DNA from: a virus
Lineage: Duplodnaviria; Caudoviricetes
Direction: 5' to 3' (one strand)
IMG/VR virus record: IMGVR_UViG_3300023174_000144
Coordinates: 10,472 to 74,471 of that record
DNA: 64,000 bases
Under the pieces are notes generated by a model that worked only from the letters and a program-made list of their open reading frames with translations, made no database searches and had not been told where the DNA came from. This document shows positions 1 through 64,000 of this stretch, in pieces. How positions within the stretch are numbered: position 1 is the stretch's first letter; each line of letters begins with the position of its first letter. The translations under genes and the position numbers were made by a program.

Positions 1-1
1 G

Positions 2-184
2 AATCCTTCTTACGAGGAGGATACTGATCGCAACCTGTACAATTTGTACAATGCGTCAACTCAGTTCCTGACTCGGAACGTTGCAGATGAACGCTATGAG
101 TATAGCGAGCGCATCAGCACTGATTTGCTCAAAGTCTTCTCGGGCAAAACCCGTGACGAAGAGCTCCTGAAGCTGGTCGCCTAA
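2..184 (+). CDS. 3' end of a gene truncated by the window edge, DUF932-like
   Basis: Open frame 2 reads NPSYEEDTDRNLYNLYNASTQFLT...KLVA then TAA at 182-184. The LYNLYNA.T motif resembles the DUF932 C-terminus. A terminator follows. Confidence 0.45.
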   Translation, partial: NPSYEEDTDRNLYNLYNASTQFLTRNVADERYEYSERISTDLLKVFSGKTRDEELLKLVA

Positions 185-204
185 ACTAAAACGAAACTTT
201 AACA

Positions 205-236
205 GGTGCGAGGGGCAAAACCCCTCGCATCTTTTT
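205..236 (+). terminator. Rho-independent terminator
   Basis: TGCGAGGGG-caaaa-CCCCTCGCA stem followed by CTTTTT. Confidence 0.85.
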
Positions 237-255
237 GCTCAAATTTAATGAATTA

Positions 256-328
256 TAAGTCGTTGACCATCAAGCACTTACAGCGCGCGGGACCCTGCGT
301 TTGTAAGTCGTTAACCATTAACGAGATT
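256..328. repeat. Paired-palindrome element E1
   Basis: TAAGTCGTTGA-cca-TCAAGCACTTA (256-280), 23-nt GC linker, TAAGTCGTTAA-cca-TTAACGAGATT (304-328); 6 nt upstream of TTGACA. Confidence 0.9.
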
Positions 329-368
329 TAAATGTTGACAAAAAACCAAGTTCTGTTATTCTTAACCT

Positions 369-581
369 ATGACAAACAAACAATCAGTTCCATTCTATGT
401 GATGAATGTGTTCGGCCAAGACCGAGCCGTTATCCTAAACACCTCAATTCGTATGTGCACGAGCAAAGAAACTTGTTCACTCAAAGATTTGGAAAATTAT
501 GCCAAGGCTTTTGCTGTGGAGTTCTTTCAAGTTCCAAAACCTTCGAGCTTTCCTGCTAAAGTGGGGCAAGTAGTTTCTTGA
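369..581 (+). CDS. hypothetical early protein (leaderless)
   Basis: 70-aa ORF with ATG 6 nt after the -10 box TATTCT. Confidence 0.75.
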   Translation: MTNKQSVPFYVMNVFGQDRAVILNTSIRMCTSKETCSLKDLENYAKAFAVEFFQVPKPSSFPAKVGQVVS

Positions 582-585
582 AGAT

Positions 586-659
586 GGGCATATAGCTCAA
601 TTGGTTAGAGCGAAGCACTCATAATGCTTGGGTTGTAGGTTCAAGTCCTACTGTGCCCA
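586..659 (+). tRNA. tRNA with CAT anticodon (elongator Met or lysidine-type Ile2)
   Basis: Acceptor GGGCATA/TGTGCCC, anticodon arm AAGCA-CTCATAA-TGCTT, T arm GTAGG-TTCAAGT-CCTAC. G1-C72 is paired, so not an initiator. No encoded CCA. Confidence 0.92.
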
Positions 660-723
660 TAAATTATGATAATCTTCATAATTATTTATTGACAAAATCA
701 CAAGAGGTGTTAAACTTAAAACA

Positions 724-861
724 ATGAAAGAACCACATACTCTCCATACTTCTCCTTGTGCGGATTGGATGCTTAACTCTTATAGTAAGTTTGTTGAGCC
801 AACTCAAGCTGACATAGATTGGTATTTTAACAATAAAAGCATTGACAATAAACAAGAATAG
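724..861 (+). CDS. hypothetical 45-aa protein (not in ORF track)
   Basis: MKEPHTLHTSPCADWMLNSYSKFVEPTQADIDWYFNNKSIDNKQE, 7 nt after the TTGACA-N16-TAAACT promoter. Confidence 0.65.
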   Translation: MKEPHTLHTSPCADWMLNSYSKFVEPTQADIDWYFNNKSIDNKQE

Positions 862-875
862 GATAAACTAAAACT

Positions 876-1262
876 ATGAAACTTACAAAACAGAATCTTG
901 GTGGACATTGGGTAATTGGAATCGAAGGCAAGCGAGATGATATTGAGCAGTATCATAATCGAATCTATAATTGGGGTGGCACAAATGGTGAGCTTCAATG
1001 GATGAGTGAGACCTTCGCTTACTTTTGGATTACGATGGAGAAGTTGGAGCGAGTAATGTTCAAGTATGTTATGAGTAGTGTGAGTGATAAACTTGGCAAG
1101 AAAATGAAAGGCAGTAAAGGTGGATTGAAGAAAGCTGTAATGAATCGAGTCCACAATACAATTAATAATATTCCAAACGATACTTTTGTTAGAACAGCAC
1201 AAATCCAAGAGTTCTTTTCGCTCGGAAAGATTTCTGCTGAAAAGTTAGATACTGATAGCTAA
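876..1262 (+). CDS. hypothetical early protein, paralog of 11097-11516
   Basis: Leaderless promoter 842-869. Shares IYNWGGTNG, KG.KGGL and LG.ISAEK with the minus-strand ORF. Confidence 0.85.
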   Translation: MKLTKQNLGGHWVIGIEGKRDDIEQYHNRIYNWGGTNGELQWMSETFAYFWITMEKLERVMFKYVMSSVSDKLGKKMKGSKGGLKKAVMNRVHNTINNIPNDTFVRTAQIQEFFSLGKISAEKLDTDS

Positions 1263-1268
1263 TTTATC

Positions 1269-1353
1269 GGGCAAGTGGCGGAACTGGCGAGACGCATCTG
1301 GCTTAAGATCAGATACATTAGAAACATTGTGAGTTCAAATCTCACCTTGCCCA
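1269..1353 (+). tRNA. tRNA-Leu(UAA)
   Basis: GGGCAAG/CTTGCCC acceptor, TCTGG-CTTAAGA-TCAGA anticodon arm, long variable arm, GTGAG-TTCAAAT-CTCAC T arm. Confidence 0.92.
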
Positions 1354-1365
1354 AGTTTTGATGTT

Positions 1366-1437
1366 GCTCTTATAGCTTAATGGATAAAGTGAATGTCTTC
1401 TAAACATTCTATGCAGGTTCGATTCCTGCTAAGAGCA
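1366..1437 (+). tRNA. tRNA-Arg(UCU)
   Basis: GCTCTTA/TAAGAGC acceptor, AATGT-CTTCTAA-ACATT anticodon arm, GCAGG-TTCGATT-CCTGC T arm. Confidence 0.92.
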
Positions 1438-1489
1438 CTTTAGCTTAAAAAGATAATCTATTTCAATCTAATCTAGTGTAACTATAAGT

Positions 1490-2017
1490 ATGAATAAAAC
1501 TCTGTTAAAGCAATATATAGATTCTGGCTATTCTTCTTATAAGATAGCTAATATTTCTAATAAAGGCCAAACTACAATAAGATACTGGCTCAAAAAATAT
1601 GATTTATTTACCAAAGGAAACAAAAGAGATACTAAAATAATAAATGGAGATACTCATATTAAATGTGGAAACTGTGATAAATTTTATTCAAAAGATAATT
1701 TCTATAAAAAAACAAAAAAGTCATTTATGAGTTATTGCAAAGAATGCTTTAATGAATACGCAAAAGAGAGATGGAAAGCTAGAAAACGTAAGGCTATTGA
1801 ATATAAAGGTGGCAAATGCTCTTCTTGTGGCTATAATAAATGTCCTGATGTTCTTGAATTTCATCATAGAGATCCTAAACAAAAAGAATTTGATTGGAAA
1901 AAACTTCGTCAGATGTCTTGGGATAAGGTAACAAACGAATTAGATAAGTGCGACATACTTTGTTCGAACTGCCATAGAGAGCGACATTACGAAATATTTT
2001 CTCTAAATAAAAAATAA
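1490..2017 (+). CDS. HNH endonuclease with N-terminal HTH and Zn-finger (putative homing endonuclease)
   Basis: CSSCGYNKCPDVLEFHHRDP...ELDKCDILCSNCHRERH HNH motif. N-terminal HTH-like SSYKIANISNKGQTTIRYWLKKY. Confidence 0.85.
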   Translation: MNKTLLKQYIDSGYSSYKIANISNKGQTTIRYWLKKYDLFTKGNKRDTKIINGDTHIKCGNCDKFYSKDNFYKKTKKSFMSYCKECFNEYAKERWKARKRKAIEYKGGKCSSCGYNKCPDVLEFHHRDPKQKEFDWKKLRQMSWDKVTNELDKCDILCSNCHRERHYEIFSLNKK

Positions 2018-2018
2018 C

Positions 2019-2150
2019 ATGTACTCTATTTATGTGAGAGATTTTTTTGACAAGAATGCCCCAATCATTTTTCTTTGTGGAATAAGTTTGAGTATTTTTT
2101 GGGGAGCAATAGAAGAGTTAATTAAAATGTTAATTACACATCTAAAATAG
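2019..2150 (+). CDS. hypothetical 43-aa membrane peptide
   Basis: MYSIYVRDFFDKNAPIIFLCGISLSIFWGAIEELIKMLITHLK; starts 1 nt after the HNH stop. Confidence 0.45.
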   Translation: MYSIYVRDFFDKNAPIIFLCGISLSIFWGAIEELIKMLITHLK

Positions 2151-2221
2151 TTTTTCCAAAATATCTAAGTACACAGTATAAATAGTTGAAATATAAACCA
2201 ATATATTGTAATATATAATAT

Positions 2222-2380
2222 ATGAAGCATGAGAATAGATTTGATAAGAAACTAGAACAAAAAATCTTGTCTGAGATCGATCAAAAAGATCTTAAACAAA
2301 TTGATCAAATGCTTTCTGATTTAGAAATCGTCTGGAAGAAGTGGGTCAAAGCTCATCCAGATTGGAAGTCTCATGAATAA
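2222..2380 (+). CDS. hypothetical 52-aa protein
   Basis: MKHENRFDKKLEQKILSEIDQKDLKQIDQMLSDLEIVWKKWVKAHPDWKSHE; its TAA is the first 3 nt of element E2. Confidence 0.65.
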   Translation: MKHENRFDKKLEQKILSEIDQKDLKQIDQMLSDLEIVWKKWVKAHPDWKSHE

Positions 2381-2450
2381 GTCGTTGATACTCAAGTAGT
2401 TATAGAAGCAGGGAGCTTCGCGTTGTAAGTCGTTGACTCTCAAAGAGATA
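2378..2450. repeat. Paired-palindrome element E2
   Basis: TAAGTCGTTGA-tac-TCAAGTAGTTA, 23-nt linker, TAAGTCGTTGA-ctc-TCAAAGAGATA; 6 nt upstream of TTGACA. Confidence 0.9.
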
Positions 2451-2490
2451 TAAAGCTTGACAATTTTCACATCTATATTAGAATTATTAA

Positions 2491-2619
2491 ATGGCACTTC
2501 TTAAAGCTATTATTAATTTTCCTTTTGTTCAAATTTCGTATGGTGAAGGTAACATTTTATTAAGTTGGAAAGCCTGGCACTTGGCAGTATATTTATATTT
2601 TTGGTGGAATTATTCGTGA
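2491..2619 (+). CDS. hypothetical 42-aa hydrophobic protein
   Basis: MALLKAIINFPFVQISYGEGNILLSWKAWHLAVYLYFWWNYS; leaderless promoter 2457-2484; GTGA overlap with the next gene. Confidence 0.6.
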   Translation: MALLKAIINFPFVQISYGEGNILLSWKAWHLAVYLYFWWNYS

Positions 2620-2957
2620 AAGCAAAGCACAAAGTATACTATAACTTACATAAGCATTGTTTAAGTATAATGCTTCGTGGAAAAGTATTAGAGCATAACT
2701 CAGAGTTCTTTCTTAAAGATGTAGAGTTTAGAGTGAGTCAAGCTGGCAGAAACAGAGTATTAAAAGAAAAGCGGAAAAATGTTCACGCTTTTGTGTGTGG
2801 CACTCCAGATGATGGTTGGCCTATTGATCAAAATGAAAGAAAAGTAACATATAATCCTTATAAGTATAACAGCTTTGTTTATGCTGATACTCTTGAGCCA
2901 GTATACAAAGTAAAGTGGGCTGGTGTTATAAATCGTGATATATTTGTCTTGAATTAA
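2616..2957 (+). CDS. conserved phage hypothetical protein (VYYNLHK...VSQAGRNRVLKEKRKNVHAFV...YNPYK family)
   Basis: Start moved to GTG 2616 (coupled to upstream TGA) rather than TTG 2565. Motif recalled from many phage genomes; function unknown. Confidence 0.8.
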   Translation: MKAKHKVYYNLHKHCLSIMLRGKVLEHNSEFFLKDVEFRVSQAGRNRVLKEKRKNVHAFVCGTPDDGWPIDQNERKVTYNPYKYNSFVYADTLEPVYKVKWAGVINRDIFVLN

Positions 2958-2982
2958 TCTAAAAGTATAGTAGAATTATCTA

Positions 2983-3138
2983 ATGGAAATTACTAAAGCC
3001 AAGAAACTAAAGGAGGGTGGTTACGCACTATACGCAACTGACCCTAAAACTAAAACTGAAACCCAAGTTGGATATATTGGAGAAGGTCTGACTTTGGAAG
3101 CGTGGCTTCCTAAAGGAGTAAAAATTGAAAATTCTTGA
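2983..3138 (+). CDS. hypothetical 51-aa protein
   Basis: MEITKAKKLKEGGYALYATDPKTKTETQVGYIGEGLTLEAWLPKGVKIENS; leaderless promoter 2949-2976. Confidence 0.7.
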   Translation: MEITKAKKLKEGGYALYATDPKTKTETQVGYIGEGLTLEAWLPKGVKIENS

Positions 3139-3538
3139 AGAAACATTTACCAGTCGAGGATTTAAGTTCACGATGATTGGTCGTGATGGCGATGTTGCAA
3201 TCTATAAAAAGCAACTCGATGAACCAGACAGCGAAGCGTTCAACTATGAAGTGATTGCTATTAAGCGTCACAATGGATATGAAATTGCAGGTGTGAAGAT
3301 GCCACCAGCAGAAATGTATCCAAGCGATAGTCAATGGGGCGATTGGGCTTATACTTGTATTGATCGTGAAGATGCAGACAAGCGATTCGTTCAACTAAAA
3401 GAAAAACTAGAAGCTTATGTTGCGACATCAACCTTGCCTAATGGTGAGAAGCGTGGTCGTGGTCGTCCTCGTAAGAGCGATGTTCTTCCAGCACCTCCAG
3501 CAGAAATCCACTTGACACCAGAACAATTAGCAGTATAA
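3125..3538 (+). CDS. hypothetical protein with C-terminal AT-hook
   Basis: TTG start after AAGGAG; KRGRGRPRK AT-hook motif. Confidence 0.8.
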   Translation: MKILEETFTSRGFKFTMIGRDGDVAIYKKQLDEPDSEAFNYEVIAIKRHNGYEIAGVKMPPAEMYPSDSQWGDWAYTCIDREDADKRFVQLKEKLEAYVATSTLPNGEKRGRGRPRKSDVLPAPPAEIHLTPEQLAV

Positions 3539-3545
3539 TCCGATT

Positions 3546-3779
3546 ATGACATACAAATGTGCAGTAAGCGGTGAAGCAATTTCACCAGAGAGAGTTGAGG
3601 CTCTGCAAGTCCTCGGCGTTCCAGAAGCTCTATGGACTAAAAAAGAGCATAGTCAAACAAGAAAGCTAAAAGCTATATATGCAGGTGACGATGGCAGTAA
3701 TGACATTGTTATTTGTGATAATGTAGATGGTGGCTCAATGTTTGAGAATGAAGTAATCGCAGAGGTAGAAAATGACTAA
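3546..3779 (+). CDS. hypothetical protein (DksA/TraR-like C-x2-G..I..ERVEAL N-terminus, weak)
   Basis: Perfect TTGACA-N16-TATAAT-N6-ATG. YKCAVSGEAISPERVEAL resembles a degenerate DksA/TraR finger. Confidence 0.7.
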   Translation: MTYKCAVSGEAISPERVEALQVLGVPEALWTKKEHSQTRKLKAIYAGDDGSNDIVICDNVDGGSMFENEVIAEVEND

Positions 3780-3930
3780 TAAATTTATAGTATTGAGAGA
3801 CGGAGTTCGTGTCAGCGATGATATGTACAATTCAGAAGCAGATGCCCAACACGAGGCAAACTTCTGGCGTGAAATCATCAAGCGTTGGCCAGACGGCACG
3901 AAAGTCGTTATCAAAAAAATCGGTGGATAA
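3772..3930 (+). CDS. hypothetical 52-aa protein
   Basis: MTNKFIVLRDGVRVSDDMYNSEADAQHEANFWREIIKRWPDGTKVVIKKIGG, overlapping the upstream stop. Confidence 0.7.
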   Translation: MTNKFIVLRDGVRVSDDMYNSEADAQHEANFWREIIKRWPDGTKVVIKKIGG

Positions 3931-3952
3931 CTTCGGAGGCCGACACTAAAAT

Positions 3953-4043
3953 ACGAGGGTCGTCTAACTGGTTAAGACCCACGATTTATATTCGTGAAGC
4001 TCTAGATTTGAGCGTAATGAAGGTTCAAATCCTTCCCCTCGTA
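3953..4043 (+). tRNA. tRNA-Ile(UAU)-like with long variable arm
   Basis: ACGAGGG/CCCTCGT acceptor, GTCT/AGAC D stem, CACGA-TTTATAT-TCGTG anticodon arm, 22-nt variable region with GCTC-tagattt-GAGC hairpin, GAAGG-TTCAAAT-CCTTC T arm. Confidence 0.85.
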
Positions 4044-4116
4044 AACCCTTAACAATCAACAAGAAAAAAAAGATAAAAAAGTTTGACAAAAAAGAAAGGT
4101 ATAGTAAGATAAGAGT

Positions 4117-4383
4117 ATGAACAAAATCAAAAACGCAGTAATATACATAACCTCATTCACCAAGTATCTGTTCCTTTTCCTCGTAGGGCAAAGGTATCTG
4201 ATCGAATACAAACCCTACGGCAAAGATGAAGTCTATACTTACATCATTGGTAAGCCTTCGTCTTATACGATTAGCAAGGCTGGCAACAAGTTGTTTACGA
4301 CTTTTTGCTTCTCTGGTCGTATGGATTCTGGCGTGAAGCAATTCCGCTACGATAGAATTACTGGAGGTCTCTCGCCAGTTTAA
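4117..4383 (+). CDS. hypothetical protein (possible WYL/Sm-like C-terminus)
   Basis: Leaderless promoter 4083-4110. GVKQFRYDRI resembles the WYL R.FR.DRI motif (weak). Confidence 0.7.
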   Translation: MNKIKNAVIYITSFTKYLFLFLVGQRYLIEYKPYGKDEVYTYIIGKPSSYTISKAGNKLFTTFCFSGRMDSGVKQFRYDRITGGLSPV

Positions 4384-4422
4384 CAACAGAGAGATGGGGT
4401 CGTGATTTACCCCTCCATATAG

Positions 4423-4455
4423 AAAAGGCGAGACCTAAAAAATCTCGCCTTTTTT
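4423..4455. terminator. Rho-independent terminator, possibly bidirectional
   Basis: AAAAGGCGAGA-cctaaaaaa-TCTCGCCTTTTTT. Confidence 0.85.
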
Positions 4456-4490
4456 ATTGCACTTAAACAAAGTTATGTTAAGATAACTAT

Positions 4491-4619
4491 AGTTCTTTCC
4501 GCAAGGTGTGGAGTGACTAACCCATTAACGCCCTTGAAACCCCAATGCCCAGAGTCTGAGGCAATTAGAGGTGGGTATATATTCTCTTTGATTCTAGAGC
4601 AAAGAGAGCGGAAAAAACT
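4491..4619 (+). ncRNA. candidate structured ncRNA of ~129 nt
   Basis: Own promoter TTGCAC-N16-TAAGAT-N6 and no start codon. 5' AGTTCTTTCCGC pairs with 3' GCGGAAAAAACT (11/12). Internal hairpins; T-rich tail. Confidence 0.6.
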
Positions 4620-4801
4620 TATTTATTTTTGCGCCAATCTTCTCTGTGGTTAAATACCCAACTTAACAAAGCTTTTTCAAAACCAATATCTTGACCAGCT
4701 TTTTCACTTTCAATCCATTTGTGTTTTAAGATCTCTTCTCGTTCTTCCATGAACTTTTTATATAACGCTGACGACTCTAATATTCCAGAGGTTTTCATCA
4801 A
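4619..4801 (-). CDS. small DUF4032-like protein resembling a Verrucomicrobia family
   Basis: SALYKKFMEEREEILKHKWIESEKAGQDIGFEKALLSWVFNHREDW; preceded by late motif GTGTAA (4820-4825, minus strand). Confidence 0.75.
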   Translation of the reverse strand: MMKTSGILESSALYKKFMEEREEILKHKWIESEKAGQDIGFEKALLSWVFNHREDWRKNK

Positions 4802-4884
4802 ATATTATTATAAATAATATTACACAAAATAGCAAATAGTAATTGCTAAATAGCTAAATAATAAATATAATAATACTACATATT

Positions 4885-4956
4885 GGGGCTATCGTCTAAT
4901 GGTTAGGACTCCTCGCTTTCAATGAGGGTGTATCGGTTCGAATCCGTTTAGCCCTA
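4885..4956 (+). tRNA. tRNA-Glu(UUC)
   Basis: GGGGCTA/TAGCCCT acceptor (G1-U72), CCTCG-CTTTCAA-TGAGG anticodon arm, T loop TTCGAAT with one T-stem mismatch. Confidence 0.85.
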
Positions 4957-4973
4957 TATACTTATGATAGTTA

Positions 4974-5046
4974 TAAGTGCTTAATTATCAAAGATTTATA
5001 GCGGCGGGCTCCCTGCCTTTGTAAGTTGTTGATAATGAGAGAGTTA
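4974..5046. repeat. Paired-palindrome element E3
   Basis: TAAGTGCTTAA-tta-TCAAAGATTTA, 23-nt linker tagcggcgggctccctgcctttg, TAAGTTGTTGA-taa-TGAGAGAGTTA. Confidence 0.85.
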
Positions 5047-5181
5047 TTACTCTCCCATATCACGAGCATGGTCAGCATCAAGCTCTGCCTGAGTTTCTAA
5101 GGCTCGTTCCATAGCTTGATCGTCCCACATTTCTTTTGCCCAGATTTTTAGTGTTTTTTCGTCATCGAATATGTTCATCAT
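5047..5181 (-). CDS. hypothetical 44-aa acidic protein (not in ORF track)
   Basis: MMNIFDDEKTLKIWAKEMWDDQAMERALETQAELDADHARDMGE; SD AAGGAGGT; promoter TTGACT-N16-TAATCT. Confidence 0.75.
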   Translation of the reverse strand: MMNIFDDEKTLKIWAKEMWDDQAMERALETQAELDADHARDMGE

Positions 5182-5236
5182 ATTTACCTCCTTTCTTTCT
5201 ATAGATTATCATATTTATCTATATAGTCAACAATTA

Positions 5237-5309
5237 TATTTCATTGATTATTAGAGAGTTACAAAAGCGACCTCCCTTGTGCTGTAAGTCTTTGATGGTG
5301 AATGAGATT
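5237..5309. repeat. Paired-palindrome element E4 between divergent promoters
   Basis: TATTTCATTGA-tta-TTAGAGAGTTA, 23-nt linker, TAAGTCTTTGA-tgg-TGAATGAGATT; each end lies 6 nt from a -35 box. Confidence 0.85.
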
Positions 5310-5349
5310 TATTAGTAGACAAAAAGAAAAAAACTGATATATTTAAACT

Positions 5350-6189
5350 ATGAAAGTAAACGAAATTATCACTGAAAAATTCATCGAAGCCCTCAACAAA
5401 GGTGTCATCCCTTGGCAGAAACCTTGGAAAGTTTTTGACCTCTGCAACGGAGTTTCCAAAAAGAATTATAGGGGCATCAATCAATTTTTGCTACGGATGC
5501 TTGCTTCTGATGATTTCTTTTTTACATTTAATCAGATCAAGGAACTAGGTGGGAGAATCAAAAAGGGTGCAAAGTCTCACATGGTAGTTTATTACAAACT
5601 CCTCAAGACAGAAAGCAACAATGAAACCAAAACTTTTCCAATGATGAGATTTTATAAAGTTTTTGGCTTGAGTGATATTGAGGGCATGAAGTGGAAACAG
5701 CCTGAAGTTAAGAAGTTGGATTTTTCACCAGTAGAAGAAGCAGAAAAGTTGATCAACAAGTGTTTGATTCAGATTAAGTATGGTGGCAGTCGTGCCTGTT
5801 ATTATCCGCAGGAGCATAAAATTGATCTTCCTCCAAAAGAAAATTTCACCAGCGTTGAGGAGTATTATTCCACAGCGTTCCATGAGATTGGTCACGCTAT
5901 GCACAAGGCTACCAATGACGATGTAAAAAATGGATTTGGAACTCAGAATTATAGCAAAGAAGAATTGACAGCAGAGATTTTTGCAAGCCTATGCCTTAAC
6001 TTCTGCGGAATTGATTCAGAAAAATGTTTCAACAATTCTGCCAGCTATCTCTCCAACTGGCTAGGAGTATTAAAGAAAGACATGAACTTTATTATCTCAG
6101 CTTCTAGCAAAGCACAAAAAAGATTTGACGCTTTTATTGGTAGAAAAGAAAGCGAAGAGATTCCACAAGAAGAAGCTGTAACTGCTTAA
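5350..6189 (+). CDS. ardC: ArdC-like antirestriction / ssDNA-binding protein
   Basis: N-terminal GVIPWQKPW...YRGINQFLL (DUF1738) and zincin-like FHEIGH...YSKEELTAE C-terminal domain. Confidence 0.88.
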   Translation: MKVNEIITEKFIEALNKGVIPWQKPWKVFDLCNGVSKKNYRGINQFLLRMLASDDFFFTFNQIKELGGRIKKGAKSHMVVYYKLLKTESNNETKTFPMMRFYKVFGLSDIEGMKWKQPEVKKLDFSPVEEAEKLINKCLIQIKYGGSRACYYPQEHKIDLPPKENFTSVEEYYSTAFHEIGHAMHKATNDDVKNGFGTQNYSKEELTAEIFASLCLNFCGIDSEKCFNNSASYLSNWLGVLKKDMNFIISASSKAQKRFDAFIGRKESEEIPQEEAVTA

Positions 6190-6251
6190 GTATTAACTAC
6201 TTACGCAAGCGGGGTCCCTGCCGTTCTAAGTCATTGATAGTCAATGAGATT
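6179..6251. repeat. Paired-palindrome element E5, overlapping the ardC stop
   Basis: TAACTGCTTAA-gta-TTAACTACTTA, 23-nt linker, TAAGTCATTGA-tag-TCAATGAGATT. Confidence 0.85.
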
Positions 6252-6303
6252 TAACTGTAAAAAAAAAACTTGTACGAAAACAAAAACGTGGTAACCTATT
6301 TTT

Positions 6304-6939
6304 ATGTTCAAAAACAAAAAACAAGCCGAAGAGATTGTTGGCACACTCTCAAAACCCTCGAAGATGCCTGGATATGCTTATTCAACGCCCGCAAAGCGTT
6401 GTCTTATCGGGCAGAAAATGCGGAATGTTGTAGGAAGCATTTGTGCTTTTTGCTATGCTCTTAAAGGGCGTTATGTTTTCCCCAATGTTCAAAAAGCTAT
6501 GGAAAAGCGTTTTGCTTCTCTTACCAATGATTTGTGGGTGGATGCTATGACATACTTAATCGGCAAGGTTAAGAATCCGCATTTCAGGTGGCACGATTCG
6601 GGCGATTTGCAAGGTGTGTGGCATATTGAAAAGATTGTGAAGATTGCAAAGAATCTTCCTCACATTTCTTTTTGGCTTCCAACTCGTGAATATGCTTTCG
6701 TTTCAACCTATATTGAACAAGGCGGTGAAGTTCCTAGCAATCTTACTATCCGTTTGTCTGCTCTGATGATGGATGGCCCCGCACCCGTAGGAATTGCACA
6801 ACGCCTTGGCTTATGCGTTAGCGGTGCAAGTAAGATTGGAAACTTCAACTGCCCAAGCTCCAAACAAGGCAACAAGTGCGGTGATTGTCGCAAGTGTTGG
6901 GATAAAAATGAGTTTGCAATAGATTATAAAAAGCATTAA
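6304..6939 (+). CDS. Gp88-like cysteine-rich phage protein
   Basis: LSKPSKMPG, CAFCYALKGRY, FRWHDSGD, FWLPTRE, NLTIRLSA and C-terminal CGDCRKCW motifs. Confidence 0.7.
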   Translation: MFKNKKQAEEIVGTLSKPSKMPGYAYSTPAKRCLIGQKMRNVVGSICAFCYALKGRYVFPNVQKAMEKRFASLTNDLWVDAMTYLIGKVKNPHFRWHDSGDLQGVWHIEKIVKIAKNLPHISFWLPTREYAFVSTYIEQGGEVPSNLTIRLSALMMDGPAPVGIAQRLGLCVSGASKIGNFNCPSSKQGNKCGDCRKCWDKNEFAIDYKKH

Positions 6940-7009
6940 GATGTCTAGATGACATTAATCTTTTTAATTATCCTTGGAATAATTTTATCATTATATATAA
7001 CATACTAAA

Positions 7010-7159
7010 ATGAAAATTGAAAAACTCTTAAATGAAAATCTAGAATCTTTTTATCCTTGGAATGATTCTGATAATCCTCCACTCGATACAGATAAAAGTT
7101 TCGCACAAAAACAAAAAGAGATAGATGAAATCTTCGAAGGTTGGCGAGCGAGTATGTAA
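7010..7159 (+). CDS. hypothetical 49-aa protein
   Basis: MKIEKLLNENLESFYPWNDSDNPPLDTDKSFAQKQKEIDEIFEGWRASM. Confidence 0.6.
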   Translation: MKIEKLLNENLESFYPWNDSDNPPLDTDKSFAQKQKEIDEIFEGWRASM

Positions 7160-7173
7160 AAAACTTGCTGATG

Positions 7174-7245
7174 TAAGTCTTTGATAGTCAAGGATTTACA
7201 ACGGCAGGGCCCTGCGCCCGTAAGTCGTTGATAATCAATCACTTG
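7174..7245. repeat. Paired-palindrome element E6 at the convergence of the two early arms
   Basis: TAAGTCTTTGA-tag-TCAAGGATTTA, 22-nt linker containing perfect GCAGGGCCCTGC, TAAGTCGTTGA-taa-TCAATCACTTG. Confidence 0.9.
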
Positions 7246-7267
7246 GGACGATAGGTTATTTTACATT

Positions 7268-7501
7268 TTATTCTCCACAAATTTCTGGATCGCCGAAGTA
7301 ACCATAGTCTTCGTCAGTGCCGTGGCCAGCAGAAGCCATAGCAGAGTCAAAGTCGCCATCCATAGATTCGTCTGGCTCGTTAGAGGTTTCGGATTTGATA
7401 GCGCGATCATCTTCGCGCATCTCGTTAAGGATGTCACGCACATCCTGCGAGCCCAACATATGTTGAGCCATCCACTCTTTAAGAGAGGCTTTGTAGTCCA
7501 T
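7268..7501 (-). CDS. hypothetical acidic protein (DGDFDSAMASAGHGTDEDYGY motif)
   Basis: Start reassigned to ATG 7501, because the longer track ORF overlaps a better-supported upstream gene. Confidence 0.75.
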   Translation of the reverse strand: MDYKASLKEWMAQHMLGSQDVRDILNEMREDDRAIKSETSNEPDESMDGDFDSAMASAGHGTDEDYGYFGDPEICGE

Positions 7502-7502
7502 A

Positions 7503-7667
7503 TTATTTGACCTCCACGATGGTTTCAGTTTCGTTATAGCTCGGAGCCATCTTGTCGAGCATTTCATTGATAACGTCTGCGGAGTTGATGTAGTCGAAGA
7601 ATGCTTCCGCATCAGCATAGACTTCAACGCAGTTAATCGAGGCAAGGTAGGTGATTTCGTTTGTCAT
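7503..7667 (-). CDS. hypothetical 54-aa protein (not in ORF track)
   Basis: MTNEITYLASINCVEVYADAEAFFDYINSADVINEMLDKMAPSYNETETIVEVK; promoter TTGCGC-N16-TACATT-N6-ATG. Confidence 0.75.
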   Translation of the reverse strand: MTNEITYLASINCVEVYADAEAFFDYINSADVINEMLDKMAPSYNETETIVEVK

Positions 7668-7818
7668 AAGTTAAATGTATCACAGATTATTTTTAGCGCA
7701 ACATTTATTTTCAGAAAAAGTAAATAGAAGAATTGCTAATAGTAAATAGGAAATAGCCTAATAGTAAATAGCCCAATCTTTTCGCTTCATTCAGTTTTAT
7801 GTTGAAAATCATCATTTG

Positions 7819-7891
7819 TAAGTCGTTGATAGTCAAGGATTTGCGCGCGGGGGCTCCCTGCGTGTGTAAGTCGTTGATAGTGAGCGACTTA
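7819..7891. repeat. Paired-palindrome element E7
   Basis: TAAGTCGTTGA-tag-TCAAGGATTTG, 23-nt linker, TAAGTCGTTGA-tag-TGAGCGACTTA. Confidence 0.9.
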
Positions 7892-8041
7892 TAATTAGTC
7901 AAAAACCATAAAGAAAAAAGCGAGCTTCCAAAGCGTATTTAGAGATGTAATAAAAAAATCTCTCTCTCAAAAAGTTTTTCTTCTCACCATTTTTCACAGC
8001 GAGACGAAAAGTTTTTTTATTTATTTTGAAAAGTATTTTTT

Positions 8042-8236
8042 TCATTCGTATTGCCACTCACTAGCTTCTTCTTCGATCTCTGCTTCTATGTCAGGCCACA
8101 TATGGTCAGGAATAGAATAATTTCGGTTTAACTTTTTATCTTTGGCGATTTGAATTGCTCGCCCTAAACTTTGGAGAGCTTCGCTCCCGAAGTAGATTTC
8201 TTCTTTTAATCTTTGAACACTATTTGTTAAGTCCAT
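8042..8236 (-). CDS. hypothetical protein
   Basis: 64-aa ORF coupled to the upstream gene. Confidence 0.7.
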   Translation of the reverse strand: MDLTNSVQRLKEEIYFGSEALQSLGRAIQIAKDKKLNRNYSIPDHMWPDIEAEIEEEASEWQYE

Positions 8237-8237
8237 A

Positions 8238-8420
8238 TTATTTGCTCAACCTTTCTTGTGCATCTTTGAGATATTCAAGAGCCTCTCTGATTGATTCGTT
8301 TTGCCAACCTTTTGTGTAAGGTTTGACTGCTTCTAGTTTAATCACAGCAACCGAGAGGCAACCTTTTGCCCATCCTTTGTTGTGTGCTTCATTCATTATT
8401 TTTTCAATTTCAATTTCCAT
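8238..8420 (-). CDS. hypothetical protein
   Basis: Start at MEIEIEK (ATG 8420) after GGAGA. Confidence 0.7.
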   Translation of the reverse strand: MEIEIEKIMNEAHNKGWAKGCLSVAVIKLEAVKPYTKGWQNESIREALEYLKDAQERLSK

Positions 8421-8421
8421 A

Positions 8422-8697
8422 TTAGTCTCCTTTGTATTTTGAGGATTCGTTGAAACTTCCAATGAAGTTCATCGTTCCGTTTTTGCGTTCTTCGCATTGT
8501 TTGAGAAGTTCGGGAGTCATTTCGACTTCGGTCACTTCATCATAAAAAGCTAGGACACTTCCAACTCCAGAGATTCTAGAAAGGCATTTCTTGTTTGAGG
8601 TTGAGTTGAACATTTCGCAGATTGCGATATGGTTTTCGATTTGGTAGTATTTACCCACTACGAGGGTTTCTATTGTGTTTTTCATTTGTTCTTTCAT
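8422..8697 (-). CDS. hypothetical protein
   Basis: Leaderless promoter TTGACA-N16-TAGATT-N6-ATG. Confidence 0.75.
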   Translation of the reverse strand: MKEQMKNTIETLVVGKYYQIENHIAICEMFNSTSNKKCLSRISGVGSVLAFYDEVTEVEMTPELLKQCEERKNGTMNFIGSFNESSKYKGD

Positions 8698-8738
8698 ATT
8701 CTTAATCTATCACACTTTCTGATTTTGTCAAGCTGTTA

Positions 8739-8763
8739 AATTTCGTTGATTTACAGCGACTTA
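8739..8763. repeat. Single 25-bp palindrome of the E family
   Basis: AATTTCGTTGA-ttt-ACAGCGACTTA, 7 nt from the -35 box at 8726-8731. Confidence 0.75.
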
Positions 8764-8939
8764 GGACTTTTCCCATTAAGTTTTTCTTTAAGTAGAGCGT
8801 GAGCCCTAGCTTTTTCAGGGTTATTCTTTTTCCATTCAGCCCATCGCTTTTTGCGATTTGACCATATAGCTTGATTTTTTTCTTTGCGTTGAATTTCCCA
8901 CTCTTGGGAAGTTAGTTCTTTTTTATTATCTTTATTCAT
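8751..8939 (-). CDS. hypothetical basic protein
   Basis: Likely start at MNKDNKK; A-rich leader resembles that of 9872-10147. Confidence 0.65.
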   Translation of the reverse strand: MNKDNKKELTSQEWEIQRKEKNQAIWSNRKKRWAEWKKNNPEKARAHALLKEKLNGKSPKSL

Positions 8940-9031
8940 TTTATTTTTTCTTTCTTTCATTTTCATTTCTTATCTTGTTATAAGTATAGTTTAGCATATT
9001 TCAGAGAAAACGCAACAAAAATCTTCATTTA

Positions 9032-9104
9032 AATTTCATTGATCATCAACGAGTTACAACGCAAGGGACCCTGCGTCTGTAAGTCATTATCTTGTAACAA
9101 CTTA
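9032..9104. repeat. Paired-palindrome element E8
   Basis: AATTTCATTGA-tca-TCAACGAGTTA, 23-nt linker, TAAGTCATTAT-ctt-GTAACAACTTA. Confidence 0.88.
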
Positions 9105-9116
9105 CATCAGCTAATT

Positions 9117-9512
9117 TTAGAATGCCGTGAAAGTCATTTTTGTAGATTCATCTAAAGTTTTTTTAGAAGGTTTGAAAAAGATTACTTTTTCTGAAACTTT
9201 TTCAACTGTGATATTTTCTGGCAAAGAAACTGTCTCACCTTCATCATCTGTGGCTACCATCAGAGCCTTGCCAGCATAAGGTTGAGATTGAATCCCATAC
9301 TTAAAGTAGGCTTGATGCTCTGAATCTTTTAGTAGTCCTTCGTCATCTAGAATTAAATCGATTCCTCTGTATTGGTTTGATGTGCCAATGCCAGCAACTG
9401 TTATGATTTCGCAATCAATTAAGTTTTTAATGGTTTGAAGTTTAGTATCAACCATCGTTACATCCATTACAGTTTCAGTAAATGGGTCTATGAGTATTGC
9501 TCTTGTCATCAT
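9117..9512 (-). CDS. DUF3846-like protein
   Basis: AILIDPF...LQTIKNLIDC...LILDDEGLLK...YAGKALMV. Confidence 0.7.
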   Translation of the reverse strand: MMTRAILIDPFTETVMDVTMVDTKLQTIKNLIDCEIITVAGIGTSNQYRGIDLILDDEGLLKDSEHQAYFKYGIQSQPYAGKALMVATDDEGETVSLPENITVEKVSEKVIFFKPSKKTLDESTKMTFTAF

Positions 9513-9513
9513 A

Positions 9514-9657
9514 TTAGATGTTCCTCGTTTTTAGTAGGTTGCTCAACTCTGCTAGATAAACTCCAGCGGTGAGGTTGTATTGTTTATTGTTTAGGTCTTT
9601 GATGATGTCCACCAAGTTGGAAGCCAACTCGATAATCTTGTCATTGGTATTGTTCAT
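9514..9657 (-). CDS. hypothetical 47-aa protein (not in ORF track)
   Basis: MNNTNDKIIELASNLVDIIKDLNNKQYNLTAGVYLAELSNLLKTRNI; promoter TTGACA-N17-TAACCT-N6-ATG. Confidence 0.7.
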   Translation of the reverse strand: MNNTNDKIIELASNLVDIIKDLNNKQYNLTAGVYLAELSNLLKTRNI

Positions 9658-9688
9658 ATGTTTAGGTTATCTCCTTTTGCTAATTTTG

Positions 9689-9871
9689 TCAAACACCAAA
9701 CTTGTTACGATATTGATTATATAGGTTTTGATATTCTTCGCCACCTTGGGCGATAGCTTCTTCAATTTCTTTAAGTTGATTTTGACCTCTGCGATAGTAG
9801 TATGAGTCTTCACTCATTTGGTAAGTCCAATCGTGATTCTTTAAGAGTTCTTCGAATTGTTGAATGTTCAT
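9689..9871 (-). CDS. conserved small phage protein (L..HDW.Y..S.D...Y.RG)
   Basis: 60-aa ORF directly coupled to the upstream stop. Confidence 0.75.
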   Translation of the reverse strand: MNIQQFEELLKNHDWTYQMSEDSYYYRRGQNQLKEIEEAIAQGGEEYQNLYNQYRNKFGV

Positions 9872-10147
9872 TTATTTATTTTCCTTTATTAGTTTAGCGT
9901 TATTAAGGTTGATAGTTCCAACCTTATCTTTATCTTTACCTTCTAGGAAGGTTACAACCGCAGTATTTGCAGAAGTTTTGTAAGAAACTTTTACTAGAGT
10001 TCCTTCGTAAAGGTATATTTCACCAAAGTAAGTTGGTGTATTGTTAGAGTTAGTAATGATTACTTCTTCAGAAGCATTCATATTTTTTCGCATATTTTCA
10101 CGCATTTGTTTTCGTTGAAAATTCCAGTTTATCATTCTATGAGTCAT
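9872..10147 (-). CDS. hypothetical protein
   Basis: 91-aa ORF downstream of promoter 10197-10224. Confidence 0.7.
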   Translation of the reverse strand: MTHRMINWNFQRKQMRENMRKNMNASEEVIITNSNNTPTYFGEIYLYEGTLVKVSYKTSANTAVVTFLEGKDKDKVGTINLNNAKLIKENK

Positions 10148-10220
10148 TTTATTTTTTTCTTTCTTTGTTATTTGTTATCTTTTATCTTATGTATATAGTT
10201 TACCACAATTCGTCCAAAAG

Positions 10221-10409
10221 TCAAATTATTTCTTCAATTTGTTTTTCGTTGATTATCATAGAGTTATGATGAGCAACTTCAACTTTCTGCTGATATTTTG
10301 AGAAACTTTCGTCTAATCTCTTTTGAGATTCTTCGATTGATTTTTTCAGTTCGGCAGAAGCCTTGTCGATATTTCCTAGGAGGATTTCTAATTTGTTTTT
10401 TCTTTTCAT
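10221..10409 (-). CDS. hypothetical coiled-coil protein, paralog of 11636-11785
   Basis: Leaderless promoter 10416-10443; N..KAS..LK...KVE..H pattern. Confidence 0.75.
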   Translation of the reverse strand: MKRKNKLEILLGNIDKASAELKKSIEESQKRLDESFSKYQQKVEVAHHNSMIINEKQIEEII

Positions 10410-10459
10410 ACCTATAATCTATCACATTTTAGAAATTTTGCAAGATATTTTTACATTTA

Positions 10460-10532
10460 AATTTCGTTGACCATCAAGAACTTACAACGCAAGGGAGGCG
10501 GCTTACATAACTCATTGATACTTAATGGTTTA
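10460..10532. repeat. Paired-palindrome element E9
   Basis: AATTTCGTTGA-cca-TCAAGAACTTA, 23-nt linker, TAACTCATTGA-tac-TTAATGGTTTA. Confidence 0.88.
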
Positions 10533-10546
10533 GATTTTATGCGTTC

Positions 10547-10616
10547 CATCAGGTTTTGGTCTAAGATCGGTGAGGATCTTTTGCCTTTCATCAGGTTTGT
10601 CCCTAAGATCGAGGAT
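10547..10616. repeat. Imperfect ~30-bp direct repeat between E9 and E10
   Basis: CATCAGGTTTTGGTCTAAGATCGGTGAGGAT (10547-10577) vs CATCAGGTTTGTCCCTAAGATCGAGGAT (10589-10616). Confidence 0.75.
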
Positions 10617-10619
10617 ACG

Positions 10620-10692
10620 TAAGTCGTTAGCTATTAAGCACTTAGGTAAGATCCCTCCCTGCGCGCGTAAGTCCTTGATGGGTAGGTACTTA
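10620..10692. repeat. Paired-palindrome element E10
   Basis: TAAGTCGTTAG-cta-TTAAGCACTTA, 23-nt linker, TAAGTCCTTGA-tgg-GTAGGTACTTA. Confidence 0.88.
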
Positions 10693-10714
10693 CAAGCAGT
10701 AGGTTAGCTAATCG

Positions 10715-11092
10715 TTACAGCTTATAAAACTTATGATTGCGTATTGTTGCTACCAGCTTTGTATTCTTTGCCCATTTGGGCGAGACGCTGATAGCGTGAT
10801 AGTGATTAGCACCCTTGACGATGTCGGGCATCTGCTTATGTATAACTAGATCAGCAAGGTAGAGAGCGTTCTTACCTTGTGCTGTTGCTAGTAGTTTTCT
10901 TTTAGTGGATTCACTCACGCCACCATTCCAGAAACTAAACTGCTTGGATGCTAGACACACTTGGCTTGCTGATTGCTTACGCTCTACCATCCTTGTTTGG
11001 ATAACGCTAGCAACGCCAGCCATTCCCTCGAATGTCTCGCCCCTAGCTTCACCCAAGAGCGTCAATGCTACGATGAATAGTTCTGCTGTCAT
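10715..11092 (-). CDS. SleB/Hydrolase_2-family cell wall hydrolase
   Basis: LLGEARGE, VASVIQTR, QFSFWN, GANHYH..VSPKWA..TIRNHKFY; start placed at MTAE. Confidence 0.85.
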   Translation of the reverse strand: MTAELFIVALTLLGEARGETFEGMAGVASVIQTRMVERKQSASQVCLASKQFSFWNGGVSESTKRKLLATAQGKNALYLADLVIHKQMPDIVKGANHYHAISVSPKWAKNTKLVATIRNHKFYKL

Positions 11093-11096
11093 AGGA

Positions 11097-11516
11097 TTAG
11101 TCCCTTCCATTACTTACTGCCCCGCAGTAGTCACTAGGTTTCTCTGCACTGATAGTGCCAAGGTTGTAGACGCTCGACCAGCTATCATTCCTTAAGAATC
11201 TGCCCTTCTCAATGCTATCCACAATGCCTTGAGCCTTTGCCCTTGCAAGGTCAATGAGGCCACCTTTGCGACCCTTTGCATTGATCTTGTTGGTCAATGA
11301 ATGAATGGCAATCTTGGTAAGAGCCTTCATTACATCATCAGGATGAGCGTAGAAGTAAAACGCTTTGCCGTTGCCCATATCGTGCAACTTGCCGTTTGTT
11401 CCACCCCAATTATAAATGGAGTTGAAGAAGTGATTGATCTGCTTGAGGTTTCCTTCTAGTAGATAAGCGTGGCTTTCACCGAAGGTTTCGTAGGTTATTT
11501 TTAGGTTTTGTTTCAT
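11097..11516 (-). CDS. hypothetical early protein, paralog of 876-1262
   Basis: IYNWGGTNGKL, KGRKGGL, LGTISAEK; start moved to MKQNLK. Confidence 0.8.
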   Translation of the reverse strand: MKQNLKITYETFGESHAYLLEGNLKQINHFFNSIYNWGGTNGKLHDMGNGKAFYFYAHPDDVMKALTKIAIHSLTNKINAKGRKGGLIDLARAKAQGIVDSIEKGRFLRNDSWSSVYNLGTISAEKPSDYCGAVSNGRD

Positions 11517-11555
11517 AGGTAGTATATTGCCTTTTTGTTTATGTTTCGTCAACTA

Positions 11556-11639
11556 TTATTTTTTAGCTGTTACCATACCATAGATGCCCACGAGGATGCT
11601 TCCAATGGTAAGGGTAAAGATTAGGGTATCGATATTCAT
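11556..11639 (-). CDS. 27-aa single-TM peptide
   Basis: MNIDTLIFTLTIGSILVGIYGMVTAKK; ATGA overlap with the upstream gene. Confidence 0.55.
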   Translation of the reverse strand: MNIDTLIFTLTIGSILVGIYGMVTAKK

Positions 11640-11785
11640 TTGCTCATCGCTTTCTGATGGATAGCTTCCACCTTTTCGGCGTGAGCGTCAAGGATTAGAA
11701 CTGCCTTGGTAGAGGCGTTCTTAAGGTCTTGGCTAGCCTTGTTTAGGTTTGCGATCAGTTGTTCGTATTTACTTAGTTTCTTCAT
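11636..11785 (-). CDS. hypothetical 49-aa protein, paralog of 10221-10409 (not in ORF track)
   Basis: MKKLSKYEQLIANLNKASQDLKNASTKAVLILDAHAEKVEAIHQKAMSK; promoter TTGCAC-N16-TAGATT-N6-ATG. Confidence 0.75.
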   Translation of the reverse strand: MKKLSKYEQLIANLNKASQDLKNASTKAVLILDAHAEKVEAIHQKAMSK

Positions 11786-11836
11786 ATAGGTAATCTATCA
11801 CAGAATAGGAATAGTGCAAGGGATTTTCTTCAGTTA

Positions 11837-11861
11837 AATTTCATTGACCATCAACGACTTA
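11837..11861. repeat. Single 25-bp palindrome of the E family
   Basis: AATTTCATTGA-cca-TCAACGACTTA, 17 nt from the -35 box. Confidence 0.8.
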
Positions 11862-12042
11862 CGCCTACCCCATTAAATTGTTTGAAGATATTATATGGAA
11901 AATGCCATAGGGGTACCCCTACCCCTTTTTGAAAAAGCAGGCTTTCTAAAAAACACAAAAGAGGGGGGAGGGGGTAAATTTCATTCGCTCTATTAATAAT
12001 AACCTATTCTTCTTATGCCCTCTTATACCCCTACCCTTTTTT
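11862..12042. other. Non-coding G/C-tract region at the early/late divergence (candidate packaging site or terminus)
   Basis: Perfect palindrome TAGGGGTACCCCTA (11908-11921), ACCCCTACCC(C)TTTTT twice, GAGGGGGGAGGGGGT (11961-11975). Confidence 0.4.
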
Positions 12043-12154
12043 AAAATCTAATAGGTTAAAAGGTTCATCTATAATAAATAGATCCAAAAAATTCGGGACC
12101 CTTCTTATTTTTAAACCTGTTTATTATATAACCTCTATTTGTGTAATATAAAAC

Positions 12155-12400
12155 ATGAAGAAAAGTAAGGTTAATAAGATAACTACTATAGTATTTGGGC
12201 TAATTATCTTTAGTTTAGCTAAGTACTATACAAAAGGATTAAAAGTAACCAAAAAAGAACCAATAGAAGCTTCTACTGTAGAAACTACTATTATTGATAA
12301 AAAAGACAAATCAATAGTGATCCCCAGCGCCCAAGCTATAAATTCTGCGCCACAGCAAAATCATCTTGGTACTGGAGGCAAAATGAACTCTAAAAGGTAA
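12155..12400 (+). CDS. small membrane-anchored protein
   Basis: N-terminal TM segment; GTGTAA 8 nt upstream. Confidence 0.7.
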   Translation: MKKSKVNKITTIVFGLIIFSLAKYYTKGLKVTKKEPIEASTVETTIIDKKDKSIVIPSAQAINSAPQQNHLGTGGKMNSKR

Positions 12401-12407
12401 AAAATAT

Positions 12408-12554
12408 ATGCCCCACAAAAAGAAAATAAACAAGATGAGCCTCAAAGAATGTGAAAGTATTTTAATTCGTTTAAATAATCAAACAGAGTCTCAGTACTAT
12501 AAAGAAGTAGACAAGCAGTTAAATAGACTAAAAGACCAATCAAGTAAAAGTTAA
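12408..12554 (+). CDS. hypothetical 48-aa protein
   Basis: MPHKKKINKMSLKECESILIRLNNQTESQYYKEVDKQLNRLKDQSSKS. Confidence 0.6.
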   Translation: MPHKKKINKMSLKECESILIRLNNQTESQYYKEVDKQLNRLKDQSSKS

Positions 12555-12575
12555 AAGGTCTCAAAAAATATCCCT

Positions 12576-13550
12576 ATGTTCAAAAAGATATTAAATTTAT
12601 CAGCATTTTTATTAGCAGGATGTGCAGCTTTCTTTTCTGTTAAAGGCATAGCATTGTTATTCTCAGCTAGTTTCTGGAGCGTAGGTATTATGGCAGGATC
12701 TCTTGAGATAGCAAAACTTGTATCAGCTAGTTACTTATATCGCTATTGGGATAGTATAAATAAAGTTTTAAGAACTTATATGCTATGTGCCACAATTCTT
12801 TTAATGGGTATTACTAGTCTAGGTATTTTTGGCTTTCTTTCAGATGCATTTCAAAGAAACTTTTCTCAATATAGTTTAAATATTAATAAGGTCCAAGCTT
12901 TAAAATCTCAGCAAACTTTTGTAACTTCTCAAGTAGATTTCAATAAGGGTAAGTTAAAAGATCTAATAGAACTTCAAAAAACATATCAAGGATCACTAGA
13001 TAGCGCTGTTAAACAAGATGTAACTATAACAAAAACTAGTAGCGGCGGATTGTTTAGTTCTGGTAAAACCGAAAAAGTAACAGACAATAAACTATTAGAT
13101 AGCAAAAACAAAATCATAGAAGGTTCTCAGCAAAATATTAATAGTTTATTTAATCAAATAGGAATAGTCTCATCTGATCTTCAAAATCTGGAGCAACAAG
13201 CTTCTAAATTAGCTCAAGATATTATGTTATTAGAAAGCGATAATAGCAAAGGAGAGATTGGTACATTTAAATTTGTAGCAGAAGCATTTGGATTAAAAAT
13301 AGAAACCGCAGTTAGATTATTTATTGTTCTTATTGTTATTGTATTTGATCCTCTTGCAGTAGCTCTTGTGATAGCTTATAACAGCTTGCTTAATAAAAAA
13401 GATATTATAGAAGTTGAAAAACCTGTAGAGAAAATAGTTGAAAGAATTATAGAAAAACCTGTGACAGTATTTCAAGATATTTTTCACCAATACAAAAGAG
13501 GCACCAAAAAGAAGCATAATCCAGAAGTTGCAGATCCTAGTATTAAATAG
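12576..13550 (+). CDS. conserved phage multi-TM plus coiled-coil protein (DUF4407-like)
   Basis: Three N-terminal TMs with LEIAKLVSASYLYRYW and ITSLGIFGFLS, a coiled coil, and a C-terminal TM with VFDPLAV. Confidence 0.8.
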   Translation: MFKKILNLSAFLLAGCAAFFSVKGIALLFSASFWSVGIMAGSLEIAKLVSASYLYRYWDSINKVLRTYMLCATILLMGITSLGIFGFLSDAFQRNFSQYSLNINKVQALKSQQTFVTSQVDFNKGKLKDLIELQKTYQGSLDSAVKQDVTITKTSSGGLFSSGKTEKVTDNKLLDSKNKIIEGSQQNINSLFNQIGIVSSDLQNLEQQASKLAQDIMLLESDNSKGEIGTFKFVAEAFGLKIETAVRLFIVLIVIVFDPLAVALVIAYNSLLNKKDIIEVEKPVEKIVERIIEKPVTVFQDIFHQYKRGTKKKHNPEVADPSIK

Positions 13551-13575
13551 TGTAAATACAAATAAGGATTAAGGC

Positions 13576-14844
13576 ATGTCGAAAAATAGAGTAACATACA
13601 ATTGTCAAGGTATTTATATAGGTCCAAGCCCTAGTTCTGGAGATCATTTTATAGATGTTAATGGTAATTTAAACAATACGACAGATTACTCAACAGGTAA
13701 TTTTAATTTAATAAAAAGAATTTCAAGAGTCACTAATTTATCTTACCAAATAACTTTACCTAGAGAAGAAATAAAACAAATTGGAAAATCTACAATTGCT
13801 GCCCATCCAATTATTAATAATCCAAATATAGCATTAGATTTTGAATATTATCCTAATGGAATTGTAAATGAAGCAAGGCTTGGTTTTAATATAAATACTT
13901 TTGACAAGAATCTTAATAAAAATATATATCAAAATAATTTTGATGCATTTATTTTTTCTGGTTTAAATGTTTATCAAGAGAATATATTACCAACAGGAAG
14001 ACCATTTTGGCCAGGGAATAATCGTTCATGTAAAAATATTTTTGCAACTATAACAAAGCAAGATAATAAAGATGAAATTATAACTCATGATACTGGTAAA
14101 CAAATAAATTTTGTAGATAACAATGTAATTGCTTTTGGCGACGCTTATATAACGAATTATAGTACAACTTGCTCCGTTGGCAACCTACCGAAGGTAAATA
14201 CAAGTTTTATTTCTGATAATGTAGTTTTTTATACATCTTCAAGTGGACAATCTATTCCATCTATAAATCCAAAAAATGGTTTAAATTTTTCTGGAAAAAA
14301 ATTTGTTATTCCCAATGAAGCAGATGTACAAGATTTATTTGTAATTGCTCCTGGAGATATTACTGTTGATATACAAAAAACTGGAAATGGAACACAAACT
14401 TTAATGGATAATATTGCTGATCTTGGAATAAAATTTTCTGACATTAAATTGCAAAATTATTCAATCAATATTCCATTTGAAAGAGAAGACTTGAATTCTA
14501 TTGGATATAAAGCCCCAAGTATAAGAAGATTAAATTTTCCAGTTAAAGTAGATTTAAAATTTTCTGCTGTAGTAGGAGAAGAATCTAATGCAAATCTTAG
14601 AGATATTCTTATAAATGATGATAAATATAACATAACAATTAAAATGAAAAAAAATTCAAATCCAGAAATTATTCGTTATGATTTTAAAAATGCATTTCTA
14701 GAAAACTTCAATTACAATTCATCAGTAGGACAAAATAGAATTATTGATTTTTCATTAACCACATATTGCGCGCCAGATGATATTTCTCAAGGGTTTTTTA
14801 TAAGTGGAACAATCCCTAACGAAAACTCAACTATATCATATTAA
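13576..14844 (+). CDS. tail-tube-like paralog of 30902-31993
   Basis: MSKNRVTYNCQGIYIGPSPSSGDHF vs MARNRIIYQSEALYAGPSPATGDHF; collinear similarity to the C-terminus. Confidence 0.75.
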   Translation: MSKNRVTYNCQGIYIGPSPSSGDHFIDVNGNLNNTTDYSTGNFNLIKRISRVTNLSYQITLPREEIKQIGKSTIAAHPIINNPNIALDFEYYPNGIVNEARLGFNINTFDKNLNKNIYQNNFDAFIFSGLNVYQENILPTGRPFWPGNNRSCKNIFATITKQDNKDEIITHDTGKQINFVDNNVIAFGDAYITNYSTTCSVGNLPKVNTSFISDNVVFYTSSSGQSIPSINPKNGLNFSGKKFVIPNEADVQDLFVIAPGDITVDIQKTGNGTQTLMDNIADLGIKFSDIKLQNYSINIPFEREDLNSIGYKAPSIRRLNFPVKVDLKFSAVVGEESNANLRDILINDDKYNITIKMKKNSNPEIIRYDFKNAFLENFNYNSSVGQNRIIDFSLTTYCAPDDISQGFFISGTIPNENSTISY

Positions 14845-14893
14845 TTATTAGAATAATTAATTTTGTGTGAATATAATTATAGTGTAATATAAT

Positions 14894-15175
14894 ATGAAAA
14901 CTATGCTATCTAAAATATTTGGCCCAAATTGGAGATCTAGCTCATCTGGAATAGCTACAGTTGTAGCGGTTTGTACAGCAATAGCGATTCACTCTGATCC
15001 TTCATTAGTAGCTTTTCTTCCAGATAATGCAGAAGTTTATATTCTTGGAATTTCAAAATTAGTAGCAGTTGTTAGTGGAATTATCTTTGCACTTACAGTA
15101 AAAGATGCAGCAGTTACTGGCGGAACAGTGGCTCAAACAAACGAAGCAGAAAAAAGAACTGGAGAAAATATATGA
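14894..15175 (+). CDS. putative holin
   Basis: 93 aa, two TM segments, NWRSS..G N-terminus, at the start of the lysis cluster. Confidence 0.55.
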   Translation: MKTMLSKIFGPNWRSSSSGIATVVAVCTAIAIHSDPSLVAFLPDNAEVYILGISKLVAVVSGIIFALTVKDAAVTGGTVAQTNEAEKRTGENI

Positions 15176-15621
15176 ATAAATTAAATCTAATTGCAGTTGC
15201 TCTTTTGAGCGTATTTCTTGGTGCTTGTGCCACAACCCCAACTGGTCAAGTTGATCCAGCAACAAGTGTTTCAAATGCTCTGCCTTATGTTAAACCAGCA
15301 GTTGTGTTAGCTTGTACTGTTGTTCTTGATCAAGCTGTTTCTGGTGATGATAGAATAGAAAAAGCCAAAATGATTAATCATGTAGCTACAATAGTAGAAG
15401 GATTAACAGTTGGAACTGCACCAACTCCAGAGCAACTTCAAAAAGCTCTTAATAATTATCTTCCATCTGAGAAAACTCATTGGGTAAATTATGTAAGCGT
15501 AATTAAAGATATTTACGCTCAACAATTCGCTAGAATAGATGGAAACACAGCACTTGCAATTAAAGTACTTAATGCTATTGCATCTGGATGTAAAGATGCT
15601 ACAGCAAGTTACGTAGAGTAA
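15172..15621 (+). CDS. lipoprotein
   Basis: Signal peptide with lipobox FLGA-C. Confidence 0.7.
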   Translation: MNKLNLIAVALLSVFLGACATTPTGQVDPATSVSNALPYVKPAVVLACTVVLDQAVSGDDRIEKAKMINHVATIVEGLTVGTAPTPEQLQKALNNYLPSEKTHWVNYVSVIKDIYAQQFARIDGNTALAIKVLNAIASGCKDATASYVE

Positions 15622-15623
15622 TC

Positions 15624-15824
15624 ATGCCAACTGGAATACTCCAAGCTTTACTTTCGGCAGTATCTGGAATATTCTCAGCAATTAATAATGTATTTGGTGC
15701 GAAGAATACAAAAGAAATGAAAGAGCGTCAAGAGGCTCAAAAAGAAGTTAATCATCAAAGTGAAATAGAAAAAGAAGTACAGGAGAAAAATCTTGAAGAA
15801 ATTCGTAAGCGCATTAGTTCTTAA
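15624..15824 (+). CDS. putative i-spanin-like protein
   Basis: N-terminal hydrophobic helix plus charged coiled coil; overlaps the downstream lipoprotein. Confidence 0.45.
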   Translation: MPTGILQALLSAVSGIFSAINNVFGAKNTKEMKERQEAQKEVNHQSEIEKEVQEKNLEEIRKRISS

Positions 15825-16209
15825 TCTCATTATAATTGGTTGTGCTACTGTGACCCCAAATAAAATAGAAGATGATAAATCTTCATATGATGCAAGTACT
15901 CCAAAGCAATATCAAAAAGATAATGGTGGATTAATTTGTTTTGTTGGAGATGATGCTTTAATTACTTCACAAGCGCGCGAGAGATATAATAATTTAATTA
16001 AAATGTATAGAATCAAATTCAAAAAAGAAAAAGCAATTGATCTAGTTGAAGATTCTGGAATTAAACCTTATAAGGATACTTTCGGTAATGAATTGTTTTT
16101 AATTGATAGCGAGCATCTTGTTTATTTTGGTGTTATGAACTCTTGGCTAAAAGAAAAAGTCCCAGCAGATAATATTATAGATAAAACAATAGATAAAATA
16201 AATAATTAA
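15793..16209 (+). CDS. lipoprotein, putative o-spanin-like
   Basis: Lipobox IIIG-C; 32-nt overlap with the upstream gene, as in Rz/Rz1-type pairs. Confidence 0.5.
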   Translation: MKKFVSALVLNLIIIGCATVTPNKIEDDKSSYDASTPKQYQKDNGGLICFVGDDALITSQARERYNNLIKMYRIKFKKEKAIDLVEDSGIKPYKDTFGNELFLIDSEHLVYFGVMNSWLKEKVPADNIIDKTIDKINN

Positions 16210-16210
16210 A

Positions 16211-16882
16211 ATGGGCAAATTAATTTCTAGTAAAAGATATTTGTATATTGCTAATGGCGCAGGATTATCTCCAAACATTAATGGATTAAGATTTTATGAT
16301 AGTGGATTAATACAGCTTGGCATACCTATTTATTATGATGAAACAAATACTTATAAACTAAGATCGTTGGCTGGGCTTTGGGGGTTATCAAGAATTGATA
16401 ACACGATAGGTGATTTTGTCCGATTTAATAGTTCAATATTAGGAGATTACACTGCCGCAAATGGATGGTCTGGAACACTTACAATATCTGAATATAAAAA
16501 TAAAATTTCAATTAAAAAACAAAATCTTGGTGGTGGAAAAATAATTGCACCACGAAAAAGTAAATATGAATTAATTCTAACAATTTCTCCAACAAATGAA
16601 GTATATAAGATATATACTGATAATATTGATCCAATGGGTTTTTACGGGCGAACATCTAAAAATGAATATAACATTGACATTGTAAAAGACGACGGATCGT
16701 ATTGGTACGTGCATTTTAGAAATATAAACGATGGAGATTATTGTAATTCATTTGGAACATCCGACAATGACCAAGAAGATTTTAGAGATGTTAATTGGGA
16801 TATTTATTATTATAAATATCAGAATGGATGTCCCAATTTAAATTATACGAGATTAGATATAATAATTAATCAAAGATATTAA
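16211..16882 (+). CDS. hypothetical, probably virion-associated
   Basis: 223-aa ORF in the late operon; KISIKKQNLGGGKI motif. Confidence 0.65.
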   Translation: MGKLISSKRYLYIANGAGLSPNINGLRFYDSGLIQLGIPIYYDETNTYKLRSLAGLWGLSRIDNTIGDFVRFNSSILGDYTAANGWSGTLTISEYKNKISIKKQNLGGGKIIAPRKSKYELILTISPTNEVYKIYTDNIDPMGFYGRTSKNEYNIDIVKDDGSYWYVHFRNINDGDYCNSFGTSDNDQEDFRDVNWDIYYYKYQNGCPNLNYTRLDIIINQRY

Positions 16883-16884
16883 CT

Positions 16885-17571
16885 ATGCTCTCAAAAAAAT
16901 CCTTAGATCTTATTCTCGAATTTGAAGTTGGCGGTGGTCAAAACTATTATAATAAATTTTTAAAAAATCCAACATGGCCAGGAGAGCAAAGTGGAGTTAC
17001 AATTGGTGTTGGTTATGATCTAGGATATGTAAATAAAACTGAATTCACAAATGATTGGAAAGATCTTCCTCAAAAAGATTTTGATAGATTATACAAAGTA
17101 GTTGGAATAAAAGGAATAGCTGCAAAAGATCTTATTAGAGGATTAAGAGATATAGTTATTCTTTGGGAATTATCTTTGCAAGTCTTCAATAATAAAACTG
17201 TAGCTAAATTTTACAACTTAACAAAAGACACTTTTCCTAACTTTGATAATCTTCCAGAAGATGCAAAAGGTGGATTGGTTAGTCTTGTATTTAATAGAGG
17301 AGCAGCTTTAGAAGGTGATCGTCGCCGTGAAATGAAGTTAATAAGAGATGGCATGAAATTAGTATATAATTATGATCAAAAAGCATTAACATTTATAGCT
17401 AATCAAATAAGAAACATGAAAAGAATATGGATTGGTGGAAGCATAGAAAAAGGAATGAGTAGAAGAAGAGACGCAGAAGCTAAATTAATAGAAGAATCAT
17501 TAATAACATCTCCAATTAATAAATTAGAACAATCTGATAAAGCTATAAAAGAAGTTTTTAAAAATTTGTAA
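16885..17571 (+). CDS. endolysin, pesticin/T4-lysozyme-like muramidase
   Basis: LILEFEVGGG...SGVTIGVGYDLG...LVSLVFNRG...RRRDAEAKL. Confidence 0.85.
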   Translation: MLSKKSLDLILEFEVGGGQNYYNKFLKNPTWPGEQSGVTIGVGYDLGYVNKTEFTNDWKDLPQKDFDRLYKVVGIKGIAAKDLIRGLRDIVILWELSLQVFNNKTVAKFYNLTKDTFPNFDNLPEDAKGGLVSLVFNRGAALEGDRRREMKLIRDGMKLVYNYDQKALTFIANQIRNMKRIWIGGSIEKGMSRRRDAEAKLIEESLITSPINKLEQSDKAIKEVFKNL

Positions 17572-17588
17572 TAGTGTAAATTTATATT

Positions 17589-18416
17589 ATGGGTAATTTA
17601 TCTTGCAGATCAGGTCCTGGAAAAATAGATTTCAAAAAATCAATAGGATTAGGGTCTATATATGGTATTTTATTTACTGTTCGATCGCTATCTAATTTAG
17701 AACTTTGGTTGAAAGGTGATACTGGAATAATTTTAAATGGTAGTTCTAGAGTCACAACATGGCAAGATCAAAGCGGCAATAATAGACATTTTGTTGATAG
17801 ATCAACCATAGGAATTGGAGGATCTTATGTTTTACCAACTGTTGTTGGAAATACTTTAAAATTTACTGCTAGTAGTACTTATTCTTCTCCAACTGCGACA
17901 GTATTAGCTTGTGCAAGTTCTTCTTTGAATTTAACAACTCCATATACTATATTTGTAGTTGCTAGAGGAAGAAATGGAGCAATAATATCTAAAAGTACGG
18001 AAGATCAAAAAAGAAGAAAAACACAAATATCAATGGATGATGCTGGAGTAGTATTTTCTTTTGAATCTTATGGTGTTGCGGCTGATACTGGAATTACTTA
18101 TACAACTGGCACAGGATTAAATTTAAATACTAAAAGATTAATAGCCGCGAGATATAACTCTAATACTTCTAGAGAATTAAGATATAATGGAGTTCTTGTA
18201 AATACATCAAGTGCAGAAGCAGGTTTGCAGTATACAAATTCTGCTCCAGTTTATATTGGAGCATCACCATTTTCATATGGAAATAATCCTAGTTATAATG
18301 CAGAAGCATGTTTAGAAACTTATATTTATGAAATAATTTTATATGGTAGATCTTTAAGTAATACTGAAGTATCAAAAGTAGAATCTTATTTGAATCAAAA
18401 ATATACAATTTATTAA
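17589..18416 (+). CDS. LamG/concanavalin-like domain virion protein
   Basis: LELWLKGDTG...VTTWQDQSGNNRH...YEIILYGRSLSNTEVSKVESYLNQKY. Confidence 0.75.
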   Translation: MGNLSCRSGPGKIDFKKSIGLGSIYGILFTVRSLSNLELWLKGDTGIILNGSSRVTTWQDQSGNNRHFVDRSTIGIGGSYVLPTVVGNTLKFTASSTYSSPTATVLACASSSLNLTTPYTIFVVARGRNGAIISKSTEDQKRRKTQISMDDAGVVFSFESYGVAADTGITYTTGTGLNLNTKRLIAARYNSNTSRELRYNGVLVNTSSAEAGLQYTNSAPVYIGASPFSYGNNPSYNAEACLETYIYEIILYGRSLSNTEVSKVESYLNQKYTIY

Positions 18417-18435
18417 AATGTGTAATTAAGATATA

Positions 18436-18585
18436 ATGAAAAAAATAATATTAATACTACCATTATTTTTATTAATATCTTGTTCTGAGCAGAATTTTGA
18501 AAGTAGGGAATTACCTACAAAATATCCAGAAACTCCAACTATGGGTAATGCAGATGATGCAACAAAAGGCACTTTAAATCCTTAA
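18436..18585 (+). CDS. small lipoprotein (49 aa, not in ORF track)
   Basis: MKKIILILPLFLLIS-C lipobox; own GTGTAA motif. Confidence 0.7.
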   Translation: MKKIILILPLFLLISCSEQNFESRELPTKYPETPTMGNADDATKGTLNP

Positions 18586-18627
18586 TTTTAATTCGATTTA
18601 ATTGTCTCTTAGGTGTATATTATATAA

Positions 18628-19215
18628 ATGAGTATAGACAATCCCGATAATTTCGGCTTTGAACCCATAGAAGCCGCTAGAAGTGGTCCAAAATCATCTG
18701 CTCAAACTCCCGCTAAACCTAGCGAAAAAAGAAAAGGATCGTCTAAAAATAAACCTGGAAGTGCTGGTACAAAAAGTGATAAAGCTATTGACTTTTCTAA
18801 AAAAGTAATAGAAGCTCTTAAAAATAAAGTTAAAGAGCACAATAGTAAAAGCAAAAAGAAGGTCACTTTAGGTCAATTAAAAAAAGTATATCGTCGTGGC
18901 GCAGGAGCATTCTCCTCTTCTCATCGCCCAGGAAAAACTCGTGGACAATGGGCAATGGCTAGAGTAAATATGTTTTTAAAAATGGTTGGTGGCGGAAAAG
19001 TTAAAGACTCCTATCGTAAAGCTGATAGTGATGTTGCTAGAGCCTCTATTAAAGACTATGAAATCGATACATCTTTTGAGCCAACAGATGAAGACTTTAT
19101 TCAAGCAGATGAAGATATTAAAAATTTTGAATTAAATGATTTTGAATTTGATAGCATAGAAGAACTTTATCTTGATGATGAGAGTGACGGTCAAATATAT
19201 GGCTTTGAATTATAA
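18628..19215 (+). CDS. head-region protein with DUF5824-like domain
   Basis: LKKVYRRGAGAFSSSHRPGKTRGQWAMARVNMFL; basic N-terminus and acidic C-terminus. Confidence 0.65.
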   Translation: MSIDNPDNFGFEPIEAARSGPKSSAQTPAKPSEKRKGSSKNKPGSAGTKSDKAIDFSKKVIEALKNKVKEHNSKSKKKVTLGQLKKVYRRGAGAFSSSHRPGKTRGQWAMARVNMFLKMVGGGKVKDSYRKADSDVARASIKDYEIDTSFEPTDEDFIQADEDIKNFELNDFEFDSIEELYLDDESDGQIYGFEL

Positions 19216-19226
19216 AGGATAAATAT

Positions 19227-20753
19227 ATGGAAACAAAATATACAACAATTTTTAGCGCAGAATTAAAATGCATAGTTTCTGAAGAAAAAGATTTGCATCT
19301 TAGTCTTGCTTCATTAGAAAGTCTCAGAGAATTTTTACCAGAGATTGATACAGAAAAAAATATTGATCTTCTTCCAATTTCTACTAATGCTTTTGTTGCT
19401 GGTAGAGTAAATCGTAATGGAGATGTTATAGATAATAAAACAGCAGTAGAGATTGCTAAACATTTTATTAACAAGCCAATTAATCTTGAGCACAATAGAA
19501 ATCAAGTTATTGGTTGCATTTTAAATTATGGATTTAATACATTTGGCACAGAAGAAACGATAACAGAAGAGCAAGCCTTGAATTCTAAAGATCCATTTAA
19601 TGTAACTCTCGGTGGAGTAGTTTGGAAAGTTGTTAATAAAGATATTGCTAATCTTATCGAAGAGAGCAATGATCCTTCTAGTCCAAATTATATGTCTGTA
19701 AGTTCTAGCTGGGAACTCGGCTTTAATGATTATAATCTAGTTTTATTAGATAATGAACAAAAGAATATTATGGATGGAACTATCGTACAAGATGCAGAAC
19801 AAATTGATAAACTTAAGAGTAAATTAAGATCATTTGGCGGCTCTGGTAGAATGAACGATAAGCAAAAGATTTATAGATTAGTAGTTGGAAATATCATACC
19901 ACTAGGTATAGGACTAACTGGAACTCCAGCAGCAGATGTAGTAGGAGTAGCAGTAGAAGAGAAGGAAAAAGACCTATCTAGCGTTATGGCTACAGAGGCA
20001 ACGGAAATTAATATTTCACAAAATGAAGATTTAAATGTAAATTCAACTAAGGATACTAATAATATTATGAAAATAACCAAAATTGAAGATATTACAGCAG
20101 AGACTCTTAAAGAGATTCAAGCTTCCCAAGTTGCAGAATTTATCTCAGAAGAAATTAAAAAAGCTTCTGAGGCTTTTGATCTTGAAAGAAAAGAAAAAGA
20201 AGAAGCAATTAAATCTACTAACGAAAAGTATGAAGTTCTCACAAAAGACTATACCTCAATGAAAGAAGAGCTAGAAAAAGTTAAAAACTCTCTAGCTGGA
20301 CTTGAAGAGGAAAAAGTTGCTAAGATCCGTGAAGAAGTTTTCAATGTTCGTATGGCCTCATTTGATGAGGAATATGAACTATCTGATGAGGATCGTCAAA
20401 TTCTCGCTTCAGACATCAAAGATTTAAATGACGAAACTTTTGCTGCTTATAAAAATAAGATGACAGTCCTTATGAAAGAAAAAAATAAGGCTGCTAAAAA
20501 AGCAAAAATGGATAAAGAAGATATCAAAGACAAAGGTGTTGATGAATCTAAAGAAGATAAAAATGGTAAAATCATTAAATCTTCCATAACTGAACTCAAG
20601 GCTTCCGAAGAAGCCAAAGAAGTAGTCAATCAAGCTTTAGACAATGGCATCCAGCAAGTAACTGATGTTCCTGCTACTGCCACTGCTAATGAACCTTCCT
20701 TGTACGAAAGGTACAAGAAAGCCTTTAGCATTGAAGGTTTCAATGTATCATAA
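19227..20753 (+). CDS. prohead protease fused to scaffold
   Basis: NRNGD, PINLEHNR and SSSWELGF protease motifs followed by a long coiled coil; upstream of the capsid genes. Confidence 0.8.
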   Translation: METKYTTIFSAELKCIVSEEKDLHLSLASLESLREFLPEIDTEKNIDLLPISTNAFVAGRVNRNGDVIDNKTAVEIAKHFINKPINLEHNRNQVIGCILNYGFNTFGTEETITEEQALNSKDPFNVTLGGVVWKVVNKDIANLIEESNDPSSPNYMSVSSSWELGFNDYNLVLLDNEQKNIMDGTIVQDAEQIDKLKSKLRSFGGSGRMNDKQKIYRLVVGNIIPLGIGLTGTPAADVVGVAVEEKEKDLSSVMATEATEINISQNEDLNVNSTKDTNNIMKITKIEDITAETLKEIQASQVAEFISEEIKKASEAFDLERKEKEEAIKSTNEKYEVLTKDYTSMKEELEKVKNSLAGLEEEKVAKIREEVFNVRMASFDEEYELSDEDRQILASDIKDLNDETFAAYKNKMTVLMKEKNKAAKKAKMDKEDIKDKGVDESKEDKNGKIIKSSITELKASEEAKEVVNQALDNGIQQVTDVPATATANEPSLYERYKKAFSIEGFNVS

Positions 20754-20772
20754 AAAATAGGAGATAAAAAAT

Positions 20773-21348
20773 ATGGCATACGTATCAACAACAAAACTAA
20801 TCAAGCCATTTCGCGATTATGATGAGCATAATGTCATCAATTTATTCGCATTTGATGGCACAGCCAACAAAGGAACACTTGTAAAAGTTAGTACTGGTTG
20901 GAGTAATACAGACGCTAACGGTGGCATTACCCCAGTTGCAAATCCACATGCTGCAACTTTTAATGGCACAGTTAGTCAATATCACGTTTTAACACCACGC
21001 GTTTTAGATGCTGGAACAGGAGATGCACCAATCGGCATTCTTTTGAATGACGTTAGACTAACCGACGAAAACGGTGAGTTTCTAATATACAAACCAGCTA
21101 AAGCTGCAGAACTCGGAGCAGTAGCTTCTGGTCAAGCAGTTCCAATTCTAACAAGAGGAACGGTTCTTTATGCTGCTAACGCAATCACAGCAGGCATGGT
21201 CGCTGTAAGTGCTGCAAATGGTACAATCACTGGTTATACCGATGCAAATCTTCCAGGTGCTAACACACTAGCTCAACGCAAAGTTGTCGGAAGATGGCTT
21301 GGCGCAACCGATAGTGATGGTTACGCTTTACTAAAATTAGATATCTAA
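20773..21348 (+). CDS. capsid decoration/cement protein
   Basis: Lies between scaffold and major capsid; PIGILLNDV and QAVPILTRG motifs. Confidence 0.65.
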   Translation: MAYVSTTKLIKPFRDYDEHNVINLFAFDGTANKGTLVKVSTGWSNTDANGGITPVANPHAATFNGTVSQYHVLTPRVLDAGTGDAPIGILLNDVRLTDENGEFLIYKPAKAAELGAVASGQAVPILTRGTVLYAANAITAGMVAVSAANGTITGYTDANLPGANTLAQRKVVGRWLGATDSDGYALLKLDI

Positions 21349-21369
21349 TTTTATAAGGAGAAAAATTAA

Positions 21370-22524
21370 ATGAAATTAAAATTAAAAAATACACCAGAAC
21401 AAGTTGAACTCATCAAAGCTATGGGTTCCAGAAATGGTACAGAAAGCCGCGAAGCTCTAGAAGCTTTTGCAGCTTTTGTTGGACCAGTCGTTCAAAAGGT
21501 TCTTAACGAAAGTGCTCTCTCTTCTGCCCTCTATACTGATATGGCATATGATGAAGATGATAGTCCTTCTATCCCTCTTGATCTATACTACAACGAAGAT
21601 ACAGGATTAATCTCTGTATGGAGTCAAAATGTAGCAGGTGGCATGCCAACTTCTACAGTTGACGTTCCAGTACAAGAAATGAAATTCAGTACCTATCGTT
21701 TGGATAGTGCTGTTTCTTTCAATAAGAAATATGCTCGCAAGAGCCGTCTTGATGTAGTAAGCAAAGCTATCGAGCGCATGACCCAAGAGGTTCTTGTAAA
21801 ACAAGAGCGTAATGCTTGGTCAGTTGTTCTAAAAGCTGTTGCTGAAGCTGCAACAAAGAATGGTAAAGCTGCTTCTGTAGGTTCTACAGGATCTCTTCGT
21901 CATCTAGTTGATGGAGCTGCAACTGCGGCTGCTTTCACATTAGCAGATCTAAACAGGCTTGTAACTCGCATGAAAAGAATCAGTCAAGGTTTTGCAGGTG
22001 GCACAGCTGCTGAAACTCGCGGAGTAACAGATATTTTTGTTAGTCCAGAAGTTAAAGCTGCTATCAGAGCATTTGCTTATAACCCAATCTTCCCAGTATC
22101 TGGAACTGCTCAAAGCTCAGTACCAAATAGTGTTCGTGAAGACATCTATCGCGGTGCAGGCACAGAAGAAATTTATGGTATAACAATCAATGAATTGCTT
22201 GAACTTGGCCTAAACCAAAGATACAATACTCTATTCAGTAACGTATTTAATAATGCCACTGCACCAAGTGGCGATTCTGATGGTTACTATAATGGTAGTG
22301 GTTTCGCTACAGCTTCACAAGAATTAATCGTCGCAGTTGACGGAACTCGTGATGCATTTGTGCGCCCAGTAGCTCGTCAAGCCGAGAGCGGTGGTCAATT
22401 TGTTGTCCTACCAGACGACCAATTCTACGCTGCTCGCCAAGACAAGACAGGCTTCTACGGATTCGTAGAAGAAGGTCGTGTTTGCTTGGATGCTCGCGCA
22501 GTAGGCGGAATTGTACTAGGCTAA
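21370..22524 (+). CDS. major capsid protein (HK97 fold)
   Basis: 384 aa, synteny, highly biased codon usage, strong terminator downstream. Confidence 0.85.
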   Translation: MKLKLKNTPEQVELIKAMGSRNGTESREALEAFAAFVGPVVQKVLNESALSSALYTDMAYDEDDSPSIPLDLYYNEDTGLISVWSQNVAGGMPTSTVDVPVQEMKFSTYRLDSAVSFNKKYARKSRLDVVSKAIERMTQEVLVKQERNAWSVVLKAVAEAATKNGKAASVGSTGSLRHLVDGAATAAAFTLADLNRLVTRMKRISQGFAGGTAAETRGVTDIFVSPEVKAAIRAFAYNPIFPVSGTAQSSVPNSVREDIYRGAGTEEIYGITINELLELGLNQRYNTLFSNVFNNATAPSGDSDGYYNGSGFATASQELIVAVDGTRDAFVRPVARQAESGGQFVVLPDDQFYAARQDKTGFYGFVEEGRVCLDARAVGGIVLG

Positions 22525-22543
22525 TTCTGATACAATCAGTCAT

Positions 22544-22584
22544 GAAAACCCTCAAGGTAAATCCTTGGGGGTTTTCTTTTTTTT
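22544..22584 (+). terminator. Rho-independent terminator after the major capsid gene
   Basis: GAAAACCCTCAAGG-taaat-CCTTGGGGGTTTTC followed by a T run. Confidence 0.85.
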
Positions 22585-22630
22585 AGAAAAGGGTATAGTT
22601 AATCAATATAATAAGGTTAAAGGCAAAAAT

Positions 22631-22978
22631 ATGGCAAAAAAGAAATTAAAATTAAACGATCTTCATCAAGCTCATGGTAAAGATGAAAGCAAAGAAACAG
22701 TTCAAAGTCTAGATCAATTATGGGGTGACGATGGTCTTTCAAAATATAAGACTTTAGATGTTGTTGAATATACTCAAAATCTTGCAGAAATGAATAAAAG
22801 CGATCTTCAAAATCATGCTGCAAAATTAGGTCTTGTACCAATTGATAGTAGAGAAATTCTTGTTAAAAGACTAGTTGCAGAATTTAAAAAGCACGTTACA
22901 AAATATCAACCAGTTCGCAAGCAAGAAAACGTAGACGAAAGCAAAGAAGCTAAAGTAAGAAAATTATTATCAGAATAA
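22631..22978 (+). CDS. hypothetical head-associated protein
   Basis: Start moved to MAKKK (22631), since the track start lies inside the terminator. Confidence 0.75.
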   Translation: MAKKKLKLNDLHQAHGKDESKETVQSLDQLWGDDGLSKYKTLDVVEYTQNLAEMNKSDLQNHAAKLGLVPIDSREILVKRLVAEFKKHVTKYQPVRKQENVDESKEAKVRKLLSE

Positions 22979-23024
22979 TTTAGATTAATTCTGATTAATT
23001 TTTCTGCCATGTGTAATTATTACT

Positions 23025-23369
23025 ATGGCAACAAGTTATAATATATCCACATATCAAGGCGATTTCTTACAAGCATCTTTATCAATAAAAGACTCTAATA
23101 ATAATCTTATTAATTTAAGCGGATATGATGTAAGAGGTCAAGTTAGAGTTAGTTATGGCTCTACTGGAGTTTTATTAAATTTAAATCCAGTTATAACAAG
23201 TTATGTTTCTGGACTAATAAATATTAACATATCTTCAAATACAACGCAAGATCTTCCAGTAGGAATGTATGTTTATGATATAGAAAGATTTCCTTCTGGT
23301 ATAGCTACAGGAAATAGCATCAAATTAATGGTTGGAAAATTTATAGTAAGCCCAGAAACTACGAGATAA
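23025..23369 (+). CDS. BppU-N-like Ig-fold fibre adaptor
   Basis: YNISTYQGDF...IKDSNNNLINLSGYDVRGQVR...YVYDIE...LMVGKFIVSPETTR. Confidence 0.7.
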   Translation: MATSYNISTYQGDFLQASLSIKDSNNNLINLSGYDVRGQVRVSYGSTGVLLNLNPVITSYVSGLININISSNTTQDLPVGMYVYDIERFPSGIATGNSIKLMVGKFIVSPETTR

Positions 23370-23373
23370 TAAA

Positions 23374-24831
23374 ATGTCTGATATTAAAGTAGACATTGTC
23401 CTTCCTGGTCAAGTTAATACTAATGTAGAATCTCCTAGCCAATCTGTTGCTGCAAATGTATCGATCCCTAGCGCAATTAATGTTGATATAATATCTCCGA
23501 CCCAAGCTCTTGCTACAAATATATCTATTCCTGGACCACAAGGACCAGCTGGAATTCAAGGTCCTAGTGGATCAATAGGTCCTAGTGGTGCTACTGGACC
23601 AAGTGGTGCTACTGGTCCATCTGGAGTCCAAGGGCCAAGCGGATTAATTGGTCCAAGTGGAGCAATAGGTCCAAGTGGTGCTACTGGTCCATCTGGAGTC
23701 CAAGGGCCAAGCGGATTAATTGGTCCAAGTGGAGCAATAGGTCCAAGTGGAGCTACTGGTCCATCTGGAGTCCAAGGGCCAAGCGGATTAATTGGTCCAA
23801 GTGGAGCAATAGGTCCAAGTGGAGCTACTGGTCCAAGTGGTCAAAAAGGTAATCCAACTACGATTAATAACTTATCTGAACAAAATATTATTATAACTGG
23901 AGCAGATGGTAATATAGTTACAACAAGTGGGCTTACAACAATTTATATTTCTGGTAATAGCGGATATTTCCAATCTGCAGTAAATTCTCTTAGTGGAACT
24001 GTTACTGGAAATTACGTTACAAAATCTAATGGACAATTTATCAATCGTCCTACTGTAAATGGTACTGGTGTTCTTTTAAGTGGTGAAGCAGCTAGGTTAC
24101 CAACTACAATTCTTTATACAACTGGAAATCAAATTAAAAGCGGTCGTTTAATAATTGGTGATGATGCAATTAGCATAGTAGATCCAAATTCTCAATATAC
24201 ACTAAGTCTTCAAACAAATAGCCCAAGAACTTGGTTAGAAATTTTAAATAATAGTGGCGCTAATAAAGGAGTATTTTTTGGAATAGAAGGTAATAATTTT
24301 GAACAATGGAATTATCAAGGTGGAGATATAGTATTTTTCACTGCAGAAAATGTTTCTGATGGAGTAGCAAGATTAACAATAAAAAATGATGGCAAAGTTG
24401 GCATAGGCACAAGCTCTCCATCTCAAAAACTAGAAGTAGTTGGAAATATAAAAGTTACTAATAGTGGATTCTTTAATAGTGGAATTCAAATCGGAACTGG
24501 ATCGGTATATATAGAACAACACAGAATAACAATTGATAGCGAACCTGTAATTACTAGACCTGGCCTTAATGCCATAAGTGGCTATTTTGAATCAGAAAAT
24601 ACCATAGGCTATAGCTATGTTATACCAGTTGGAAATGATAATTATTTTGTTACTTATCCATCTGTTTTAAATTCTGACCCTAGATCAATTAACTGCATAT
24701 TCCAAAACACTGTAGATAACATAATTTACTACTATTCTATTGGTAATATCAATAAAACTGGTTTTTATATCAATTTTAGTGACCAAATAAATAATACTGG
24801 ATATTCTTTAAATATTAATATCAAAAAATAA
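23374..24831 (+). CDS. collagen-like fibre protein
   Basis: About 35 Gly-X-Y triplets, RPTVNGTGVLLSGE module, GKVGIGTSSP repeat. Confidence 0.85.
   Translation: MSDIKVDIVLPGQVNTNVESPSQSVAANVSIPSAINVDIISPTQALATNISIPGPQGPAGIQGPSGSIGPSGATGPSGATGPSGVQGPSGLIGPSGAIGPSGATGPSGVQGPSGLIGPSGAIGPSGATGPSGVQGPSGLIGPSGAIGPSGATGPSGQKGNPTTINNLSEQNIIITGADGNIVTTSGLTTIYISGNSGYFQSAVNSLSGTVTGNYVTKSNGQFINRPTVNGTGVLLSGEAARLPTTILYTTGNQIKSGRLIIGDDAISIVDPNSQYTLSLQTNSPRTWLEILNNSGANKGVFFGIEGNNFEQWNYQGGDIVFFTAENVSDGVARLTIKNDGKVGIGTSSPSQKLEVVGNIKVTNSGFFNSGIQIGTGSVYIEQHRITIDSEPVITRPGLNAISGYFESENTIGYSYVIPVGNDNYFVTYPSVLNSDPRSINCIFQNTVDNIIYYYSIGNINKTGFYINFSDQINNTGYSLNINIKK
23605..23820 (+). repeat. 72-bp tandem repeat x3 encoding collagen
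   Basis: Near-identical units at 23605, 23677 and 23749 (GATGPSGVQGPSGLIGPSGAIGPS). Confidence 0.9.
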
Positions 24832-24867
24832 AAAAAATGTGTAATACTATAAAAGGTAAACAAAACT

Positions 24868-25506
24868 ATGATTAGCGCATTCAAACATATTCGTCTAAGT
24901 GGTCAAAACTTACTTCCAACATTTGATTCAACAAGTAATACTTTAAGACTTTCTCTTGGCAATACAGGATTAGCCTATTATCCAGAATTAACTGGTCTTA
25001 GTGGCTATTTAAGAGGTTTAATTCAAACAGCAGACGATGATGTAACGCGTATTAATGGTTTAAGTGGCGCAGTAACAATAACAGGCGGAGCAGGAGTATC
25101 GATAGGTATTAATTCAACAACTAATACAATCACAATTAGTGGTGCAGATAGTGGATATTTTCAAGGCTTAGTCGATACTTTAACTACAAATCTTGGTAAT
25201 ACTGGCTCTAATCTAAATATAAAAATAGATAATCTTAGTGGCTATGTTACAGGAACATTTGTTAGAAAATTAAATCAACAAGTATTTAATACTAATATTC
25301 CAGTTGGGATTGAAAGTACTGGAATATTGTTTCCATTAGCATTCTCTTCAACACCAAGCACAGTAAATGTGACTCTTGAAACTGCTGGCGATGTAATGTA
25401 TATGGTAGGAGTAAGAAACAGAAGTGCAACTGGATACTTTGCAGATTTCTCTGATATAGTTTTAGAGAATACTGTTAAACTCAATACATTTGCTAGTAAT
25501 CAATAA
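24868..25506 (+). CDS. fibre-associated protein
   Basis: Shares INGLSG..TITG and NLGNTGSNL..KIDNLSGYV modules with the flanking fibres. Confidence 0.75.
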   Translation: MISAFKHIRLSGQNLLPTFDSTSNTLRLSLGNTGLAYYPELTGLSGYLRGLIQTADDDVTRINGLSGAVTITGGAGVSIGINSTTNTITISGADSGYFQGLVDTLTTNLGNTGSNLNIKIDNLSGYVTGTFVRKLNQQVFNTNIPVGIESTGILFPLAFSSTPSTVNVTLETAGDVMYMVGVRNRSATGYFADFSDIVLENTVKLNTFASNQ

Positions 25507-25599
25507 TTAATTTGTGTAATCTACATTGATTTTACATATAATGTGTAAAGTCTAGTCTATCGAAAGATAGCAGATTGGGTAAAACCAACAAAAAAGATT

Positions 25600-28395
25600 A
25601 TGGCAAATATATTTAGAGCTAAAAGTTTAATATCTCGCACAGGAGTTTTCTCTAACGAAGTTCTTTCTCCAAATTTAATTTATAATACTGGCGATCAAAC
25701 TATTTCTGGAGTTAAAACATTTGCATCCAGACCAAATGTAAATGGCACAGGAGTTTTATTAAGTGGAGAAGCTGCAAGTCTTCCAACAACAATCGTTTAT
25801 ACAACTGGAAATCAAAATATTTCTGGAATTAAAACATTCATAAACAATCTTGAAGTTCAAGGAACTGGGATCTTCAATGCTTTAGACTTAAGTAATATTA
25901 GTGACTTTAATTTTTCTGGAACAAATATTAATTTAATAAGTGGAAATGTCAATATCTCTGGTCAAATTTATATTTCTGGTAACCCAGTATTAACTGGAGT
26001 AGATTTAAGCTCTTACGCAACAACATCTAATCTAGCATCAACTGGTTCTACTTTAAATTCTAATATAATTTCCTTAAGTGGATTGTTCACGGGTTATACT
26101 GGAACTTTAGATAACACTTATGCAACTGATACTCAACTTGCTAACACTGGCTCAACTTTAGATAATAAGATAAATTCACTTAGCGGAGTTTCAGTATTGA
26201 CATTTGGTGAGCAAAATATATCTGGAAATAAAACATTCATAAATAACATCAATGTATCTGGAAGTGGAGTTTTTAATGCTCTTGATTTAAATAATATTGA
26301 TGTATTAAGTTTATCTGGAGTAGACATAAGTATAACCAGTGGGAATATTGTTCTAACAAATCGCCCAACAGTTAATGGTACAGGAGTTGTTTTAAGTGGA
26401 GAGCTTAACAGTACTGGAATTTTATTAAGTAATAGAATAAACTCTTTGAGTGGCTATATAAACTCAACATCTAGCAATATCGTTTTTATAACAGGAAACC
26501 AAACCATTTCTGGGGTTAAAACTTTTGTAGAAAATGCAACATTTGGTGATACTGGTCAAGGAGACTTTTTAGTTATTTCTGGTAATAATTTCACAGTCTA
26601 TGGAAGTGGTAACTTTATTAGTGGACTTTTTGTAAATGGGAACGCAGTGCTAACTGGAATTAATTTAAGTTCATATGCAACGGTAACTAATCTTGCTTCA
26701 ACTGGCTCAACTCTTGATACGAAAATCAACAATTTGAGTGGATACGTTACTGGAGCACATGCAACGTTTGCTTCTATTACGAATTTAGGTAATACTGGTT
26801 CGAATCTTGATACGAAAATCAACAATTTGAGTGGCTATATTAATTCCTCAAATAGTAATATCGTATTTACAACTGGAGATCAAACTATAGATGGAACAAA
26901 AACTTTTTCTTCAAATTCATATTTTACAAATGATATTAATATCGCTCAAAATTTAAGAGTTACTGGTTCATCTTTTTTCAGTAATAATTTGAGCGTAACA
27001 GGTAATTTAAATGTTAGCGGGAATATAAATAATTCGACCTTAGTTTTAACAAAAGGGAAACAAACAATCAGTGGAGAAAAAACTTTTGTAGATAACATGT
27101 CTCTTAATGCTTTTACTGGAAATGGATATGATACTTCAAATCTTGATTTTCGTTTAAATATTGGAGGAAACACAGGGGAAAATGTAGGAATTCAAATCGA
27201 TGCTTACGGAATTAATCCACCTCAAATATTAATGAGAAGAGCTCGCGGACTTCCAACTAATCTCTCTGGAGTATTAAAAAATGATGTTTTATTTAATTTG
27301 CAAGCAAGAGGTTATGTTTCTGGATTAAACGATTACTCTACAAATAGCAGAGCAGCAATAAGATTAATTGCAGCAGAAGATTGGGTAGGAAGACCAAATT
27401 ACACTGGGCAAGGAACAAATATTTTATTTAGAACGACAAATATTGGCACTGGTTTAGCAATGGATAAAGTAATTATTAATACTAGTGGATTAAATGTATT
27501 AGATGGTAATATTTATATTAGCGGAAATCAAGTATTGACAGGCGTAGACCTTTCGAATTACTATACAAAAAATAATCCTAGCGGATTTATTACGGGCGTA
27601 GACCTTAGCTCTTATTTAACCTCTACAAACGCATCAAATACTTACGTTACAAAATCTAATGGTCAATTTACTAATCGTCCTACTGTAAATGGAACAGGAG
27701 TTCTTCTTAGCGGAGAAGCAGCAAGTTTACCTGACACAATTGTTTATACTACAGGTAATCAAATTATCAGCGGAAATAAAACTTTCATCAACAATATTCA
27801 AGTCTCAGGTACTGGAATTTTCAATAATTTTAATTTAAATGAAATTGATATTCTCAATTTATCTGGCATATCTGTTAATATAACAGGTAGTGTTTCTTTA
27901 AATACAAGGCCAACTGTAAATGGATCTGGTGTTCTTTTAATTGGAGAGGCTGCTTCATCAGTTATATCTTCAAATAATTTCTTTGTATTATCATTTGATC
28001 ATACTAGTGACCAACCTACATCTGGTGGAGGCCATAATTATTTTGCAGCAGGTAATTTAGGATTTAATTCTGCTGGCGCTAATAGAAGATATATTCAAGT
28101 ACTAGAAACTGGCACAGCAAGAAAAGCTACTTGGCAACATATAGCAGGAACTTCACTACCTTCACCAGCTTTAAATTCTACTGGATATTTTATTAATGTT
28201 ACAACAAATACTCTAGGAGTAATTAGCACTTCTATTTTAAGCAATAATACAAATATTCCCAATAATTTTAGTGGACTAATTAATCCTCCAGTTCCATTAA
28301 ATATGGGTGATTATGTTGTATGCTCTTTATATACCCCTGTATTTACTATAAATCCATCAGGACTTAGAGATACTGTTAGAGTATATTGCTATTAA
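25600..28395 (+). CDS. long repetitive fibre protein
   Basis: Repeats of TTGDQTISG.KTF, RPTVNGTGVLLSGE and LASTGSTL..KIN.LSG. Confidence 0.85.
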   Translation: MANIFRAKSLISRTGVFSNEVLSPNLIYNTGDQTISGVKTFASRPNVNGTGVLLSGEAASLPTTIVYTTGNQNISGIKTFINNLEVQGTGIFNALDLSNISDFNFSGTNINLISGNVNISGQIYISGNPVLTGVDLSSYATTSNLASTGSTLNSNIISLSGLFTGYTGTLDNTYATDTQLANTGSTLDNKINSLSGVSVLTFGEQNISGNKTFINNINVSGSGVFNALDLNNIDVLSLSGVDISITSGNIVLTNRPTVNGTGVVLSGELNSTGILLSNRINSLSGYINSTSSNIVFITGNQTISGVKTFVENATFGDTGQGDFLVISGNNFTVYGSGNFISGLFVNGNAVLTGINLSSYATVTNLASTGSTLDTKINNLSGYVTGAHATFASITNLGNTGSNLDTKINNLSGYINSSNSNIVFTTGDQTIDGTKTFSSNSYFTNDINIAQNLRVTGSSFFSNNLSVTGNLNVSGNINNSTLVLTKGKQTISGEKTFVDNMSLNAFTGNGYDTSNLDFRLNIGGNTGENVGIQIDAYGINPPQILMRRARGLPTNLSGVLKNDVLFNLQARGYVSGLNDYSTNSRAAIRLIAAEDWVGRPNYTGQGTNILFRTTNIGTGLAMDKVIINTSGLNVLDGNIYISGNQVLTGVDLSNYYTKNNPSGFITGVDLSSYLTSTNASNTYVTKSNGQFTNRPTVNGTGVLLSGEAASLPDTIVYTTGNQIISGNKTFINNIQVSGTGIFNNFNLNEIDILNLSGISVNITGSVSLNTRPTVNGSGVLLIGEAASSVISSNNFFVLSFDHTSDQPTSGGGHNYFAAGNLGFNSAGANRRYIQVLETGTARKATWQHIAGTSLPSPALNSTGYFINVTTNTLGVISTSILSNNTNIPNNFSGLINPPVPLNMGDYVVCSLYTPVFTINPSGLRDTVRVYCY

Positions 28396-28417
28396 TTTAA
28401 AGTGTAATATTTATTAT

Positions 28418-28930
28418 ATGAACATTAAAGTTGTAGACGTAGCTACTGAATTATACGATGAACTAGGTGAACCAGTTGATATTAGTGTGCCTTCTATAGC
28501 TTATTGGCTTAGAAGCAATATTGGTGATCTTAATATCATGATAAATAAAAAATTTTATATAGACCAAACAACTCTAGAAATTACTTCTGAAGATACTGAT
28601 TTATTTGGAAATGTAGAAAAAAGCATATTTAAAATGATATACAGCATTCATTACTATGAAAGATTATTTCGTAATGCCTTATATGCTGCAACTCAAGACA
28701 GCGTTATTAGCATAAGTGATGAAGGTAGCTCTGTAACCAAGATTAATAAAAATGAATTAGCTAAAAATTATGCATCATTAAGAAAACAAATTAATGATGA
28801 GTTAAATGTTTTAACTAAGAATTATAACCTTAATGAAGCCAAACCTCTTCAAGTTGCTGGGGATGATACTATTCCTGGATTTTCTAACGAAGGAAATCAA
28901 TCAGCTAATATATATCATAGGTCAATCTAA
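28418..28930 (+). CDS. head-tail adaptor-like protein
   Basis: Helical, first gene of the neck cluster; assigned by synteny. Confidence 0.55.
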   Translation: MNIKVVDVATELYDELGEPVDISVPSIAYWLRSNIGDLNIMINKKFYIDQTTLEITSEDTDLFGNVEKSIFKMIYSIHYYERLFRNALYAATQDSVISISDEGSSVTKINKNELAKNYASLRKQINDELNVLTKNYNLNEAKPLQVAGDDTIPGFSNEGNQSANIYHRSI

Positions 28931-29373
28931 TGGCAAGCTTATTATCAGAGATCGAAATAGCAAATGCTACTGGAGTTTTAGGAGATCTTTTTGATACCTT
29001 TTCAAGAGAAATTTTAGTTTACAAAGAGCCTAAAAAAATAATAAATCAACTTTCCACAAATTCGCTTCCTGGATATGGCGAAGCAGCAATGAAAACAAAT
29101 ATCACTTATATTCCTGTAAGCGGAGCTTTTCAAGCTAAAGTTAAATATAATCCAAAACAAGATCTTGAATTATTGCCAGAATTAAAAAGCAGAGTCAGCA
29201 AAGGAATAGTCAAAATTAAAGTAGAACAAGAAGCTAAGGATTTTATTACCAGCAATGGAAAAACAGAAAAAATTATGATTGATGGCAAGCCTTATAATAT
29301 CATAACAGATTATACTCTTAAAAAATTTATCTCCTTAGATTATTTTGTTTTCTTCTTAGAAGCAGCAGCATAA
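28930..29373 (+). CDS. head-closure-like protein
   Basis: Synteny; beta-rich C-terminus KIMIDGKPYNII. Confidence 0.55.
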   Translation: MASLLSEIEIANATGVLGDLFDTFSREILVYKEPKKIINQLSTNSLPGYGEAAMKTNITYIPVSGAFQAKVKYNPKQDLELLPELKSRVSKGIVKIKVEQEAKDFITSNGKTEKIMIDGKPYNIITDYTLKKFISLDYFVFFLEAAA

Positions 29374-29990
29374 TGAAAGTTAAATTAAATCAAAATAAAA
29401 TTGCAGAAGCTATTTCAAAAAATTCAAAAATGGCAAGCTTGATTCGTAAAGAAGTTCGTGCAATAGTAGAAGAGTATGTTGAAAAAAGTCAAGATGAAAT
29501 GGTTAGTGAATTTTTGAATCATCCAGTTACAAAAGAAATTGATAATGGTCCAGAAGCATCAAATATTTCTAGTACTTTAGGCGGACAAGGAAATCTTTTT
29601 AGCTATATTGGATTTGAAGAAGGCTCAGAGCCAACGGAATCTGTTAAAGAAATACTAGAAAATTCAGTTAAAGTAAGTACTAGACCAGAGATATCTGTAA
29701 ATGGTAAAAATATAAAAATTAATTTTCCAGTATCTGGGCCAACTATTTCAGAAATTGAATCTGAAACTCCAATGCCATTTGAAGGTGGAAAAAGTTGGGT
29801 TAGCGGAGTTGAAAAAGGAATTTCTGGATTCAGTTATTATGTATTTAGAAAGTTCATTAAAAATAGTAGATCATCTACTGGAATTCAAGCTGAACCACAA
29901 GTTAGAACTGGTAGCTTTAAACCTTCACCTTACTTGTCTGTAATATTAAAGAAGTTCTATTCAAAAATTAATGCTAAATTTAACATATGA
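29373..29990 (+). CDS. neck/tail-completion protein
   Basis: Synteny; basic C-terminus typical of HK97 gp10-position genes. Confidence 0.5.
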   Translation: MKVKLNQNKIAEAISKNSKMASLIRKEVRAIVEEYVEKSQDEMVSEFLNHPVTKEIDNGPEASNISSTLGGQGNLFSYIGFEEGSEPTESVKEILENSVKVSTRPEISVNGKNIKINFPVSGPTISEIESETPMPFEGGKSWVSGVEKGISGFSYYVFRKFIKNSRSSTGIQAEPQVRTGSFKPSPYLSVILKKFYSKINAKFNI

Positions 29991-30841
29991 AACCACAATT
30001 TGAAAACATTTTAATGAGTAGCATGGTTCTTTGGTTTGATCATACATTAATCAAAAAGGGTGAAGCTTTTAGTAATTATAATAGTGAATTTTATCCTATT
30101 ACAAATATATATAATGGCTACTATACTTATGGCGCACCTTTTAAAAATTTAATAAGAGATGAATCTATAACTGGAGTTAATATTATTAGTGGAGTTTATT
30201 TAAATAATAATTTTATTAGAACTGGTCAAAGTGGTTTAGTAGCAATTAACGCAGATCAAGGACAACTCTATTTTAATTCAGGACTAAATAATCCAACTAT
30301 TAGTGGGAATTATGCTGTGAAAGATTACGGAATATATCTTACTAATGAAAACGAAGAAAAGATATTATTTGAAACAAAATTTAATTTAAATCCAAAAACA
30401 ACAGAGAATCCAACTGGATTACCAATTAATGCTCAAAGTTATCCAGCAATATATTTAAAGAATAATGGTGGCAATAATACTCCTCTAGCTTTTGGTGGCT
30501 TAGATAGTAGCAATATTAATGTAAGAGCTATTGTAATATCTGATTCTATATTTAGCATGGACGCTGTAAGTAGCATATTCAAGGATACAGCTAGGACTTA
30601 TATTCCAATAATCCAACCCTCTGAAATGCCATTTAATAGTTTAAATGGACTAAAATCTCGTTATAATTATGATTTATTAACTACTGGTAGAGCAGGAACA
30701 GCTAATAGTGTTTATATTAAAAACGTATATATTAGCAAAAATGTTGCAAATAGAACTCAATATCAGGACCTAAATCCAGATGCTATTTCAGCTTTTGTAG
30801 ACTTTGAATTAGAAGTTTATAGATATCCAAGAAGCTCATAA
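29987..30841 (+). CDS. tail terminator-like protein
   Basis: Immediately upstream of the tail tube; YPAIYL motif. Confidence 0.55.
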   Translation: MKPQFENILMSSMVLWFDHTLIKKGEAFSNYNSEFYPITNIYNGYYTYGAPFKNLIRDESITGVNIISGVYLNNNFIRTGQSGLVAINADQGQLYFNSGLNNPTISGNYAVKDYGIYLTNENEEKILFETKFNLNPKTTENPTGLPINAQSYPAIYLKNNGGNNTPLAFGGLDSSNINVRAIVISDSIFSMDAVSSIFKDTARTYIPIIQPSEMPFNSLNGLKSRYNYDLLTTGRAGTANSVYIKNVYISKNVANRTQYQDLNPDAISAFVDFELEVYRYPRSS

Positions 30842-30901
30842 AAAAAATCAGAAAACTAATAAATTTGAGTGTAATAACAGATAATATAGGAGAATTTTAA
30901 T

Positions 30902-31993
30902 ATGGCAAGAAATAGAATTATTTATCAATCAGAAGCTCTTTACGCAGGACCAAGTCCAGCAACAGGAGATCACTTTTCAGCTGGAAATAGCGGAACCAAT
31001 TTAGTTAATCAATTGCACAGAGTTCAAAGTGCAAATTACAGCTTTAACATCGCTCGTCAAGATGTTAATCAATTCGGTGAACTTGGAGCTATTGATCGCG
31101 TAATTCTAGAATCTCCTACAGTTTCTCTTGATTTCAGCTATATTTTAAATAGTTTTGGTAATGAAGAATCTTTAGGTTTTGGTCCTCTAGACAGCACTGA
31201 TGTAACATGTATTTCTGGAATTCTTAACAAAACAGCAGATGAAAGAAATTACTTCATTCGTACAGTAGCAGAAGGAAGTGATGCACTTTCAATCGGAACT
31301 GGTGCAGCTAATCAAAACGTTATCGCTATTGGAAACGGATTTATTACTTCATATTCTACAGAAGCTTCTGTTGGTAATTTCCCAACAGCTACTATTAATG
31401 TTGAAGGCTTAAACATGCAATTTGATGCTGGAGTAACTGGAAATTATATTCCAGCTGTTACCGCAACTAATGGTGCAAAAATTACAAGTAAAAAATATGC
31501 ACTACCTACAGCAACAAGCTCTATCGCTCAAAATTCAGTAAGTGCTTTGCGCCCAGGAGATATTAATCTTACAATAGATCAACCATCTGGCGGAGCTACA
31601 ATCTCTGATGCAAAAATTCAAAGTTATACTCTTAGTTTTGATCTAGCTCGTACTCCACTACAAAAACTTGGAAGTAAATTTGCTTTCGCAAGAGAAATCA
31701 ACTTCCCAGTTACAGTTAACATGCAAATCCAAGCAGAACTTGGTGAGCTAACAACTGGTAGTCTAGCTGATATTATCACTGCAGATAGAACCTACGATCT
31801 ACAAGTCACTCTAAAACATCCAACAAGTGGCACAGATCAAATGATCTACAAGCTAGAAGGAGCAAAACTAGATAGTCAAGAGTTTTCAAGCTCCATCGGT
31901 GCTAATAAAGCAGTAACATTAAGCTTCTCAACACAAATCAATGGTCCAAGCGTAACAGATCGCGGATTATTCATGAGTGGATTAAAAGACTAA
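30902..31993 (+). CDS. major tail tube protein (internally duplicated)
   Basis: SD GGAG, terminator downstream, two tube-like halves (VQSANYSFNIARQDVNQFG / IQSYTLSFDLARTPLQKLG). Confidence 0.8.
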   Translation: MARNRIIYQSEALYAGPSPATGDHFSAGNSGTNLVNQLHRVQSANYSFNIARQDVNQFGELGAIDRVILESPTVSLDFSYILNSFGNEESLGFGPLDSTDVTCISGILNKTADERNYFIRTVAEGSDALSIGTGAANQNVIAIGNGFITSYSTEASVGNFPTATINVEGLNMQFDAGVTGNYIPAVTATNGAKITSKKYALPTATSSIAQNSVSALRPGDINLTIDQPSGGATISDAKIQSYTLSFDLARTPLQKLGSKFAFAREINFPVTVNMQIQAELGELTTGSLADIITADRTYDLQVTLKHPTSGTDQMIYKLEGAKLDSQEFSSSIGANKAVTLSFSTQINGPSVTDRGLFMSGLKD

Positions 31994-32016
31994 TATACAG
32001 AATAGTTAAAGATATA

Positions 32017-32056
32017 AAGTACCCCGCTAAGTTTAATCTTGGCGGGGTATTTTTTT
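32017..32056 (+). terminator. Rho-independent terminator after the tail tube gene
   Basis: TACCCCGCTAAG-tttaat-CTTGGCGGGGTA followed by a T run. Confidence 0.85.
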
Positions 32057-32096
32057 GGTGTAATATATAGTAAGGTAAAAGGTCAAAGGTAAATCT

Positions 32097-32327
32097 ATGG
32101 AAAAAGGCGATCCTATTAAGGAATATGTTGTATTTCAACTTCGTAGAAAAATAACTAATCTATACAAACAGTTTTTATTTATTCTTGAAGATGCTCATAC
32201 TTCAAAGTATAATACTAGTGATGAAACATATCAAAAATATCGCAAAAGAGTACTTGATTATGGTAACGATACTATAAGAGAGATTGAAGATGATATATCT
32301 AAATTAGATTTCAATTTAAAAAAATGA
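32097..32327 (+). CDS. hypothetical protein
   Basis: 76-aa ORF after GTGTAA at 32058. Confidence 0.7.
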   Translation: MEKGDPIKEYVVFQLRRKITNLYKQFLFILEDAHTSKYNTSDETYQKYRKRVLDYGNDTIREIEDDISKLDFNLKK

Positions 32328-32599
32328 AAAAGATCCGCTTCAAATATTCTGAAGAAGACATTATTAAAGGTAATTTAGGACTGCAAACAATCCAAAGATC
32401 TTTAAGAAGTTATGGTATTTTAAATCCTACTTTTGAAGTAGTAACAAGTCAAAATTTCTTAAAAAATGTATATGACAATTGGAATGAAGAAAAACGTAAA
32501 GGCTTCATTAATCTACTAGGAGGTAGAGTTCAATTTAAGAAAATTAAAAATTATATAGAATCAATCGAAAGGAAAAAGGCATATGAAAAAACTATTTGA
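32324..32599 (+). CDS. hypothetical protein
   Basis: ATGA overlap with the upstream gene. Confidence 0.7.
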   Translation: MKKIRFKYSEEDIIKGNLGLQTIQRSLRSYGILNPTFEVVTSQNFLKNVYDNWNEEKRKGFINLLGGRVQFKKIKNYIESIERKKAYEKTI

Positions 32600-33383
32600 A
32601 TTTAATGTACCAAAAAATGTAGAGGTAGAAGAGATCGAAATCTCTAAGAATGAAAAAGGAGAAGAAGTAAAAACTACTAAAAAGACTAATAAAAAAGAAT
32701 TAGTTAAAGTTTTTCTCCGCAAGCCAACTCGTTCTTTATTTGATGAAGCTGAACTATTCTATGGAGTTAGATTATCAGAGGGCATCAAAGCTGGTCTTTT
32801 AACAAGAGCTTTACTATCTAAAAGATTCACAAATGATGGTGGAGTTTTAAGCGAAGAAGAAAAGAATGTTTATGCCACGCTTTATGTTGCGCTTTTTGAA
32901 AAACAAAATGAATTTCAAAAACTTAGCATTAAAGATGAATCAGAAAGAACAGATGCCGAAAAAGCAAGATATCAACAAGTTATTGTTGAATTAACAGAAC
33001 TTAGAACACAAATTCAAAATTTTGAAACGGCTCAAGCTAGTCTTTTTGATCAAACCGCAGAAAATAGAGCTAGAAATAAAACTATTCTTTGGTGGGTATT
33101 ACAACTTTCTTATATTATAGATGACAAAGGAAATGAAATTCCATTCTTTGGTCATGGAGAATTTGAAAGTAAATTAAGTATTTACGATAACATGGAAGAA
33201 AATGGTAGTGAATTTGAGAGTTTAGTTTGTCGTAAATTAGCTTATTTTGTAAGCTTCTGGTATGTTGGTCGTGCAGCTTCTCAAGAAGAGTTCGAAAGAC
33301 TTGCAGCTTTGTCTGTTGATGATTCAGCAGTTGAACAAGCTGTTACTGAAAACAAAGAAGAAGCCAAAAAATCAGATTCATGA
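32583..33383 (+). CDS. tail assembly chaperone (G-like)
   Basis: Lies between tube and tape measure; acidic and helical. Confidence 0.6.
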   Translation: MKKLFEFNVPKNVEVEEIEISKNEKGEEVKTTKKTNKKELVKVFLRKPTRSLFDEAELFYGVRLSEGIKAGLLTRALLSKRFTNDGGVLSEEEKNVYATLYVALFEKQNEFQKLSIKDESERTDAEKARYQQVIVELTELRTQIQNFETAQASLFDQTAENRARNKTILWWVLQLSYIIDDKGNEIPFFGHGEFESKLSIYDNMEENGSEFESLVCRKLAYFVSFWYVGRAASQEEFERLAALSVDDSAVEQAVTENKEEAKKSDS

Positions 33384-33386
33384 TGA

Positions 33387-34397
33387 ATGATCGAAAACAA
33401 TTTAAAGATATTATTTTCTGAAATTATAAAAGGATATTCTAAAAAGAATATCGAAGGTTTCGGGACTTTATTCTTTAAGCACGTTAATAATCAAGATTCT
33501 GCTGAGATAGATATATATAATGAGCAATTCTTCATTAAAGCTAAAAATATGGGTTTGCCTACTGAAAAAGACCAAGAAGAATATTTAATAAAAGAAGGTC
33601 TATGGGAAGTCAAAAAAGATAAAAGAATCAAAGAATTAGAAAATTTTTTAATCAATTTAAAAACAACAAAAAGCAAGCTATTTCTTAAAGCTCAAATTGA
33701 TCAAATTAATAATGAAATTGAGAAAAACGAATTAGAATTAAAGACTTTAAAATTCGAAAAGAAAGATCTCATAGGATTTACATCAGAAGATTATACATTT
33801 AAAAAGCTTAATGAATATTATATGTATGTATCTTTATTTAAGGATGAATCTTTAAAAGAAAAATTCTTTAAAGAATCAGATTACGAAGACCTTGATAATA
33901 AAGAAATAATGCTATTAATTAAGAGCTATAATGAAGTAAATGGAAGATTTAATGATAGAAATTTAAAAAAGATTAGCCTTGCTGGATATTTCTCTAATTT
34001 ATTTTACTTGAGTAAAGATGATCCTTACATTTTCTATGGAAAACCTCTTGTAGAATTAAGTTTTTATCAAATTGAGCTATTTAGTTATGGTAAATACTTT
34101 AAAAATATATTAAGTAATGCTAAAACTAGACCACCAGATTATTTAATGACTGATCCAGAAAAGCTTATTGAATGGTACGAAGGTTCTAAAAATGTTGAAG
34201 AAGTGCTTAATAAGAATAGCAAAGTGGCTCAAAAGGATAATGTAGCCACATCTATAATAGGTGCTACATCAGAAGATATTAATAGATTAGGCATTAAAAA
34301 TGATAATGAAACAGTAGCAATTGATCTTAATAAGGAAGCAGCTAAAAAGGGTGGCAAATTAGATATGCAAGATCTTATTAAATTGCATGGATTATAA
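33387..34397 (+). CDS. tail assembly chaperone (T-like)
   Basis: Directly upstream of the tape measure; same frame as the upstream gene after TGA TGA. Confidence 0.55.
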   Translation: MIENNLKILFSEIIKGYSKKNIEGFGTLFFKHVNNQDSAEIDIYNEQFFIKAKNMGLPTEKDQEEYLIKEGLWEVKKDKRIKELENFLINLKTTKSKLFLKAQIDQINNEIEKNELELKTLKFEKKDLIGFTSEDYTFKKLNEYYMYVSLFKDESLKEKFFKESDYEDLDNKEIMLLIKSYNEVNGRFNDRNLKKISLAGYFSNLFYLSKDDPYIFYGKPLVELSFYQIELFSYGKYFKNILSNAKTRPPDYLMTDPEKLIEWYEGSKNVEEVLNKNSKVAQKDNVATSIIGATSEDINRLGIKNDNETVAIDLNKEAAKKGGKLDMQDLIKLHGL

Positions 34398-34470
34398 GAG
34401 AAAATATATTATATATACTAGCTGAATATTTTTCCAATAAATGTGTAATTTATGATAGGAAAAAGGCATT

Positions 34471-37400
34471 ATGGCTGGAAATATAGGAGATCTACAAGTC
34501 AATTTATCGGCAAATACATCCCCAATGGAAAGGGATGTATCGGCCGCTTTAAAGCGATTAGAGAGTAAAGGGTTTAATTTTGGTGCTGGAATTAATGCTA
34601 AAGCATTTACTCAGCCATTAGGTAGAATTACTGGGGCAGCAAATGAGTTCCAAAAATCACTAGACGCTTCTAATGCTCGTGTTATTGCATTCGGTGCTTC
34701 AGCAGGAGCAATATATAGTATACAAAAAGCTTTTACATCTTTAATTAGTAGCACAATAGAAGTTCAAAAATCACTAACAGATATTAATGTTATTTTAGGA
34801 GCTAGTCAAAAAACTCTTGGACAATTTGGTGATTCATTATTTAAAATCGCGAAAGATAGTGGTCAAGCATTCTCAACTGTTGCTACTGCAGCTGGAGAAT
34901 TAGCTCGTCAAGGTTTAAGCGTTGAGCAAACTTTAAAAAGAACTAGTGATGCATTAGTTCTCGCTCGTCTTTCTGGTTTAGATGCAGCATCAAGTGTAGA
35001 AGCTCTTACTGCATCAATTAATTCATTTAATACTTCAGCCTTAGATTCAACGCAAATTGTTAATAAGTTAGCGGCTGTTGATTCTGCTTTTGCAGTTAGT
35101 AGTGGAGATCTTGCAGAAGCTCTTAAACGAGTTGGTAGTTCTGCTCAAGATGTTGGAGTTAGTTTTGATGAACTACTTGCAATTGTTGCTAGCGTTAATC
35201 AAACTACTGCACGAGGTGGAGCTGTAATTGGTAACTCATTAAAAACTATTTTCACAAGAGTTCAAAGAACAGAAGTATTAGATCAATTAGAGTCTCTTGG
35301 AGTTGCTGTTAGAGATCTCAATGGAAATACTGCACCTGCAATTCAAGTATTAACTGGTTTAGCAAGTAAATTTGATGAATTGGGCGCAGCTCAAAAATCT
35401 CAAGTAGCAGAATTAGTTGGTGGTGTTTTCCAGATTAATATTTTGAAAGCTGCTTTAGGAGATTTAAGTAAGCAATATTCTGTATATGGCAACGCACTAA
35501 AGATTTCTCAAGGAGCAACGGATGAAGCTACTCGAAGAAATGAAGAATTAAATAAAACCTTATCTGCTCTTTTAAATAGAACTGTAGCAAATTTAACAAA
35601 AGTTGGAAGTGATATTGGAAGTTTAAGTTTTGCTCCAGCAATAGAAAAAGTTTTAGGTGGAATTAATACTGCTTTAGAAGCTTTTGATGTTAAAGGAGAT
35701 TCAATTGGTGGCAAAATTGGAAAAGGAATTTTTGAAGGAATTGGCTCTTTTGTATCTGGACCAGGACTTGCGATTTTAATTGGAGTTTTTCTAAAAATAT
35801 TTGGTAATCTTGCTAAATTTACAACAGAAGCAGTTAGAACAGTATTAGGATTAAATAAAGAAGCTCAAGCTCAAGCTCAAATTCAAGAACGTATCAACAG
35901 TATTCTTTCTCAAAATCCTCAATTAATTCAAAATATTTTAAACAAACAAGTTTCACTTTTGCAAGTTGAAAAAGATATATTAACTGTAATTCAAGCTCAA
36001 TCTCAAGCTCGAGCACAATCTACAGCTATTGCTGCAAGTTTAACAAGAGGCTTAATTGGCAGAGGAGTCACTTCTGAAAAAGGAGTTATTACAGCTAAAA
36101 CAAAAAGCCAAGGATTTATTCCTAATTTTAACGCTAACAAAGAAATGATGGGTGCAATTTCTGGTGGATATATGCCAGGTCAAGTTCGCTCTATGAATAT
36201 TCCAAATTATGGAAGAGTAACTTATAATGATGCAGAAACTGTAAAACAATTTTCTGGATTATCTCAACCTGGAATTATGCCACCAGCTAATAGCGATGCA
36301 GGAAAAGCTTATAAAGAAAAATTTCAAAATAAATATGGTATTAATCCGTATGCTAGTAGTGGATTCGTTCCTAATTTTGCAGCAGGAATTCGTCCAGAAG
36401 TACAACAAAGAATAGATAAAGCTATCGCAAGTGGGAAATTAACAACATTAACACCAAATAAGACAGGAGTTCTTAGTAATATAAGCCCAGAAGAATCAGC
36501 AGCTCTTGAAAGAGCTAAAAAAACGATCTTAGCTACCAGATCTACTAATAATCCAACTAAAATAACTAAACCTTTTGATGCAACAAGTTTAGGAGTTTTA
36601 TCTTTAAGAGGCAAAAGCGGTGATCTATCTACCTCTACTTCGTTAGCTACATTACCAATGTTTTCTGACGCAGTTAAAGCGGACCCATCTATAGGTTTAA
36701 ATACGGTTCAATTTAATGGCGTGCAAGTTAGATCTTTGGACGCTTTAGGTAAGCAAAAACCCAACGAGTTTATTCAATTATTAACACAACAACTTTTACC
36801 ACCTTTAGCTAATGTGGCAACACAGTTTATAGGTAGTGCATTAGGAAATCAAGGAGATGGAGTGAATGAAGTACTTGGAAAATTAAAAAATGGCAAAACC
36901 TTTTTACCTCCAGGAACTATCGGAGATCTTTTTGAAACAGTAGTAAAAATTGCTACAAAAAATCCAACAAAATTTTTACAATCTGTAGAGGACGATTTTA
37001 GAAGACCTTTTGATTTTGAAGAATCTGGTGCAGCAAGTGGACAATTTAAGTCAAGATTTGGATTTGAATCCAGCTTAATCAAAGCTGATGCAAAATTAAC
37101 CTCTGATGCTGGAGCGATTAGATCAATAATTAAAAAAGCTTATAATTCTAATCTCGATGGTCTCCCATTTAAAGAATTATTAAATGCTAAAATTCCAAAA
37201 ACTTCTTCTAAGAAAAACAAATCTCAAGGTTTCATTCCTAACTTTTCTCCAATAGATAGAGCTTTAAGTACCGAAGGAAAAATGGGAGGAAAAGGAGTAT
37301 TAGATTTTCAACAAGGTGTTGGTCTTTACGTTAGAGATGGTAAAACTCAACCAAACTTTGCAGCAGTAATGAGAGATCATCCAGAAGGAATAGGTAATGC

Positions 37401-40400
37401 AGTTCAAAATTCCAAAAAGATGCAAAGCATGATGTCTGCAGGATTTATACCTAATTTTGCTGGCTTTGATCCTATGAGTTTATTTTATATTATGCAGAGT
37501 ATCGGTGGGTCTGGCAGAGCAGCAGGAGCAGAGTTGGAATTAGAAAAAAGTAAATTAGATGCAATTTTAAAAGATAGAATAGCCGCACAACAATTGCTCA
37601 AAGTAGAAGAAGCAAAAGAAATTAAAGACCAAGCACAGATTAATTATCTTAAAAATGAACAACAACAATTATTGTCTCAAGAAAATGCACAAAGAGCCAC
37701 TATGAATAGTCAGATGGGAGTTTTCGCAAGAGATAAAGGAGGAAAAATATCTGGTGGTTTTGGAGGAGCATTAGGAAGATTTGGATCAAGATATGGAGCA
37801 GGACTTGCATTAGCTGCACCATTATTAGCAGATACAGCTGCTCAATTTATTGGAGATGAAAATACTCGTGGTGGAAGAGCTCTTAAATCTGGAATATCTG
37901 GACTTGGCACAACAGCTTCTTATGCTGGATTAGGATTTCAAGTTGGTGGAGGTTATGGCGCAGCGATTGGAGGTGGTGCTGGTTTAGCAATCGGAATTTA
38001 CGATGTATTTAAAAAATTAAATGATATCATGCCAGATGTTGCAAGAAGATTAGAAACTGCAACAGAAAAATTTAATAATATTTCAGCTGCAACTCAGACT
38101 ATGTCTGTTTCATTGGAGACTTTAAGTTCAATAGAGGGCAGAGCAGATTTAAGTGCTCAAACAAGAGTTCAATTAAGAACCAAAGCAGAAGAAGACTTTG
38201 CTAAAAGTATAGCTCAATTAAACCAAGTATTACCAGGAGCAGGTAAACAGATCACAGATCTTTATGCAAGAATAGGAGATACCGCAGAGTTGAGACAAAA
38301 AATTACACAATTACAAACAGAAGCTCAAAAAGAATCAAAAGGTCTCGCTGCATCTGCGAATTTATATACTAATAATCAAAAAATGAATGATCTTGTTGAT
38401 CCAAAACTGTATCAACAAGGAGCTCTTGGAGCTGGAAAAATGTTACTCCAAAACATGCTACCTGGAAATATAGGAGTCGCTGCTAGCCTTGGTGTGGATT
38501 TGGTCAGTAAAGACTACATCAAAGGAGAAAATAAAAAAGGATTACAGGGTGCCGAAAAAATACAATATGATGAACAAATAAAAAATGGAGCATATCAATT
38601 AGATCAACTTTTTGCTAATTTTGGTAAAAACGGACCTCTAAGTTCTGAAGAAATAGGGAAACTTCAAGCTGAATTAAAAAATGCAAAAGGACTAGATGGA
38701 ATTAAAAAAGTAGTAGAAGCGTATACTGCAAATGGAACATATGCGACAGTCGTTGCAGAAAATTTAAATGCTTTAACTAAATCTGGATTTGCAGATCGTC
38801 TCATCCAAGCTTTCCGTGATCTTAAACTAGAAGCTGAAAGAATTCAAAAGGCTATAGCTGACGAGAATCAAAAACTTATCGGAGGACAAAGAAAGATTGC
38901 AGATCTCGAAAGTTATGGTAGAGCTTTTGGAGGCCAAACTCCAATTAGTGCTCAAGCTTTAGGTAGAATAGATTATAGTTCTCTTGGAGAACAGGCTAAT
39001 ATAGCCAGAGGTCAAGCTTTTGGAGACAGTGCTAAAAGTCAATTCTCACAATTAATGCAAGAAGTTGGATATAGCGCAGAAAATGTTCAAAAATTTAGTC
39101 AATACAATCAAGAAGCCGCAAATATACAAAAAGATCTAATCAACAAAACGATAACATTATCACAAGCCACAGAAAGATTAAAGAATTTATTTAGCGAAGT
39201 TCAATTTGAGAAAAATGCTCCATTTATGTTTTCTGGAGAAAAAGCAGCTGCACAGCAAAGCATATTAGAAGGAAAATTAAGGCAAGGAAAAATTCAAGAA
39301 GGTCTTCGACCTGCAGATTCTTTCTTTAGTAATCTTGGAGACAATGCTGCAACAACAGCAGATAAAATTAATAAATCTTTTGCTAATCTTGCATCTAATT
39401 TACAAACTGGATTTGAAGATGCATTTGGTGCATTTATTGATGGAACAAAAACTGCAGATCAAGCTTTTCAAGATATGTTATTAAGCATATCTCAGCAAAT
39501 TATTAAAGAACAATTTAGTATTGGAATGAGAAGCTTGCTTGGTGGTTTAACTGGTGGCGGTGGATTTGGTGGAACATCAGATAATAGTGGCGGATTACTT
39601 GGAGGCGTATTTAATAGTATATTTGGTGGTGGCAAAGCTCAAGGAGGAATTATTCGTAAATATAGTTCTGGTGGGCATGTGCAAGGAGGAAGCGGAACAA
39701 AAGATGATGTTCCTGCAATGCTAACAGATGGCGAATATGTTTTAAGAAAAAGTGCTGTTAATAAATATGGCAAAGGCATGTTAGATATGTTAAATAGCGG
39801 AGGGATGGTCAGAGGTTATGCTAGTGGCGGAAGTATATCTATGGGTCTTGCAAATACTTTTGATATTTTTGATCCTCAAGGAAATCTTGTGCAAAATCCT
39901 ATTGGTCCATATGCTCTTGAAAGAACTATATCTAGTCCAGAACAATTAAAAAATATTCCAGAATACACAGGCAAATATAATATATCTAATTTATTAAGTA
40001 GTTATGGAATGACCAGAGAAGATAATCCAATGAATGATTTGAGATCTGAAAATGCAAGAACATTTCAAGGATATCAACAAAATGTATCTAGTTTTAAAAC
40101 TAGCTATAATGAAGCTATGCGTCAAGTAGAAGAGCAAAGAAAACAAGCTCAACAACAAGCAGATGAAATAAATTCTCAAGCTATGGCTCAATACAATCGA
40201 AGTCTCACAAATACTTTTATTGGTGGATTAGCTAGTGCAGGATTGAGCGCATTTGGAGCTATATCATCTTTACCCAAGGCTCCTTTTGGAACAGGTTTAC
40301 AAAAATTGTTTGGAGGAGCAGCTTCTGGAGGATCTTCTGGAGGAAGCGGTGGAACATATTCTTTAAATGGATCAGGTGGTATGATTGCTGATTTCTTAGG

Positions 40401-42840
40401 AAAAATTGGAGGTACTGCACTTGGGGGCTTTGGTGGAGGTGGAGGTAGTAGTTTTCAGCCTGGAGAACAATTTAATGATCCAAGATATCAAGAACAAATA
40501 TCAAAACAAATTGAAAGCGCAATACAAAAACAAACATTCGATAGAGCTGCTATGGGAATTACCAGTCCATATCAATCGTATGGGGGCATGGGAGGATATG
40601 GCGGTTTTGATGGAAGTCAAATTCCATATTATGGGGCTGGATCAGGAATAAATGTAGGATTAGGTGCGCCAGCTGGATTATCAACATTTACTCAAAATAA
40701 AAGCTATCTAGAGCAATATCTCACACGACCAGCTATGCTTGTACCACCAACAGGATTAGTTACAAAACCTAATTTAATGATTTCTGGATTAGAAGGTTAT
40801 GGCTATGGACAAGGAAGCACATATGGTGGATATGCAAAAGGCGGAATTGTTAAAGGATATGCTGATGGTGGAGAAGTTAACAAATTTGTTAAAACATATT
40901 ATCCATACGCAGTTCAAGCTGCTCAAAGATTAGGCACATCTCCAGAAGCTATATTAGCTCAACTTGCATTTGAAAGTAATTATGGAAAATCTGAATTGTC
41001 TCAAAAATCATTTAACTTAGGTGGTATTCAAGCTCAAAAAGGTTATCAAGGACAAACAATATCAATGCCAGCGAATGCAGACGAAAGAGCTAGAGGAGAT
41101 TTTGCTCCAAAATCATATAGAAGTTATAATAATACAGAAGAATTTTTTAATGACTATGTGGGATTTTTATCTAAAGATAGATATTCTAAAACAATTGGAG
41201 TTGCTGATCCTGCACAAAGAGCTCAACTTTTATATGAAGCAGAATATGCTGGAGAATATCCAGGATATTCAAAACAAATTGCAAGCGTTGCAGGAAAAAT
41301 AAAATCTTTTTTACCTAATAATATAGCTGGTACAAATAATTCTGTTATAGCTGGTGGTGGATTACCATCTAGTGATCTTGTTAAAAAACCTTTAAATGAA
41401 GCATTTTATGCAGGATATGATGAATACATGAAAAACATGCTTTTACCAAAAGCAACCGCTATAGCAGAAACAAATGCTGTTACAAATGCTGTTACAAATA
41501 GTCAAGCGAAAAGTGCTAATTCTCCTGTAGGAAATTTGCGTGGAACAACACAAAATTTAGCTCAAAAGGCTTATTCTATGATATTTGATCCATTAGGTAA
41601 AGGTAAAAATGCATTACCTAGTATTTTTAGAGATGCAAATGGTATACCTACCATTGGAGCTCAATCTAATGCAAAAGCCGTCGGTCAACAATCCGTGAGT
41701 CAACAATCCGTGAGTCAACAAACCTCTAGTCAACAATATCCATGGGAAAATCCAAATCAATATCCATGGGAAAATCCAAATGCACCATCGTATGATCCAT
41801 CGTTTCCAATCAAAATGTTTCTTGATAAAATGAAGTCTGAGTCTCCTAGCCTTTATCAAAGTGTTGGAAATTTATATGAGCAAGTTGGATTAGCAAGAAA
41901 AAATCCTCAAATTCCATCTTATTTAAATAGATACTCATCATTTTATGGTTCAGGAAAAGATTATTATAACCCAGGAGGAATGTCAGGTTTTAATAATTAC
42001 ATGAATTACTTAGGTCTTGGATCAGGAACTTCATTAAGTTCATTATCTTCATTCCAATTCCCAATGACTCCTACAACTTTAAGTCCATATGCATTTTCAA
42101 GTTCTCCTTTTGGTGGTGGAGCAATAAGCTATGGAGCAGGAATTGCTTCTGCGCCTTCTACATATTTTTCAGCAGGAAGCAGGTTAGGAGCTACTCCAAG
42201 CTGGGCTAGCCGAGCAACTGGAGGAATGATTTATGGTGGAACTTCAGTAAAAGATGATGTACCAGCTATGCTTATGGGTGGAGAATATGTTGTAAGAAAA
42301 GATGCTGTAGATCGTTTTGGGCAACCATTTTTCGATAGATTAAATAGAGGACAAGTTACTGGATTTGCAGAAGGCGGACCAGTTGGAACTAATTTGCCAT
42401 CTTTAACTCAAAATTTAGGGCAAAACAATGGTCAGAAACAAGATAGTCAAACTCAAATGACAGATGCTTTGACTAAATTATTAAAATCTTTAGAGCAATT
42501 AAACCGATCAGTAGAAGACCAAACAAAAGAAATTCAAGACCAAAATCAAACAAGTGATAATGGAAATACTACATCATCATCATCAGATGGAATAACCAAT
42601 AACATTAATATAAATGTTAGCGTTGGTCAAGATGGTCAAGAAGGCAAGTCTTCTACAGATTCTAATTCAGAAGATAATGGAAAAGGTGGAAATGATCAAG
42701 AAAAACTCAAAAAGACATTAGAAAAATCAAGAATGTTTGCAGAATTATTAAGACAACAAGTATTAAAAACTATAGTAGAAGAACAACGACCAGGAGGAGT
42801 ATTGTATCAAGGCAGTAAAGGTCGTGATATGGGAAGATAA
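34471..42840 (+). CDS. tape measure protein with GH73/FlgJ-like muramidase and other inserted domains
   Basis: N-terminal TP901-type TMP core. GH73-like AILAQLAFESNYGKS...FNLGGIQA...YRSY at ~40885-41290. GFxPNF x4 and KDDVPAML..GEYV x2. Confidence 0.9.
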   Translation: MAGNIGDLQVNLSANTSPMERDVSAALKRLESKGFNFGAGINAKAFTQPLGRITGAANEFQKSLDASNARVIAFGASAGAIYSIQKAFTSLISSTIEVQKSLTDINVILGASQKTLGQFGDSLFKIAKDSGQAFSTVATAAGELARQGLSVEQTLKRTSDALVLARLSGLDAASSVEALTASINSFNTSALDSTQIVNKLAAVDSAFAVSSGDLAEALKRVGSSAQDVGVSFDELLAIVASVNQTTARGGAVIGNSLKTIFTRVQRTEVLDQLESLGVAVRDLNGNTAPAIQVLTGLASKFDELGAAQKSQVAELVGGVFQINILKAALGDLSKQYSVYGNALKISQGATDEATRRNEELNKTLSALLNRTVANLTKVGSDIGSLSFAPAIEKVLGGINTALEAFDVKGDSIGGKIGKGIFEGIGSFVSGPGLAILIGVFLKIFGNLAKFTTEAVRTVLGLNKEAQAQAQIQERINSILSQNPQLIQNILNKQVSLLQVEKDILTVIQAQSQARAQSTAIAASLTRGLIGRGVTSEKGVITAKTKSQGFIPNFNANKEMMGAISGGYMPGQVRSMNIPNYGRVTYNDAETVKQFSGLSQPGIMPPANSDAGKAYKEKFQNKYGINPYASSGFVPNFAAGIRPEVQQRIDKAIASGKLTTLTPNKTGVLSNISPEESAALERAKKTILATRSTNNPTKITKPFDATSLGVLSLRGKSGDLSTSTSLATLPMFSDAVKADPSIGLNTVQFNGVQVRSLDALGKQKPNEFIQLLTQQLLPPLANVATQFIGSALGNQGDGVNEVLGKLKNGKTFLPPGTIGDLFETVVKIATKNPTKFLQSVEDDFRRPFDFEESGAASGQFKSRFGFESSLIKADAKLTSDAGAIRSIIKKAYNSNLDGLPFKELLNAKIPKTSSKKNKSQGFIPNFSPIDRALSTEGKMGGKGVLDFQQGVGLYVRDGKTQPNFAAVMRDHPEGIGNAVQNSKKMQSMMSAGFIPNFAGFDPMSLFYIMQSIGGSGRAAGAELELEKSKLDAILKDRIAAQQLLKVEEAKEIKDQAQINYLKNEQQQLLSQENAQRATMNSQMGVFARDKGGKISGGFGGALGRFGSRYGAGLALAAPLLADTAAQFIGDENTRGGRALKSGISGLGTTASYAGLGFQVGGGYGAAIGGGAGLAIGIYDVFKKLNDIMPDVARRLETATEKFNNISAATQTMSVSLETLSSIEGRADLSAQTRVQLRTKAEEDFAKSIAQLNQVLPGAGKQITDLYARIGDTAELRQKITQLQTEAQKESKGLAASANLYTNNQKMNDLVDPKLYQQGALGAGKMLLQNMLPGNIGVAASLGVDLVSKDYIKGENKKGLQGAEKIQYDEQIKNGAYQLDQLFANFGKNGPLSSEEIGKLQAELKNAKGLDGIKKVVEAYTANGTYATVVAENLNALTKSGFADRLIQAFRDLKLEAERIQKAIADENQKLIGGQRKIADLESYGRAFGGQTPISAQALGRIDYSSLGEQANIARGQAFGDSAKSQFSQLMQEVGYSAENVQKFSQYNQEAANIQKDLINKTITLSQATERLKNLFSEVQFEKNAPFMFSGEKAAAQQSILEGKLRQGKIQEGLRPADSFFSNLGDNAATTADKINKSFANLASNLQTGFEDAFGAFIDGTKTADQAFQDMLLSISQQIIKEQFSIGMRSLLGGLTGGGGFGGTSDNSGGLLGGVFNSIFGGGKAQGGIIRKYSSGGHVQGGSGTKDDVPAMLTDGEYVLRKSAVNKYGKGMLDMLNSGGMVRGYASGGSISMGLANTFDIFDPQGNLVQNPIGPYALERTISSPEQLKNIPEYTGKYNISNLLSSYGMTREDNPMNDLRSENARTFQGYQQNVSSFKTSYNEAMRQVEEQRKQAQQQADEINSQAMAQYNRSLTNTFIGGLASAGLSAFGAISSLPKAPFGTGLQKLFGGAASGGSSGGSGGTYSLNGSGGMIADFLGKIGGTALGGFGGGGGSSFQPGEQFNDPRYQEQISKQIESAIQKQTFDRAAMGITSPYQSYGGMGGYGGFDGSQIPYYGAGSGINVGLGAPAGLSTFTQNKSYLEQYLTRPAMLVPPTGLVTKPNLMISGLEGYGYGQGSTYGGYAKGGIVKGYADGGEVNKFVKTYYPYAVQAAQRLGTSPEAILAQLAFESNYGKSELSQKSFNLGGIQAQKGYQGQTISMPANADERARGDFAPKSYRSYNNTEEFFNDYVGFLSKDRYSKTIGVADPAQRAQLLYEAEYAGEYPGYSKQIASVAGKIKSFLPNNIAGTNNSVIAGGGLPSSDLVKKPLNEAFYAGYDEYMKNMLLPKATAIAETNAVTNAVTNSQAKSANSPVGNLRGTTQNLAQKAYSMIFDPLGKGKNALPSIFRDANGIPTIGAQSNAKAVGQQSVSQQSVSQQTSSQQYPWENPNQYPWENPNAPSYDPSFPIKMFLDKMKSESPSLYQSVGNLYEQVGLARKNPQIPSYLNRYSSFYGSGKDYYNPGGMSGFNNYMNYLGLGSGTSLSSLSSFQFPMTPTTLSPYAFSSSPFGGGAISYGAGIASAPSTYFSAGSRLGATPSWASRATGGMIYGGTSVKDDVPAMLMGGEYVVRKDAVDRFGQPFFDRLNRGQVTGFAEGGPVGTNLPSLTQNLGQNNGQKQDSQTQMTDALTKLLKSLEQLNRSVEDQTKEIQDQNQTSDNGNTTSSSSDGITNNININVSVGQDGQEGKSSTDSNSEDNGKGGNDQEKLKKTLEKSRMFAELLRQQVLKTIVEEQRPGGVLYQGSKGRDMGR

Positions 42841-45800
42841 TTAAGGCTGATTTACAAATACAAAAGTTTGTTCTACTTTATCTGCACTACGATCTATTGA
42901 CACTATTCTTACAGCAAATGTTTGTCCATTATTAATCCAAGAAGCATATTTAGTAATTAAATTACCATACATTTCTTGTGAAAGTTTAGAGTATTTGAAA
43001 TCTGGCAAAGAAAGCATGATTGGATAACTTTTTACAACATCATCAAATTGATAAGTATCTATAAGATCTGAACCAGACCAATCACTAGATGTTATATTTA
43101 CATCATTTGTTTGTTTAATATATATTGCTACTTTGTATAAAGATACATCATGCTCTGGTGAAAAATTAATCATTGTATATAATGTGCTATTTTGTTTTGT
43201 TGGTTTTTTATAATAAATAACTTGATTACTTGCTGAATAATTTAAAGCTAAAAATCTCCAATTTAAAGATCCAATCACAAAAGTATTAGCTCCTACTATT
43301 TTACCATATGGTAAATCTATATTAAAAGATGGATCTTCATTATATGAGCTTAATATATAGAATTGTTTATATGGTACTCTTTGAAGAGATTTTAAATTAT
43401 CTTCAAGGCAACAGCCATCAACGCAGTCACTTGAATTTGTTAAAGATACATAATCTTTTGGGCAACTTCTTAAAAACATAAATTCATTACTTGAAGCATC
43501 ATTAGCAAAAAGATAATATTTTCCAAAATAAGGTACATCACCCTCATCTTCAAATATTTTTAACTTGGTAGGATAAATAACAAAAGATATAATCTTTTTT
43601 GAATCTACTATATTTGTTAAATTAACTTCTTTTCCATTCAATATGGGATCATTATCAATACCACAAGATGAAACAAATTTTGCTACAAAGTAATGATAAT
43701 TAATTCCATTTATTTGTTTAATGCCCTTTTCTAGAACTGTATCTGAACCAGATATTCCTTGCACAATAAAGTCTTCTGCATCTGGTAAGTCTAGTATAAA
43801 TTCTATTATAGAATAAGCATCTTCTTTTTGTGTTCCAGCACCCAAAACTTTAACAGAATAAATATTTTTTGCAGAAAACAATTTTAAATCATCACATACA
43901 TATTTAAAATCTCGAGTTTCTGGAGAGTCTACATCTCCAATGTTACCTGGATCCCAAACTCCAAGATAAGCAGGATTACTATTAATTCCACTAGAAGGCA
44001 CATCTTCTGGACAGGTTACATTTTGAGAACTTAAAGAGCTGTATTTATAACTATCTAAACATCTATATGTAGTATAATAAGAGTAATCATTAGGAAATGT
44101 ATTATTGATTAATTTTGCTTGAGATCTTGGGAAATAATTAAAAAATTGAGGTCCAGAAGCAAATCCATCTTTAACAAAATCTAACATTCTTGCTCCACGA
44201 TTATTCAAATAATCATTACAATAGTTTTCATCAGGCCAAGCTATATTTTTGTAACTTTCTGGGGTAAAGAAGTACACAAGACCTTGATAACTTGCTGCAA
44301 TTGTAGATGTATAAAGAGGATTTTGTTTAATACATTTTGTTAATGTTATATATTTATCTATTAGATTATTAGAATCAATAAATGCCCTTACTTGATCATT
44401 ATCAATCGCAGCATTAAATTGAGTCAAGAATGATCTAAATACAGAAGTTTGAAGTGCATTCATATAATATATTTTCATAGAGAATATAGTATCTTGAGGC
44501 AATAAACTATCTGGTGATAATTTTACAGTTAATTTATAAATTGATTGAGTTTGATCATCTATTCTTTCTACAGGATAGTTTTTAAGAGAGATGTTATCAT
44601 CTATATTAAATAAATCATCTATAAATATAAAATTATCTTCTCGGACTTTGTCTTGATCATTATTGATGTTTTTATTAAATTTCTGTGGAAACATAATGAT
44701 AGATTCTAATCCTATGTTTTCTGGTAAAAGCTCTTTAAATGTAAATGAAATATTTTCTGGAGTCTCTCTTTTGTAATTTTTAAATAATTTCAATACATTT
44801 GAGCGATCAATATTTACATGACTAATATTTAATAATTTATATCCTTTGTAATTTGTATATCTAGCTTCTTTAGTGCTTTCATTATACACATTTCCACCAG
44901 CAGAAGAGTTTCCACTGAAATCAATAGCTTCTATAACGCTATAATAATCGTTATAATATCCCACATTACTTACTTGTATAAATGATTTTGGAGAGTATCC
45001 AGATCCTGTTAAATTTTGAATTTGATTATTAATATAGCCAGAGATTGTTTGACTATTTGGATTAAAAAATGTTTGTCCTAAAGTTGTAATTCCTTCTACA
45101 TAAAATGTATTATTTTGAATATATGAATTTAAATTATCTTTTGCATTAAATATTAAAAATCTTGTATTTTCTCCTTTTGTTAGTTGTTGTCCACCAGTTG
45201 TATACATTGGTCCAACATCTCCAACGCTATAAGAGTTTAAATTAGTATTTGATGTTGAAGATGATGAATGATCATAATCTAATCTTCTAATATCATTTGA
45301 GAAGTTTTTTAATATAGTCTGATTTGTTGATATTGTTTCGTCTTTTGGTTTTGGTATAATTCGATCTAAAAATGTTATTTTTTTATCTACAAGATAATTA
45401 GCAAAATCAATATTTGTTGTATTTGGTACGTAATACTTAAATTCATCTGTAGTAGGAGCAGAGAAATCGAATTCCCATCCAACCACTAAATCACTTGAAG
45501 GATTGACAAAGCTTCCACCTGATATATCAGGAATCATTGAATTATATTGTTTTGAATAAAAATTAATGTTCTTAAAATTTATTTCTTTTATAGGATCTAG
45601 AATATTTACTATCCCAGAAAAAGCTTGTCCAGAAGATTCAAATCCTAATTGACTTTTAGAAAAGACTTGAAAGAAATAATTACCCGTGTTTTTTGGTATA
45701 AAAAAAGAAGATACATAACCAGAAGAATATATTGATTCTGCTATAAGATTTCTTCGGTCATTAGAATTTGGTAAATTACTTAAAGTATCTGAATCAGAAG

Positions 45801-45933
45801 AATATATTTTATATCCATTTTGATCTTGATTTTCTTCTGGCGGAGGGAATCTAAAAACAAAACCTTCAGCAAAATTTGTTATTTTAATTTTTTTAAATTC
45901 TACTATTGGTTGATCTGGTAATTCAGCACTCAT
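42841..45933 (-). CDS. tail tip/fibre protein, probably the detached FNIII/C-terminal part of gpJ
   Basis: Starts 2 nt after the J stop; N-terminus GYKIY...NYFFQVFSKSQLGFES is FNIII-like. Confidence 0.6.
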   Translation of the reverse strand: MSAELPDQPIVEFKKIKITNFAEGFVFRFPPPEENQDQNGYKIYSSDSDTLSNLPNSNDRRNLIAESIYSSGYVSSFFIPKNTGNYFFQVFSKSQLGFESSGQAFSGIVNILDPIKEINFKNINFYSKQYNSMIPDISGGSFVNPSSDLVVGWEFDFSAPTTDEFKYYVPNTTNIDFANYLVDKKITFLDRIIPKPKDETISTNQTILKNFSNDIRRLDYDHSSSSTSNTNLNSYSVGDVGPMYTTGGQQLTKGENTRFLIFNAKDNLNSYIQNNTFYVEGITTLGQTFFNPNSQTISGYINNQIQNLTGSGYSPKSFIQVSNVGYYNDYYSVIEAIDFSGNSSAGGNVYNESTKEARYTNYKGYKLLNISHVNIDRSNVLKLFKNYKRETPENISFTFKELLPENIGLESIIMFPQKFNKNINNDQDKVREDNFIFIDDLFNIDDNISLKNYPVERIDDQTQSIYKLTVKLSPDSLLPQDTIFSMKIYYMNALQTSVFRSFLTQFNAAIDNDQVRAFIDSNNLIDKYITLTKCIKQNPLYTSTIAASYQGLVYFFTPESYKNIAWPDENYCNDYLNNRGARMLDFVKDGFASGPQFFNYFPRSQAKLINNTFPNDYSYYTTYRCLDSYKYSSLSSQNVTCPEDVPSSGINSNPAYLGVWDPGNIGDVDSPETRDFKYVCDDLKLFSAKNIYSVKVLGAGTQKEDAYSIIEFILDLPDAEDFIVQGISGSDTVLEKGIKQINGINYHYFVAKFVSSCGIDNDPILNGKEVNLTNIVDSKKIISFVIYPTKLKIFEDEGDVPYFGKYYLFANDASSNEFMFLRSCPKDYVSLTNSSDCVDGCCLEDNLKSLQRVPYKQFYILSSYNEDPSFNIDLPYGKIVGANTFVIGSLNWRFLALNYSASNQVIYYKKPTKQNSTLYTMINFSPEHDVSLYKVAIYIKQTNDVNITSSDWSGSDLIDTYQFDDVVKSYPIMLSLPDFKYSKLSQEMYGNLITKYASWINNGQTFAVRIVSIDRSADKVEQTFVFVNQP

Positions 45934-45935
45934 AA

Positions 45936-48900
45936 TTAAATTTTATCTGTTTCCATAAACTTAGTTTCATCATATTCTAAAGCTGAAATTTTATATTTAT
46001 TTTCTTCTGTTTCTTCTATATCCAAAATTCTAAATTTCTGAGTTTGATCAATATATGGCTCTAATTGTGCTCCTAAATATGGCTTTTCTCTTTTTTCTAA
46101 ATTTTTTTCACTAAAAATACTAGGACTTTTTTCGTATTTGTATGTTTCTGGATCTAACTCAATTGTCCATACTGTATTTTGTAATAATGTATGTTCTACA
46201 TTATCTAAACTTCCAAGAAAATTAATTTTTGCATATCCACTATAATTAATTCCAGTTTCTTCAGTAACAAATGTTTGAAATGATAATCCACTAACTCCAG
46301 TAGTAGTATTAAAATTAATAGTTTGTACTTGTTTTCTTCTGATTGTATTGCTATCTGGGGTTTTAACAGGTATATTTTCGCCTTTTAAATTTATATTAAT
46401 GCTATCATTTTGTAAAGAAGAATTTTCTGAAATTTGATCCATAAAATCATTTGAATTGTCTGTGCCAATTTCTAGATTTCCAGCTGGCGTTAAAACATTA
46501 AATTTACAATCTCCAATTGCTGGTAAAAATCCAGTCATATCATTGTATTTTATATCAATAATTGCAGAATCTGTTCTTAATTGATATGTTCTTCCGCCAA
46601 GAATTTTATTTTGTCTATTTTGATCTTGTATCATAACAATATCTCCAGGTTTTAAATATAAAGCTGGAAGACTTGTTTCAAAAGATACAAGTTCTGACTC
46701 TGAATTTTCTGATAATAAAGTCCATTTTCCATATCTCTCAGCTTGACTTTCACTTGTGCATCCAAAAGCGCTCATTTCCATTTCTCTTATGCCATTTCTT
46801 AATATACCTTCTCTATTTTCTACATACTTAATAGCTGGTTTATAAAAATTGTCTTTATCATTATATCTAACTAAGGCTACATTTCTTCTTACTCTTTTGC
46901 TTGTGTTGCTATATGTAAATTCTCCTTCTTTGACATTTGAATTATTAAAAATATAAATTGGATCTTTAGGTTTATCTTGAGAAGCAAAAATAAGTCCAGC
47001 CGTATAATACACAATACCTCTAAAAATACTTGCCATATCATTTATTATTTTATAAGCATCTTCTCTAGTAGAAAAAAGAAGATTGCATGTAAACCTTGGC
47101 TCTACATCTGCTATTTTTGTTTTATCAACATCATTTGGAGTATTTGATCTTTTACTCTTAACTAATTCATCACAATATCTTGATATTTCATATAGAGTCC
47201 ATTTATCAACATATTTTGAATCAAAATACTTACCTAATCCAAATCTATTATTTGTAATCATATCATAAAAACACCAAGCTGGATTATCTGTCCAAGCTAA
47301 AGCGAATTCTCCATTCCAACTACCTTGATAAGTTCTAGTATATGGATTATAATTAGATGGAACTTTTACTTTTAATAGTCTTGTATCATAAGATCTCTGA
47401 GGTATAGTACTGAAGAATCTGGCATCAAAATTAGTTAAAATTGCAGCTGTATTTGGATATATTAATTTCTCATCGTATATTTCTGTAACAGAATCAACAT
47501 TTGCTTTATTAGCTATATTTATATCAACTGATTCAAAATGTAATGGGGTAATTTCTATTTCCCATCCTATTGTCTCTGGTAAGGAAACTTTATCTAAACC
47601 AAGCCATTCGAAACTTTCTATATATGCTCCTTGATTTAATTTTCCAACTATCTTTAAAACCCACGTATCTGATCCAACATTATAAGAATCTGCACTAATT
47701 TGTGATGCTGGAACTGGAGTTCCATCCCATTTAATATAAGAAATTTTTTGTGGTTCAGTGATGCTAGAATCAATTCTTTTAAGTCTCAAATAATAAAGCT
47801 GTGCATATCTATCTACTCTTCCAGTTGTTGTATTCTTTGCAGCATCTGCAGCACTTTCCCATATAGTTAAATCAACAATTTGTTTAAATAATACAGAAGC
47901 TTTAATATTTAATCTTAAACCAGATAAATTTTTAGTTAAAAGATTTATTGATTTTTTATATCTTATAATCTCTCCTGTATCTTGTATTTTTCTGGCTCCT
48001 AATAATTTCATTCCAGAAGTTTTTGTTTTTGAAATACTCTTAGGAATTCTAACTAATAAATTAGATTGATCATAATCTTTTATAATTTTAACATTTTTTG
48101 CATTATTTTCTTGAGTTGTTTGTTTTATATTAAGTATATCTGTTACTTTAGATCCTGGCGCTAATATCTTGGTATAAACTTCTTCTTTTAAATCTATATG
48201 TTTGTGCTGTCGTAAATTAGAATGTAAAGATGGCTTTCCTCCATTTGTATAACCTAATCTAATAAAATCAAAATTAAGAGATGCATTCTGCGGATATGTA
48301 TTATCTGCCAAAGGCGTTTCATTCCAATATATAGAACGAATTAACGGATCGGGTCCAGGATATTTTTCTATTCTTACTCCATTTTCGTATCCGAGCATAC
48401 CTTCTTTATTTCCTGGAAGTGGTATTATTTCGTAATCTGTTATTCCTTCTATTGGTCCTTCGCTGATAATATCTAATATAGATATATTTGTTAAAGTTGT
48501 TATACCAACATCTTCAGATTTTTTAGCTTCATTTATATATACAGTAGAGTAATTAGTCAATGTACGGTAGTCTTCTACTGTTTGGCCAGGCTTACATGTT
48601 GCTTGATTTGGTATGACATTTGCAAGATAATTAAATTGATCCTTTGCTCCAAAAAAAGAGATTGCAGTAGTTCGTGTTTTATTTGTTTTAGTTGGATAAG
48701 TGCATGTATAAATTTGATTGTTTGTTGCTATTTTACTTTTTTCATCTTCGGTGTATAAATATAATGTAAATGCTATTTGATTAACAAATTGAGGTTCTAA
48801 AAATGAACAATCTGCAGCTGGTACAATTCTACAAGTATAAACTCCTGCTTTTGTGGGTATACCATTAGGATATTTTAATTTGTTTGGATTGACTTTTAAT

Positions 48901-51275
48901 TTTTTAGCGTTGCTTTCACCAATTCCTGCAATATCTTTTTCTAATTTGACTTCTCCAATTAATGCTGGTGGAATAGTTATATCGTTATAAGAGCTTGGAG
49001 CAGAATAATAAGCTTGATATTCATTTAGTTCTTGGAAGTCGTCTATTGCCTTTTGGCTTGAGAAAAATGCCTTAATAGTTTTAGGAACTCTTTTTGCTTC
49101 TAATGGCTTACTTTCAGTAAAAAGAACATCAGGAATCAAATAGTCATCATTTTTGTTTTCAATTTTTTGATATGTTTCTGTTGGCAAATTAGAATAATAA
49201 GTTCCTACAGTTGTAGTTTTTCCAGCAATTGCCTTGTTTGGGTTCTTATTTGGTACATCATTTGTTGTATAAGATACTGATTGCGTTATGAATTTTCTAT
49301 TTATATCTCTAATAGTCAAGCTCATTAGTGCGCTTCTTAATTTAGAAACTGGACCATCTTTTTTGCCTCCACCTTTTGGAGCGGTAGGTGGTGTATAACA
49401 AACTTTTCCATTGCTATCTATTCTAGTATCTTCTCCAGCATCTATTACCATAAGAACATCAACATTAATTGATGTAGATGTATCAATATTCTTACCTTTT
49501 TTGGTGCTTCCAACAAATTTATATATTGTTAATCCTGTAACGGGATCTATTCTAGGTTTATCTTTTTTTAATCCAGTTCTACTATCTAAAACTGAATCTG
49601 TTTCTACTACCCAATTTCCAGCGCTTGAAGTAGGATCATCTATATAAACAAAAAATTTTCTACTATCAGGATTTGTAATATTTGAAAAAGTTATAGGTTT
49701 AGAACTATTTCTTGGTATAGGCTTTAAGATAGCATTAGCAGTAGCATCATTAAATAATCCGCCTAATATTCCTAATCCACTCTTTCCTAAACTTTGAGCA
49801 ATCGAACCATATCCTTTACCAGTTGCAGAAATTATATCTGACATTTTTGCAAATCTTACTATTGCATCTGAAGTAGGAGATAATGTAAGAGTTATTGTTC
49901 CATTTTGAACTGTAAATGCTGGATTAGAATATATATTTATGCTAGATGGAAAACTAGCAGAAGGTTTGATATTTTTTGTTTCATCTGGAGTAATATTTAA
50001 AGTTATATTAACTCCTGTAGATACTGCTTTATTATTAGCAACGTAACATGTGATTGTTTCATTAAATGCATGTTTTGGAGTTCCAGATATAACACCTGTG
50101 GTTCTGTTTAGTGATAATCCTTCTGGTAAATAATCAACAGCAAAACATAAATTACTTGCATTATTGTGTTTGATTGTTCCTGAAGATTTTTGATTAACAA
50201 CGAAATTAAAAGTTTGTGAAGGTGTTATGGTTGGGGTAGAGCCGCTAATTGTTCCTGTAACAATTTGTAAATTAAAATTAATACTTTGGCCTGAAGCAGC
50301 ATCACTATTAAATAATGTTATTGGTATTGAAGTGATAGTTATTAAATTTGATGGACTTTTTATAGTACCAGATATTTTTTTTGTTTCTTTATTAAAACTT
50401 AATCCTAATATACTTAATCTAGCTAATCCTTCATTATCTATACTAGCGTCCCATGTTCCATTTGATATATTTGTATTGATTGTATAATCTATAGTTGTGC
50501 CTGCTTGTGCTCTTATAATAGGAGCAGATGTACTTCTTATAGGATTATTTCCCAAAGAATCTTTACATTTAATTGTTAAAGTTTTAAAAGAATCAATTGT
50601 TATTGGTTTTTTATTTTTGTCTACTCCAGCAGTTAAGATGCTAGCATTTAATTGAACTGTATAATAACCAACTTTGGAGACTGGTTTATCTGAAGTCCAT
50701 AAAGTATCTGTAGCTATAGTTTTTGATGGATCAGTACTTGCAGTTTTAAATTGTAAATAAGTTTCAAAGCTTTCATTTCTTGATATATAATAATATGTTA
50801 CTGCCTGAGCGGAATTTATTGTATATGAAAATAACTGTCCTTTAGTTGCATCTGCAAATCCAGAAGTTGTAATTTTTGCTGGAACTAAAGAAGTTTCACC
50901 AGCGGCTCCTCTTAATATCGTTCCATCTGCAAAATCAAATACAAACCAAAATCCTTTATTTCTATCAACTCCTTGTATTGAACCTCGGGATATACCATCC
51001 TGAACTTTATTAGTATTATTACTTGGATTCAATGCTGGATTATAAGCTTGGACTAAATCAAGAAGATCTGCGTCTACATCTAATCCTGTGCTTACATCAG
51101 TAATTTCATCTTTCTTTGGGTCGCCAAGATCATTAAAAAAAGGAATTACTTCATCATTAAAATAAGTATTTTTATCATTATCAAAGTTATGTCCATTTGC
51201 GCCTCTATATGCAATACCTTCAATGTATTTGTTTGGATCACAATCTTTACACCTTTTAGCGTTATCTGCAGCCAT
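45936..51275 (-). CDS. central tail fibre / tip attachment protein (lambda gpJ-like) with N-terminal Ig domains
   Basis: YPNTAA, VKVPSNYNP.TRTY.G.W.G.F..AWTDNPAWC.YD, EPRFTCN, DMASIFRG; He_PIG-like LPEGLSLNRTTGVISGTP. Confidence 0.88.
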   Translation of the reverse strand: MAADNAKRCKDCDPNKYIEGIAYRGANGHNFDNDKNTYFNDEVIPFFNDLGDPKKDEITDVSTGLDVDADLLDLVQAYNPALNPSNNTNKVQDGISRGSIQGVDRNKGFWFVFDFADGTILRGAAGETSLVPAKITTSGFADATKGQLFSYTINSAQAVTYYYISRNESFETYLQFKTASTDPSKTIATDTLWTSDKPVSKVGYYTVQLNASILTAGVDKNKKPITIDSFKTLTIKCKDSLGNNPIRSTSAPIIRAQAGTTIDYTINTNISNGTWDASIDNEGLARLSILGLSFNKETKKISGTIKSPSNLITITSIPITLFNSDAASGQSINFNLQIVTGTISGSTPTITPSQTFNFVVNQKSSGTIKHNNASNLCFAVDYLPEGLSLNRTTGVISGTPKHAFNETITCYVANNKAVSTGVNITLNITPDETKNIKPSASFPSSINIYSNPAFTVQNGTITLTLSPTSDAIVRFAKMSDIISATGKGYGSIAQSLGKSGLGILGGLFNDATANAILKPIPRNSSKPITFSNITNPDSRKFFVYIDDPTSSAGNWVVETDSVLDSRTGLKKDKPRIDPVTGLTIYKFVGSTKKGKNIDTSTSINVDVLMVIDAGEDTRIDSNGKVCYTPPTAPKGGGKKDGPVSKLRSALMSLTIRDINRKFITQSVSYTTNDVPNKNPNKAIAGKTTTVGTYYSNLPTETYQKIENKNDDYLIPDVLFTESKPLEAKRVPKTIKAFFSSQKAIDDFQELNEYQAYYSAPSSYNDITIPPALIGEVKLEKDIAGIGESNAKKLKVNPNKLKYPNGIPTKAGVYTCRIVPAADCSFLEPQFVNQIAFTLYLYTEDEKSKIATNNQIYTCTYPTKTNKTRTTAISFFGAKDQFNYLANVIPNQATCKPGQTVEDYRTLTNYSTVYINEAKKSEDVGITTLTNISILDIISEGPIEGITDYEIIPLPGNKEGMLGYENGVRIEKYPGPDPLIRSIYWNETPLADNTYPQNASLNFDFIRLGYTNGGKPSLHSNLRQHKHIDLKEEVYTKILAPGSKVTDILNIKQTTQENNAKNVKIIKDYDQSNLLVRIPKSISKTKTSGMKLLGARKIQDTGEIIRYKKSINLLTKNLSGLRLNIKASVLFKQIVDLTIWESAADAAKNTTTGRVDRYAQLYYLRLKRIDSSITEPQKISYIKWDGTPVPASQISADSYNVGSDTWVLKIVGKLNQGAYIESFEWLGLDKVSLPETIGWEIEITPLHFESVDINIANKANVDSVTEIYDEKLIYPNTAAILTNFDARFFSTIPQRSYDTRLLKVKVPSNYNPYTRTYQGSWNGEFALAWTDNPAWCFYDMITNNRFGLGKYFDSKYVDKWTLYEISRYCDELVKSKRSNTPNDVDKTKIADVEPRFTCNLLFSTREDAYKIINDMASIFRGIVYYTAGLIFASQDKPKDPIYIFNNSNVKEGEFTYSNTSKRVRRNVALVRYNDKDNFYKPAIKYVENREGILRNGIREMEMSAFGCTSESQAERYGKWTLLSENSESELVSFETSLPALYLKPGDIVMIQDQNRQNKILGGRTYQLRTDSAIIDIKYNDMTGFLPAIGDCKFNVLTPAGNLEIGTDNSNDFMDQISENSSLQNDSININLKGENIPVKTPDSNTIRRKQVQTINFNTTTGVSGLSFQTFVTEETGINYSGYAKINFLGSLDNVEHTLLQNTVWTIELDPETYKYEKSPSIFSEKNLEKREKPYLGAQLEPYIDQTQKFRILDIEETEENKYKISALEYDETKFMETDKI

Positions 51276-51276
51276 A

Positions 51277-52593
51277 TTAAGATGTTAATGAAGTTGTTGA
51301 CATGTCTTCATTATTTATATTTGTTATCTTTACTGGATATCCTCTTGTGTTAAAATAATAACTTTTAGATGGATAGCTGAGATCTCCTCCTGGGTCTCTT
51401 TTTGGTTTACCAACCTGTTTGCCTTCTGTTTCAAGATGAGATTCTCTTGATTGAATTCTATAATATTGATCGTAAGATGCAAAAACTTGATGACTTCCTA
51501 TAATAAGTCTTCCATATCCTACTGGAACAGGTCCACCTTCTCCAACCGTGTTAACTGGTCCATTAAATAAATAAGAGGGTTCTCCTCCACCACCATTTGG
51601 AGAGCCACTAAAATCTGCAGAAGGATTGGCTATAGCGGCTGGACTTACCATTGGAGGTGGTTTAGATAACATTAAACTAACTCCAACAGCAACTAGTCCT
51701 AAAATTGCTGGCATCATCATTTGTAGTGTTAATCCAGCAAATACTTGAGTTCCTGGAATAATAGCTAATATAACAGCTAAAAAAATAGCTATAATACCTT
51801 TCATCATTCCTCCTCCACCTTTACCACCTTTGCCACCTCCTCCATTATGAACTAAAATTTCTTCAGCAATATATGTATGATGATCTTTTACATGCATATT
51901 ATAAACATCTTCATAACCATCTTCTTCTATTCTTTCTATTGGTAAAACATCTCCACTTTGATGTATTAATATATCTCCTATTTTAAAATTTGACAATGGT
52001 GCAAATCTATTGTGTTCATTTAAAAACCAATGATTTTCTGTTGCACGTATAGTTTTGCCTCCCCACAAGGTAATTTTTAATATTTTATTTTTTTCATGGA
52101 AAAAAGTTTCTTCGACTACAGATGTTTTAATATTTTTATCTTTATCAAAACAAAGAATCTCATCTCCTGCTTTAAAATTTTCTATATTTTTATTTCCATT
52201 TGGAGTAGATATTTTAATTCCAGCTGGAAAACATCCTCCTCCACCTCCACCGCCACCACCTGCGCCTTCAATAACTGGAATTATATCAATTGAAGAAAGC
52301 TTGTCGTTTTCAAACGGCATGTTCAATTCTGAATTTCTTAATGAATCAATATGTTTTTTTGTTAAATCTTTATTTTTTTGAGGTAAACTTTCTATGTTTG
52401 GTACCCATACAGATCTATTATTAATAAATATCTCATATTTTGCTTCATTTTGTGCTTGTTGAATAAGGTATTTTATCAATTTTCCAGTATTAGCTTCTAT
52501 AGCTCTTATAGCTTCTGAAACACTGTTCACTTTTAAATTCCATTCGGAACCAATTTGATCACCTAAATCACCATGTAATGTAACCTTTACCAT
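51277..52593 (-). CDS. tail assembly protein gpI-like with inserted Hint domain
   Basis: MVKVTLHGDLG...EAIRAI...IIPVIEGA Ubl N-terminus, C-terminal PVPVGYGRLIIGS, Hint CFPAG...VYN..V..HHTY....LVHN. Confidence 0.88.
   Translation of the reverse strand: MVKVTLHGDLGDQIGSEWNLKVNSVSEAIRAIEANTGKLIKYLIQQAQNEAKYEIFINNRSVWVPNIESLPQKNKDLTKKHIDSLRNSELNMPFENDKLSSIDIIPVIEGAGGGGGGGGGCFPAGIKISTPNGNKNIENFKAGDEILCFDKDKNIKTSVVEETFFHEKNKILKITLWGGKTIRATENHWFLNEHNRFAPLSNFKIGDILIHQSGDVLPIERIEEDGYEDVYNMHVKDHHTYIAEEILVHNGGGGKGGKGGGGMMKGIIAIFLAVILAIIPGTQVFAGLTLQMMMPAILGLVAVGVSLMLSKPPPMVSPAAIANPSADFSGSPNGGGGEPSYLFNGPVNTVGEGGPVPVGYGRLIIGSHQVFASYDQYYRIQSRESHLETEGKQVGKPKRDPGGDLSYPSKSYYFNTRGYPVKITNINNEDMSTTSLTS
51844..52233 (-). 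other. 130-aa Hint (intein-like) domain, Cys121-Asn250
   Basis: Block A CFPAGIKI, block B ATENHWF, C-terminal VHN followed by Gly; no endonuclease domain. Confidence 0.88.
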
Positions 52594-52594
52594 A

Positions 52595-53344
52595 TTAAAT
52601 CATGCTCCTATGCCTGACGATATATTTCGTATGTTTTCGATAAAAATCGTCATATATATTTACACAAGAAAAAGAATTATATGGATGGTGTAAAATCGTA
52701 TTATTTCCTATATTCATTGCGCAGTGAGTAGCATACACTTCAGAAACGTTAGGAAATAGCATAAAAAAGGCATCGTGCTTTTTAAAAGGGGTATTTTTAT
52801 CTAGCTTAATAAAATTTTGTTTTTCAAAAAAATCTTCATATATAGAATTTATATCTTTTAAATTTTTTGGATATGCTATTTCTTTTGGGCAATATATTGA
52901 AACATTTAATTCTTTTTTGTAATAGTCTATAGCCAAAGAGAAGCAGTCTGAAACTTCAGTGATGTATGGTCTGCCAATGTATTTATTTTTGTAAGTATTT
53001 GGATAATACATATTGAATATGTCATTTTTTATATTATAGAGTATAAATGTTATATTATGTTTGTTACTATTTAACATATCTATTTCGCTAAATTCATTAT
53101 TGTCGTTATTATGAGAATGAAAACAAGCAACAATTTTACCTAATTGACTACATTTTAAATACTCTAAAGAAGATATTGAGAAGAAGTTTTTTTTATCAAA
53201 TGCTATATTTTTACAAGAATATATATTAAATTTTAATTTTTTTTCATCAAAATATATTAGACCACAAGATTCTATATCTTTTCTATTATTAGATAGATCT
53301 TTAATTTCATTTTTTAATGAACTATTAAAATCTATATTAATCAT
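52595..53344 (-). CDS. tail assembly protein gpK-like (JAB + NlpC/P60)
   Basis: ESCG...FHSH...FSEID JAB motif; DCFSLAIDYY and HCAM..G...LHH NlpC/P60 motifs. Confidence 0.85.
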   Translation of the reverse strand: MINIDFNSSLKNEIKDLSNNRKDIESCGLIYFDEKKLKFNIYSCKNIAFDKKNFFSISSLEYLKCSQLGKIVACFHSHNNDNNEFSEIDMLNSNKHNITFILYNIKNDIFNMYYPNTYKNKYIGRPYITEVSDCFSLAIDYYKKELNVSIYCPKEIAYPKNLKDINSIYEDFFEKQNFIKLDKNTPFKKHDAFFMLFPNVSEVYATHCAMNIGNNTILHHPYNSFSCVNIYDDFYRKHTKYIVRHRSMI

Positions 53345-55758
53345 GATCCACCTTGAGATTGTTGAGTCCTATATTTTCCTTCTGCTGAAGGGAATCCACC
53401 AAATGGAAGAATACCTAATAATCTTTCGTTATTTTGATCAATAGGAGGACGAATAGTTTCTGCAGAAATATCTTCTTGCACGTTTGCGTATGCACTGATG
53501 CCAGTAACAAAATCCGACCTTTCAACAAAATATGAAATTTTAACTGATTCAAAATTAAAATTATTTTTCCATCTTAATTTACATCCATTTAAAGTTTTAG
53601 AACATGTATCATGAAACCAATATCCAGTATTTGGTGGAGCATTTACAGAATTAGATGTATGATTTTTATTACATACAAAGTAATAATTTAGTTGATTTTT
53701 TTGTACATGTACGAAATTTCCAGATTGATAATTAAAATCTTTATTCCAATGGCCTAGGTCTTTCCATGCTGATCCTGCAGTATTTCTTGTTGGAAAAAAT
53801 TCATTATCGTTTTGATCTGCTACAGGTGGAGCAGATAATAGTCCATATGTTAAATTATTTTCATTTAATTGACTAATCTGAGATAAAGATTCGTTATCTG
53901 CGGTCCCTCCTATAGTTGTTGTGCCTGTAGCAATAGGTATATTTTTTAGGCCAACTATATTCCCATATACTCCAGAATGTTTTTCTGTAAGTCTATCGAA
54001 TCTTTCATAAACGCAACCTTCTCCACGATAATGAAATGGACAATTTTCAGACAACAAAACTCTACCTGGAAGCTTTACTCCTTCTATATCTAAAAGAGAT
54101 GCAAGTTCATATACAGCATTTGTAGAATCTTCTTGAATCTTTCGATCTATGTAAAAAATATCTGGAGTTAATTCTACTTCTGTATTAGAAACGCTTTTAT
54201 ATGTTACCAACTCTTCATCAGATACAGAGCCAAAATTATAAAAATTAGAAAATGTTTGTGTTATTCCAGTAGGAGTACTTAAAACAGGTTGATAATCTGT
54301 TGCAATAAAATTAAATGTATGAGTATTTAAATTTGTAGTTCCAGATGCGTAAAACTTAAAACCTGAAGTAGTAATATTTCTTAGTTCTGTAATAAAATCT
54401 AATTTATTAGCATTAGAATTTGAATTAAATAATATTTTTGGTTGATAATTTGTGAAAGTAGTTGGATATGATACTGAAACTTCTCCAGTATTATTTGCTC
54501 CAAAATTCACAGACTGTTTTAGAGCTAATAATTTTACGTCTTCATTTGTGTCTGGATTTCTTCCTGTATAAAATCCAGTTTCTAAAGCTAAATAATTTAT
54601 ATAGTAATTTCCGCTTAAGTAATTGCCGCTTGGATTAGTAGAAAAATTAATATCAAAACTAGTTGTTTGTTGATTTGATGTATTATATTTGACTAAAGGA
54701 GCAGGATCTAATTGATTAAAATTCAATTCTTTTTGTGTTAGCTCTTGAGTTTGCGTATAGATTTGACCACTAGATCCTATAGAAATAAAATTTACTAAAT
54801 TACCAGTATTTGAAAAAGCAGTTGGATATTGTATTGTTATTCCACTTTCATTGACAAATTTTTTTGTTTTAAAATTAGCCATTAATTTAAGTTGATTAGA
54901 AGTGCCATTTAATTTAAATTCATTTTCATTTTTATAAATTAAATTAGAAAAACCATTTTTATTACCAGAAAATATAAAAACATCTTGATAAAAAATAGGA
55001 TTATCAGTGTTTGTCTCTAAAATATTAGTATTTACATAAATATTAAAGAAATTTTTAACTTCTTTTGGAGCAAAAAAACTACAATCTTGAGATTGTCTCA
55101 ACAATTTGTCATTATAAATTGATTTTACATTAAAAAATATTATATTTTTTTCTCTATCAGCAACTGGTTTATAGTGATAATTTATCCATTTATAACTATT
55201 TGCAGAAGGAAATTGATTTGTTCTTACTGTTAGTGTGTCTCCATCTCTGGAAGCCCAAGGCGCATCATCATATTCATTAAATGGATTAATTCCACCTATA
55301 AAATTACTTCCAGCAAGATATCTTAAAAATGTTTTTCTTCTAATTACTTTAGCTCCAACAATATCTTTTAATTCATTCATCTGCATTCTGATGTATTTAT
55401 AAAATGAATTATATTGATCTTCTAAGAATTGACTGGAAAATTTAATTTTTGGAGTAGGCAACGAGCCATTAGATGTTATATCAAATCCTTCTCCAAAGAT
55501 TGGGAAAGGATAATAAAGTTTATCTTTCCAAATAATTATACCACGATTGACATTAAATAAATTATAATCGTTATGAATTCGAATTACTCCATCTGAGAAA
55601 ATGCTATGCTCACCAAAATTTATCGTTACAGGTTGAATATCATTCAAATCAATTTCATATAAAAAAATTGGACTACTTGGTTCTAATTCATGTATATGAG
55701 TATTTATATCCCTTTGAGATTCTAATATTTCTGTAAAAATCGTATTTATATCTGCCAT
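53341..55758 (-). CDS. minor tail protein gpL-like with large insertion
   Basis: LYEIDL, PTPKIKFS, GAKVIRRKTFLRYL, FYIDRK, CPFHYRGEGC, TCSKTLNGCKLR, LPFGGFP. Confidence 0.85.
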   Translation of the reverse strand: MADINTIFTEILESQRDINTHIHELEPSSPIFLYEIDLNDIQPVTINFGEHSIFSDGVIRIHNDYNLFNVNRGIIIWKDKLYYPFPIFGEGFDITSNGSLPTPKIKFSSQFLEDQYNSFYKYIRMQMNELKDIVGAKVIRRKTFLRYLAGSNFIGGINPFNEYDDAPWASRDGDTLTVRTNQFPSANSYKWINYHYKPVADREKNIIFFNVKSIYNDKLLRQSQDCSFFAPKEVKNFFNIYVNTNILETNTDNPIFYQDVFIFSGNKNGFSNLIYKNENEFKLNGTSNQLKLMANFKTKKFVNESGITIQYPTAFSNTGNLVNFISIGSSGQIYTQTQELTQKELNFNQLDPAPLVKYNTSNQQTTSFDINFSTNPSGNYLSGNYYINYLALETGFYTGRNPDTNEDVKLLALKQSVNFGANNTGEVSVSYPTTFTNYQPKILFNSNSNANKLDFITELRNITTSGFKFYASGTTNLNTHTFNFIATDYQPVLSTPTGITQTFSNFYNFGSVSDEELVTYKSVSNTEVELTPDIFYIDRKIQEDSTNAVYELASLLDIEGVKLPGRVLLSENCPFHYRGEGCVYERFDRLTEKHSGVYGNIVGLKNIPIATGTTTIGGTADNESLSQISQLNENNLTYGLLSAPPVADQNDNEFFPTRNTAGSAWKDLGHWNKDFNYQSGNFVHVQKNQLNYYFVCNKNHTSNSVNAPPNTGYWFHDTCSKTLNGCKLRWKNNFNFESVKISYFVERSDFVTGISAYANVQEDISAETIRPPIDQNNERLLGILPFGGFPSAEGKYRTQQSQGGS

Positions 55759-55763
55759 AATTC

Positions 55764-56324
55764 TTATCCAGATACTTCATCAAATTTTGCGTTGATTGTA
55801 TAATTTTCTTTAAAATTAAAATTTGTCTCCCACTCTCTACATACATATCTTGTTCTATAAGTTTGTTCTGAGTATATGGTTGGTGGATCATATGCAAAAG
55901 CTTTTGTTGCAGCTTTATCTTGCAAGAAATGAACAATAGAATATGCTTCTTTTTCTGTTTTTAATTCGAATTTTAATTGAAAAGTTTTTAAATCTGGATT
56001 GATGTTTTTATTTATTCTTTGTTCGTATCCATTACCAAATCTTATTACAGTAATTAAGGGTTTATGACTAGTAGTTGATGTGTAAGATGCCATCCAAAAA
56101 AACTTAGGTATTTTTGAAGTATCTTGAAGGATAGTTACTCCATCCCAATATTCAAGGTTTAATTTATTATCAATACTTGGAATAGTTGTAGTGTCCCCAC
56201 CTTTTTCATGATCTTTAACAGCATAATAAAAATTATTTTCATGTTTTACAATATCATTTTTTGTAAATTGATAGGATGAACCAAAATTCACCCAATTCCT
56301 TATAGGATCGTTAATAGACGGCAT
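55764..56324 (-). CDS. minor tail protein gpM-like
   Basis: VIRFGNGYEQR...AFAYDPP...YVCREW...INAKFDEV. Confidence 0.8.
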   Translation of the reverse strand: MPSINDPIRNWVNFGSSYQFTKNDIVKHENNFYYAVKDHEKGGDTTTIPSIDNKLNLEYWDGVTILQDTSKIPKFFWMASYTSTTSHKPLITVIRFGNGYEQRINKNINPDLKTFQLKFELKTEKEAYSIVHFLQDKAATKAFAYDPPTIYSEQTYRTRYVCREWETNFNFKENYTINAKFDEVSG

Positions 56325-56398
56325 ATATACCTTATTCCTTTATATGATTTACACTTAAAAGGGGTGTAATTATATATTGGAAAAAGGTAAAAATTAAT

Positions 56399-57208
56399 AT
56401 GTTTAGCTTTACAAGAGAATCTAATAAATTATTTATAGATAATTCACCTGTAACTGGTCTTCAAACTATACAGGCAAGTTATAATAATCCATATGAAAAT
56501 ATAAAATATTTAGGATTAAATAATAATTCTGTAAATACTGTGCCTATTGGTGCATTTATAGGAGCATTAAACTTAACTAATATTATGATAAATGAAGATC
56601 AATTTATTAAATATACTGGTAGTAATGGAGCTAATTTGCTATTAAGTTACAATAATGATAATAATAAATTCATAATGACTAGCGGTTATTTAGCTAATTA
56701 TGAGATAGAGTGCAATGTTGGTGCTATTCCTATTATAACAAGTCAATGGAATATTTATAATAACTTTGGTAGTGGTTCAGCATCTGTTCCTAACTTTCAA
56801 ATAGATGAAACAAAATTGAATATTATTGGTCCTGGAGACATTTCTATTAATTTTAACGATATAGCTGAAGAAAAAATCAATAAATTCAAGATTAATATAA
56901 AATCCACAAGACTACCAATCTATGAGCTTGGCAAAGTAACTCCATCAGATGTTACTTTACAATATCCTATAGAAATTATTTCATCTTTTAGTATATCTTT
57001 AAATAATTATAAAATTAAAAACCTTTTTGATTATCCGCAAAAAAATCAATTAAAATCATTTTCTATAGATTTAAAGAAAAATAATACAAATACCATTATT
57101 AACACTTTTAATATTAACAATGCTTTACTTGTAAGTGAAGACTATAATTTAGATGTGGATGGCACAGTATTGGCCCAATTAACATTTTCGAGTACTATAC
57201 ATAGATAG
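56399..57208 (+). CDS. tail-tube-fold protein (twin domain)
   Basis: RLPIYELG...LQYPIEI resembles the tube paralogs. Confidence 0.6.
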   Translation: MFSFTRESNKLFIDNSPVTGLQTIQASYNNPYENIKYLGLNNNSVNTVPIGAFIGALNLTNIMINEDQFIKYTGSNGANLLLSYNNDNNKFIMTSGYLANYEIECNVGAIPIITSQWNIYNNFGSGSASVPNFQIDETKLNIIGPGDISINFNDIAEEKINKFKINIKSTRLPIYELGKVTPSDVTLQYPIEIISSFSISLNNYKIKNLFDYPQKNQLKSFSIDLKKNNTNTIINTFNINNALLVSEDYNLDVDGTVLAQLTFSSTIHR

Positions 57209-57240
57209 TGTAATATTATGAAAGGAAAAAGGATAAATTT

Positions 57241-58029
57241 ATGCCAAGGATATATTATGATCAATGTGAATTAAGTATTAATAGAACAGGAGTTATTGCT
57301 ACGTCTGCTAATTTAAACTCTGATATTGCTTTGGGACCTGTTTATACTTTGGGCAAAAGAAAGCCTTTTAAAAGATTGGTAACAACTGGACCTGCATCTA
57401 GTACATTTCAAATTCAATACATTATTAATCCAACTGGAGATCCCGCTTTTAATACTATATCAGATATTAAAAACTTTATTTCTGCTCCAACTAATTATTA
57501 TGGAGTTACTATAGCTTTAGCGGGTGTTACTGGATATAGTTGTTATTTAAATAATTATTCTATTAAAATTGAGCCAAACAATGTTATTACAGCTCAAGCT
57601 AGTTATATATCTTATCTTCCAATTTCTGGTGATATCTCTTTAAAATCTAATCCAAATAGCGCAGTATCTGATAGTATTGCTCATAGTTCAAAAATTAATA
57701 TCGTTTCTGGAAAAAGTTTAAATGGTGATTCTTATAGTTTTAATTATACATTTAATTGTAATCTAAATCCTATATATGTTTTAGGTCAAAGAGAGCCAGT
57801 AGAAGTCAAACCAATTAGAGCTCAAGAAACAGTTAATATGACAGAAAATATTTTTAATAAACTTGTATATACAGGTGAAAATATTCCTTTAAAAATTTCT
57901 ATATCAGGACTGCTTGATAATAATAATTTTACAATTCAAATGCCTGATGCACACATTAATAATTCCACGATTGAAACAAATCTTGATGATATCATTAAGA
58001 CTACTAAGACATTAACCCAATATTATTAA
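57241..58029 (+). CDS. tail-tube-fold protein (twin domain)
   Basis: GPVYTLGKRKP / NPIYVLGQREP duplicated motif. Confidence 0.6.
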   Translation: MPRIYYDQCELSINRTGVIATSANLNSDIALGPVYTLGKRKPFKRLVTTGPASSTFQIQYIINPTGDPAFNTISDIKNFISAPTNYYGVTIALAGVTGYSCYLNNYSIKIEPNNVITAQASYISYLPISGDISLKSNPNSAVSDSIAHSSKINIVSGKSLNGDSYSFNYTFNCNLNPIYVLGQREPVEVKPIRAQETVNMTENIFNKLVYTGENIPLKISISGLLDNNNFTIQMPDAHINNSTIETNLDDIIKTTKTLTQYY

Positions 58030-58030
58030 T

Positions 58031-58996
58031 ATGTTTTATAATGGAAAAAATTTATTAATTAAAATTAATGGCAATGAAATTGTTGCTACAGATGCCAATT
58101 TATCATATGATGCTCAAATCGCTCCATATTTTGAAATTGGTGATAGATATACAAAAAGAGTAACTCCAACAGATGTTATTCAAGGAACGTTAAGTTTAAA
58201 TTATTTATTTACTGGTTCAGATTACATAAAGTCATTAAGAAATAATGATTCATCTTTGATATTTGATTTTGGTGGAATCTGCCAAACAGGATATCTTCAA
58301 TCTCACTCTGTTAAAATTAGTCCTAATAATCCTATATCTTGTTCGGCAGATATAATCTTTTTTCAAGCTCCTACTGGAAATTTTACTCCTGTATATTCTA
58401 ATATTGATCTAACTTCTAGCGTTGTTCATGCGGATAATTTAGTTATTTATGATTTTGATAATAAATATTTAACTGGAAATTATATCAATGCATCTTTTAG
58501 TTACAGAGTTGATATTAGACCAGAGATTGTTATAAATGAAACTCAGGAAAGAAGAGGAGTTTTTGGAATTAAAGAAAGTACTTTTAATGGTTCTTTTGAT
58601 AATTTAAATCCAGAATTAAGTATATCTGGAAATAAAGCTGGATTGTCAATCGCAGTTAAAAATTTTGGTGGAGCTATATTTAAAGATGCTTTTGGAATAA
58701 CTGGATTTATAACATCAAGAAAATTTAGAGGAAATATTGATGAAACTATCGTCAGTGAAATTAGTATAAAACAATATGAAATATTAGCAGAAGCAGAAGT
58801 TTCTGGATTTAGTCCTGCTTTAGTAAATATTGGTGATAAATTAAATATATCAGGATCAAATTTTACAAATGTTTTTGCTGTTATTTTAGATAATTTAGCA
58901 TGTGATTTTCAACTTAAAGGACCAGGATCGTTAGAGGTTGTTGTACCTAGATTAAAAACTAGAGAACCAATTATAACCTTAATCACTCCTGCTTAA
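58031..58996 (+). CDS. tail-tube-fold protein with C-terminal IPT/TIG domain
   Basis: SGFSP....GDKLNISGSNFTNV....LEVVVP. Confidence 0.6.
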   Translation: MFYNGKNLLIKINGNEIVATDANLSYDAQIAPYFEIGDRYTKRVTPTDVIQGTLSLNYLFTGSDYIKSLRNNDSSLIFDFGGICQTGYLQSHSVKISPNNPISCSADIIFFQAPTGNFTPVYSNIDLTSSVVHADNLVIYDFDNKYLTGNYINASFSYRVDIRPEIVINETQERRGVFGIKESTFNGSFDNLNPELSISGNKAGLSIAVKNFGGAIFKDAFGITGFITSRKFRGNIDETIVSEISIKQYEILAEAEVSGFSPALVNIGDKLNISGSNFTNVFAVILDNLACDFQLKGPGSLEVVVPRLKTREPIITLITPA

Positions 58997-58999
58997 TTT

Positions 59000-60700
59000 A
59001 TGGGCGCTGTAAATACAACAGGATTAAAGTTCCAACCACCAAACATACAAATTTTATCTATGTCTAATAGTACTGGTTTAGTTAACGATATAATTCAAAT
59101 CAATGGAATAAATTTTGATTACGTAGATTCAATTAAATTTAATAATACAATTAATTGTGTATCGTCATTTAATAGCTTAACTGATGGAAATTTTAGAGTT
59201 CCATTTGATGGAAATACTGGATATGTTAATGTTCATGGAGATTTTATTACTTTAACTGGTACGAGTCCAAAGCCTTTCTGGACGATGTTTGAGATAACTA
59301 ACTTCTCTCCTAATCTAAGTCCATCAGGAGAACAAGTTAATTTTCAAGGAATTCATTTTAATACTTTAACTGGAATAAATTTTCAAGCAGAAGTTATAAA
59401 AGATGATTGTAATTTTTTATTGAGTGGATCAAATCCAAGCTTTTTTGATTTGCAAAATGGAACTACAAGTGGAAATGCAGAAGCTGTATTTATACAAAAT
59501 ATAAATACAGTTCCAGAGCAAATTAATACTTATATCTCTAAAAAACAAAATTTTGATTTAATATCTGGAAACAGATTTCAAGTTAAATTCACTACTACTC
59601 CTCAAAATAATATATATGAAAATCATATTTTAAGTTTTAAAACTGGAAATTACAATACTGGTCAAATTCAAATTTTTACAAATCAAATAAATCAAGGTTT
59701 AAAAACTAAAAGAATTAATTTATTACAAAATATTAATCAAGATTATTGCCCTTTTACTTCAGTTATAAATACGGGTAATGATATATGTTATTCTTATATA
59801 AGTGGAAAAGATACCAGTGGATTTTATATAAACTTTAATAAAACCTTAAATTATAGTTTAGATTTAAATGTTCTCACAATAAGTGGAAGTCAAATTAATA
59901 ATAATATCAAATACAAGACAACTTCATTTACTATTACATCTGGAGAAATTAATAATTTAAATTTAAATTATAAAATAAATTACAATAATAATAAATTATA
60001 TGCTCCATATATTTTAACAAGCATGGAATATTATAATTTATCTTATCCTCAAGATTCTGGCTATTTATACAATATTTCTAATATGACAAATAAAAATTTT
60101 GATTTAGACCCTTTAGGATCAAGCGGCGTTTATAATGCAAAATTTAATGTTTTAAATATATATAATGAATTAATAAATTATAATAATTTTATAACAACTG
60201 GTGATGATTCTTTTTATCAAAAAATTTATCTTATTCCTGGTCAAGAAAATAATTTATTAACTCCAGTTTCTTCTAGTGACTTAAATATAAGCGGAACTAT
60301 AAATGGGAGCGGAACATGTACTATACCCAAATCAGATTATTATATTAATGGACCAGTCGTATTCCTTGGATTATTTGGGTATGAAAGAAAAGATTTTGGG
60401 AATTTTAAAGAAATTCCTGATCCAATTTCTGTTACTCCATCGGGTATAAATACTCAAGGGAGTGTAATCATTTCTGGTCGAAGTTTTAAAAAAGCTAATT
60501 TGATAGACGGAACAGGAGAATACAATTCAATAATCGTGAAATTTAGAAATATTACTAATCCAAAGCAAAAAAATGATTTTTTAAATACTTTTTATCTTAT
60601 AGATGATCAAACTTTAAGTGGAACAATTCAATTAGGTTCTTATCTAACTGGTTTATATGTAATTCAAGCATTAACTGAAGATGGAGAAATTTACGAATGA
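59000..60700 (+). CDS. virion protein with IPT/TIG-like repeats
   Basis: IQINGINF, VNFQGIHF and VIISGRSF repeats. Confidence 0.65.
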   Translation: MGAVNTTGLKFQPPNIQILSMSNSTGLVNDIIQINGINFDYVDSIKFNNTINCVSSFNSLTDGNFRVPFDGNTGYVNVHGDFITLTGTSPKPFWTMFEITNFSPNLSPSGEQVNFQGIHFNTLTGINFQAEVIKDDCNFLLSGSNPSFFDLQNGTTSGNAEAVFIQNINTVPEQINTYISKKQNFDLISGNRFQVKFTTTPQNNIYENHILSFKTGNYNTGQIQIFTNQINQGLKTKRINLLQNINQDYCPFTSVINTGNDICYSYISGKDTSGFYINFNKTLNYSLDLNVLTISGSQINNNIKYKTTSFTITSGEINNLNLNYKINYNNNKLYAPYILTSMEYYNLSYPQDSGYLYNISNMTNKNFDLDPLGSSGVYNAKFNVLNIYNELINYNNFITTGDDSFYQKIYLIPGQENNLLTPVSSSDLNISGTINGSGTCTIPKSDYYINGPVVFLGLFGYERKDFGNFKEIPDPISVTPSGINTQGSVIISGRSFKKANLIDGTGEYNSIIVKFRNITNPKQKNDFLNTFYLIDDQTLSGTIQLGSYLTGLYVIQALTEDGEIYE

Positions 60701-63700
60701 GTCTTGCAATTCTACAATTAACGCAGAGCAGACCAATTATCAATAGTATAGCTTTGACTGGCATAACTGGTGATTCATTATTGATTGTAGGAGATAATTT
60801 TAAATTTGGCATAACACAACTTTCTGGTCAAAATATAACCAATAATAGTAGTTATTTTAATTTATATGGCCAATATAAACAAAACATTTCTGGATTAAAT
60901 AATACTATTGATGAAAATAGCATACTTTTCACTGTTCCATCAGGTATTGAACAAGGAGCAAATTATCAACTAACCGTTTTTAATCAAGCAGGATCATCAG
61001 TAAATAATGCTTATTTAAAAATTATTGGTAAACCTAGTATTAGTGGAATTGATATTCGTTCTGGGGTACCAGATGATTATATAAGAATATCTGGTAAAAA
61101 CTTTAATCCTGCTCCAGATTTCACTTTAATTGATACTTTAGGAAATAGAACTAAACCAGATTTTATTTCTGATCTATATTCAATTTCTAGCGTAGATATT
61201 ACATCATACGGAACTGGATATCAAACTGGTGATTTTATTATAATCTCTGGTCAAAAACCTTTATCTAGTAAAACACATGGACTATTACAAATTGCTCAAA
61301 CTGGAATAAGTGGTTCTGCAGGTGCAATTGAAATTATAAATTCTGGAATATTTACTGTACCATTTGATACAAATCTTAATTTAACCACATCAGGTAAAAG
61401 TGGAGATGGATTAAATTTTAATCTCATTTATAATAATTATTCTTCTGGTAATTTTGATTATCTAGAGTTTCAAGTTCCATATAATGTTAAAAAATTACAA
61501 AGTGGTTTAGTAGAAAATTTAAGATATAAAGAAAACTTAGGAAGTGTTATCACAGGATTTAATGTTCTTGGTATACCAGAAATTTATACATTATCTTCTT
61601 TGACTGGAACAGTAGATAGGGATAAAATTACAGTAAGTGGAGAGAATTTAAATTTTGTAAGTGATGTTTTTATTGGAGATTTTGGAGTTAAATTTTCTAG
61701 AATAGATTCTAATTCTTTGAATTTCAATGTAGATAATTATTCAGAAACTAATTTTATAACAGTATCTGGAAAATATGGATCAAGCACAAATTCAAGTTTG
61801 TTTAACGTTGCTTATCCTCCAATTTTAGCTAGCGGATTTAATCCTCAAGACGTTTTAATAGGCACAGGAGCAGTCATTAATATATCTGGAAAATATTTAC
61901 AAAGATTAAATTATTTGAATCTTGGCCAACCAAATATATTAAAAAAATATATCACAATAACAAATTCTGGAAAAGCTGCATCTTTTAACTTACCAAACGA
62001 ATTAAAGACTACAGAAGTTCTTGCATATTCTGTTGATTTTCCTAGCTCTGGAACTACAGTTTTATCTCCAAGTACAAATAACAAATTAATAATATCTCAA
62101 AGATTAAATACTGCTTTATTAAATTTTGATTATACTTCTGAAATAAATGCTGCAAGGTATTTAGATGAGATAGAGTTTTTCACTCCAGATCAATATACAG
62201 GTGATGGAGATTTTGGAAATATAAATAATTCTGATATTTTCTTTTTATCTCCTACTGGTTATACATGGTTAACTGGATCATTTAATGTAAGTGGAATTAA
62301 AGTTTCTAATACAAATGGATCATTAAGAATAAAAGTACCAAGAGAAGTAGATAATCCTATATGCCCAATTAAAATAATTAGAAATAAATATAAGGACCAA
62401 TATATTCTTCCTAACAATAAATTTGTTAATATTCTTCCTACGATTTATGATATTGGAAAAATAAATAGTTTTAAAACTACGCCTGATCAAGGTATTTTAC
62501 CAGGTGGTGAAGGCAAATTAGAAAATATGGTAACAGGTGCATTTATTCGAGTAAGTGGAATTAATGCTTATAATGCTACTAAATTAATATTTAGTGGTTA
62601 TAGTGGAAATTTAAATCTTTTTGGTTTTAAAAAAGCTCCTACATTAATTCCTTTAGATTTTAATTCTAGTGATAAATCTCAAATAGATAACGGAAATATA
62701 AATGGTTATTCAGTATTTACTTGCAGACTTGGTGGAGATTATACTGGATCTGGAGAAGCATTTTTAAATCATTTTTCTTATCCTACTGGATATGGATATG
62801 AAAATTTAAATATAACAAAAAATCAAAATATTCGAGTATATCCTATCTCTGGATACAAACCAACTGATTCATTTTCTTTCACAAGTTCAAGATATCAAGA
62901 AGTTGATCAAGAATTACCATTTTCATATGAAATAACAACAAATACATTAGCAACCGAATATGAAATTTTTCCAACAACTGTGTATGGTTGGGGTAATGCA
63001 AGTTATCCAAGAGTATATGGAACAGGAGAATATATTTTTACTGGAGTAAGTAATAGAAATAAAATAGAAGGCATACCATATGATGGAGGAATATATTTTG
63101 TAAAAATTAGAGCTAAAAATGGACTTCAACCAGATGAAGGAATGGTCCTTCAATTACGATTTGGAGTTTCTGGTAGGTCTTTAGCTTCTCCCGCTGTATT
63201 TTATAGAGGACCATGGAAAAGTGGATTATTTTATGTAGGTACTACTGCTAGACGAGATATAGTTAAATATTCTAATGACGGATCAAATTATTGGTATACT
63301 ACAAGAAATCATACTGGTAATAATGCTAATCTTCCAAGTGCATTAAGTCCATTTTGGATAAGATTTGATACAGAATTAAATTCTGTTGCAACTCAAATAT
63401 TACTTGCAGAACAATCTAATATTTTATCCACTTTAACTATAGGACAAAAAGACGATCCTGCATTATTTACAGGTTGTATTTTATCTGCAAACGATACTAA
63501 TTTTAATGTAGGTACTGGATTTTTCTTAGGATATGATCGTGGTTTTGGTTCTTTAACTCCAGATATTCCAAAGTTTAGAGTTGGTAGCGATACTGATGGA
63601 TATTTAAAATGGAATGGAGAAAGATTATCAATCTTAGGTTCTATATCTGGAGTTGTTACCAGTTCTAAAAATGTAAAAGATGCACAAAACATAGTAGACG

Positions 63701-64000
63701 CAGAATATTCTGTTGCAGTAGGTTTAAAAAATACAATCCCATCTAATTCAGTAAATTCTTTTATATTCGGTGATAGTCATAAATTAGATTTAGCAGATAA
63801 GTCTTCGATTATTGGAGGAAAAAATAATATTATCACTGGTACTCAATCTTTTGTAAGTACTAATTCAAATATCGCTGGTGGAGAAAATAATTATATTCTA
63901 GGTTCTTTTTCAAATATCATGGGTGGAAAAGGAAACGTTGTACAAACAATAAGTACTGGCACAAGTAATATAACAATGCAATGTTTTAGTTATAAAACAA
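60697..64000 (+). CDS. large fibre/baseplate protein with IPT/TIG repeats and GGxxN repeats; runs off the window (not in ORF track)
   Basis: ATGA overlap at 60697. Frame 1 was open in every stretch translated. IRISGKNF and ITVSGENL repeats, VATQILLAE, then SSIIGGKNN/SNIAGGENN/SNIMGGKGN. Confidence 0.8.
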   Translation, partial: MSLAILQLTQSRPIINSIALTGITGDSLLIVGDNFKFGITQLSGQNITNNSSYFNLYGQYKQNISGLNNTIDENSILFTVPSGIEQGANYQLTVFNQAGSSVNNAYLKIIGKPSISGIDIRSGVPDDYIRISGKNFNPAPDFTLIDTLGNRTKPDFISDLYSISSVDITSYGTGYQTGDFIIISGQKPLSSKTHGLLQIAQTGISGSAGAIEIINSGIFTVPFDTNLNLTTSGKSGDGLNFNLIYNNYSSGNFDYLEFQVPYNVKKLQSGLVENLRYKENLGSVITGFNVLGIPEIYTLSSLTGTVDRDKITVSGENLNFVSDVFIGDFGVKFSRIDSNSLNFNVDNYSETNFITVSGKYGSSTNSSLFNVAYPPILASGFNPQDVLIGTGAVINISGKYLQRLNYLNLGQPNILKKYITITNSGKAASFNLPNELKTTEVLAYSVDFPSSGTTVLSPSTNNKLIISQRLNTALLNFDYTSEINAARYLDEIEFFTPDQYTGDGDFGNINNSDIFFLSPTGYTWLTGSFNVSGIKVSNTNGSLRIKVPREVDNPICPIKIIRNKYKDQYILPNNKFVNILPTIYDIGKINSFKTTPDQGILPGGEGKLENMVTGAFIRVSGINAYNATKLIFSGYSGNLNLFGFKKAPTLIPLDFNSSDKSQIDNGNINGYSVFTCRLGGDYTGSGEAFLNHFSYPTGYGYENLNITKNQNIRVYPISGYKPTDSFSFTSSRYQEVDQELPFSYEITTNTLATEYEIFPTTVYGWGNASYPRVYGTGEYIFTGVSNRNKIEGIPYDGGIYFVKIRAKNGLQPDEGMVLQLRFGVSGRSLASPAVFYRGPWKSGLFYVGTTARRDIVKYSNDGSNYWYTTRNHTGNNANLPSALSPFWIRFDTELNSVATQILLAEQSNILSTLTIGQKDDPALFTGCILSANDTNFNVGTGFFLGYDRGFGSLTPDIPKFRVGSDTDGYLKWNGERLSILGSISGVVTSSKNVKDAQNIVDAEYSVAVGLKNTIPSNSVNSFIFGDSHKLDLADKSSIIGGKNNIITGTQSFVSTNSNIAGGENNYILGSFSNIMGGKGNVVQTISTGTSNITMQCFSYKT

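Follow-up and report, generated by a model that had tools for sequence, protein, structure and literature searches.

Paired 25-bp dyads in phage early regions as candidate binding sites for a DNA-bending protein

The early region of the uncultured-phage DNA analyzed here, a stretch of 64,000 nucleotides referred to as the window, is punctuated by a repeated palindromic element, for which a preliminary description had offered several functions: operators for a dimeric protein, recombination or single-stranded hairpin sites able to move small genes as cassettes, or signals for staged DNA entry. The question addressed is which of these the sequences bear out.

Composition of the elements

All 22 dyads previously listed, with the 25-bp consensus TAAGTCGTTGA-N3-TCAACGACTTA, were found at their expected positions, each matching at 15–20 of 22 positions, and the ten pairs were confirmed, including the length of the linker, 23 nt in nine of them and 22 nt in the pair at 7174 (Table 1). 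A 23rd dyad, single and absent from the first reading, lies between elements 8 and 9. The late 52 kb had been described as free of copies, and past 11861 no position indeed scores 15/22. The distribution of scores across the window is bimodal; scores of 13–14 do not exceed their frequency in shuffled sequence, where about 95 sites score at least 13, and, with 3 mismatches allowed, 7 real matches are found against none in 100 dinucleotide shuffles.

Each module, about 73 bp long, is made up of two direct copies of the dyad, 48 bp apart in this phage, flanking a spacer of about 80% GC. Individual window dyads are poor palindromes, only 6–9 of the 11 arm positions being complementary. The nested triple palindrome proposed in the first reading is not a selected feature: complementarity between the two dyads of an element (D1 and D2) is at chance level, and they are direct copies. 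Overlap with stop codons, reported as frequent, holds for three copies (2378, 6179 and 8739), and the statement that the window encodes neither a recombinase nor a regulator is true for the ORFs scanned (the 10 largest early and 16 late ones).

Table 1. Elements, single dyads and neighboring features in the early region of the window
Feature	Coordinates	Strand	Remarks
Canonical intrinsic terminator	204..232	+	12-bp GC-rich stem, then TTTTT; just upstream of element 1
Element 1	256..328	.	dyads 256-280 and 304-328; GC-rich linker 281-303
Element 1 promoter	-35 335-340; -10 357-362		TTGACA, 6 nt past second dyad; TATTCT; leaderless ATG 369
Element 2	2378..2450	.	dyads 2378-2402 and 2426-2450; first TAA is the stop of ORF 2222-2380
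Element 2 promoter	-35 2457-2462		TTGACA, gap 6 nt; ATG 2491
Early protein	3125-3538		contains an AT-hook motif
Element 3	4974..5046	.	directly follows tRNA-Glu (4884-4957); outward promoter lacking next to it; in relative L005, a seam of the F/E segment swap
Element 4	5237..5309	.	between divergent promoters
Element 4 left promoter	-35 5230-5225	-	TTGACT, 6 nt from left dyad
Element 4 right promoter	-35 5316-5321	+	TAGACA, 6 nt from right dyad; ATG 5350
Element 5	6179..6251	.	first dyad contains the stop codon of ArdC-like gene 5350-6189
Element 5 promoter	-35 6270-6275; -10 6292-6297		TTGTAC, 18 nt past second dyad; TAACCT; ATG 6304
Element 6	7174..7245	.	22-nt linker with GCAGGGCCCTGC; between convergent genes, at the junction of plus- and minus-strand gene blocks; no adjacent promoter
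Element 7	7819..7891	.	3' end of minus-strand ORF 7899-8057; nearest promoter of next minus-strand gene about 117 nt off
Single dyad	8739..8763	.	overlaps stop of ORF 8751-8966; 7 nt upstream of minus-strand -35
Promoter at 8739	-35 8731-8726; -10 8709-8704	-	TTGACA; TAGATT; leaderless ATG 8697
Element 8	9032..9104	.	left dyad 16 nt upstream of minus-strand -35 TTGCGT 9015-9010; gene start 8966
Single dyad	10242..10266	.	16/22; 17 nt upstream of minus-strand -35 TTGACT 10224-10219
Element 9	10460..10532	.	left dyad 16 nt upstream of minus-strand -35 TTGCAA 10443-10438; two 37-nt direct repeats between elements 9 and 10
Element 9 promoter		-	-10 TAGATT, then leaderless ATG 10409
Element 10	10620..10692	.	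3' end of minus-strand cell-wall-hydrolase gene 10715-11110
Single dyad	11837..11861	.	17 nt upstream of minus-strand -35 TTGCAC 11819-11814; right-hand end of array
Promoter at 11837	-10 11797-11792	-	TAGATT; leaderless ATG 11785

A family shared by uncultured phages

At least 70 contigs of uncultured phages contain the module, and elements of this kind recur in more than a hundred uncultured phages. Within 1.05 Mb of fetched loci 739 dyads were counted, with a bimodal distribution of scores, and 70 loci contain at least four of them. In G001, a complete relative genome of 171.9 kb, 24 of the 26 dyads fall within 11.6 kb, at 124.8–136.4 kb. The dyads are a real, conserved family confined to one genome region; no paper describing it was found in the literature. 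The G001 genome is reported as linear, without end repeats.

Linker sequence and spacing are particular to each phage. The distance between paired dyads differs by lineage (34–60 bp) with no common helical phase, so that two bound dimers would not share a single fixed geometry family-wide; the smallest centre-to-centre distance, 34 bp, is about that of one DNABII footprint.

Position relative to early promoters

Ten of the 23 window dyads lie 6–7 or 16–18 nt upstream of a TTGACA-type -35 box, gaps which place them on the same helical face; family-wide, 33 flanks show a gap of 6 nt and 28 one of 16–18 nt. Four window elements (3, 6, 7 and 10) have no adjacent promoter, which counts against a model based on promoter bending. 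In other lineages (L059, L056 and L098) a TTGACA-N16-TAnnGG promoter points into the element, the dyad being centred near +18 or +7, a location that suggests repression or a roadblock, not activation.

Resemblance to IHF sites and occurrence in bacterial chromosomes

Each arm of the dyad fits the IHF consensus, WATCAA-N4-TTR, with the W shared by both arms on the dyad axis; the doubled site has the form 5'-YAA-N4-TTGAT-W-ATCAA-N4-TTR, and T-W-A is the preferred centre. DNA bound by IHF is kinked at two points separated by 9 bp, WATCAR lying between them and TTR in the flank (10.1101/382655), a register that fits the dyad and makes the W fall on its axis. The full WATCAANNNNTTR is found in at least one arm of 51% of 628 unique dyads, against a background of 1 per 14 kb, and AATCAACGAGTTA is a predicted IHF site listed for Dickeya (PMC9452768). 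Two observations speak against this reading: columns 4–7 (GTCG), unspecified by IHF, are fairly conserved in the dyads, and classical IHF sites are asymmetric, with a one-sided consensus for a heterodimer, whereas the putative sites described here are symmetric and also conserve the N4. The latter differ, moreover, in being paired around a GC spacer and in occurring mainly outside Proteobacteria.

Single perfect dyads were also found in Fibrobacter, Akkermansia and Bacteroidota chromosomes, at 39 loci where chance would give about 1, and are kept at orthologous intergenic positions. They lie upstream of dnaA and argS, beside an integrase and an RPA-type replication initiator, and 2–13 nt from the ends of tRNA genes, downstream of four and by a fifth on the opposite strand; contexts such as these (dnaA upstream regions, replication-initiator genes, integrase/tRNA junctions, promoters) are typical of IHF sites. 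With such copies in bacterial chromosomes, the protein that binds the dyads probably comes from the host. Among 61 Fibrobacteraceae genomes, 25 have sites, about 85 in total compared with about 5 in the control; among 121 Verrucomicrobiota genomes only 6 do, and the sites are concentrated in two of these. This patchy distribution fits a specialized or horizontally spread protein better than the universal HU.

Our preferred reading, held with moderate confidence, is that the dyad is a site on duplex DNA bound by a dimer that is symmetric and bends DNA, in all probability a nucleoid protein of the host related to HU and IHF (DNABII). Which protein binds, that it bends the DNA and in which direction it regulates are what we infer. 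The centre of the promoter-side dyad would lie near -53 or -64 relative to the start of the leaderless early transcript, on one helical face, and bending at this site would shape the DNA upstream of strong sigma70-type early promoters. The second site and the GC spacer would insulate the promoter from the preceding transcription unit, and in some lineages the spacer may also form a G-run/C-run hairpin attenuator. Repeated a dozen times, a module of about 90 bp with its promoter would provide seams for homologous recombination, shuffling early-gene cassettes. Mu Pe and lambda pL are known phage early promoters assisted by IHF.

A dedicated phage regulator

The proposal that the elements are operators for a dimeric protein agrees with the independent conservation of the half-sites, the direct-repeat pairing and the strict helical register with -35 boxes. 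The protein could be, rather than a host one, a dedicated dimeric regulator, phage-encoded or delivered with the virion, which would shut off or time early transcription by sitting on the UP-element region (-41 to -65) at outward promoters and at +7 to +18 in inward ones. The restriction of the sites to the early region, their strict phasing to promoters and a dyad just past the start site of inward promoters, a position typical of repressors, would suit such a factor, with which the phage-specific linker sequence and spacing might have co-evolved. We consider it unlikely, however: no HTH_3 (PF01381) or DNABII (HU/IHF, PF00216) protein was found in three near-complete phage genomes (G001–G003), and no protein family is common to more than 24 of the 70 element-bearing loci. 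Identical single sites at housekeeping loci, in bacteria of several phyla, would be left unexplained, and the dyad hardly varies among phages with a TerL that shares only about 24% identity with its counterpart in any cultured phage.

Duplex sites or hairpins

At each of the 11 pairs of mirrored columns, Watson-Crick pairing is as frequent as expected if the columns were independent, and a deviating arm is compensated in less than 10% of cases, columns 4 and 7 aside; in a less biased, neighbor-anchored test 109 of 523 deviations were compensated, 69 of the 109 at columns 4 and 7. Long-range complementarity between D1 and D2 is absent; what they show is an excess of direct identity at variable columns, and their loops are directly identical. 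The half-sites are conserved independently, and the two dyads are related as direct repeats; this, along with RNA folds of the 10 window elements that disagree among copies, points to duplex DNA read by a symmetric protein, not to hairpins.

That the elements are hairpins, either RNA stem-loops (terminators, processing sites, 5' stabilizers) or extruded or single-stranded DNA, is accordingly improbable. The sequences are palindromic, and the folds of some copies are very stable (z-scores as low as -6.3), but predicted structure varies from copy to copy and, as noted, window dyads pair imperfectly. Linkers contain stems of at least 5 bp in 40% of cases, against 25% in shuffles, and are enriched for a C-run after a G-run, and about 20% show a terminator-like T-run polarity; some Bacteroidota chromosomal dyads lie in longer palindromes, followed by T-runs, behind tRNA genes; and the PeSL stem-loops of T4-type phages, which we count in favor of hairpins, terminate transcription (PMC2839356). 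Nevertheless, no window element was picked up in a terminator scan, the separate canonical terminator ahead of element 1 indicates that this element is not itself the terminator there, and an Rfam search of the elements gave no match.

Cassette seams, recombination and DNA entry

As the cassette model of the preliminary description would have it, rearrangement junctions between close relatives coincide with the elements, as in the translocation of the 1.5-kb unit 2457–4043 and in the F/E swap in L005. No tyrosine recombinase (PF00589), serine recombinase (PF00239) or Y1 transposase (PF01797) was detected in the three near-complete genomes. Site-specific recombination or transposition, at integron attC-like or REP/RAYT-like sites moving early genes as cassettes, would account for elements at cassette boundaries, but is very doubtful: besides the missing enzymes, the cassettes have their own promoters, hairpin covariation is absent, and the 3-bp centre is too short for an Xer- or integrase-type crossover region. 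Integron attC sites are, like the elements, imperfect palindromes bounding small gene cassettes; here no integrase and no folded-strand constraint were found. General recombination functions (a PD-(D/E)XK nuclease, endonuclease VII, a RuvB-like protein and a ligase) are present and would sufficiently cover exchange between 90-bp repeats; in our reading the repeats underwent homologous recombination with one another, like PeSLs, which explains the breakpoints well enough.

Least probable is a role in pausing or stopping the DNA during staged entry, suggested by the analogy of a palindrome-rich early array with the T5 injection-stop region, since the array spans about 11.6 kb, comprises at least 13 units tied to promoters (the four window elements mentioned aside), and consists of dyads that also occur singly in bacterial chromosomes.

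Relation to known repeats

The BIME/RIP elements of E. coli are made of REP palindromes flanking an IHF site. They resemble the present family as intergenic mosaics of GC-rich palindromes and IHF-type sites at gene boundaries (for REP sequences, see PMC3733652). Here the order is the opposite, with IHF-like sites on either side of the GC-rich part, and the elements are phage-borne and promoter-phased, with no RAYT transposase found and no GTAG or CGTC tag.

PeSL cassettes of the T4-type phages RB49 and phi1 (Arbiol et al. 2010, PMC2839356) are likewise short repeated intergenic modules of a plastic early region, in which a GC-rich segment, often with a G-run followed by a C-run, accompanies a strong promoter of the sigma70 type. 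As described, PeSLs have no 25-bp dyads (PMC2839356), whereas the constant part here is a paired palindromic site, of fixed spacing and in helical register with the -35 box; only a minority of copies have a GC spacer that forms a hairpin, and the phage clade is an unrelated one, as judged by the TerL identity given above. Both kinds of module lie upstream of small genes of unknown function, and in both recombination between copies shuffles cassettes among relatives.

Distribution of the dyads

All 22 copies of the 25-bp dyad listed in the preliminary description were recovered at the same positions by a consensus search and a position-by-position score, each matching 15–20 of the 22 specified positions, and one further single dyad, absent from that list, was found at window 10242-10266. 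The grouping of most copies into ten elements, each made of two dyads (D1 and D2) flanking a linker and named here by its start in the window, also holds, dyad starts being 48 nt apart, or 47 in element 7174; so do the GC-richness of the linker, against a window GC content of 26-39%, and the absence of dyads from the late region, no position past 11861 reaching 15/22. Scores of 13-14/22 within the window correspond to the level of shuffled sequence. The window copies are degenerate palindromes, in which 6-9 of the 11 arm positions are complementary. Two tandem 37-nt direct repeats (window 10533-10611; GAT(T/C)TT..CATCAGGTTT..CTAAGATCG) occupy the gap between elements 10460 and 10620.

A scan of related phages, as had been suggested, detected the motif in at least 118 IMG/VR contigs. 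In 1.05 Mb of fetched loci 739 dyads were counted, with a clearly bimodal score distribution, while a permuted control consensus stayed at or below 16/22. At least 4 dyads occur in 70 loci; they are mostly paired, at a centre-to-centre distance which is constant within a phage and variable between phages (34, 41-42, 48, 50-51, 53, 58 or 60 bp). Six contigs with 65-91% identity are close relatives of the window; one of them, G001, is 171,916 bp long and rated 100% complete: 24 of its 26 dyads lie inside 11.6 kb, and two isolated ones are found at G001:94359 and G001:149603 (18/22 and 15/22). Two further near-complete genomes, G002 and G003, contain one or two such clusters. Past 12 kb, the gene order of the window differs from that of G001.

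The terminase of the clade shares no more than about 24% identity with its counterpart in any cultured phage. No DNA match to the 12.5-kb early region or to an 89-nt element was found among the INPHARED cultured phages, nor any match to window ORF 21370-22524 in cultured phages. Full-text literature searches yielded no description of the element, their matches to the motif being primers and a single IHF site predicted in Dickeya, and no paper was found on a Fibrobacter motif of this kind; as far as searched, the element is undescribed.

Hairpin or protein site

The preliminary description regarded each element as a nested triple palindrome. This is not a selected structure, because complementarity between the D1 and D2 of a module does not exceed chance: the two are direct repeats, having in common the non-palindromic centre and the variable columns. 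Within the 628 unique dyads, the Watson-Crick fraction of mirrored columns equals the expectation under independence at all eleven pairs, and when one arm departs from the consensus the other usually retains it. In a second covariation test, anchored on the neighbouring dyad and thus not selecting for palindrome similarity, 109 of 523 deviations were compensated, 69 of them at the two columns that show G/C alternation in any case. The RNA folds predicted for the ten window elements are mutually inconsistent. Within window 1-13000, an Rfam search returned tRNAs alone, with no match to an element, and none of 12 terminator-like matches overlaps an element; a proper terminator is located upstream of element 256, at window 204-232. 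The lack of covariation, the direct-repeat arrangement, the discordant folds and the missing Rfam and terminator matches lead us to conclude that each dyad probably consists of two half-sites conserved independently of each other, which a symmetric protein reads on double-stranded DNA.

Similarity to IHF sites

The consensus of IHF sites is WATCAANNNNTTR (PMC9452768; 10.1101/382655); the DNA is kinked at two points 9 bp apart that enclose WATCAR, and the clamped flank contains TTR (10.1101/382655). The dyad arm reads (W)ATCAA-N4-TTA, the centre favours T-W-A, and T9 and A17 are near-invariant (0.99). The dyads do contain the IHF-site consensus: its complete 13-nt form is present in at least one arm of 321 of the 628 unique dyads (51%) and in both arms of 31, with a background rate of one match per 14,190 nt, and TCAANNNNTTR occurs in 57-58% of dyad arms. 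In contrast with IHF sites, where the consensus occupies one half of the footprint and the protein is an asymmetric heterodimer, both arms are symmetrically conserved, which points to a homodimer or to a symmetric binding mode. When W is placed at column 13, the axis of the dyad, the stretch T9...A17 measures 9 bp and, by sequence register alone, T9 and A17 flank the expected kink steps; in this position both arms could fit the IHF kink register simultaneously. The smallest dyad spacing, 34 bp, is about one DNABII footprint.

Other possible readers, namely EbfC (GTnAC), FNR (TTGAT-N4-ATCAA) and the proteins of Xer/dif and LacI-type sites, do not fit in spacing or sequence.

Chromosomal copies and candidate binders

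The scan of bacterial genomes proposed in the preliminary description located a 20-base version of the dyad at 39 loci of species-representative genomes, against about 1 expected by chance. Most are single near-perfect dyads, the exception being two stretches of one short phage-like contig, and they belong to Fibrobacter, Akkermansia and other Verrucomicrobiales, several Bacteroidota, Lentisphaerae and a Gemmatimonadaceae genome. Five tRNA genes have a dyad 2-13 nt from their ends, in four cases downstream and in the fifth beside the gene on the opposite strand; other dyads are upstream of argS, dnaA and an RPA-type replication initiator, or adjoin an integrase. One Akkermansia genome has 11 sites, versus none in the control. 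Sites are present in 25 of 61 Fibrobacteraceae genomes and in only 6 of 121 Verrucomicrobiota genomes, so that the distribution in bacteria is patchy; six Fibrobacter and four Akkermansia loci retain them at orthologous intergenic positions.

Given these bacterial copies, a host-encoded binder, putatively a DNABII protein that would bind and bend the dyad, would be more economical than a phage-specific one. Motif-bearing bacteria have 2-5 DNABII genes each; no such gene adjoins a chromosomal dyad, which speaks against DNABII autoregulation. A conserved Fibrobacter protein of 136-157 aa, encoded beside a dyad, was dropped as a candidate, having no Pfam family and no homologue in phage loci.

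On the phage side, the recommended search for a recombinase or an HTH protein revealed no tyrosine recombinase (PF00589) and no HTH_3 domain in G001-G003; HU/IHF (PF00216), serine recombinases and Y1 transposases (PF01797) were likewise not found there, which rules out a phage-encoded HU/IHF as the binder in these three genomes. For G001, 150 of the 192 ORFs entered the Pfam inventory, with 25 of 76 families among the matches listed, and other DNA-binding folds are possible. The element-bearing loci have no protein family in common. An early protein of 137 aa that contains a canonical AT-hook (GRGRPRK; window 3125-3538, plus strand), possibly a minor-groove DNA binder, is restricted to the six closest relatives and is thus not a family-wide partner of the dyad.

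In the relatives, genes for one or two proteins of the sigma70 family, about 226 aa long, are located a few kb from the array, and a sigma-like family is found in 20 of the fetched loci. The G001 gene has no homologue in the window by tblastn; window ORF 16885-17571, suspected by position to be a sigma factor, turned out to encode a lysozyme-like protein.

In the Fibrobacteraceae genome G058, four identical dyads lie within a repeat of about 300 nt edging 4.8-kb repeated units, which have no Rfam match and are not the rRNA operons that had been suspected. In Bacteroidota (L124:5574, L132:3248, the same as L162, L135:2854, L147:1287 and L154:6978) a conserved T-rich stretch, with TTTTAGGG at its end, comes after the dyad; several of these sites are beside a tRNA gene, and those of L124 and L132/L162 adjoin an integrase. 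Integrative elements of one family may end at the Bacteroidota dyad.

Early promoters and linkers

Twelve early units in window 335-11800 have the same layout: a TTGACA-like box, N16, TAnnnT, exactly 6 nt, and ATG. With this distance to the start codon early transcripts should be mostly leaderless. Late genes differ, featuring weak GGAG/AGGA Shine-Dalgarno-like motifs. Ten of the 23 window dyads lie 6-7 or 16-18 nt upstream of an early -35 box, which puts the dyad centre near -53 or -64, both positions on one helical face; element 5237 provides one dyad for each of two divergent promoters. Family-wide, the gap between dyad and -35 box is 6 nt in 33 flanks and 16-18 nt in 28.

In other lineages (L178:3886-4120, from the contig of L059; L056, L098, L051) a promoter-like TTGACA-N16-TAnnGG, preceded by an AT-rich tract, is directed into the element, often on both sides. 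Its -35 box is 33 or 22-23 nt from the dyad, the two distances being one helical turn apart. In L178, the one case with gene calls, the inward promoter runs antisense to the genes, in a back-to-back arrangement with a sense promoter.

Linkers are 80% GC, versus 40% for the loci, and their consensus is specific to each phage. In hairpin potential they exceed shuffled sequence only moderately: 40% of linkers contain a perfect stem of at least 5 bp, versus 25% of shuffles. A T-run in terminator polarity accompanies about a fifth (~20%) of linkers. Window elements do not have the features of intrinsic terminators, which are found in a subset of linkers of other lineages. From these statistics, high GC is a general property of the linker, and the predicted attenuator hairpin would therefore be a lineage-specific addition.

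Cassette exchange and related systems

The preliminary description proposed, as one of its alternatives, that early genes move as cassettes between elements, a model expected to fail if gene-content breakpoints in relatives lay elsewhere. They coincide with the elements: synteny with L053, L113, L063, L043 and L005 breaks at elements 256, 2378, 4974, 5237, 7174, 8739 and 9032. In the first four loci, the 1.5-kb unit 2457-4043 follows the homologue of element 256, while in the window it follows element 2378; in L005, segments delimited by elements 4974, 5237 and 7174 have exchanged places relative to the window. With rearrangement junctions at the elements, the model survives this half of its test; the dedicated recombinase it also called for is absent from G001-G003. 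General recombination enzymes are encoded by the phage, among the matches listed in the G001 Pfam inventory.

The closest known system is that of the PeSL cassettes (promoter-early stem-loop) of the T4-type phages RB49 and phi1, in which recombination between promoter/stem-loop repeats shuffles genes (PMC2839356). Shuffling of cassettes at the elements in relatives, with general recombination enzymes, matches this behaviour, and a strong sigma70-like early promoter (TTGACA-N16-TAnnnT) lies within the repeat in both. The PeSL stem-loop is a terminator formed by poly-G followed by poly-C; here, 35% of linkers contain a G-run and then a C-run, versus 23% of shuffles, the reverse order being avoided. 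PeSL recombination also yields mini-circles; the evidence for recombination here consists of synteny breaks at the elements. On its sequence, the element can be classed as a PeSL-like module of the early region, in which the part that stays constant is a pair of putative IHF-like docking sites phased to promoters.

Other mobile systems fit poorly. Integron attC cassettes are promoterless and depend on a tyrosine integrase and a folded single-strand site; here PF00589 is absent from G001-G003, cassettes have their own promoters and no covariation is seen. REP/REPIN-RAYT hairpins are tagged by GTAG or CGTC (PMC3733652); the dyad is CG-flanked and begins with TAAG, its hairpin is not maintained, and G001-G003 lack PF01797. 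A resolvase model is at odds with the absence of serine recombinases from the same genomes.

A wider reading, which we put forward tentatively and consider rather doubtful as a whole, is that the dyad is a so far unrecognised site with a "double consensus", bound with high affinity by a homodimeric HU/IHF-type protein and used at replication, integration and promoter loci by some Fibrobacter, Akkermansia and Bacteroidota lineages. Uncultured phages of 110-170 kb, forming a very large clade, would have co-opted it, as pairs around a GC clamp, into boundary or insulator modules rendering each early gene independent and strongly expressed on freshly injected DNA, the modules serving also as seams for the exchange of early-gene cassettes. 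If so, the dyad would be a concrete DNA target, and one simple to test, for a nucleoid protein of Fibrobacter, Akkermansia and aquatic Bacteroidota, groups in which gene regulation is almost unstudied, and the host-takeover region of these phages would be built of standard promoter and docking-site modules doubling as gene-swap points. In metagenomes, the motif is defined sharply enough to mark the early regions of these phages, and it may hint at their hosts.

Other features of the window

The coordinates of further features are collected in the table. The ArdC-like gene, whose stop codon is contained in a dyad, is likely an anti-restriction or host-takeover gene.

Coordinates of features in the window and in related genomes
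Feature	Location	Remarks
Example early units	window 335-371, 2457-2493, 8731-8695, 11819-11783	TTGACA-like-N16-TAnnnT-6 nt-ATG
tRNA-Met-CAT	window 585-660	inside early array
tRNA-Leu-TAA	window 1269-1353	inside early array
tRNA-Arg-TCT	window 1366-1438	inside early array
tRNA-Ile-TAT	window 3952-4044	inside early array; length 93 nt
tRNA-Glu-TTC	window 4884-4957	inside early array
ArdC-like protein	window 5350-6189 (+)	ArdcN and zincin MPTase-PolyVal domains
Tape measure protein	window 34471-42840 (+)	2789 aa; glucosaminidase domain
Tail-region protein	window 51277-52593 (-)	438 aa; Hint/intein-like domain
Sigma70-family genes	G001:141968-142648 and 79146-79334; G003:30585-30725; G002:76725-76859	
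G058 dyads	L179:390, L179:5179 (= G058:C1:2589, 7378); also 3121962, 3126749

Follow-up and report, generated by a model that had tools for sequence, protein, structure and literature searches.

The window analysed here, a stretch of 64,000 nucleotides of phage DNA, contains a promoter between an 88-aa gene and a convergent DUF4032-like gene that leads to AGT at the position where neighbouring genes start with ATG. This arrangement raises the question whether the interval encodes an RNA and, if so, to which kind of RNA it belongs and how it might act. Comparative analysis of the locus and its homologues makes it very probable that the interval contains a real, conserved and independently transcribed structured RNA gene, representing a new family that is absent from Rfam. 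The explanation that best accounts for the whole of the data, and that is considered likely on balance, is a new family of phage small RNAs that would be made early, be stable and act in trans as homodimers. The coordinates of the relevant features are compiled in Table 1.

Table 1. Features of the RNA gene and of its surroundings in the window
Feature	Position	Strand	Remarks
tRNA-Ile(UAU)	3952-4044	+	93 nt, 5' of the RNA gene; ARAGORN
Intrinsic terminator of the upstream 88-aa gene	4423-4455	+	A-run, 7-bp GC-rich stem (4427-4433/4443-4449), 9-nt loop, T6 (4450-4455)
Sigma-70-type promoter, extended -10	4457-4484	+	-35 TTGCAC 4457-4462; spacer 16 nt; TG 4476-4477; -10 TAAGAT 4479-4484
RNA, short form, 129 nt	4491-4619	+	Covariance model R1: 138.5 bits, E = 1e-32
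P1	4491-4502 with 4608-4619	+	11/12 paired; C4495/A4615 mismatch
P2	4503-4506 with 4532-4535	+	Encloses P2a; 3/4 pairs change on both sides
P2a hairpin	4509-4511 with 4522-4524	+	3/5 family pairs change on both sides
P2a loop GACU	4515-4518	+	Invariant in all versions
P3	4539-4543 with 4571 and 4573-4576	+	U4572 bulged; 3/5 pairs covary
Core hairpin, inside P3	4547-4562	+	Closed by the TGCC/GGCA pair; AGUC at 4553-4556
P4 hairpin	4583-4590/4600-4607 (stem), 4591-4599 (loop)	+	9-nt loop; 8/8 stem pairs covary
P4-loop palindrome UCUAGA	4593-4598	+	6 nt
U-rich tract directly after P1	4620-4630	+	Probable 3' end by termination or processing
Convergent 60-aa DUF4032-like gene	4619-4801	-	Last RNA base overlapped by the stop codon (4619-4621)
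tRNA-Glu	4884-4957		3' of the RNA gene; ARAGORN

The locus and its homologues

The window belongs to a large phage of the siphovirus-like type. Its products include minor tail and tail-assembly proteins as well as a 2789-aa protein (window:34471-42840, + strand) whose only relatives are tape-measure proteins; the first ~400 residues of this protein display 26-29% identity to tape-measure proteins of Bacillus, Lactococcus and actinobacterial phages. A complete relative of the window phage comprises 171,916 bp, and the phages of this class are freshwater phages of ~170-172 kb. Most proteins of the window phage, including most of the other structural ones, had no family match in PHROGs, and searches of the neighbouring and structural proteins against PHROGs and Pfam matched little and gave no clue to the host. 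Likewise, positions 4380-4700 had no blastn match among 50,697 GenBank phage records. Direct neighbours of the RNA gene encode an ArdC-like anti-restriction protein and a gp88-like protein.

Five tRNAs were detected by ARAGORN in positions 1-10000 of the window, all of them within the first 5 kb and in agreement with Rfam. The RNA gene is flanked by tRNA-Ile and tRNA-Glu, i.e. it is located inside the tRNA island of the phage. The same tRNA-Ile with anticodon UAU is present in the relatives L001, L265, L130 and L241. In relatives, tRNA arrays are found directly upstream or downstream of the RNA gene, and in less closely related phages it comes immediately after a same-strand tRNA array. In the closest relative, L001, the 88-aa gene and the RNA are separated by an additional ORF of 125 aa that has a promoter of its own (7268-7645, - strand), and a tRNA-Lys is inserted immediately after the RNA. 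The early region has the mosaic build of a series of small cassettes.

An exact 20-mer search had led to a single IMG/VR contig with 75-87% identity over the early region, in which a tRNA-Lys directly follows the RNA. Further homologues were collected by searches with two flanking small proteins, by blastn against the fetched loci, by exact-core scans of viral, genome and metagenome collections, by one gapped pattern and by the covariance model R1. The resulting set comprises 77 distinct full-length versions from uncultivated phage contigs, mostly of freshwater origin. With R1, positions 4491-4619 were the sole match in the window, and a single copy per genome was likewise present in each of four large phage records. 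An exact-core scan of one genome for each of 185,579 prokaryote species yielded 15 matches, all of which were due to chance, with the family flanks absent. The core sequence was not found in the literature searched.

The 77 versions can be divided into three size classes of 129-139 nt (57 versions), 152-153 nt (4 versions) and 215 nt (16 versions). The medium forms have an additional hairpin within P2 and a longer P4. In the long forms (L012:3181-3395:- and 15 others), 85 nt are inserted between P2a and the 5' strand of P1. A 6-bp helix closes this insert, which contains two hairpins with GNRA caps; one of the stems covaries, and the tetraloops vary within the GNRA motif. A divergent group of long forms has the same promoter and a covarying P1. 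In the MAFFT alignment, the P1/P2 junction of the short form, CCGCAAG, is aligned with one insert hairpin of the long forms. The short form may be a deletion derivative of the long form, or the match at the junction may be due to chance.

In five related contigs the same slot is occupied by a different ORF-free RNA candidate of ~179 nt (L030:3164-3342:- as well as L032, L033, L034 and L041; these contigs are identical with L098, L099, L101, L102 and L106). The slot has the same terminator, promoter geometry and first nine bases, and converges on the DUF4032-like gene. A helix of ~13 bp in which changes are wobble-compensated closes the candidate, and one of its hairpins is capped by GAAA; the candidate matched neither R1 nor Rfam and is absent from the window. 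From these sequences, the locus looks like a slot for swappable RNA cassettes.

Transcription unit and secondary structure

The transcription unit begins downstream of an intrinsic terminator whose 9-nt loop exceeds the limit of 8 nt used in a simple terminator scan, which therefore skipped it. Judged from its sequence, this terminator would insulate the RNA gene against transcription from upstream, and it could work bidirectionally. In most relatives, the region 5' of the promoter likewise ends with GCC and six T residues followed by A. The promoter layout TTG...-N16-TAnnnT-6 nt-ATG occurs 11 times in the window as against 2.0 expected, exclusively in the first 12 kb, and these occurrences include the neighbouring genes starting at 3546 and 4117. 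In all 11 cases (window:1-12000) the ATG coincides with the predicted +1, pointing to early mRNAs without leaders. In the RNA gene the same local promoter geometry lands on AGU instead of ATG and thereby assigns the +1 to A4491, which is located 7 nt past the -10 box and represents the first base of helix P1. The terminator, the TTGCAC-N16-TAAGAT promoter with the geometry of the other early promoters and the +1 at AGT had all been proposed in the sequence-only reading, and each was recovered here.

The -35/-10 pair is present in all 71 listed versions with enough upstream flank, and in every one of them exactly 6 nt separate the -10 box from the A of AGUUC, with differing promoter sequences. 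The RNA gene thus appears to have its own early-type sigma-70 promoter, with a predicted 5' end that is placed by promoter geometry. Regarding the 3' end, the tract directly following P1 is also rich in T in the relatives, with a mean of 6.2 T residues in the first 12 nt.

The downstream region was tallied for 73 versions. A convergent DUF4032-like gene follows in 37 of them, the next promoter within 30 nt in 15 and a same-strand tRNA starting 8-15 nt further on in 13 (Lys in 8, Pro in 4 and Tyr in 1); seven have another context and one has too little flank. A same-strand downstream gene is absent in 59 of the 73 versions. The varied downstream context characterizes the RNA as a free-standing gene of the tRNA island and not as the leader of one particular gene. 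The assignment of the adjoining gene in the window is based on a match to Pfam DUF4032 with E = 4.9e-5 and 23.7 bits, set against a cut-off of 23.8 bits. Relatives of this protein were found at 78 viral loci, of which about half are without the RNA. Since no minus-strand terminator is present between the DUF4032-like gene and position 4455, its mRNA may run antisense through the whole RNA gene.

A single-sequence fold of the RNA yielded -41.5 kcal/mol with z = -3.4 relative to shuffled sequences. In a model-fitted alignment of the 77 versions, pairing is found in 92.0% of the cells and two-sided changes in 21 of 40 pairs; this alignment leans to the structure since it was fitted to the model, and it misaligns the 215-nt forms in P1 and P2. 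When the pairing partners were slid by 1-3 columns as a control, 37-56% of the cells were paired and 3-9 pairs showed two-sided changes, and none of 500 shuffles reached the observed percentage of paired cells or the covariation score. A MAFFT alignment combined with a hand-drawn structure gave 89.8% paired cells and 17 of 40 pairs with two-sided changes. G-U pairs are common, with UG occurring in 25-31 versions at two pairs, and this frequency assigns the RNA to the + strand.

Helix P1 covaries across the forms of the family, with UUUCCGC/GCGGAAR in the short forms, UUCGA/UCGAA in the 215-nt forms and UUCCUUCCG/CGGAAGGAG in L297. The variants of P2 include AAGG/CCUU, AAUG/CAUU, AGUG/CACU and others, whereas P3 exists as RCCCC/G-GGGU versus CUGCC/G-GCAG. 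Together with the pairs listed in Table 1, these changes support a predicted closed four-way junction consisting of P1, P2 with P2a, P3 with the conserved core hairpin, and P4. Two further pairings were rejected or weakened: a pairing of 4545-4551 with 4572-4578 that is suggested by the single sequence is not kept by the family, and an extended inner helix of the core hairpin proposed by RNAalifold contains uncompensated A/A and A/C mismatches in six versions.

The elements perceived in the single sequence were thereby borne out. The first 12 nt do pair with 4608-4619, with the exception of one mismatch; the hairpin CTCTTTG/CAAAGAG (4584-4606) is real and forms part of the slightly longer P4 stem; the probable hairpins at 4503-4535 correspond to P2 and P2a; and the TGCC/GGCA pairing closes the conserved core hairpin. 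The suspected multi-way junction is a four-way junction in the homologues, where the helices are kept by compensatory changes, and the covariation among homologues that had been named as a check was found. The claim that the interval contains no ORF also holds, as the only ORF on the + strand (46 aa, 4513-4653) has no PHROG match and is broken by 1-nt indels throughout between close relatives, which identifies the region as non-coding. Features that the sequence-only reading had missed are the P4-loop palindrome with its mode of evolution, the possible GACU/AGUC pairing, the 153-nt and 215-nt forms and the regular position in tRNA islands.

The most conserved part of the RNA is the core. The 17 bases at 4547-4563 are invariant in 18 versions that were found through neighbouring genes alone; in the complete collection, core invariance is overstated because most members were gathered by exact core patterns, the later scans having used the core as query, and the core variants found by the model all differ at a single position, 4557. 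The P2a loop GACU and the core loop AGUC are both present in every version, and the P2a loop may pair with the core loop, either as an intramolecular pseudoknot or between molecules. As these four pairs never vary, covariation neither supports nor contradicts them. At the flanking fifth position most versions have U/U, the four medium forms A-U and five of the long forms U-A. This U-to-A change also disrupts the alternative inner core helix (pair 95-101), which weakly favours the loop-loop pairing of GACU with AGUC.

The P4 loop palindrome and possible functions

The P4 loop of all short forms and of most long ones is composed of 2 nt, a 6-nt palindrome and 1 nt. The palindrome is UCUAGA in 65 versions, UCAUGA in nine and UCCGGA in one, and two versions have GUCGAC within an enlarged loop that also holds CUAG; among the 77 versions there are no non-palindromic intermediates. 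The long forms L015 and L179 differ over their 215 nt solely by a swap of the central UA to AU, and the same swap is the only difference between L213 and L201, the background of which deviates from that of L015 and L179 at six other positions. The switches of the palindrome represent few events, with at least three sequence types beyond the commonest one among related phages. Since the centre of the palindrome is located half a base off the stem axis, it is not a mere extension of the hairpin. Moreover, adjacent bases cannot pair within one chain, and a palindrome that is kept as a palindrome therefore speaks for pairing of one molecule with another. For the 6-bp loop helix, nearest-neighbour energies of -5.0 to -8.7 kcal/mol were calculated, the UCUAGA helix being AU-rich and weak. 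Restriction-site avoidance does not account for the pattern, as TCTAGA is neither rare nor frequent in the window (20 copies versus ~22 expected from base composition).

Palindrome-to-palindrome covariation has been used by Kretsch et al. in support of intermolecular kissing loops in OLE and GOLLD (bioRxiv 10.1101/2024.12.08.627333), and kissing loops are visible by cryo-EM at L9.3 of OLE and L21a of GOLLD (bioRxiv 10.1101/2024.12.08.627333). By the same signature, the RNA described here probably forms a homodimer through its P4 loop. Two molecules would pair via the 6-nt palindrome to give a symmetric kissing loop that might be able to convert into an extended duplex. The folded dimer would then be a trans-acting scaffold or decoy that engages a protein or tRNA at an early stage of infection, with the invariant core as a putative recognition surface. 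The sequence-only reading had proposed, as a putative role, a decoy or anti-defence RNA or a regulator. Such a trans-acting early role as scaffold or decoy is the most economical reading of the data, but it is put forward tentatively and is more doubtful than the dimer itself. An unlikely extension of the dimer proposal is that dimers formed through P4 and intermolecular GACU/AGUC contacts would together build rings or cages, which would make this RNA the smallest natural one with an RNA-only quaternary assembly. In this unlikely scheme, UCUAGA, UCAUGA and UCCGGA would represent compatibility types that prevent mixing among the RNAs of co-infecting phages.

Other explanations have to be weighed against the homodimer. 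The RNA might act as a monomeric decoy or sponge for a protein, comparable to 6S RNA or Y RNA, with the P4 palindrome being either a recognition sequence or a coincidence. Ends closed by the 12-bp P1, an invariant core of 16-17 nt along with many conserved A residues in the junctions, the early-type promoter and neighbours of the anti-restriction or host-takeover type, such as the ArdC-like protein, are all compatible with this function. A sequence-specific protein site, however, should not accept a central UA, AU or CG or the sequence GUCGAC, whereas self-complementarity is the sole property kept in the P4 loop; furthermore, the search found no candidate partner, and a monomeric decoy is regarded as quite unlikely. 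It is very unlikely that the RNA is a ligand-binding aptamer, either gating read-through into a tRNA like a riboswitch or acting as a sponge for a small signal. Although conserved junction nucleotides and a four-way junction that may include a tertiary loop-loop contact are typical of aptamers, and a tRNA follows without an intervening promoter in 13 of 73 versions, the weak full-length likeness to the SAM-I model (13.1 bits, E = 8.8) is far below the threshold of 44.4 bits, and 59 of the 73 versions lack a downstream gene on the same strand. Moreover, no alternative terminator/antiterminator pairing that might provide an expression platform is seen, P1 is a long, stable helix, and the palindromic loop would be left unexplained.

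The consistent location in or beside tRNA arrays on the same strand, including a same-strand tRNA only 8-15 nt downstream in 13 versions, would also be expected from a stable product of tRNA-island transcription with a role in tRNA maturation or in protection from host nucleases. The T4 RNAs rnaC and rnaD are likewise located at the end of the T4 tRNA array. Very little probability is nevertheless given to such a product: the RNA is preceded by its own promoter wherever the flank is long enough and lacks any tRNA-like feature, R1 sees no similarity to rnaC or rnaD (best score 4.1 bits), and with no known function of the T4 RNAs themselves, little mechanism would be added. Resemblance to parts of a tRNA was also considered in the form of an anticodon-loop or T-loop mimic and rejected, as loop sizes and conserved positions are unsuitable. 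Finally, the locus could be a cis-antisense regulator of the DUF4032-like gene, an element acting at the DNA level or simply the 46-aa ORF. The overlap of the DUF4032-like stop codon with the last base of the RNA (4619), potentially overlapping transcripts in the absence of a minus-strand terminator and the convergent arrangement in 37 of 73 versions speak for antisense regulation; on the other hand, 36 versions lack an adjoining DUF4032-like gene and about half of the DUF4032-like loci lack the RNA. The compensatory changes and the many G-U pairs are those of a structured + strand RNA and not of a DNA element, and the ORF is excluded by frame-breaking indels. This group of explanations is considered extremely improbable, and the P4-mediated homodimer is preferred over all of the above.

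Comparison with known RNAs

In gathering mode, the 4227 models of Rfam 15, which include SRP RNA, 6S RNA, tmRNA, Y-RNA-like RNAs, ROOL, GOLLD, OLE, pRNA and the known ribozymes and riboswitches, detected only tRNAs in the window. In sensitive mode, nothing above 20 bits was found inside the RNA in the region 4300-4900, SAM-I being the best full-length match, and the 215-nt form matched no Rfam family. Over 38 kb surrounding the RNA in a complete relative, Rfam likewise detected tRNAs alone. ARAGORN found no tRNA or tmRNA at 4491-4619. The impression from the single sequence that the RNA resembles no tRNA, SRP RNA, 6S RNA or ribozyme core thus agrees with ARAGORN and Rfam 15, and the Rfam search that had been suggested as a check returned no known family. 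Cores of hammerhead, hairpin, twister and pistol ribozymes were rejected, as the motifs noticed by eye (CUGA, GUC and GUAUAU) are misarranged and without an Rfam match. A published IMG/VR catalogue lists 8,495 candidate structured RNAs that are intergenic, covarying and 29-151 nt in length (PMC10690425), and judged by the description of that catalogue, the family may stand in it unnamed.

The T4 species 1 and 2 (rnaC and rnaD) are small stable RNAs and share with the present RNA, for which stability is predicted, a size of ~120-140 nt and a same-strand position at the end of a tRNA array. They are annotated within the tRNA array, whereas the RNA described here has its own promoter. With filters switched off, the best match of R1 in the T4 region 68000-76000 was located over rnaC, with E = 6.3.

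The pRNA of phage phi29 multimerises by pairing of two complementary loops. It is likewise a structured RNA encoded by a phage, and the GACU and AGUC loops could by analogy pair in a similar way. In contrast to pRNA, the present RNA has no match to an Rfam family, belongs to a ~172-kb siphovirus-like phage and not to a phi29-like podovirus, and has no link to packaging.

With regard to the P4 loop, a parallel is the dimerization initiation site (DIS) of HIV-1, a hairpin with a 9-nt loop that is composed of 2 nt, a 6-nt palindrome and one purine. The DIS has alternative palindromic alleles depending on the lineage, and its hairpin is convertible into an extended duplex. The build of the loop and the allelic palindromes are thus the same as in P4. 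By contrast, the DIS is part of the leader of the viral genomic RNA, whereas the RNA described here is a free small RNA; in addition, the flanking bases of the P4 loop are not always purines, and the P4 helix is AU-rich.

Structured RNAs without an assigned function continue to turn up in phage tRNA islands. To such RNAs belong GOLLD and ROOL, the genes of which are carried by phages and prophages, often close to tRNA islands; along with OLE, they form RNA-only dimers or cages (bioRxiv 10.1101/2024.12.08.627333). The new RNA is phage-encoded and located near tRNA islands in the same way, and its P4 loop shares the palindrome-to-palindrome covariation with OLE and GOLLD, the dimer being predicted here from sequence alone. 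GOLLD, ROOL and OLE measure ~500-800 nt and more as compared to 129-215 nt for the new family, and there is no match in sequence or structure. By context and palindrome signature, the self-assembling RNAs of phage tRNA islands, GOLLD and ROOL, appear to be the nearest known kind. An RNA of 129 nt with a signature of intermolecular pairing is more easily accessible to biochemistry, mutagenesis and structure work than the very large GOLLD and ROOL, and the family offers natural size classes, natural kissing-loop alleles and related phages with a different RNA in the same slot. As the proteins of these ~170-kb freshwater phages are largely unknown, the RNA may point to an RNA-based mechanism of host takeover or anti-defence. 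If the unlikely assembly into rings or cages held true, the family would represent a miniature counterpart of ROOL and GOLLD in phage tRNA islands.

Follow-up and report, generated by a model that had tools for sequence, protein, structure and literature searches.

A type-A bacterial intein-like domain behind the ubiquitin-like domain of a lambda-type phage tail-tip protein

Intein-like and ubiquitin-like precedents

Type-A bacterial intein-like (BIL) domains have no +1 nucleophile and mostly cleave, but once the Asn has cyclised, attack by an amine can also bring about splicing (PMC4031507; PMC7664689). They lie in the variable region of secreted bacterial proteins or toxins, and their primary literature is used here as cited in those two sources (Amitai 2003; Dassa 2004; Aranko 2013). 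In ciliates, the BUBL loci (Dassa, Yanai & Pietrokovski 2004; Chiarini 2021, both via PMC8616854) place BIL domains directly behind ubiquitin-like (Ubl) domains, and one of them, BIL2, is described as forming an isopeptide between a Lys ε-amine and a C terminus, joining ubl4 onto ubl5 or Ras without ATP (PMC8616854, citing Chiarini 2021). In lambda-like phages, the Ubl of the tail assembly protein gpI (TAPI) was defined by Iyer 2006, who also predicted that a JAB peptidase cleaves after it (PMC1779556), while in the lumen of the lambda tip only the C-terminal part of gpI is visible, the N-terminal domain is unseen, and gpK is missing from virions (PMC10721106; PMC11101478).

Type-A BIL domains, the lambda-like pair of gpI Ubl and gpK JAB, and ciliate Ubl-BIL fusions are thus separately known, and a literature search found no paper in which a phage tail-tip protein carries a BIL domain or a prokaryotic Ubl is followed by one. 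To our knowledge, cleavage of lambda gpI has never been demonstrated. The window analysed here is a 64,000-nucleotide stretch of an uncultured lake phage (IMG/VR record IMGVR_UViG_3300023174_000144, positions 10,472 to 74,471), and its gpI is a 438-residue ORF on the minus strand (51277..52593), in which an earlier note had seen a Hint domain fused behind the Ubl. That observation is confirmed, and the interpretation built on it, a self-activating Ubl system with gpK as deconjugase, is in part borne out.

The gpI fusion and its tail-tip neighbours

The 130-residue insert (C121...VHN250, 51844..52233; this and all following features lie on the minus strand) is a type-A BIL Hint domain. It matches Pfam PT-HINT (PF07591; 48.6 bits against a cut-off of 27.7, E 1.2e-12), and the 'bacterial intein-like domain' 2LWY was found in the PDB by phmmer (E 1e-14), by profile search (E 4e-17) and, as the top Foldseek match, with an AF2 model of residues 121-250 (pLDDT about 80-95; TM 0.86, rmsd 1.7). 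The Foldseek runner-up was Tetrahymena BUBL BIL2 (6Y75/6TMM; TM 0.75-0.78), which scored 46.6 bits in the profile search against 65.8 for the bacterial type-A BIL. Block A (C121), block B (T185-E-N-H188) and block G (H249-N250) are present, there is no endonuclease, and G120, C121, T185, H188, H249 and N250 are invariant in all 29 aligned sequences, so that by its residues the domain looks catalytically complete. Because the N-side (Cys1, TxxH) and C-side (His-Asn) residues are both kept, it can be argued that both junction reactions are needed. The Hint is under strong purifying selection, with a pooled pN/pS of 0.17 (0.125 for the Ubl and 0.09 for TAPI-C, the C-terminal domain).

A canonical class-1 intein was ruled out, given that the +1 residue is Gly, not Cys, Ser or Thr, and that Pfam Intein_splicing scores 31.7 bits on this Hint, under its cut-off of 35.8. 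The missing +1 nucleophile, noticed earlier for this copy, extends to the homologues, none of which has Cys, Ser or Thr there; the residue is Gly in every gpI Hint of the window's clade and Lys in P0126, a homologue of another Hint lineage. The expectation that canonical splicing would not occur stands, but 'no canonical splicing' is not 'no splicing', because in type-A BILs an amine can attack the thioester and so complete splicing although no nucleophile stands at +1 (PMC4031507). Among 199 Hint domains of the family, Gly occupies -1 in 80%, Lys occupies +1 in 67%, and a Lys falls within +6 in 86%; this signature, so far unexplained, hints by analogy at lysine chemistry such as that of BUBL.

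The preceding domain (residues 1-110, ending ..IPVIEG; 52264..52593) is a beta-grasp Ubl of the MoaD/ThiS/SAMP type, as the earlier reading of gpI had it. A match to phrog_32 ('tail assembly protein') covers residues 1-115, and the ten best VIA-align matches of the AF2 Ubl model (residues 1-112, pLDDT 78.6) are all MoaD, SAMP, CysO or Urm1 beta-grasp proteins (Z 6.5-7.8), which settles the fold; Foldseek with this model gave no match at E <= 0.001, and its weak top rows were Urm1, SAMP and MoaD. G110 is invariant in full-length alignments and at least 90% conserved in the Ubl alignment A3, whose rows end near there.

The Ubl is followed by a poly-Gly flank encoded by GGN repeats (52234..52263 from the ORF translation), with Gly120 at -1. 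Read as ..IDIIPVIEGAG, the end of the Ubl leaves a run of ten Gly when the last letter of EGAG is included (Gly111-120) and of nine when it is not, and the span 51844-52290 of the earlier note takes in the Hint, the poly-Gly and the final Ubl strand. The number of Gly codons in this flank differs among natural variants, and -1 is Gly, rarely Ser, across homologues. On the other side, translation gives a Gly/Lys linker (GGGGKGGKGGGG; 51808..51843) with G251 at +1 and K255 as its first Lys, and GGGGK (once GGAGK) or GGGGGK follows the His-Asn in all gpI Hints of the window's clade. The insert lies between direct repeats of GGN; ggtggaggagga, for example, occurs on either side of it.

The remainder of gpI comprises hydrophobic helices (51664..51807; AF2 helices 262-277 and 283-309), the counterpart of the H1/H2 helices described for lambda gpI (PMC11101478), and a TAPI-C domain (KPPP...GEGGPVPVGYGRLIIGS...) with a variable C-tail (51280..51663), which is homologous to the lambda gpI tail-tip plug and was recognised by profile A1 and phrog_4554. 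Profile A1 matched the PDB entries 9l9p_A ('tail assembly protein', E 6.7e-9), 25vf_9 (E 7e-7) and lambda gpI itself (8iyk_I, E 0.0023); Pfam's own gpI model gave no match on this gpI. With a Ubl that has a conserved terminal Gly, a plug-homologous C-domain and a position between gpK and gpJ, the protein is a lambda-type TAPI.

The surrounding genes follow the order M-L-K-I-J. From its motifs and a match to phrog_30 ('minor tail protein', E 8.5e-49), gpK (52595..53344) has a JAB/MPN+ metallopeptidase domain and an NlpC/P60-like domain; its Pfam scores lie slightly short of the thresholds, at 24.5 bits for Prok-JAB (cut-off 25) and, in a second case, 22.8 (cut-off 23). Its JAMM residues (E25, H76-S-H78, S86 and D89, giving HxHx7SxxD, with HSHNNDNNEFSEID at residue 76) make up the intact JAB site that had been reported, and the motif is intact in 19 of 19 distinct gpK proteins of Hint-plus loci, as in Hint-less loci, on which ground a replacement of the JAB by the Hint was rejected. 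Upstream in the block, gpL (805 residues) and gpM (186 residues) occupy 53341..56324 (Phage_tail_L, 92 bits; Phage_min_tail, 70.3 bits). At the other end, the 1779-residue gpJ (45936..51275; Pfam Phage-tail_3 and He_PIG, BLAST) has an N-terminal extension of ~860 residues and is Hint-less, unlike that of many relatives, in which BLAST revealed a second BIL at a gpJ junction.

The gpI Hint shares with 2LWY, its best sequence and structure match, the Hint fold, Cys1, TxxH, the terminal His-Asn, a length of ~130 residues and the lack of both an endonuclease and a +1 Cys, Ser or Thr, whereas its setting, a Gly linker behind a Ubl in a phage tail-tip protein, and its stereotyped flanks (Gly at -1, Gly or Lys at +1, Lys near) distinguish it from the type-A BILs described before. 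It has in common with ciliate BUBL a Ubl directly N-terminal to a BIL without a +1 nucleophile (here with a Gly10 spacer between the two), and a downstream lysine. In contrast to the eukaryotic Ubl-BIL-Ubl array, however, the phage has a single unit, its Ubl resembles MoaD and SAMP in sequence, not ubiquitin, and its C-extein is a G/K linker plus TAPI-C plug rather than another Ubl supplying the Lys; by sequence the phage Hint is nearer to bacterial type-A BILs than to BIL2, and conjugation is here a prediction. Lambda gpI and gpK (PMC1779556; 8IYK, 8XCG) offer the same Ubl, Gly linker, hydrophobic helices, TAPI-C plug, adjoining JAB plus NlpC/P60 gpK and M-L-K-I-J order, but the linker Hint is absent from lambda and most homologues, and gpI has 438 residues here against 223 in lambda. 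Phage mini-inteins such as gp41-1 (PDB 6QAZ) resemble the gpI Hint in size, fold, blocks A/B/F/G and presence/absence polymorphism among close relatives; they differ from it in that the gpI Hint has Gly at +1 and sits in a low-complexity linker, not in a conserved active site.

Distribution and lability of the Hint

A survey of homologues found a Hint at the same site in about 28 protein clusters and on 29 viral contigs, and the insertion is conserved, not degenerate, with no decayed copy among the 29 loci. The stretch of the window recurs on contigs of independent studies of lakes and fresh water, and so is not an assembly artefact. A search of 50%-identity representatives uncovered P0126, the Hints of gpJ type and bacterial tandem Hints, and is unusable for counting, as all gpI with HintA or HintB were merged into one representative. 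Longer gpI homologues (P0143, P0181 and others) continue C-terminally as beta-propellers or gpJ fusions and have no further Hints. By tblastn, the 50,697 cultured-phage records yielded no relative of the window's gpI, although the low-complexity filter could hide some, and only the Hint matched, in unrelated proteins and at about 30% identity; among public runs, no RNA run was listed as carrying the stretch. One contig of run X2 appears to join 51839 to 52240, skipping 400 nt that correspond approximately to the Hint, and was rejected as a Hint-less variant of the window's phage: it may represent the Gly linker of a relative, because its shorter side consists of 21 letters inside GGN repeats.

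Phylogenetic analysis showed that the Hints of gpI fall into lineages A and B, which are separate clades in the Hint tree. The extein tree mixes both lineages with Hint-less alleles inside one clade, which requires at least 5-7 changes (the row P0019, labelled 'none', was disregarded, as the motif search had missed its Hint). Identity to the window's protein is 39-44% for HintB but 80-84% for the TAPI-C of its hosts. A third lineage, in P0126, occupies the same junction (EGSG before the Cys, KG after the His-Asn) and lacks the Gly spacer, and the Hint-less relatives P0030-34 retain the same G/K linker. Judged from the trees, such interleaving of presence, absence and a second lineage is what an intein-like element that removes itself leaves behind, and does not suit a conjugation device that the phage could not do without.

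Two observations may weigh the other way. Across lineage A, identity to the window's protein is 68-76% in the Hint and 53-61% in the Ubl, a degree of Hint conservation that would exceed the need of a merely tolerated passenger and so counts against the reading as a self-removing element. In addition, the arrival of three independent lineages exactly at the Ubl/linker junction could reflect a selected function rather than a permissive site.

In gpJ, sister Hints have counterpart alleles from which the Hint is precisely missing. For example, locus L038 reads ..LRGAG, the Hint and then KGGGGGSCTP.., against ..LRGAG-GGK-SCSP.. in the Hint-less L064, and both keep a 19-residue leader, the conservation of which fits re-ligation. 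Because Hints of this family in gpJ follow a leader of 16-28 residues or a non-Ubl extension of ~700-950 residues, the family is not tied to Ubl domains.

Probable processing of gpI and its consequences

The Hint is probably a self-excising, intein-like element, which would turn the preceding Gly into a thioester and leave by way of amine ligation of the BIL type, cleavage or both. We infer the chemical steps and the fate of the products from the conserved residues and from the known type-A reactions. After translation of the precursor (expected size 47.5 kDa), C121 would attack the carbonyl of Gly120 in an N-S acyl shift assisted by T185 and H188, which would, as had been proposed earlier, leave the Gly tail of the Ubl as a thioester; cyclisation of N250, assisted by H249, would then free the C-terminal part, starting at G251, and the Hint would be released as a 15-kDa by-product. 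By one route, an amine (the α-amine of G251 or the ε-amine of K255) would attack the thioester and yield a re-joined gpI of 32.5 kDa; by the other, the thioester would be hydrolysed, leaving a Ubl-Gly10 of 13 kDa and a plug part of 19.4 kDa. As cleavage is dominant in type-A BILs, full re-ligation may be the minor route. Re-joined gpI would be an ordinary substrate of the gpK JAB, with its predicted cut after the Ubl, whereas in cleaved gpI the Ubl would already be apart from the plug; the plug part would then be assembled into the tail-tip lumen, and either route would end in gpI products that do not differ from those of Hint-less relatives. The insertion site is a flexible Gly-rich linker between the Ubl head and the tail-tip plug domain, and since this linker is flexible and probably destined for cutting anyway, the element would be tolerated there and repeatedly gained, swapped and lost.

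Sequence alone does not separate splicing, cleavage and conjugation of gpI. That the Hint serves a dedicated autoproteolytic maturation, cutting the Ubl and itself off the plug without re-joining and supplementing or replacing the JAB cut, is rather unlikely. The products of type-A BILs are chiefly those of cleavage (PMC4031507; PMC7664689), PT-HINT domains are portrayed by Pfam as releasing modules in polymorphic toxins, the purifying selection is strong, and for the tip lumen, in which lambda shows gpI by its C-terminal part alone (PMC10721106), three gpI chains that each kept a 15-kDa Hint and a 13-kDa Ubl would probably be too bulky. However, a single cut would suffice to part Ubl and plug, yet both junction chemistries are invariant, no Hint-plus locus shows decay of the gpK JAMM, Hint-less sister alleles are common, and the gpJ leader upstream of the Hint is conserved even in Hint-less alleles, which would be unexpected if it were discarded. 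An inactive relic, kept in mature gpI as a spacer or decoration, is scarcely credible: the lack of a +1 nucleophile and a low-complexity linker that might tolerate extra mass would suit it, but the catalytic residues are invariant over about 50% divergence of the host protein and over independent lineages, and neither the pN/pS nor the intact state of every copy is that of a non-processing domain.

The self-activating Ubl system of the earlier note corresponds to a BUBL-like ligation free of E1 and ATP, in which the Hint thioester would pass the Ubl and its Gly tail to a lysine. The acceptor would be K255 in the GGGGK flank, so that gpI becomes branched in cis, or a tail-tip protein in trans, and the gpK JAB would later take the Ubl off again as an isopeptidase. 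This chemistry is plausible and has a precedent in BUBL as described in PMC8616854; the order of Ubl-Gly, C...HN and (G)nK parallels the Tetrahymena BUBL locus, BUBL BIL2 is the second-best structural match to the Hint, a Lys stands at +5 or +6 after the His-Asn in all gpI Hints of the clade and at +1 in P0126, the enrichment of Lys is family-wide, JAB enzymes are typically isopeptidases, the gpK JAMM motif is invariant in Hint-plus phages, and the Hint is conserved above the level of the Ubl. Conjugation itself has no support in the present data, however, and this reading is quite unlikely. Because close Hint-less relatives share the linker, Lys residues included, and the same gpK, conjugation is not required for the tail-tip design; the Hint has often been gained, lost and swapped; and the Lys may be a feature of the site of insertion and have no part in catalysis, as the Hint-less gpJ allele L064 (..GAGGGK..) also has one. 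Nothing here points to a conjugation target, to a lipid or small-molecule acceptor, or to the link with host Ubl-type defences that had been suggested.

If the Ubl does go to lysines, a virus of bacteria would for the first time be seen to conjugate a Ubl without E1, in a prokaryotic-virus counterpart of ciliate BUBL that works in tail assembly. If the Hint only removes itself, as the preferred reading has it, intein-like elements would be seen settling in linkers that are cut anyway, and the family would provide a small BIL that comes with Gly flanks and in many natural versions, useful for the study and engineering of nucleophile-free ligation. In addition, a predicted self-processing domain that marks the Ubl/plug junction offers a handle on the old question of the role of the gpI Ubl and the gpK JAB in tail assembly.

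Architecture of gpI and its tail-tip block

The gpI gene (51277..52593, minus strand; 438 aa) sits within a lambda-type tail-tip block (42841..56324, also minus strand) in which a 1030-aa ORF is followed by the genes for gpJ (45936..51275; Phage-tail_3), gpI, gpK (phrog_30, E 8.5e-49), gpL (53341-55758; 805 aa; Phage_tail_L, 92 bits) and gpM (Pfam Phage_min_tail, 70.3 bits), all on the minus strand. The plus-strand tape-measure gene (34471..42840), which encodes a 2789-aa protein with a glucosaminidase domain, meets this block head-on with abutting stop codons; compared with the H-M-L-K-I-J order of lambda, the M-L-K-I-J part is therefore inverted. The Pfam scores for the two halves of gpK (Prok-JAB, 24.5 bits; NLPC_P60, 22.8 bits) are both slightly under the cut-offs. 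gpL is far longer than typical Phage_tail_L proteins, with an N-terminal match to that family, a large insert with a weak H-type lectin match, and Cys motifs close to the C-terminus that resemble the lambda gpL Fe-S site. Two probable fibre or receptor-binding proteins are encoded upstream (23374-28395), one of 485 aa with collagen repeats and the other of 931 aa with BppL_N baseplate repeats.

Residues 1-110 of gpI match phrog_32 'tail assembly protein', and this domain ends in IDIIPVIEGAG, after which a Gly run reaches G120. With an AF2 model of these residues (28 homologues; pLDDT 78.6), the ten best VIA-align matches were all MoaD, SAMP1, CysO or Urm1 beta-grasp proteins (Z 6.5-7.8, 69-78 residues), and weak Foldseek rows fell in the same families (MoaD/SAMP/Urm1 type). 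This fold agrees with the ubiquitin-like (Ubl) domain of TAPI (gpI), defined by its conserved C-terminal Gly, Gly-rich linker and C-terminal domain in a study that also predicted that the JAB of TAPK (gpK) cuts after the Ubl (Iyer et al., 2006; PMC1779556). The profile of the C-terminal part (TAPI-C) matches solved 'tail assembly proteins' (9l9p_A, E 6.7e-9; 25vf_9, E 7e-7) and also lambda gpI itself (8iyk_I, E 0.0023). Lambda virions contain no gpK and show nothing of the gpI N-domain; the one visible part of gpI is this C-terminal one, which forms a trimeric plug with hydrophobic helices inside the tip lumen (PMC10721106, PMC11101478).

Between the two parts of gpI lies a 130-aa Hint segment, from C121 to H249-N250, followed by the +1 residue G251, GGGGKGGKGGGG, two hydrophobic helices and the conserved C-terminal part; all coordinates, residue numbers and motifs given in the earlier note proved right. 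Residues 121-250 score 48.6 bits against Pfam PT-HINT (cut-off 27.7) and 31.7 bits against Intein_splicing, under its cut-off of 35.8. Among solved structures, the closest in sequence is 2LWY, a 'bacterial intein-like domain' from C. thermocellum (E 1e-14 alone, 4e-17 with a profile), which was also the top Foldseek match (TM 0.86) of the confident AF2 model of the Hint (pLDDT about 80-95), ahead of Tetrahymena BUBL1 BIL2 (6Y75/6TMM, TM 0.75-0.78) and then mini-inteins. Literature searches found no account of a bacterial intein-like (BIL) domain or Hint in gpI, or in any other phage tail-tip protein.

Conservation and lability of the gpI Hint

A word-indexed protein search found about 28 clusters (formed at 90% identity) of Hint-plus full-length proteins that are 50-95% identical to the window's gpI, Hint-less relatives that are about 295 aa long and share its G/K linker, and numerous gpI proteins of about 250 aa that lack this linker; IMG/VR contained 29 Hint-plus loci. 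No cultured relative of gpI was found by tblastn in 50,697 cultured-phage records, where the low-complexity filter may hide some. Across 29 aligned Hint-plus sequences, G120, C121, T185, H188, H249 and N250 are invariant. The non-nucleophilic +1 residue remarked on in the earlier note recurred throughout the homologue survey: it is Gly in all 28 members of the window's clade and Lys in P0126, a protein of a third, distant gpI lineage whose Hint occupies the same junction but has no Gly spacer (EGSG/C...HN/KG; slashes mark Hint boundaries). Pooled over 11 pairs, pN/pS was 0.17 for the Hint, 0.125 for the Ubl and 0.09 for TAPI-C. In addition, at least nine further studies of lakes or fresh water yielded contigs with the stretch. 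One contig is identical over 51277-52220, a span that holds the Hint minus its first few codons. Given these invariant residues, pN/pS values and independent contigs, the insertion is no artefact and has not degenerated. In a public sequencing run (X7), a natural variant of about 97% identity retains the Hint and carries an additional Gly codon in each flank (51822 and 52233), so the length of the Gly run varies within the population on both sides of the Hint.

Hints of the main lineage (A) are 68-76% identical to that of the window, and those of lineage B (P0025-28, two insertions) are only 39-44% identical to it, with a host TAPI-C that is still 80-84% identical. A and B form separate, well-supported clades in the Hint tree, but A, B and Hint-less alleles interleave within one clade of the host-protein tree (Hint removed; row P0019 carries a wrong Hint label), which requires at least 5-7 state changes. 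The DNA flanks of the insert are GGN repeats with the same 12-mer on both sides, suggesting a simple route to Hint loss and exchange.

The same Hint family in gpJ and elsewhere

Many Hint-plus phages have a second Hint within gpJ, which lies between a ~700-950-aa N-terminal extension and gpJ proper and is flanked by N, T or R at -1 and G, M or R at +1. A type-A BIL lies inside the gpJ ORF at L003 (5319-9314), L004, L006, L009, L016, L022, L023, L024 and L029; gpJ of the window and of its closest relatives (L001/L002) is contiguous and Hint-less there, around residue 860. In another group of loci (L034-L044), gpI has no Hint and the gpJ N-terminus has one after a 16-28-aa leader (..GAG/C...HN/KGG..), and related phages (L064-L068) have a precise Hint-less gpJ allele (..GAG-GGK-..). 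For example, gpJ reads ..KILRGAG/Hint/KGGGGGSCTP..PPDPHTP in L038 and ..KVLRGAG-GGK-SCSP..PPDPHTP in L064, with the leader conserved in both. The Hint tree contains one clade per site type. Two proteins (P0123 and P0135) carry two gpJ-type Hints in tandem before gpJ.

Of 199 Hint domains from exhaustive-search matches, 80% are preceded by Gly at -1; at +1, Lys accounts for 67%, Gly for 18% and Cys/Ser/Thr for 3.5%, and 86% have a Lys at or before +6. Some bacterial proteins contain 3-5 tandem domains of this family; P0122, P0124, P0125, P0127, P0128 and others have a hydrophobic, signal-peptide-like N-terminus and then 3-5 tandem G/C..HN/K(G)n Hints, with Gly-rich and hydrophobic segments after them in P0122. 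These polyprotein-like arrays recall BUBL loci.

Possible fates of the gpI Hint

The Tetrahymena BUBL BIL2 domain has Ubl domains on its flanks; it is reported to form a Lys-epsilon isopeptide and, with no need of ATP, to conjugate the Ubl upstream of it to ubl5 or Ras (PMC8616854). A comparable ligation of the gpI Ubl to a Lys in cis or trans, without ATP or E1 and involving the neighbouring JAB, would fit the gpI layout (Ubl-Gly/BIL/GGGGK), the lysine signature of the Hint family and the presence of gpK next door. However, it is considered unlikely because close relatives dispense with the Hint, the family elsewhere has no fixed link to Ubl domains, empty alleles have the Lys too, and no target is in sight. 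A role of the Hint as a JAB replacement is argued against by the JAMM motif, which is invariant in 19/19 distinct gpK proteins from Hint-plus loci. A purely autoproteolytic role is doubtful, as the chemistries of both junctions are invariant, which speaks against a single cut, and it is highly improbable that this non-degenerate domain is an inactive relic.

We favour, with some confidence, self-removal of the gpI Hint, with re-ligation of its flanks and/or hydrolysis, through post-translational steps that we infer from the closest family. In type-A BILs an N-terminal thioester is formed, the C-terminal junction is cut by Asn cyclisation, and the flanks can ligate once the freed amine attacks the thioester, although mostly cleavage products are seen (PMC4031507, PMC7664689). 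By this chemistry C121 would form a thioester with Gly120, the last residue of the Ubl tail, and to this degree the E1-free activation proposed in the earlier note is in line with the family. The Hint may then remove itself, with the flanks re-ligated and/or the thioester hydrolysed. Self-removal is favoured because Hint-plus proteins interleave with Hint-less relatives that share their linker and JAB gpK, because the family behaves as an intein-like element with several sites and precise empty alleles, and because re-ligation would suit the conservation of the sequence that precedes the gpJ Hints. It is also favoured because both possible outcomes would converge on the products expected in phages that have no Hint, namely a plug part and a Ubl set free from it.
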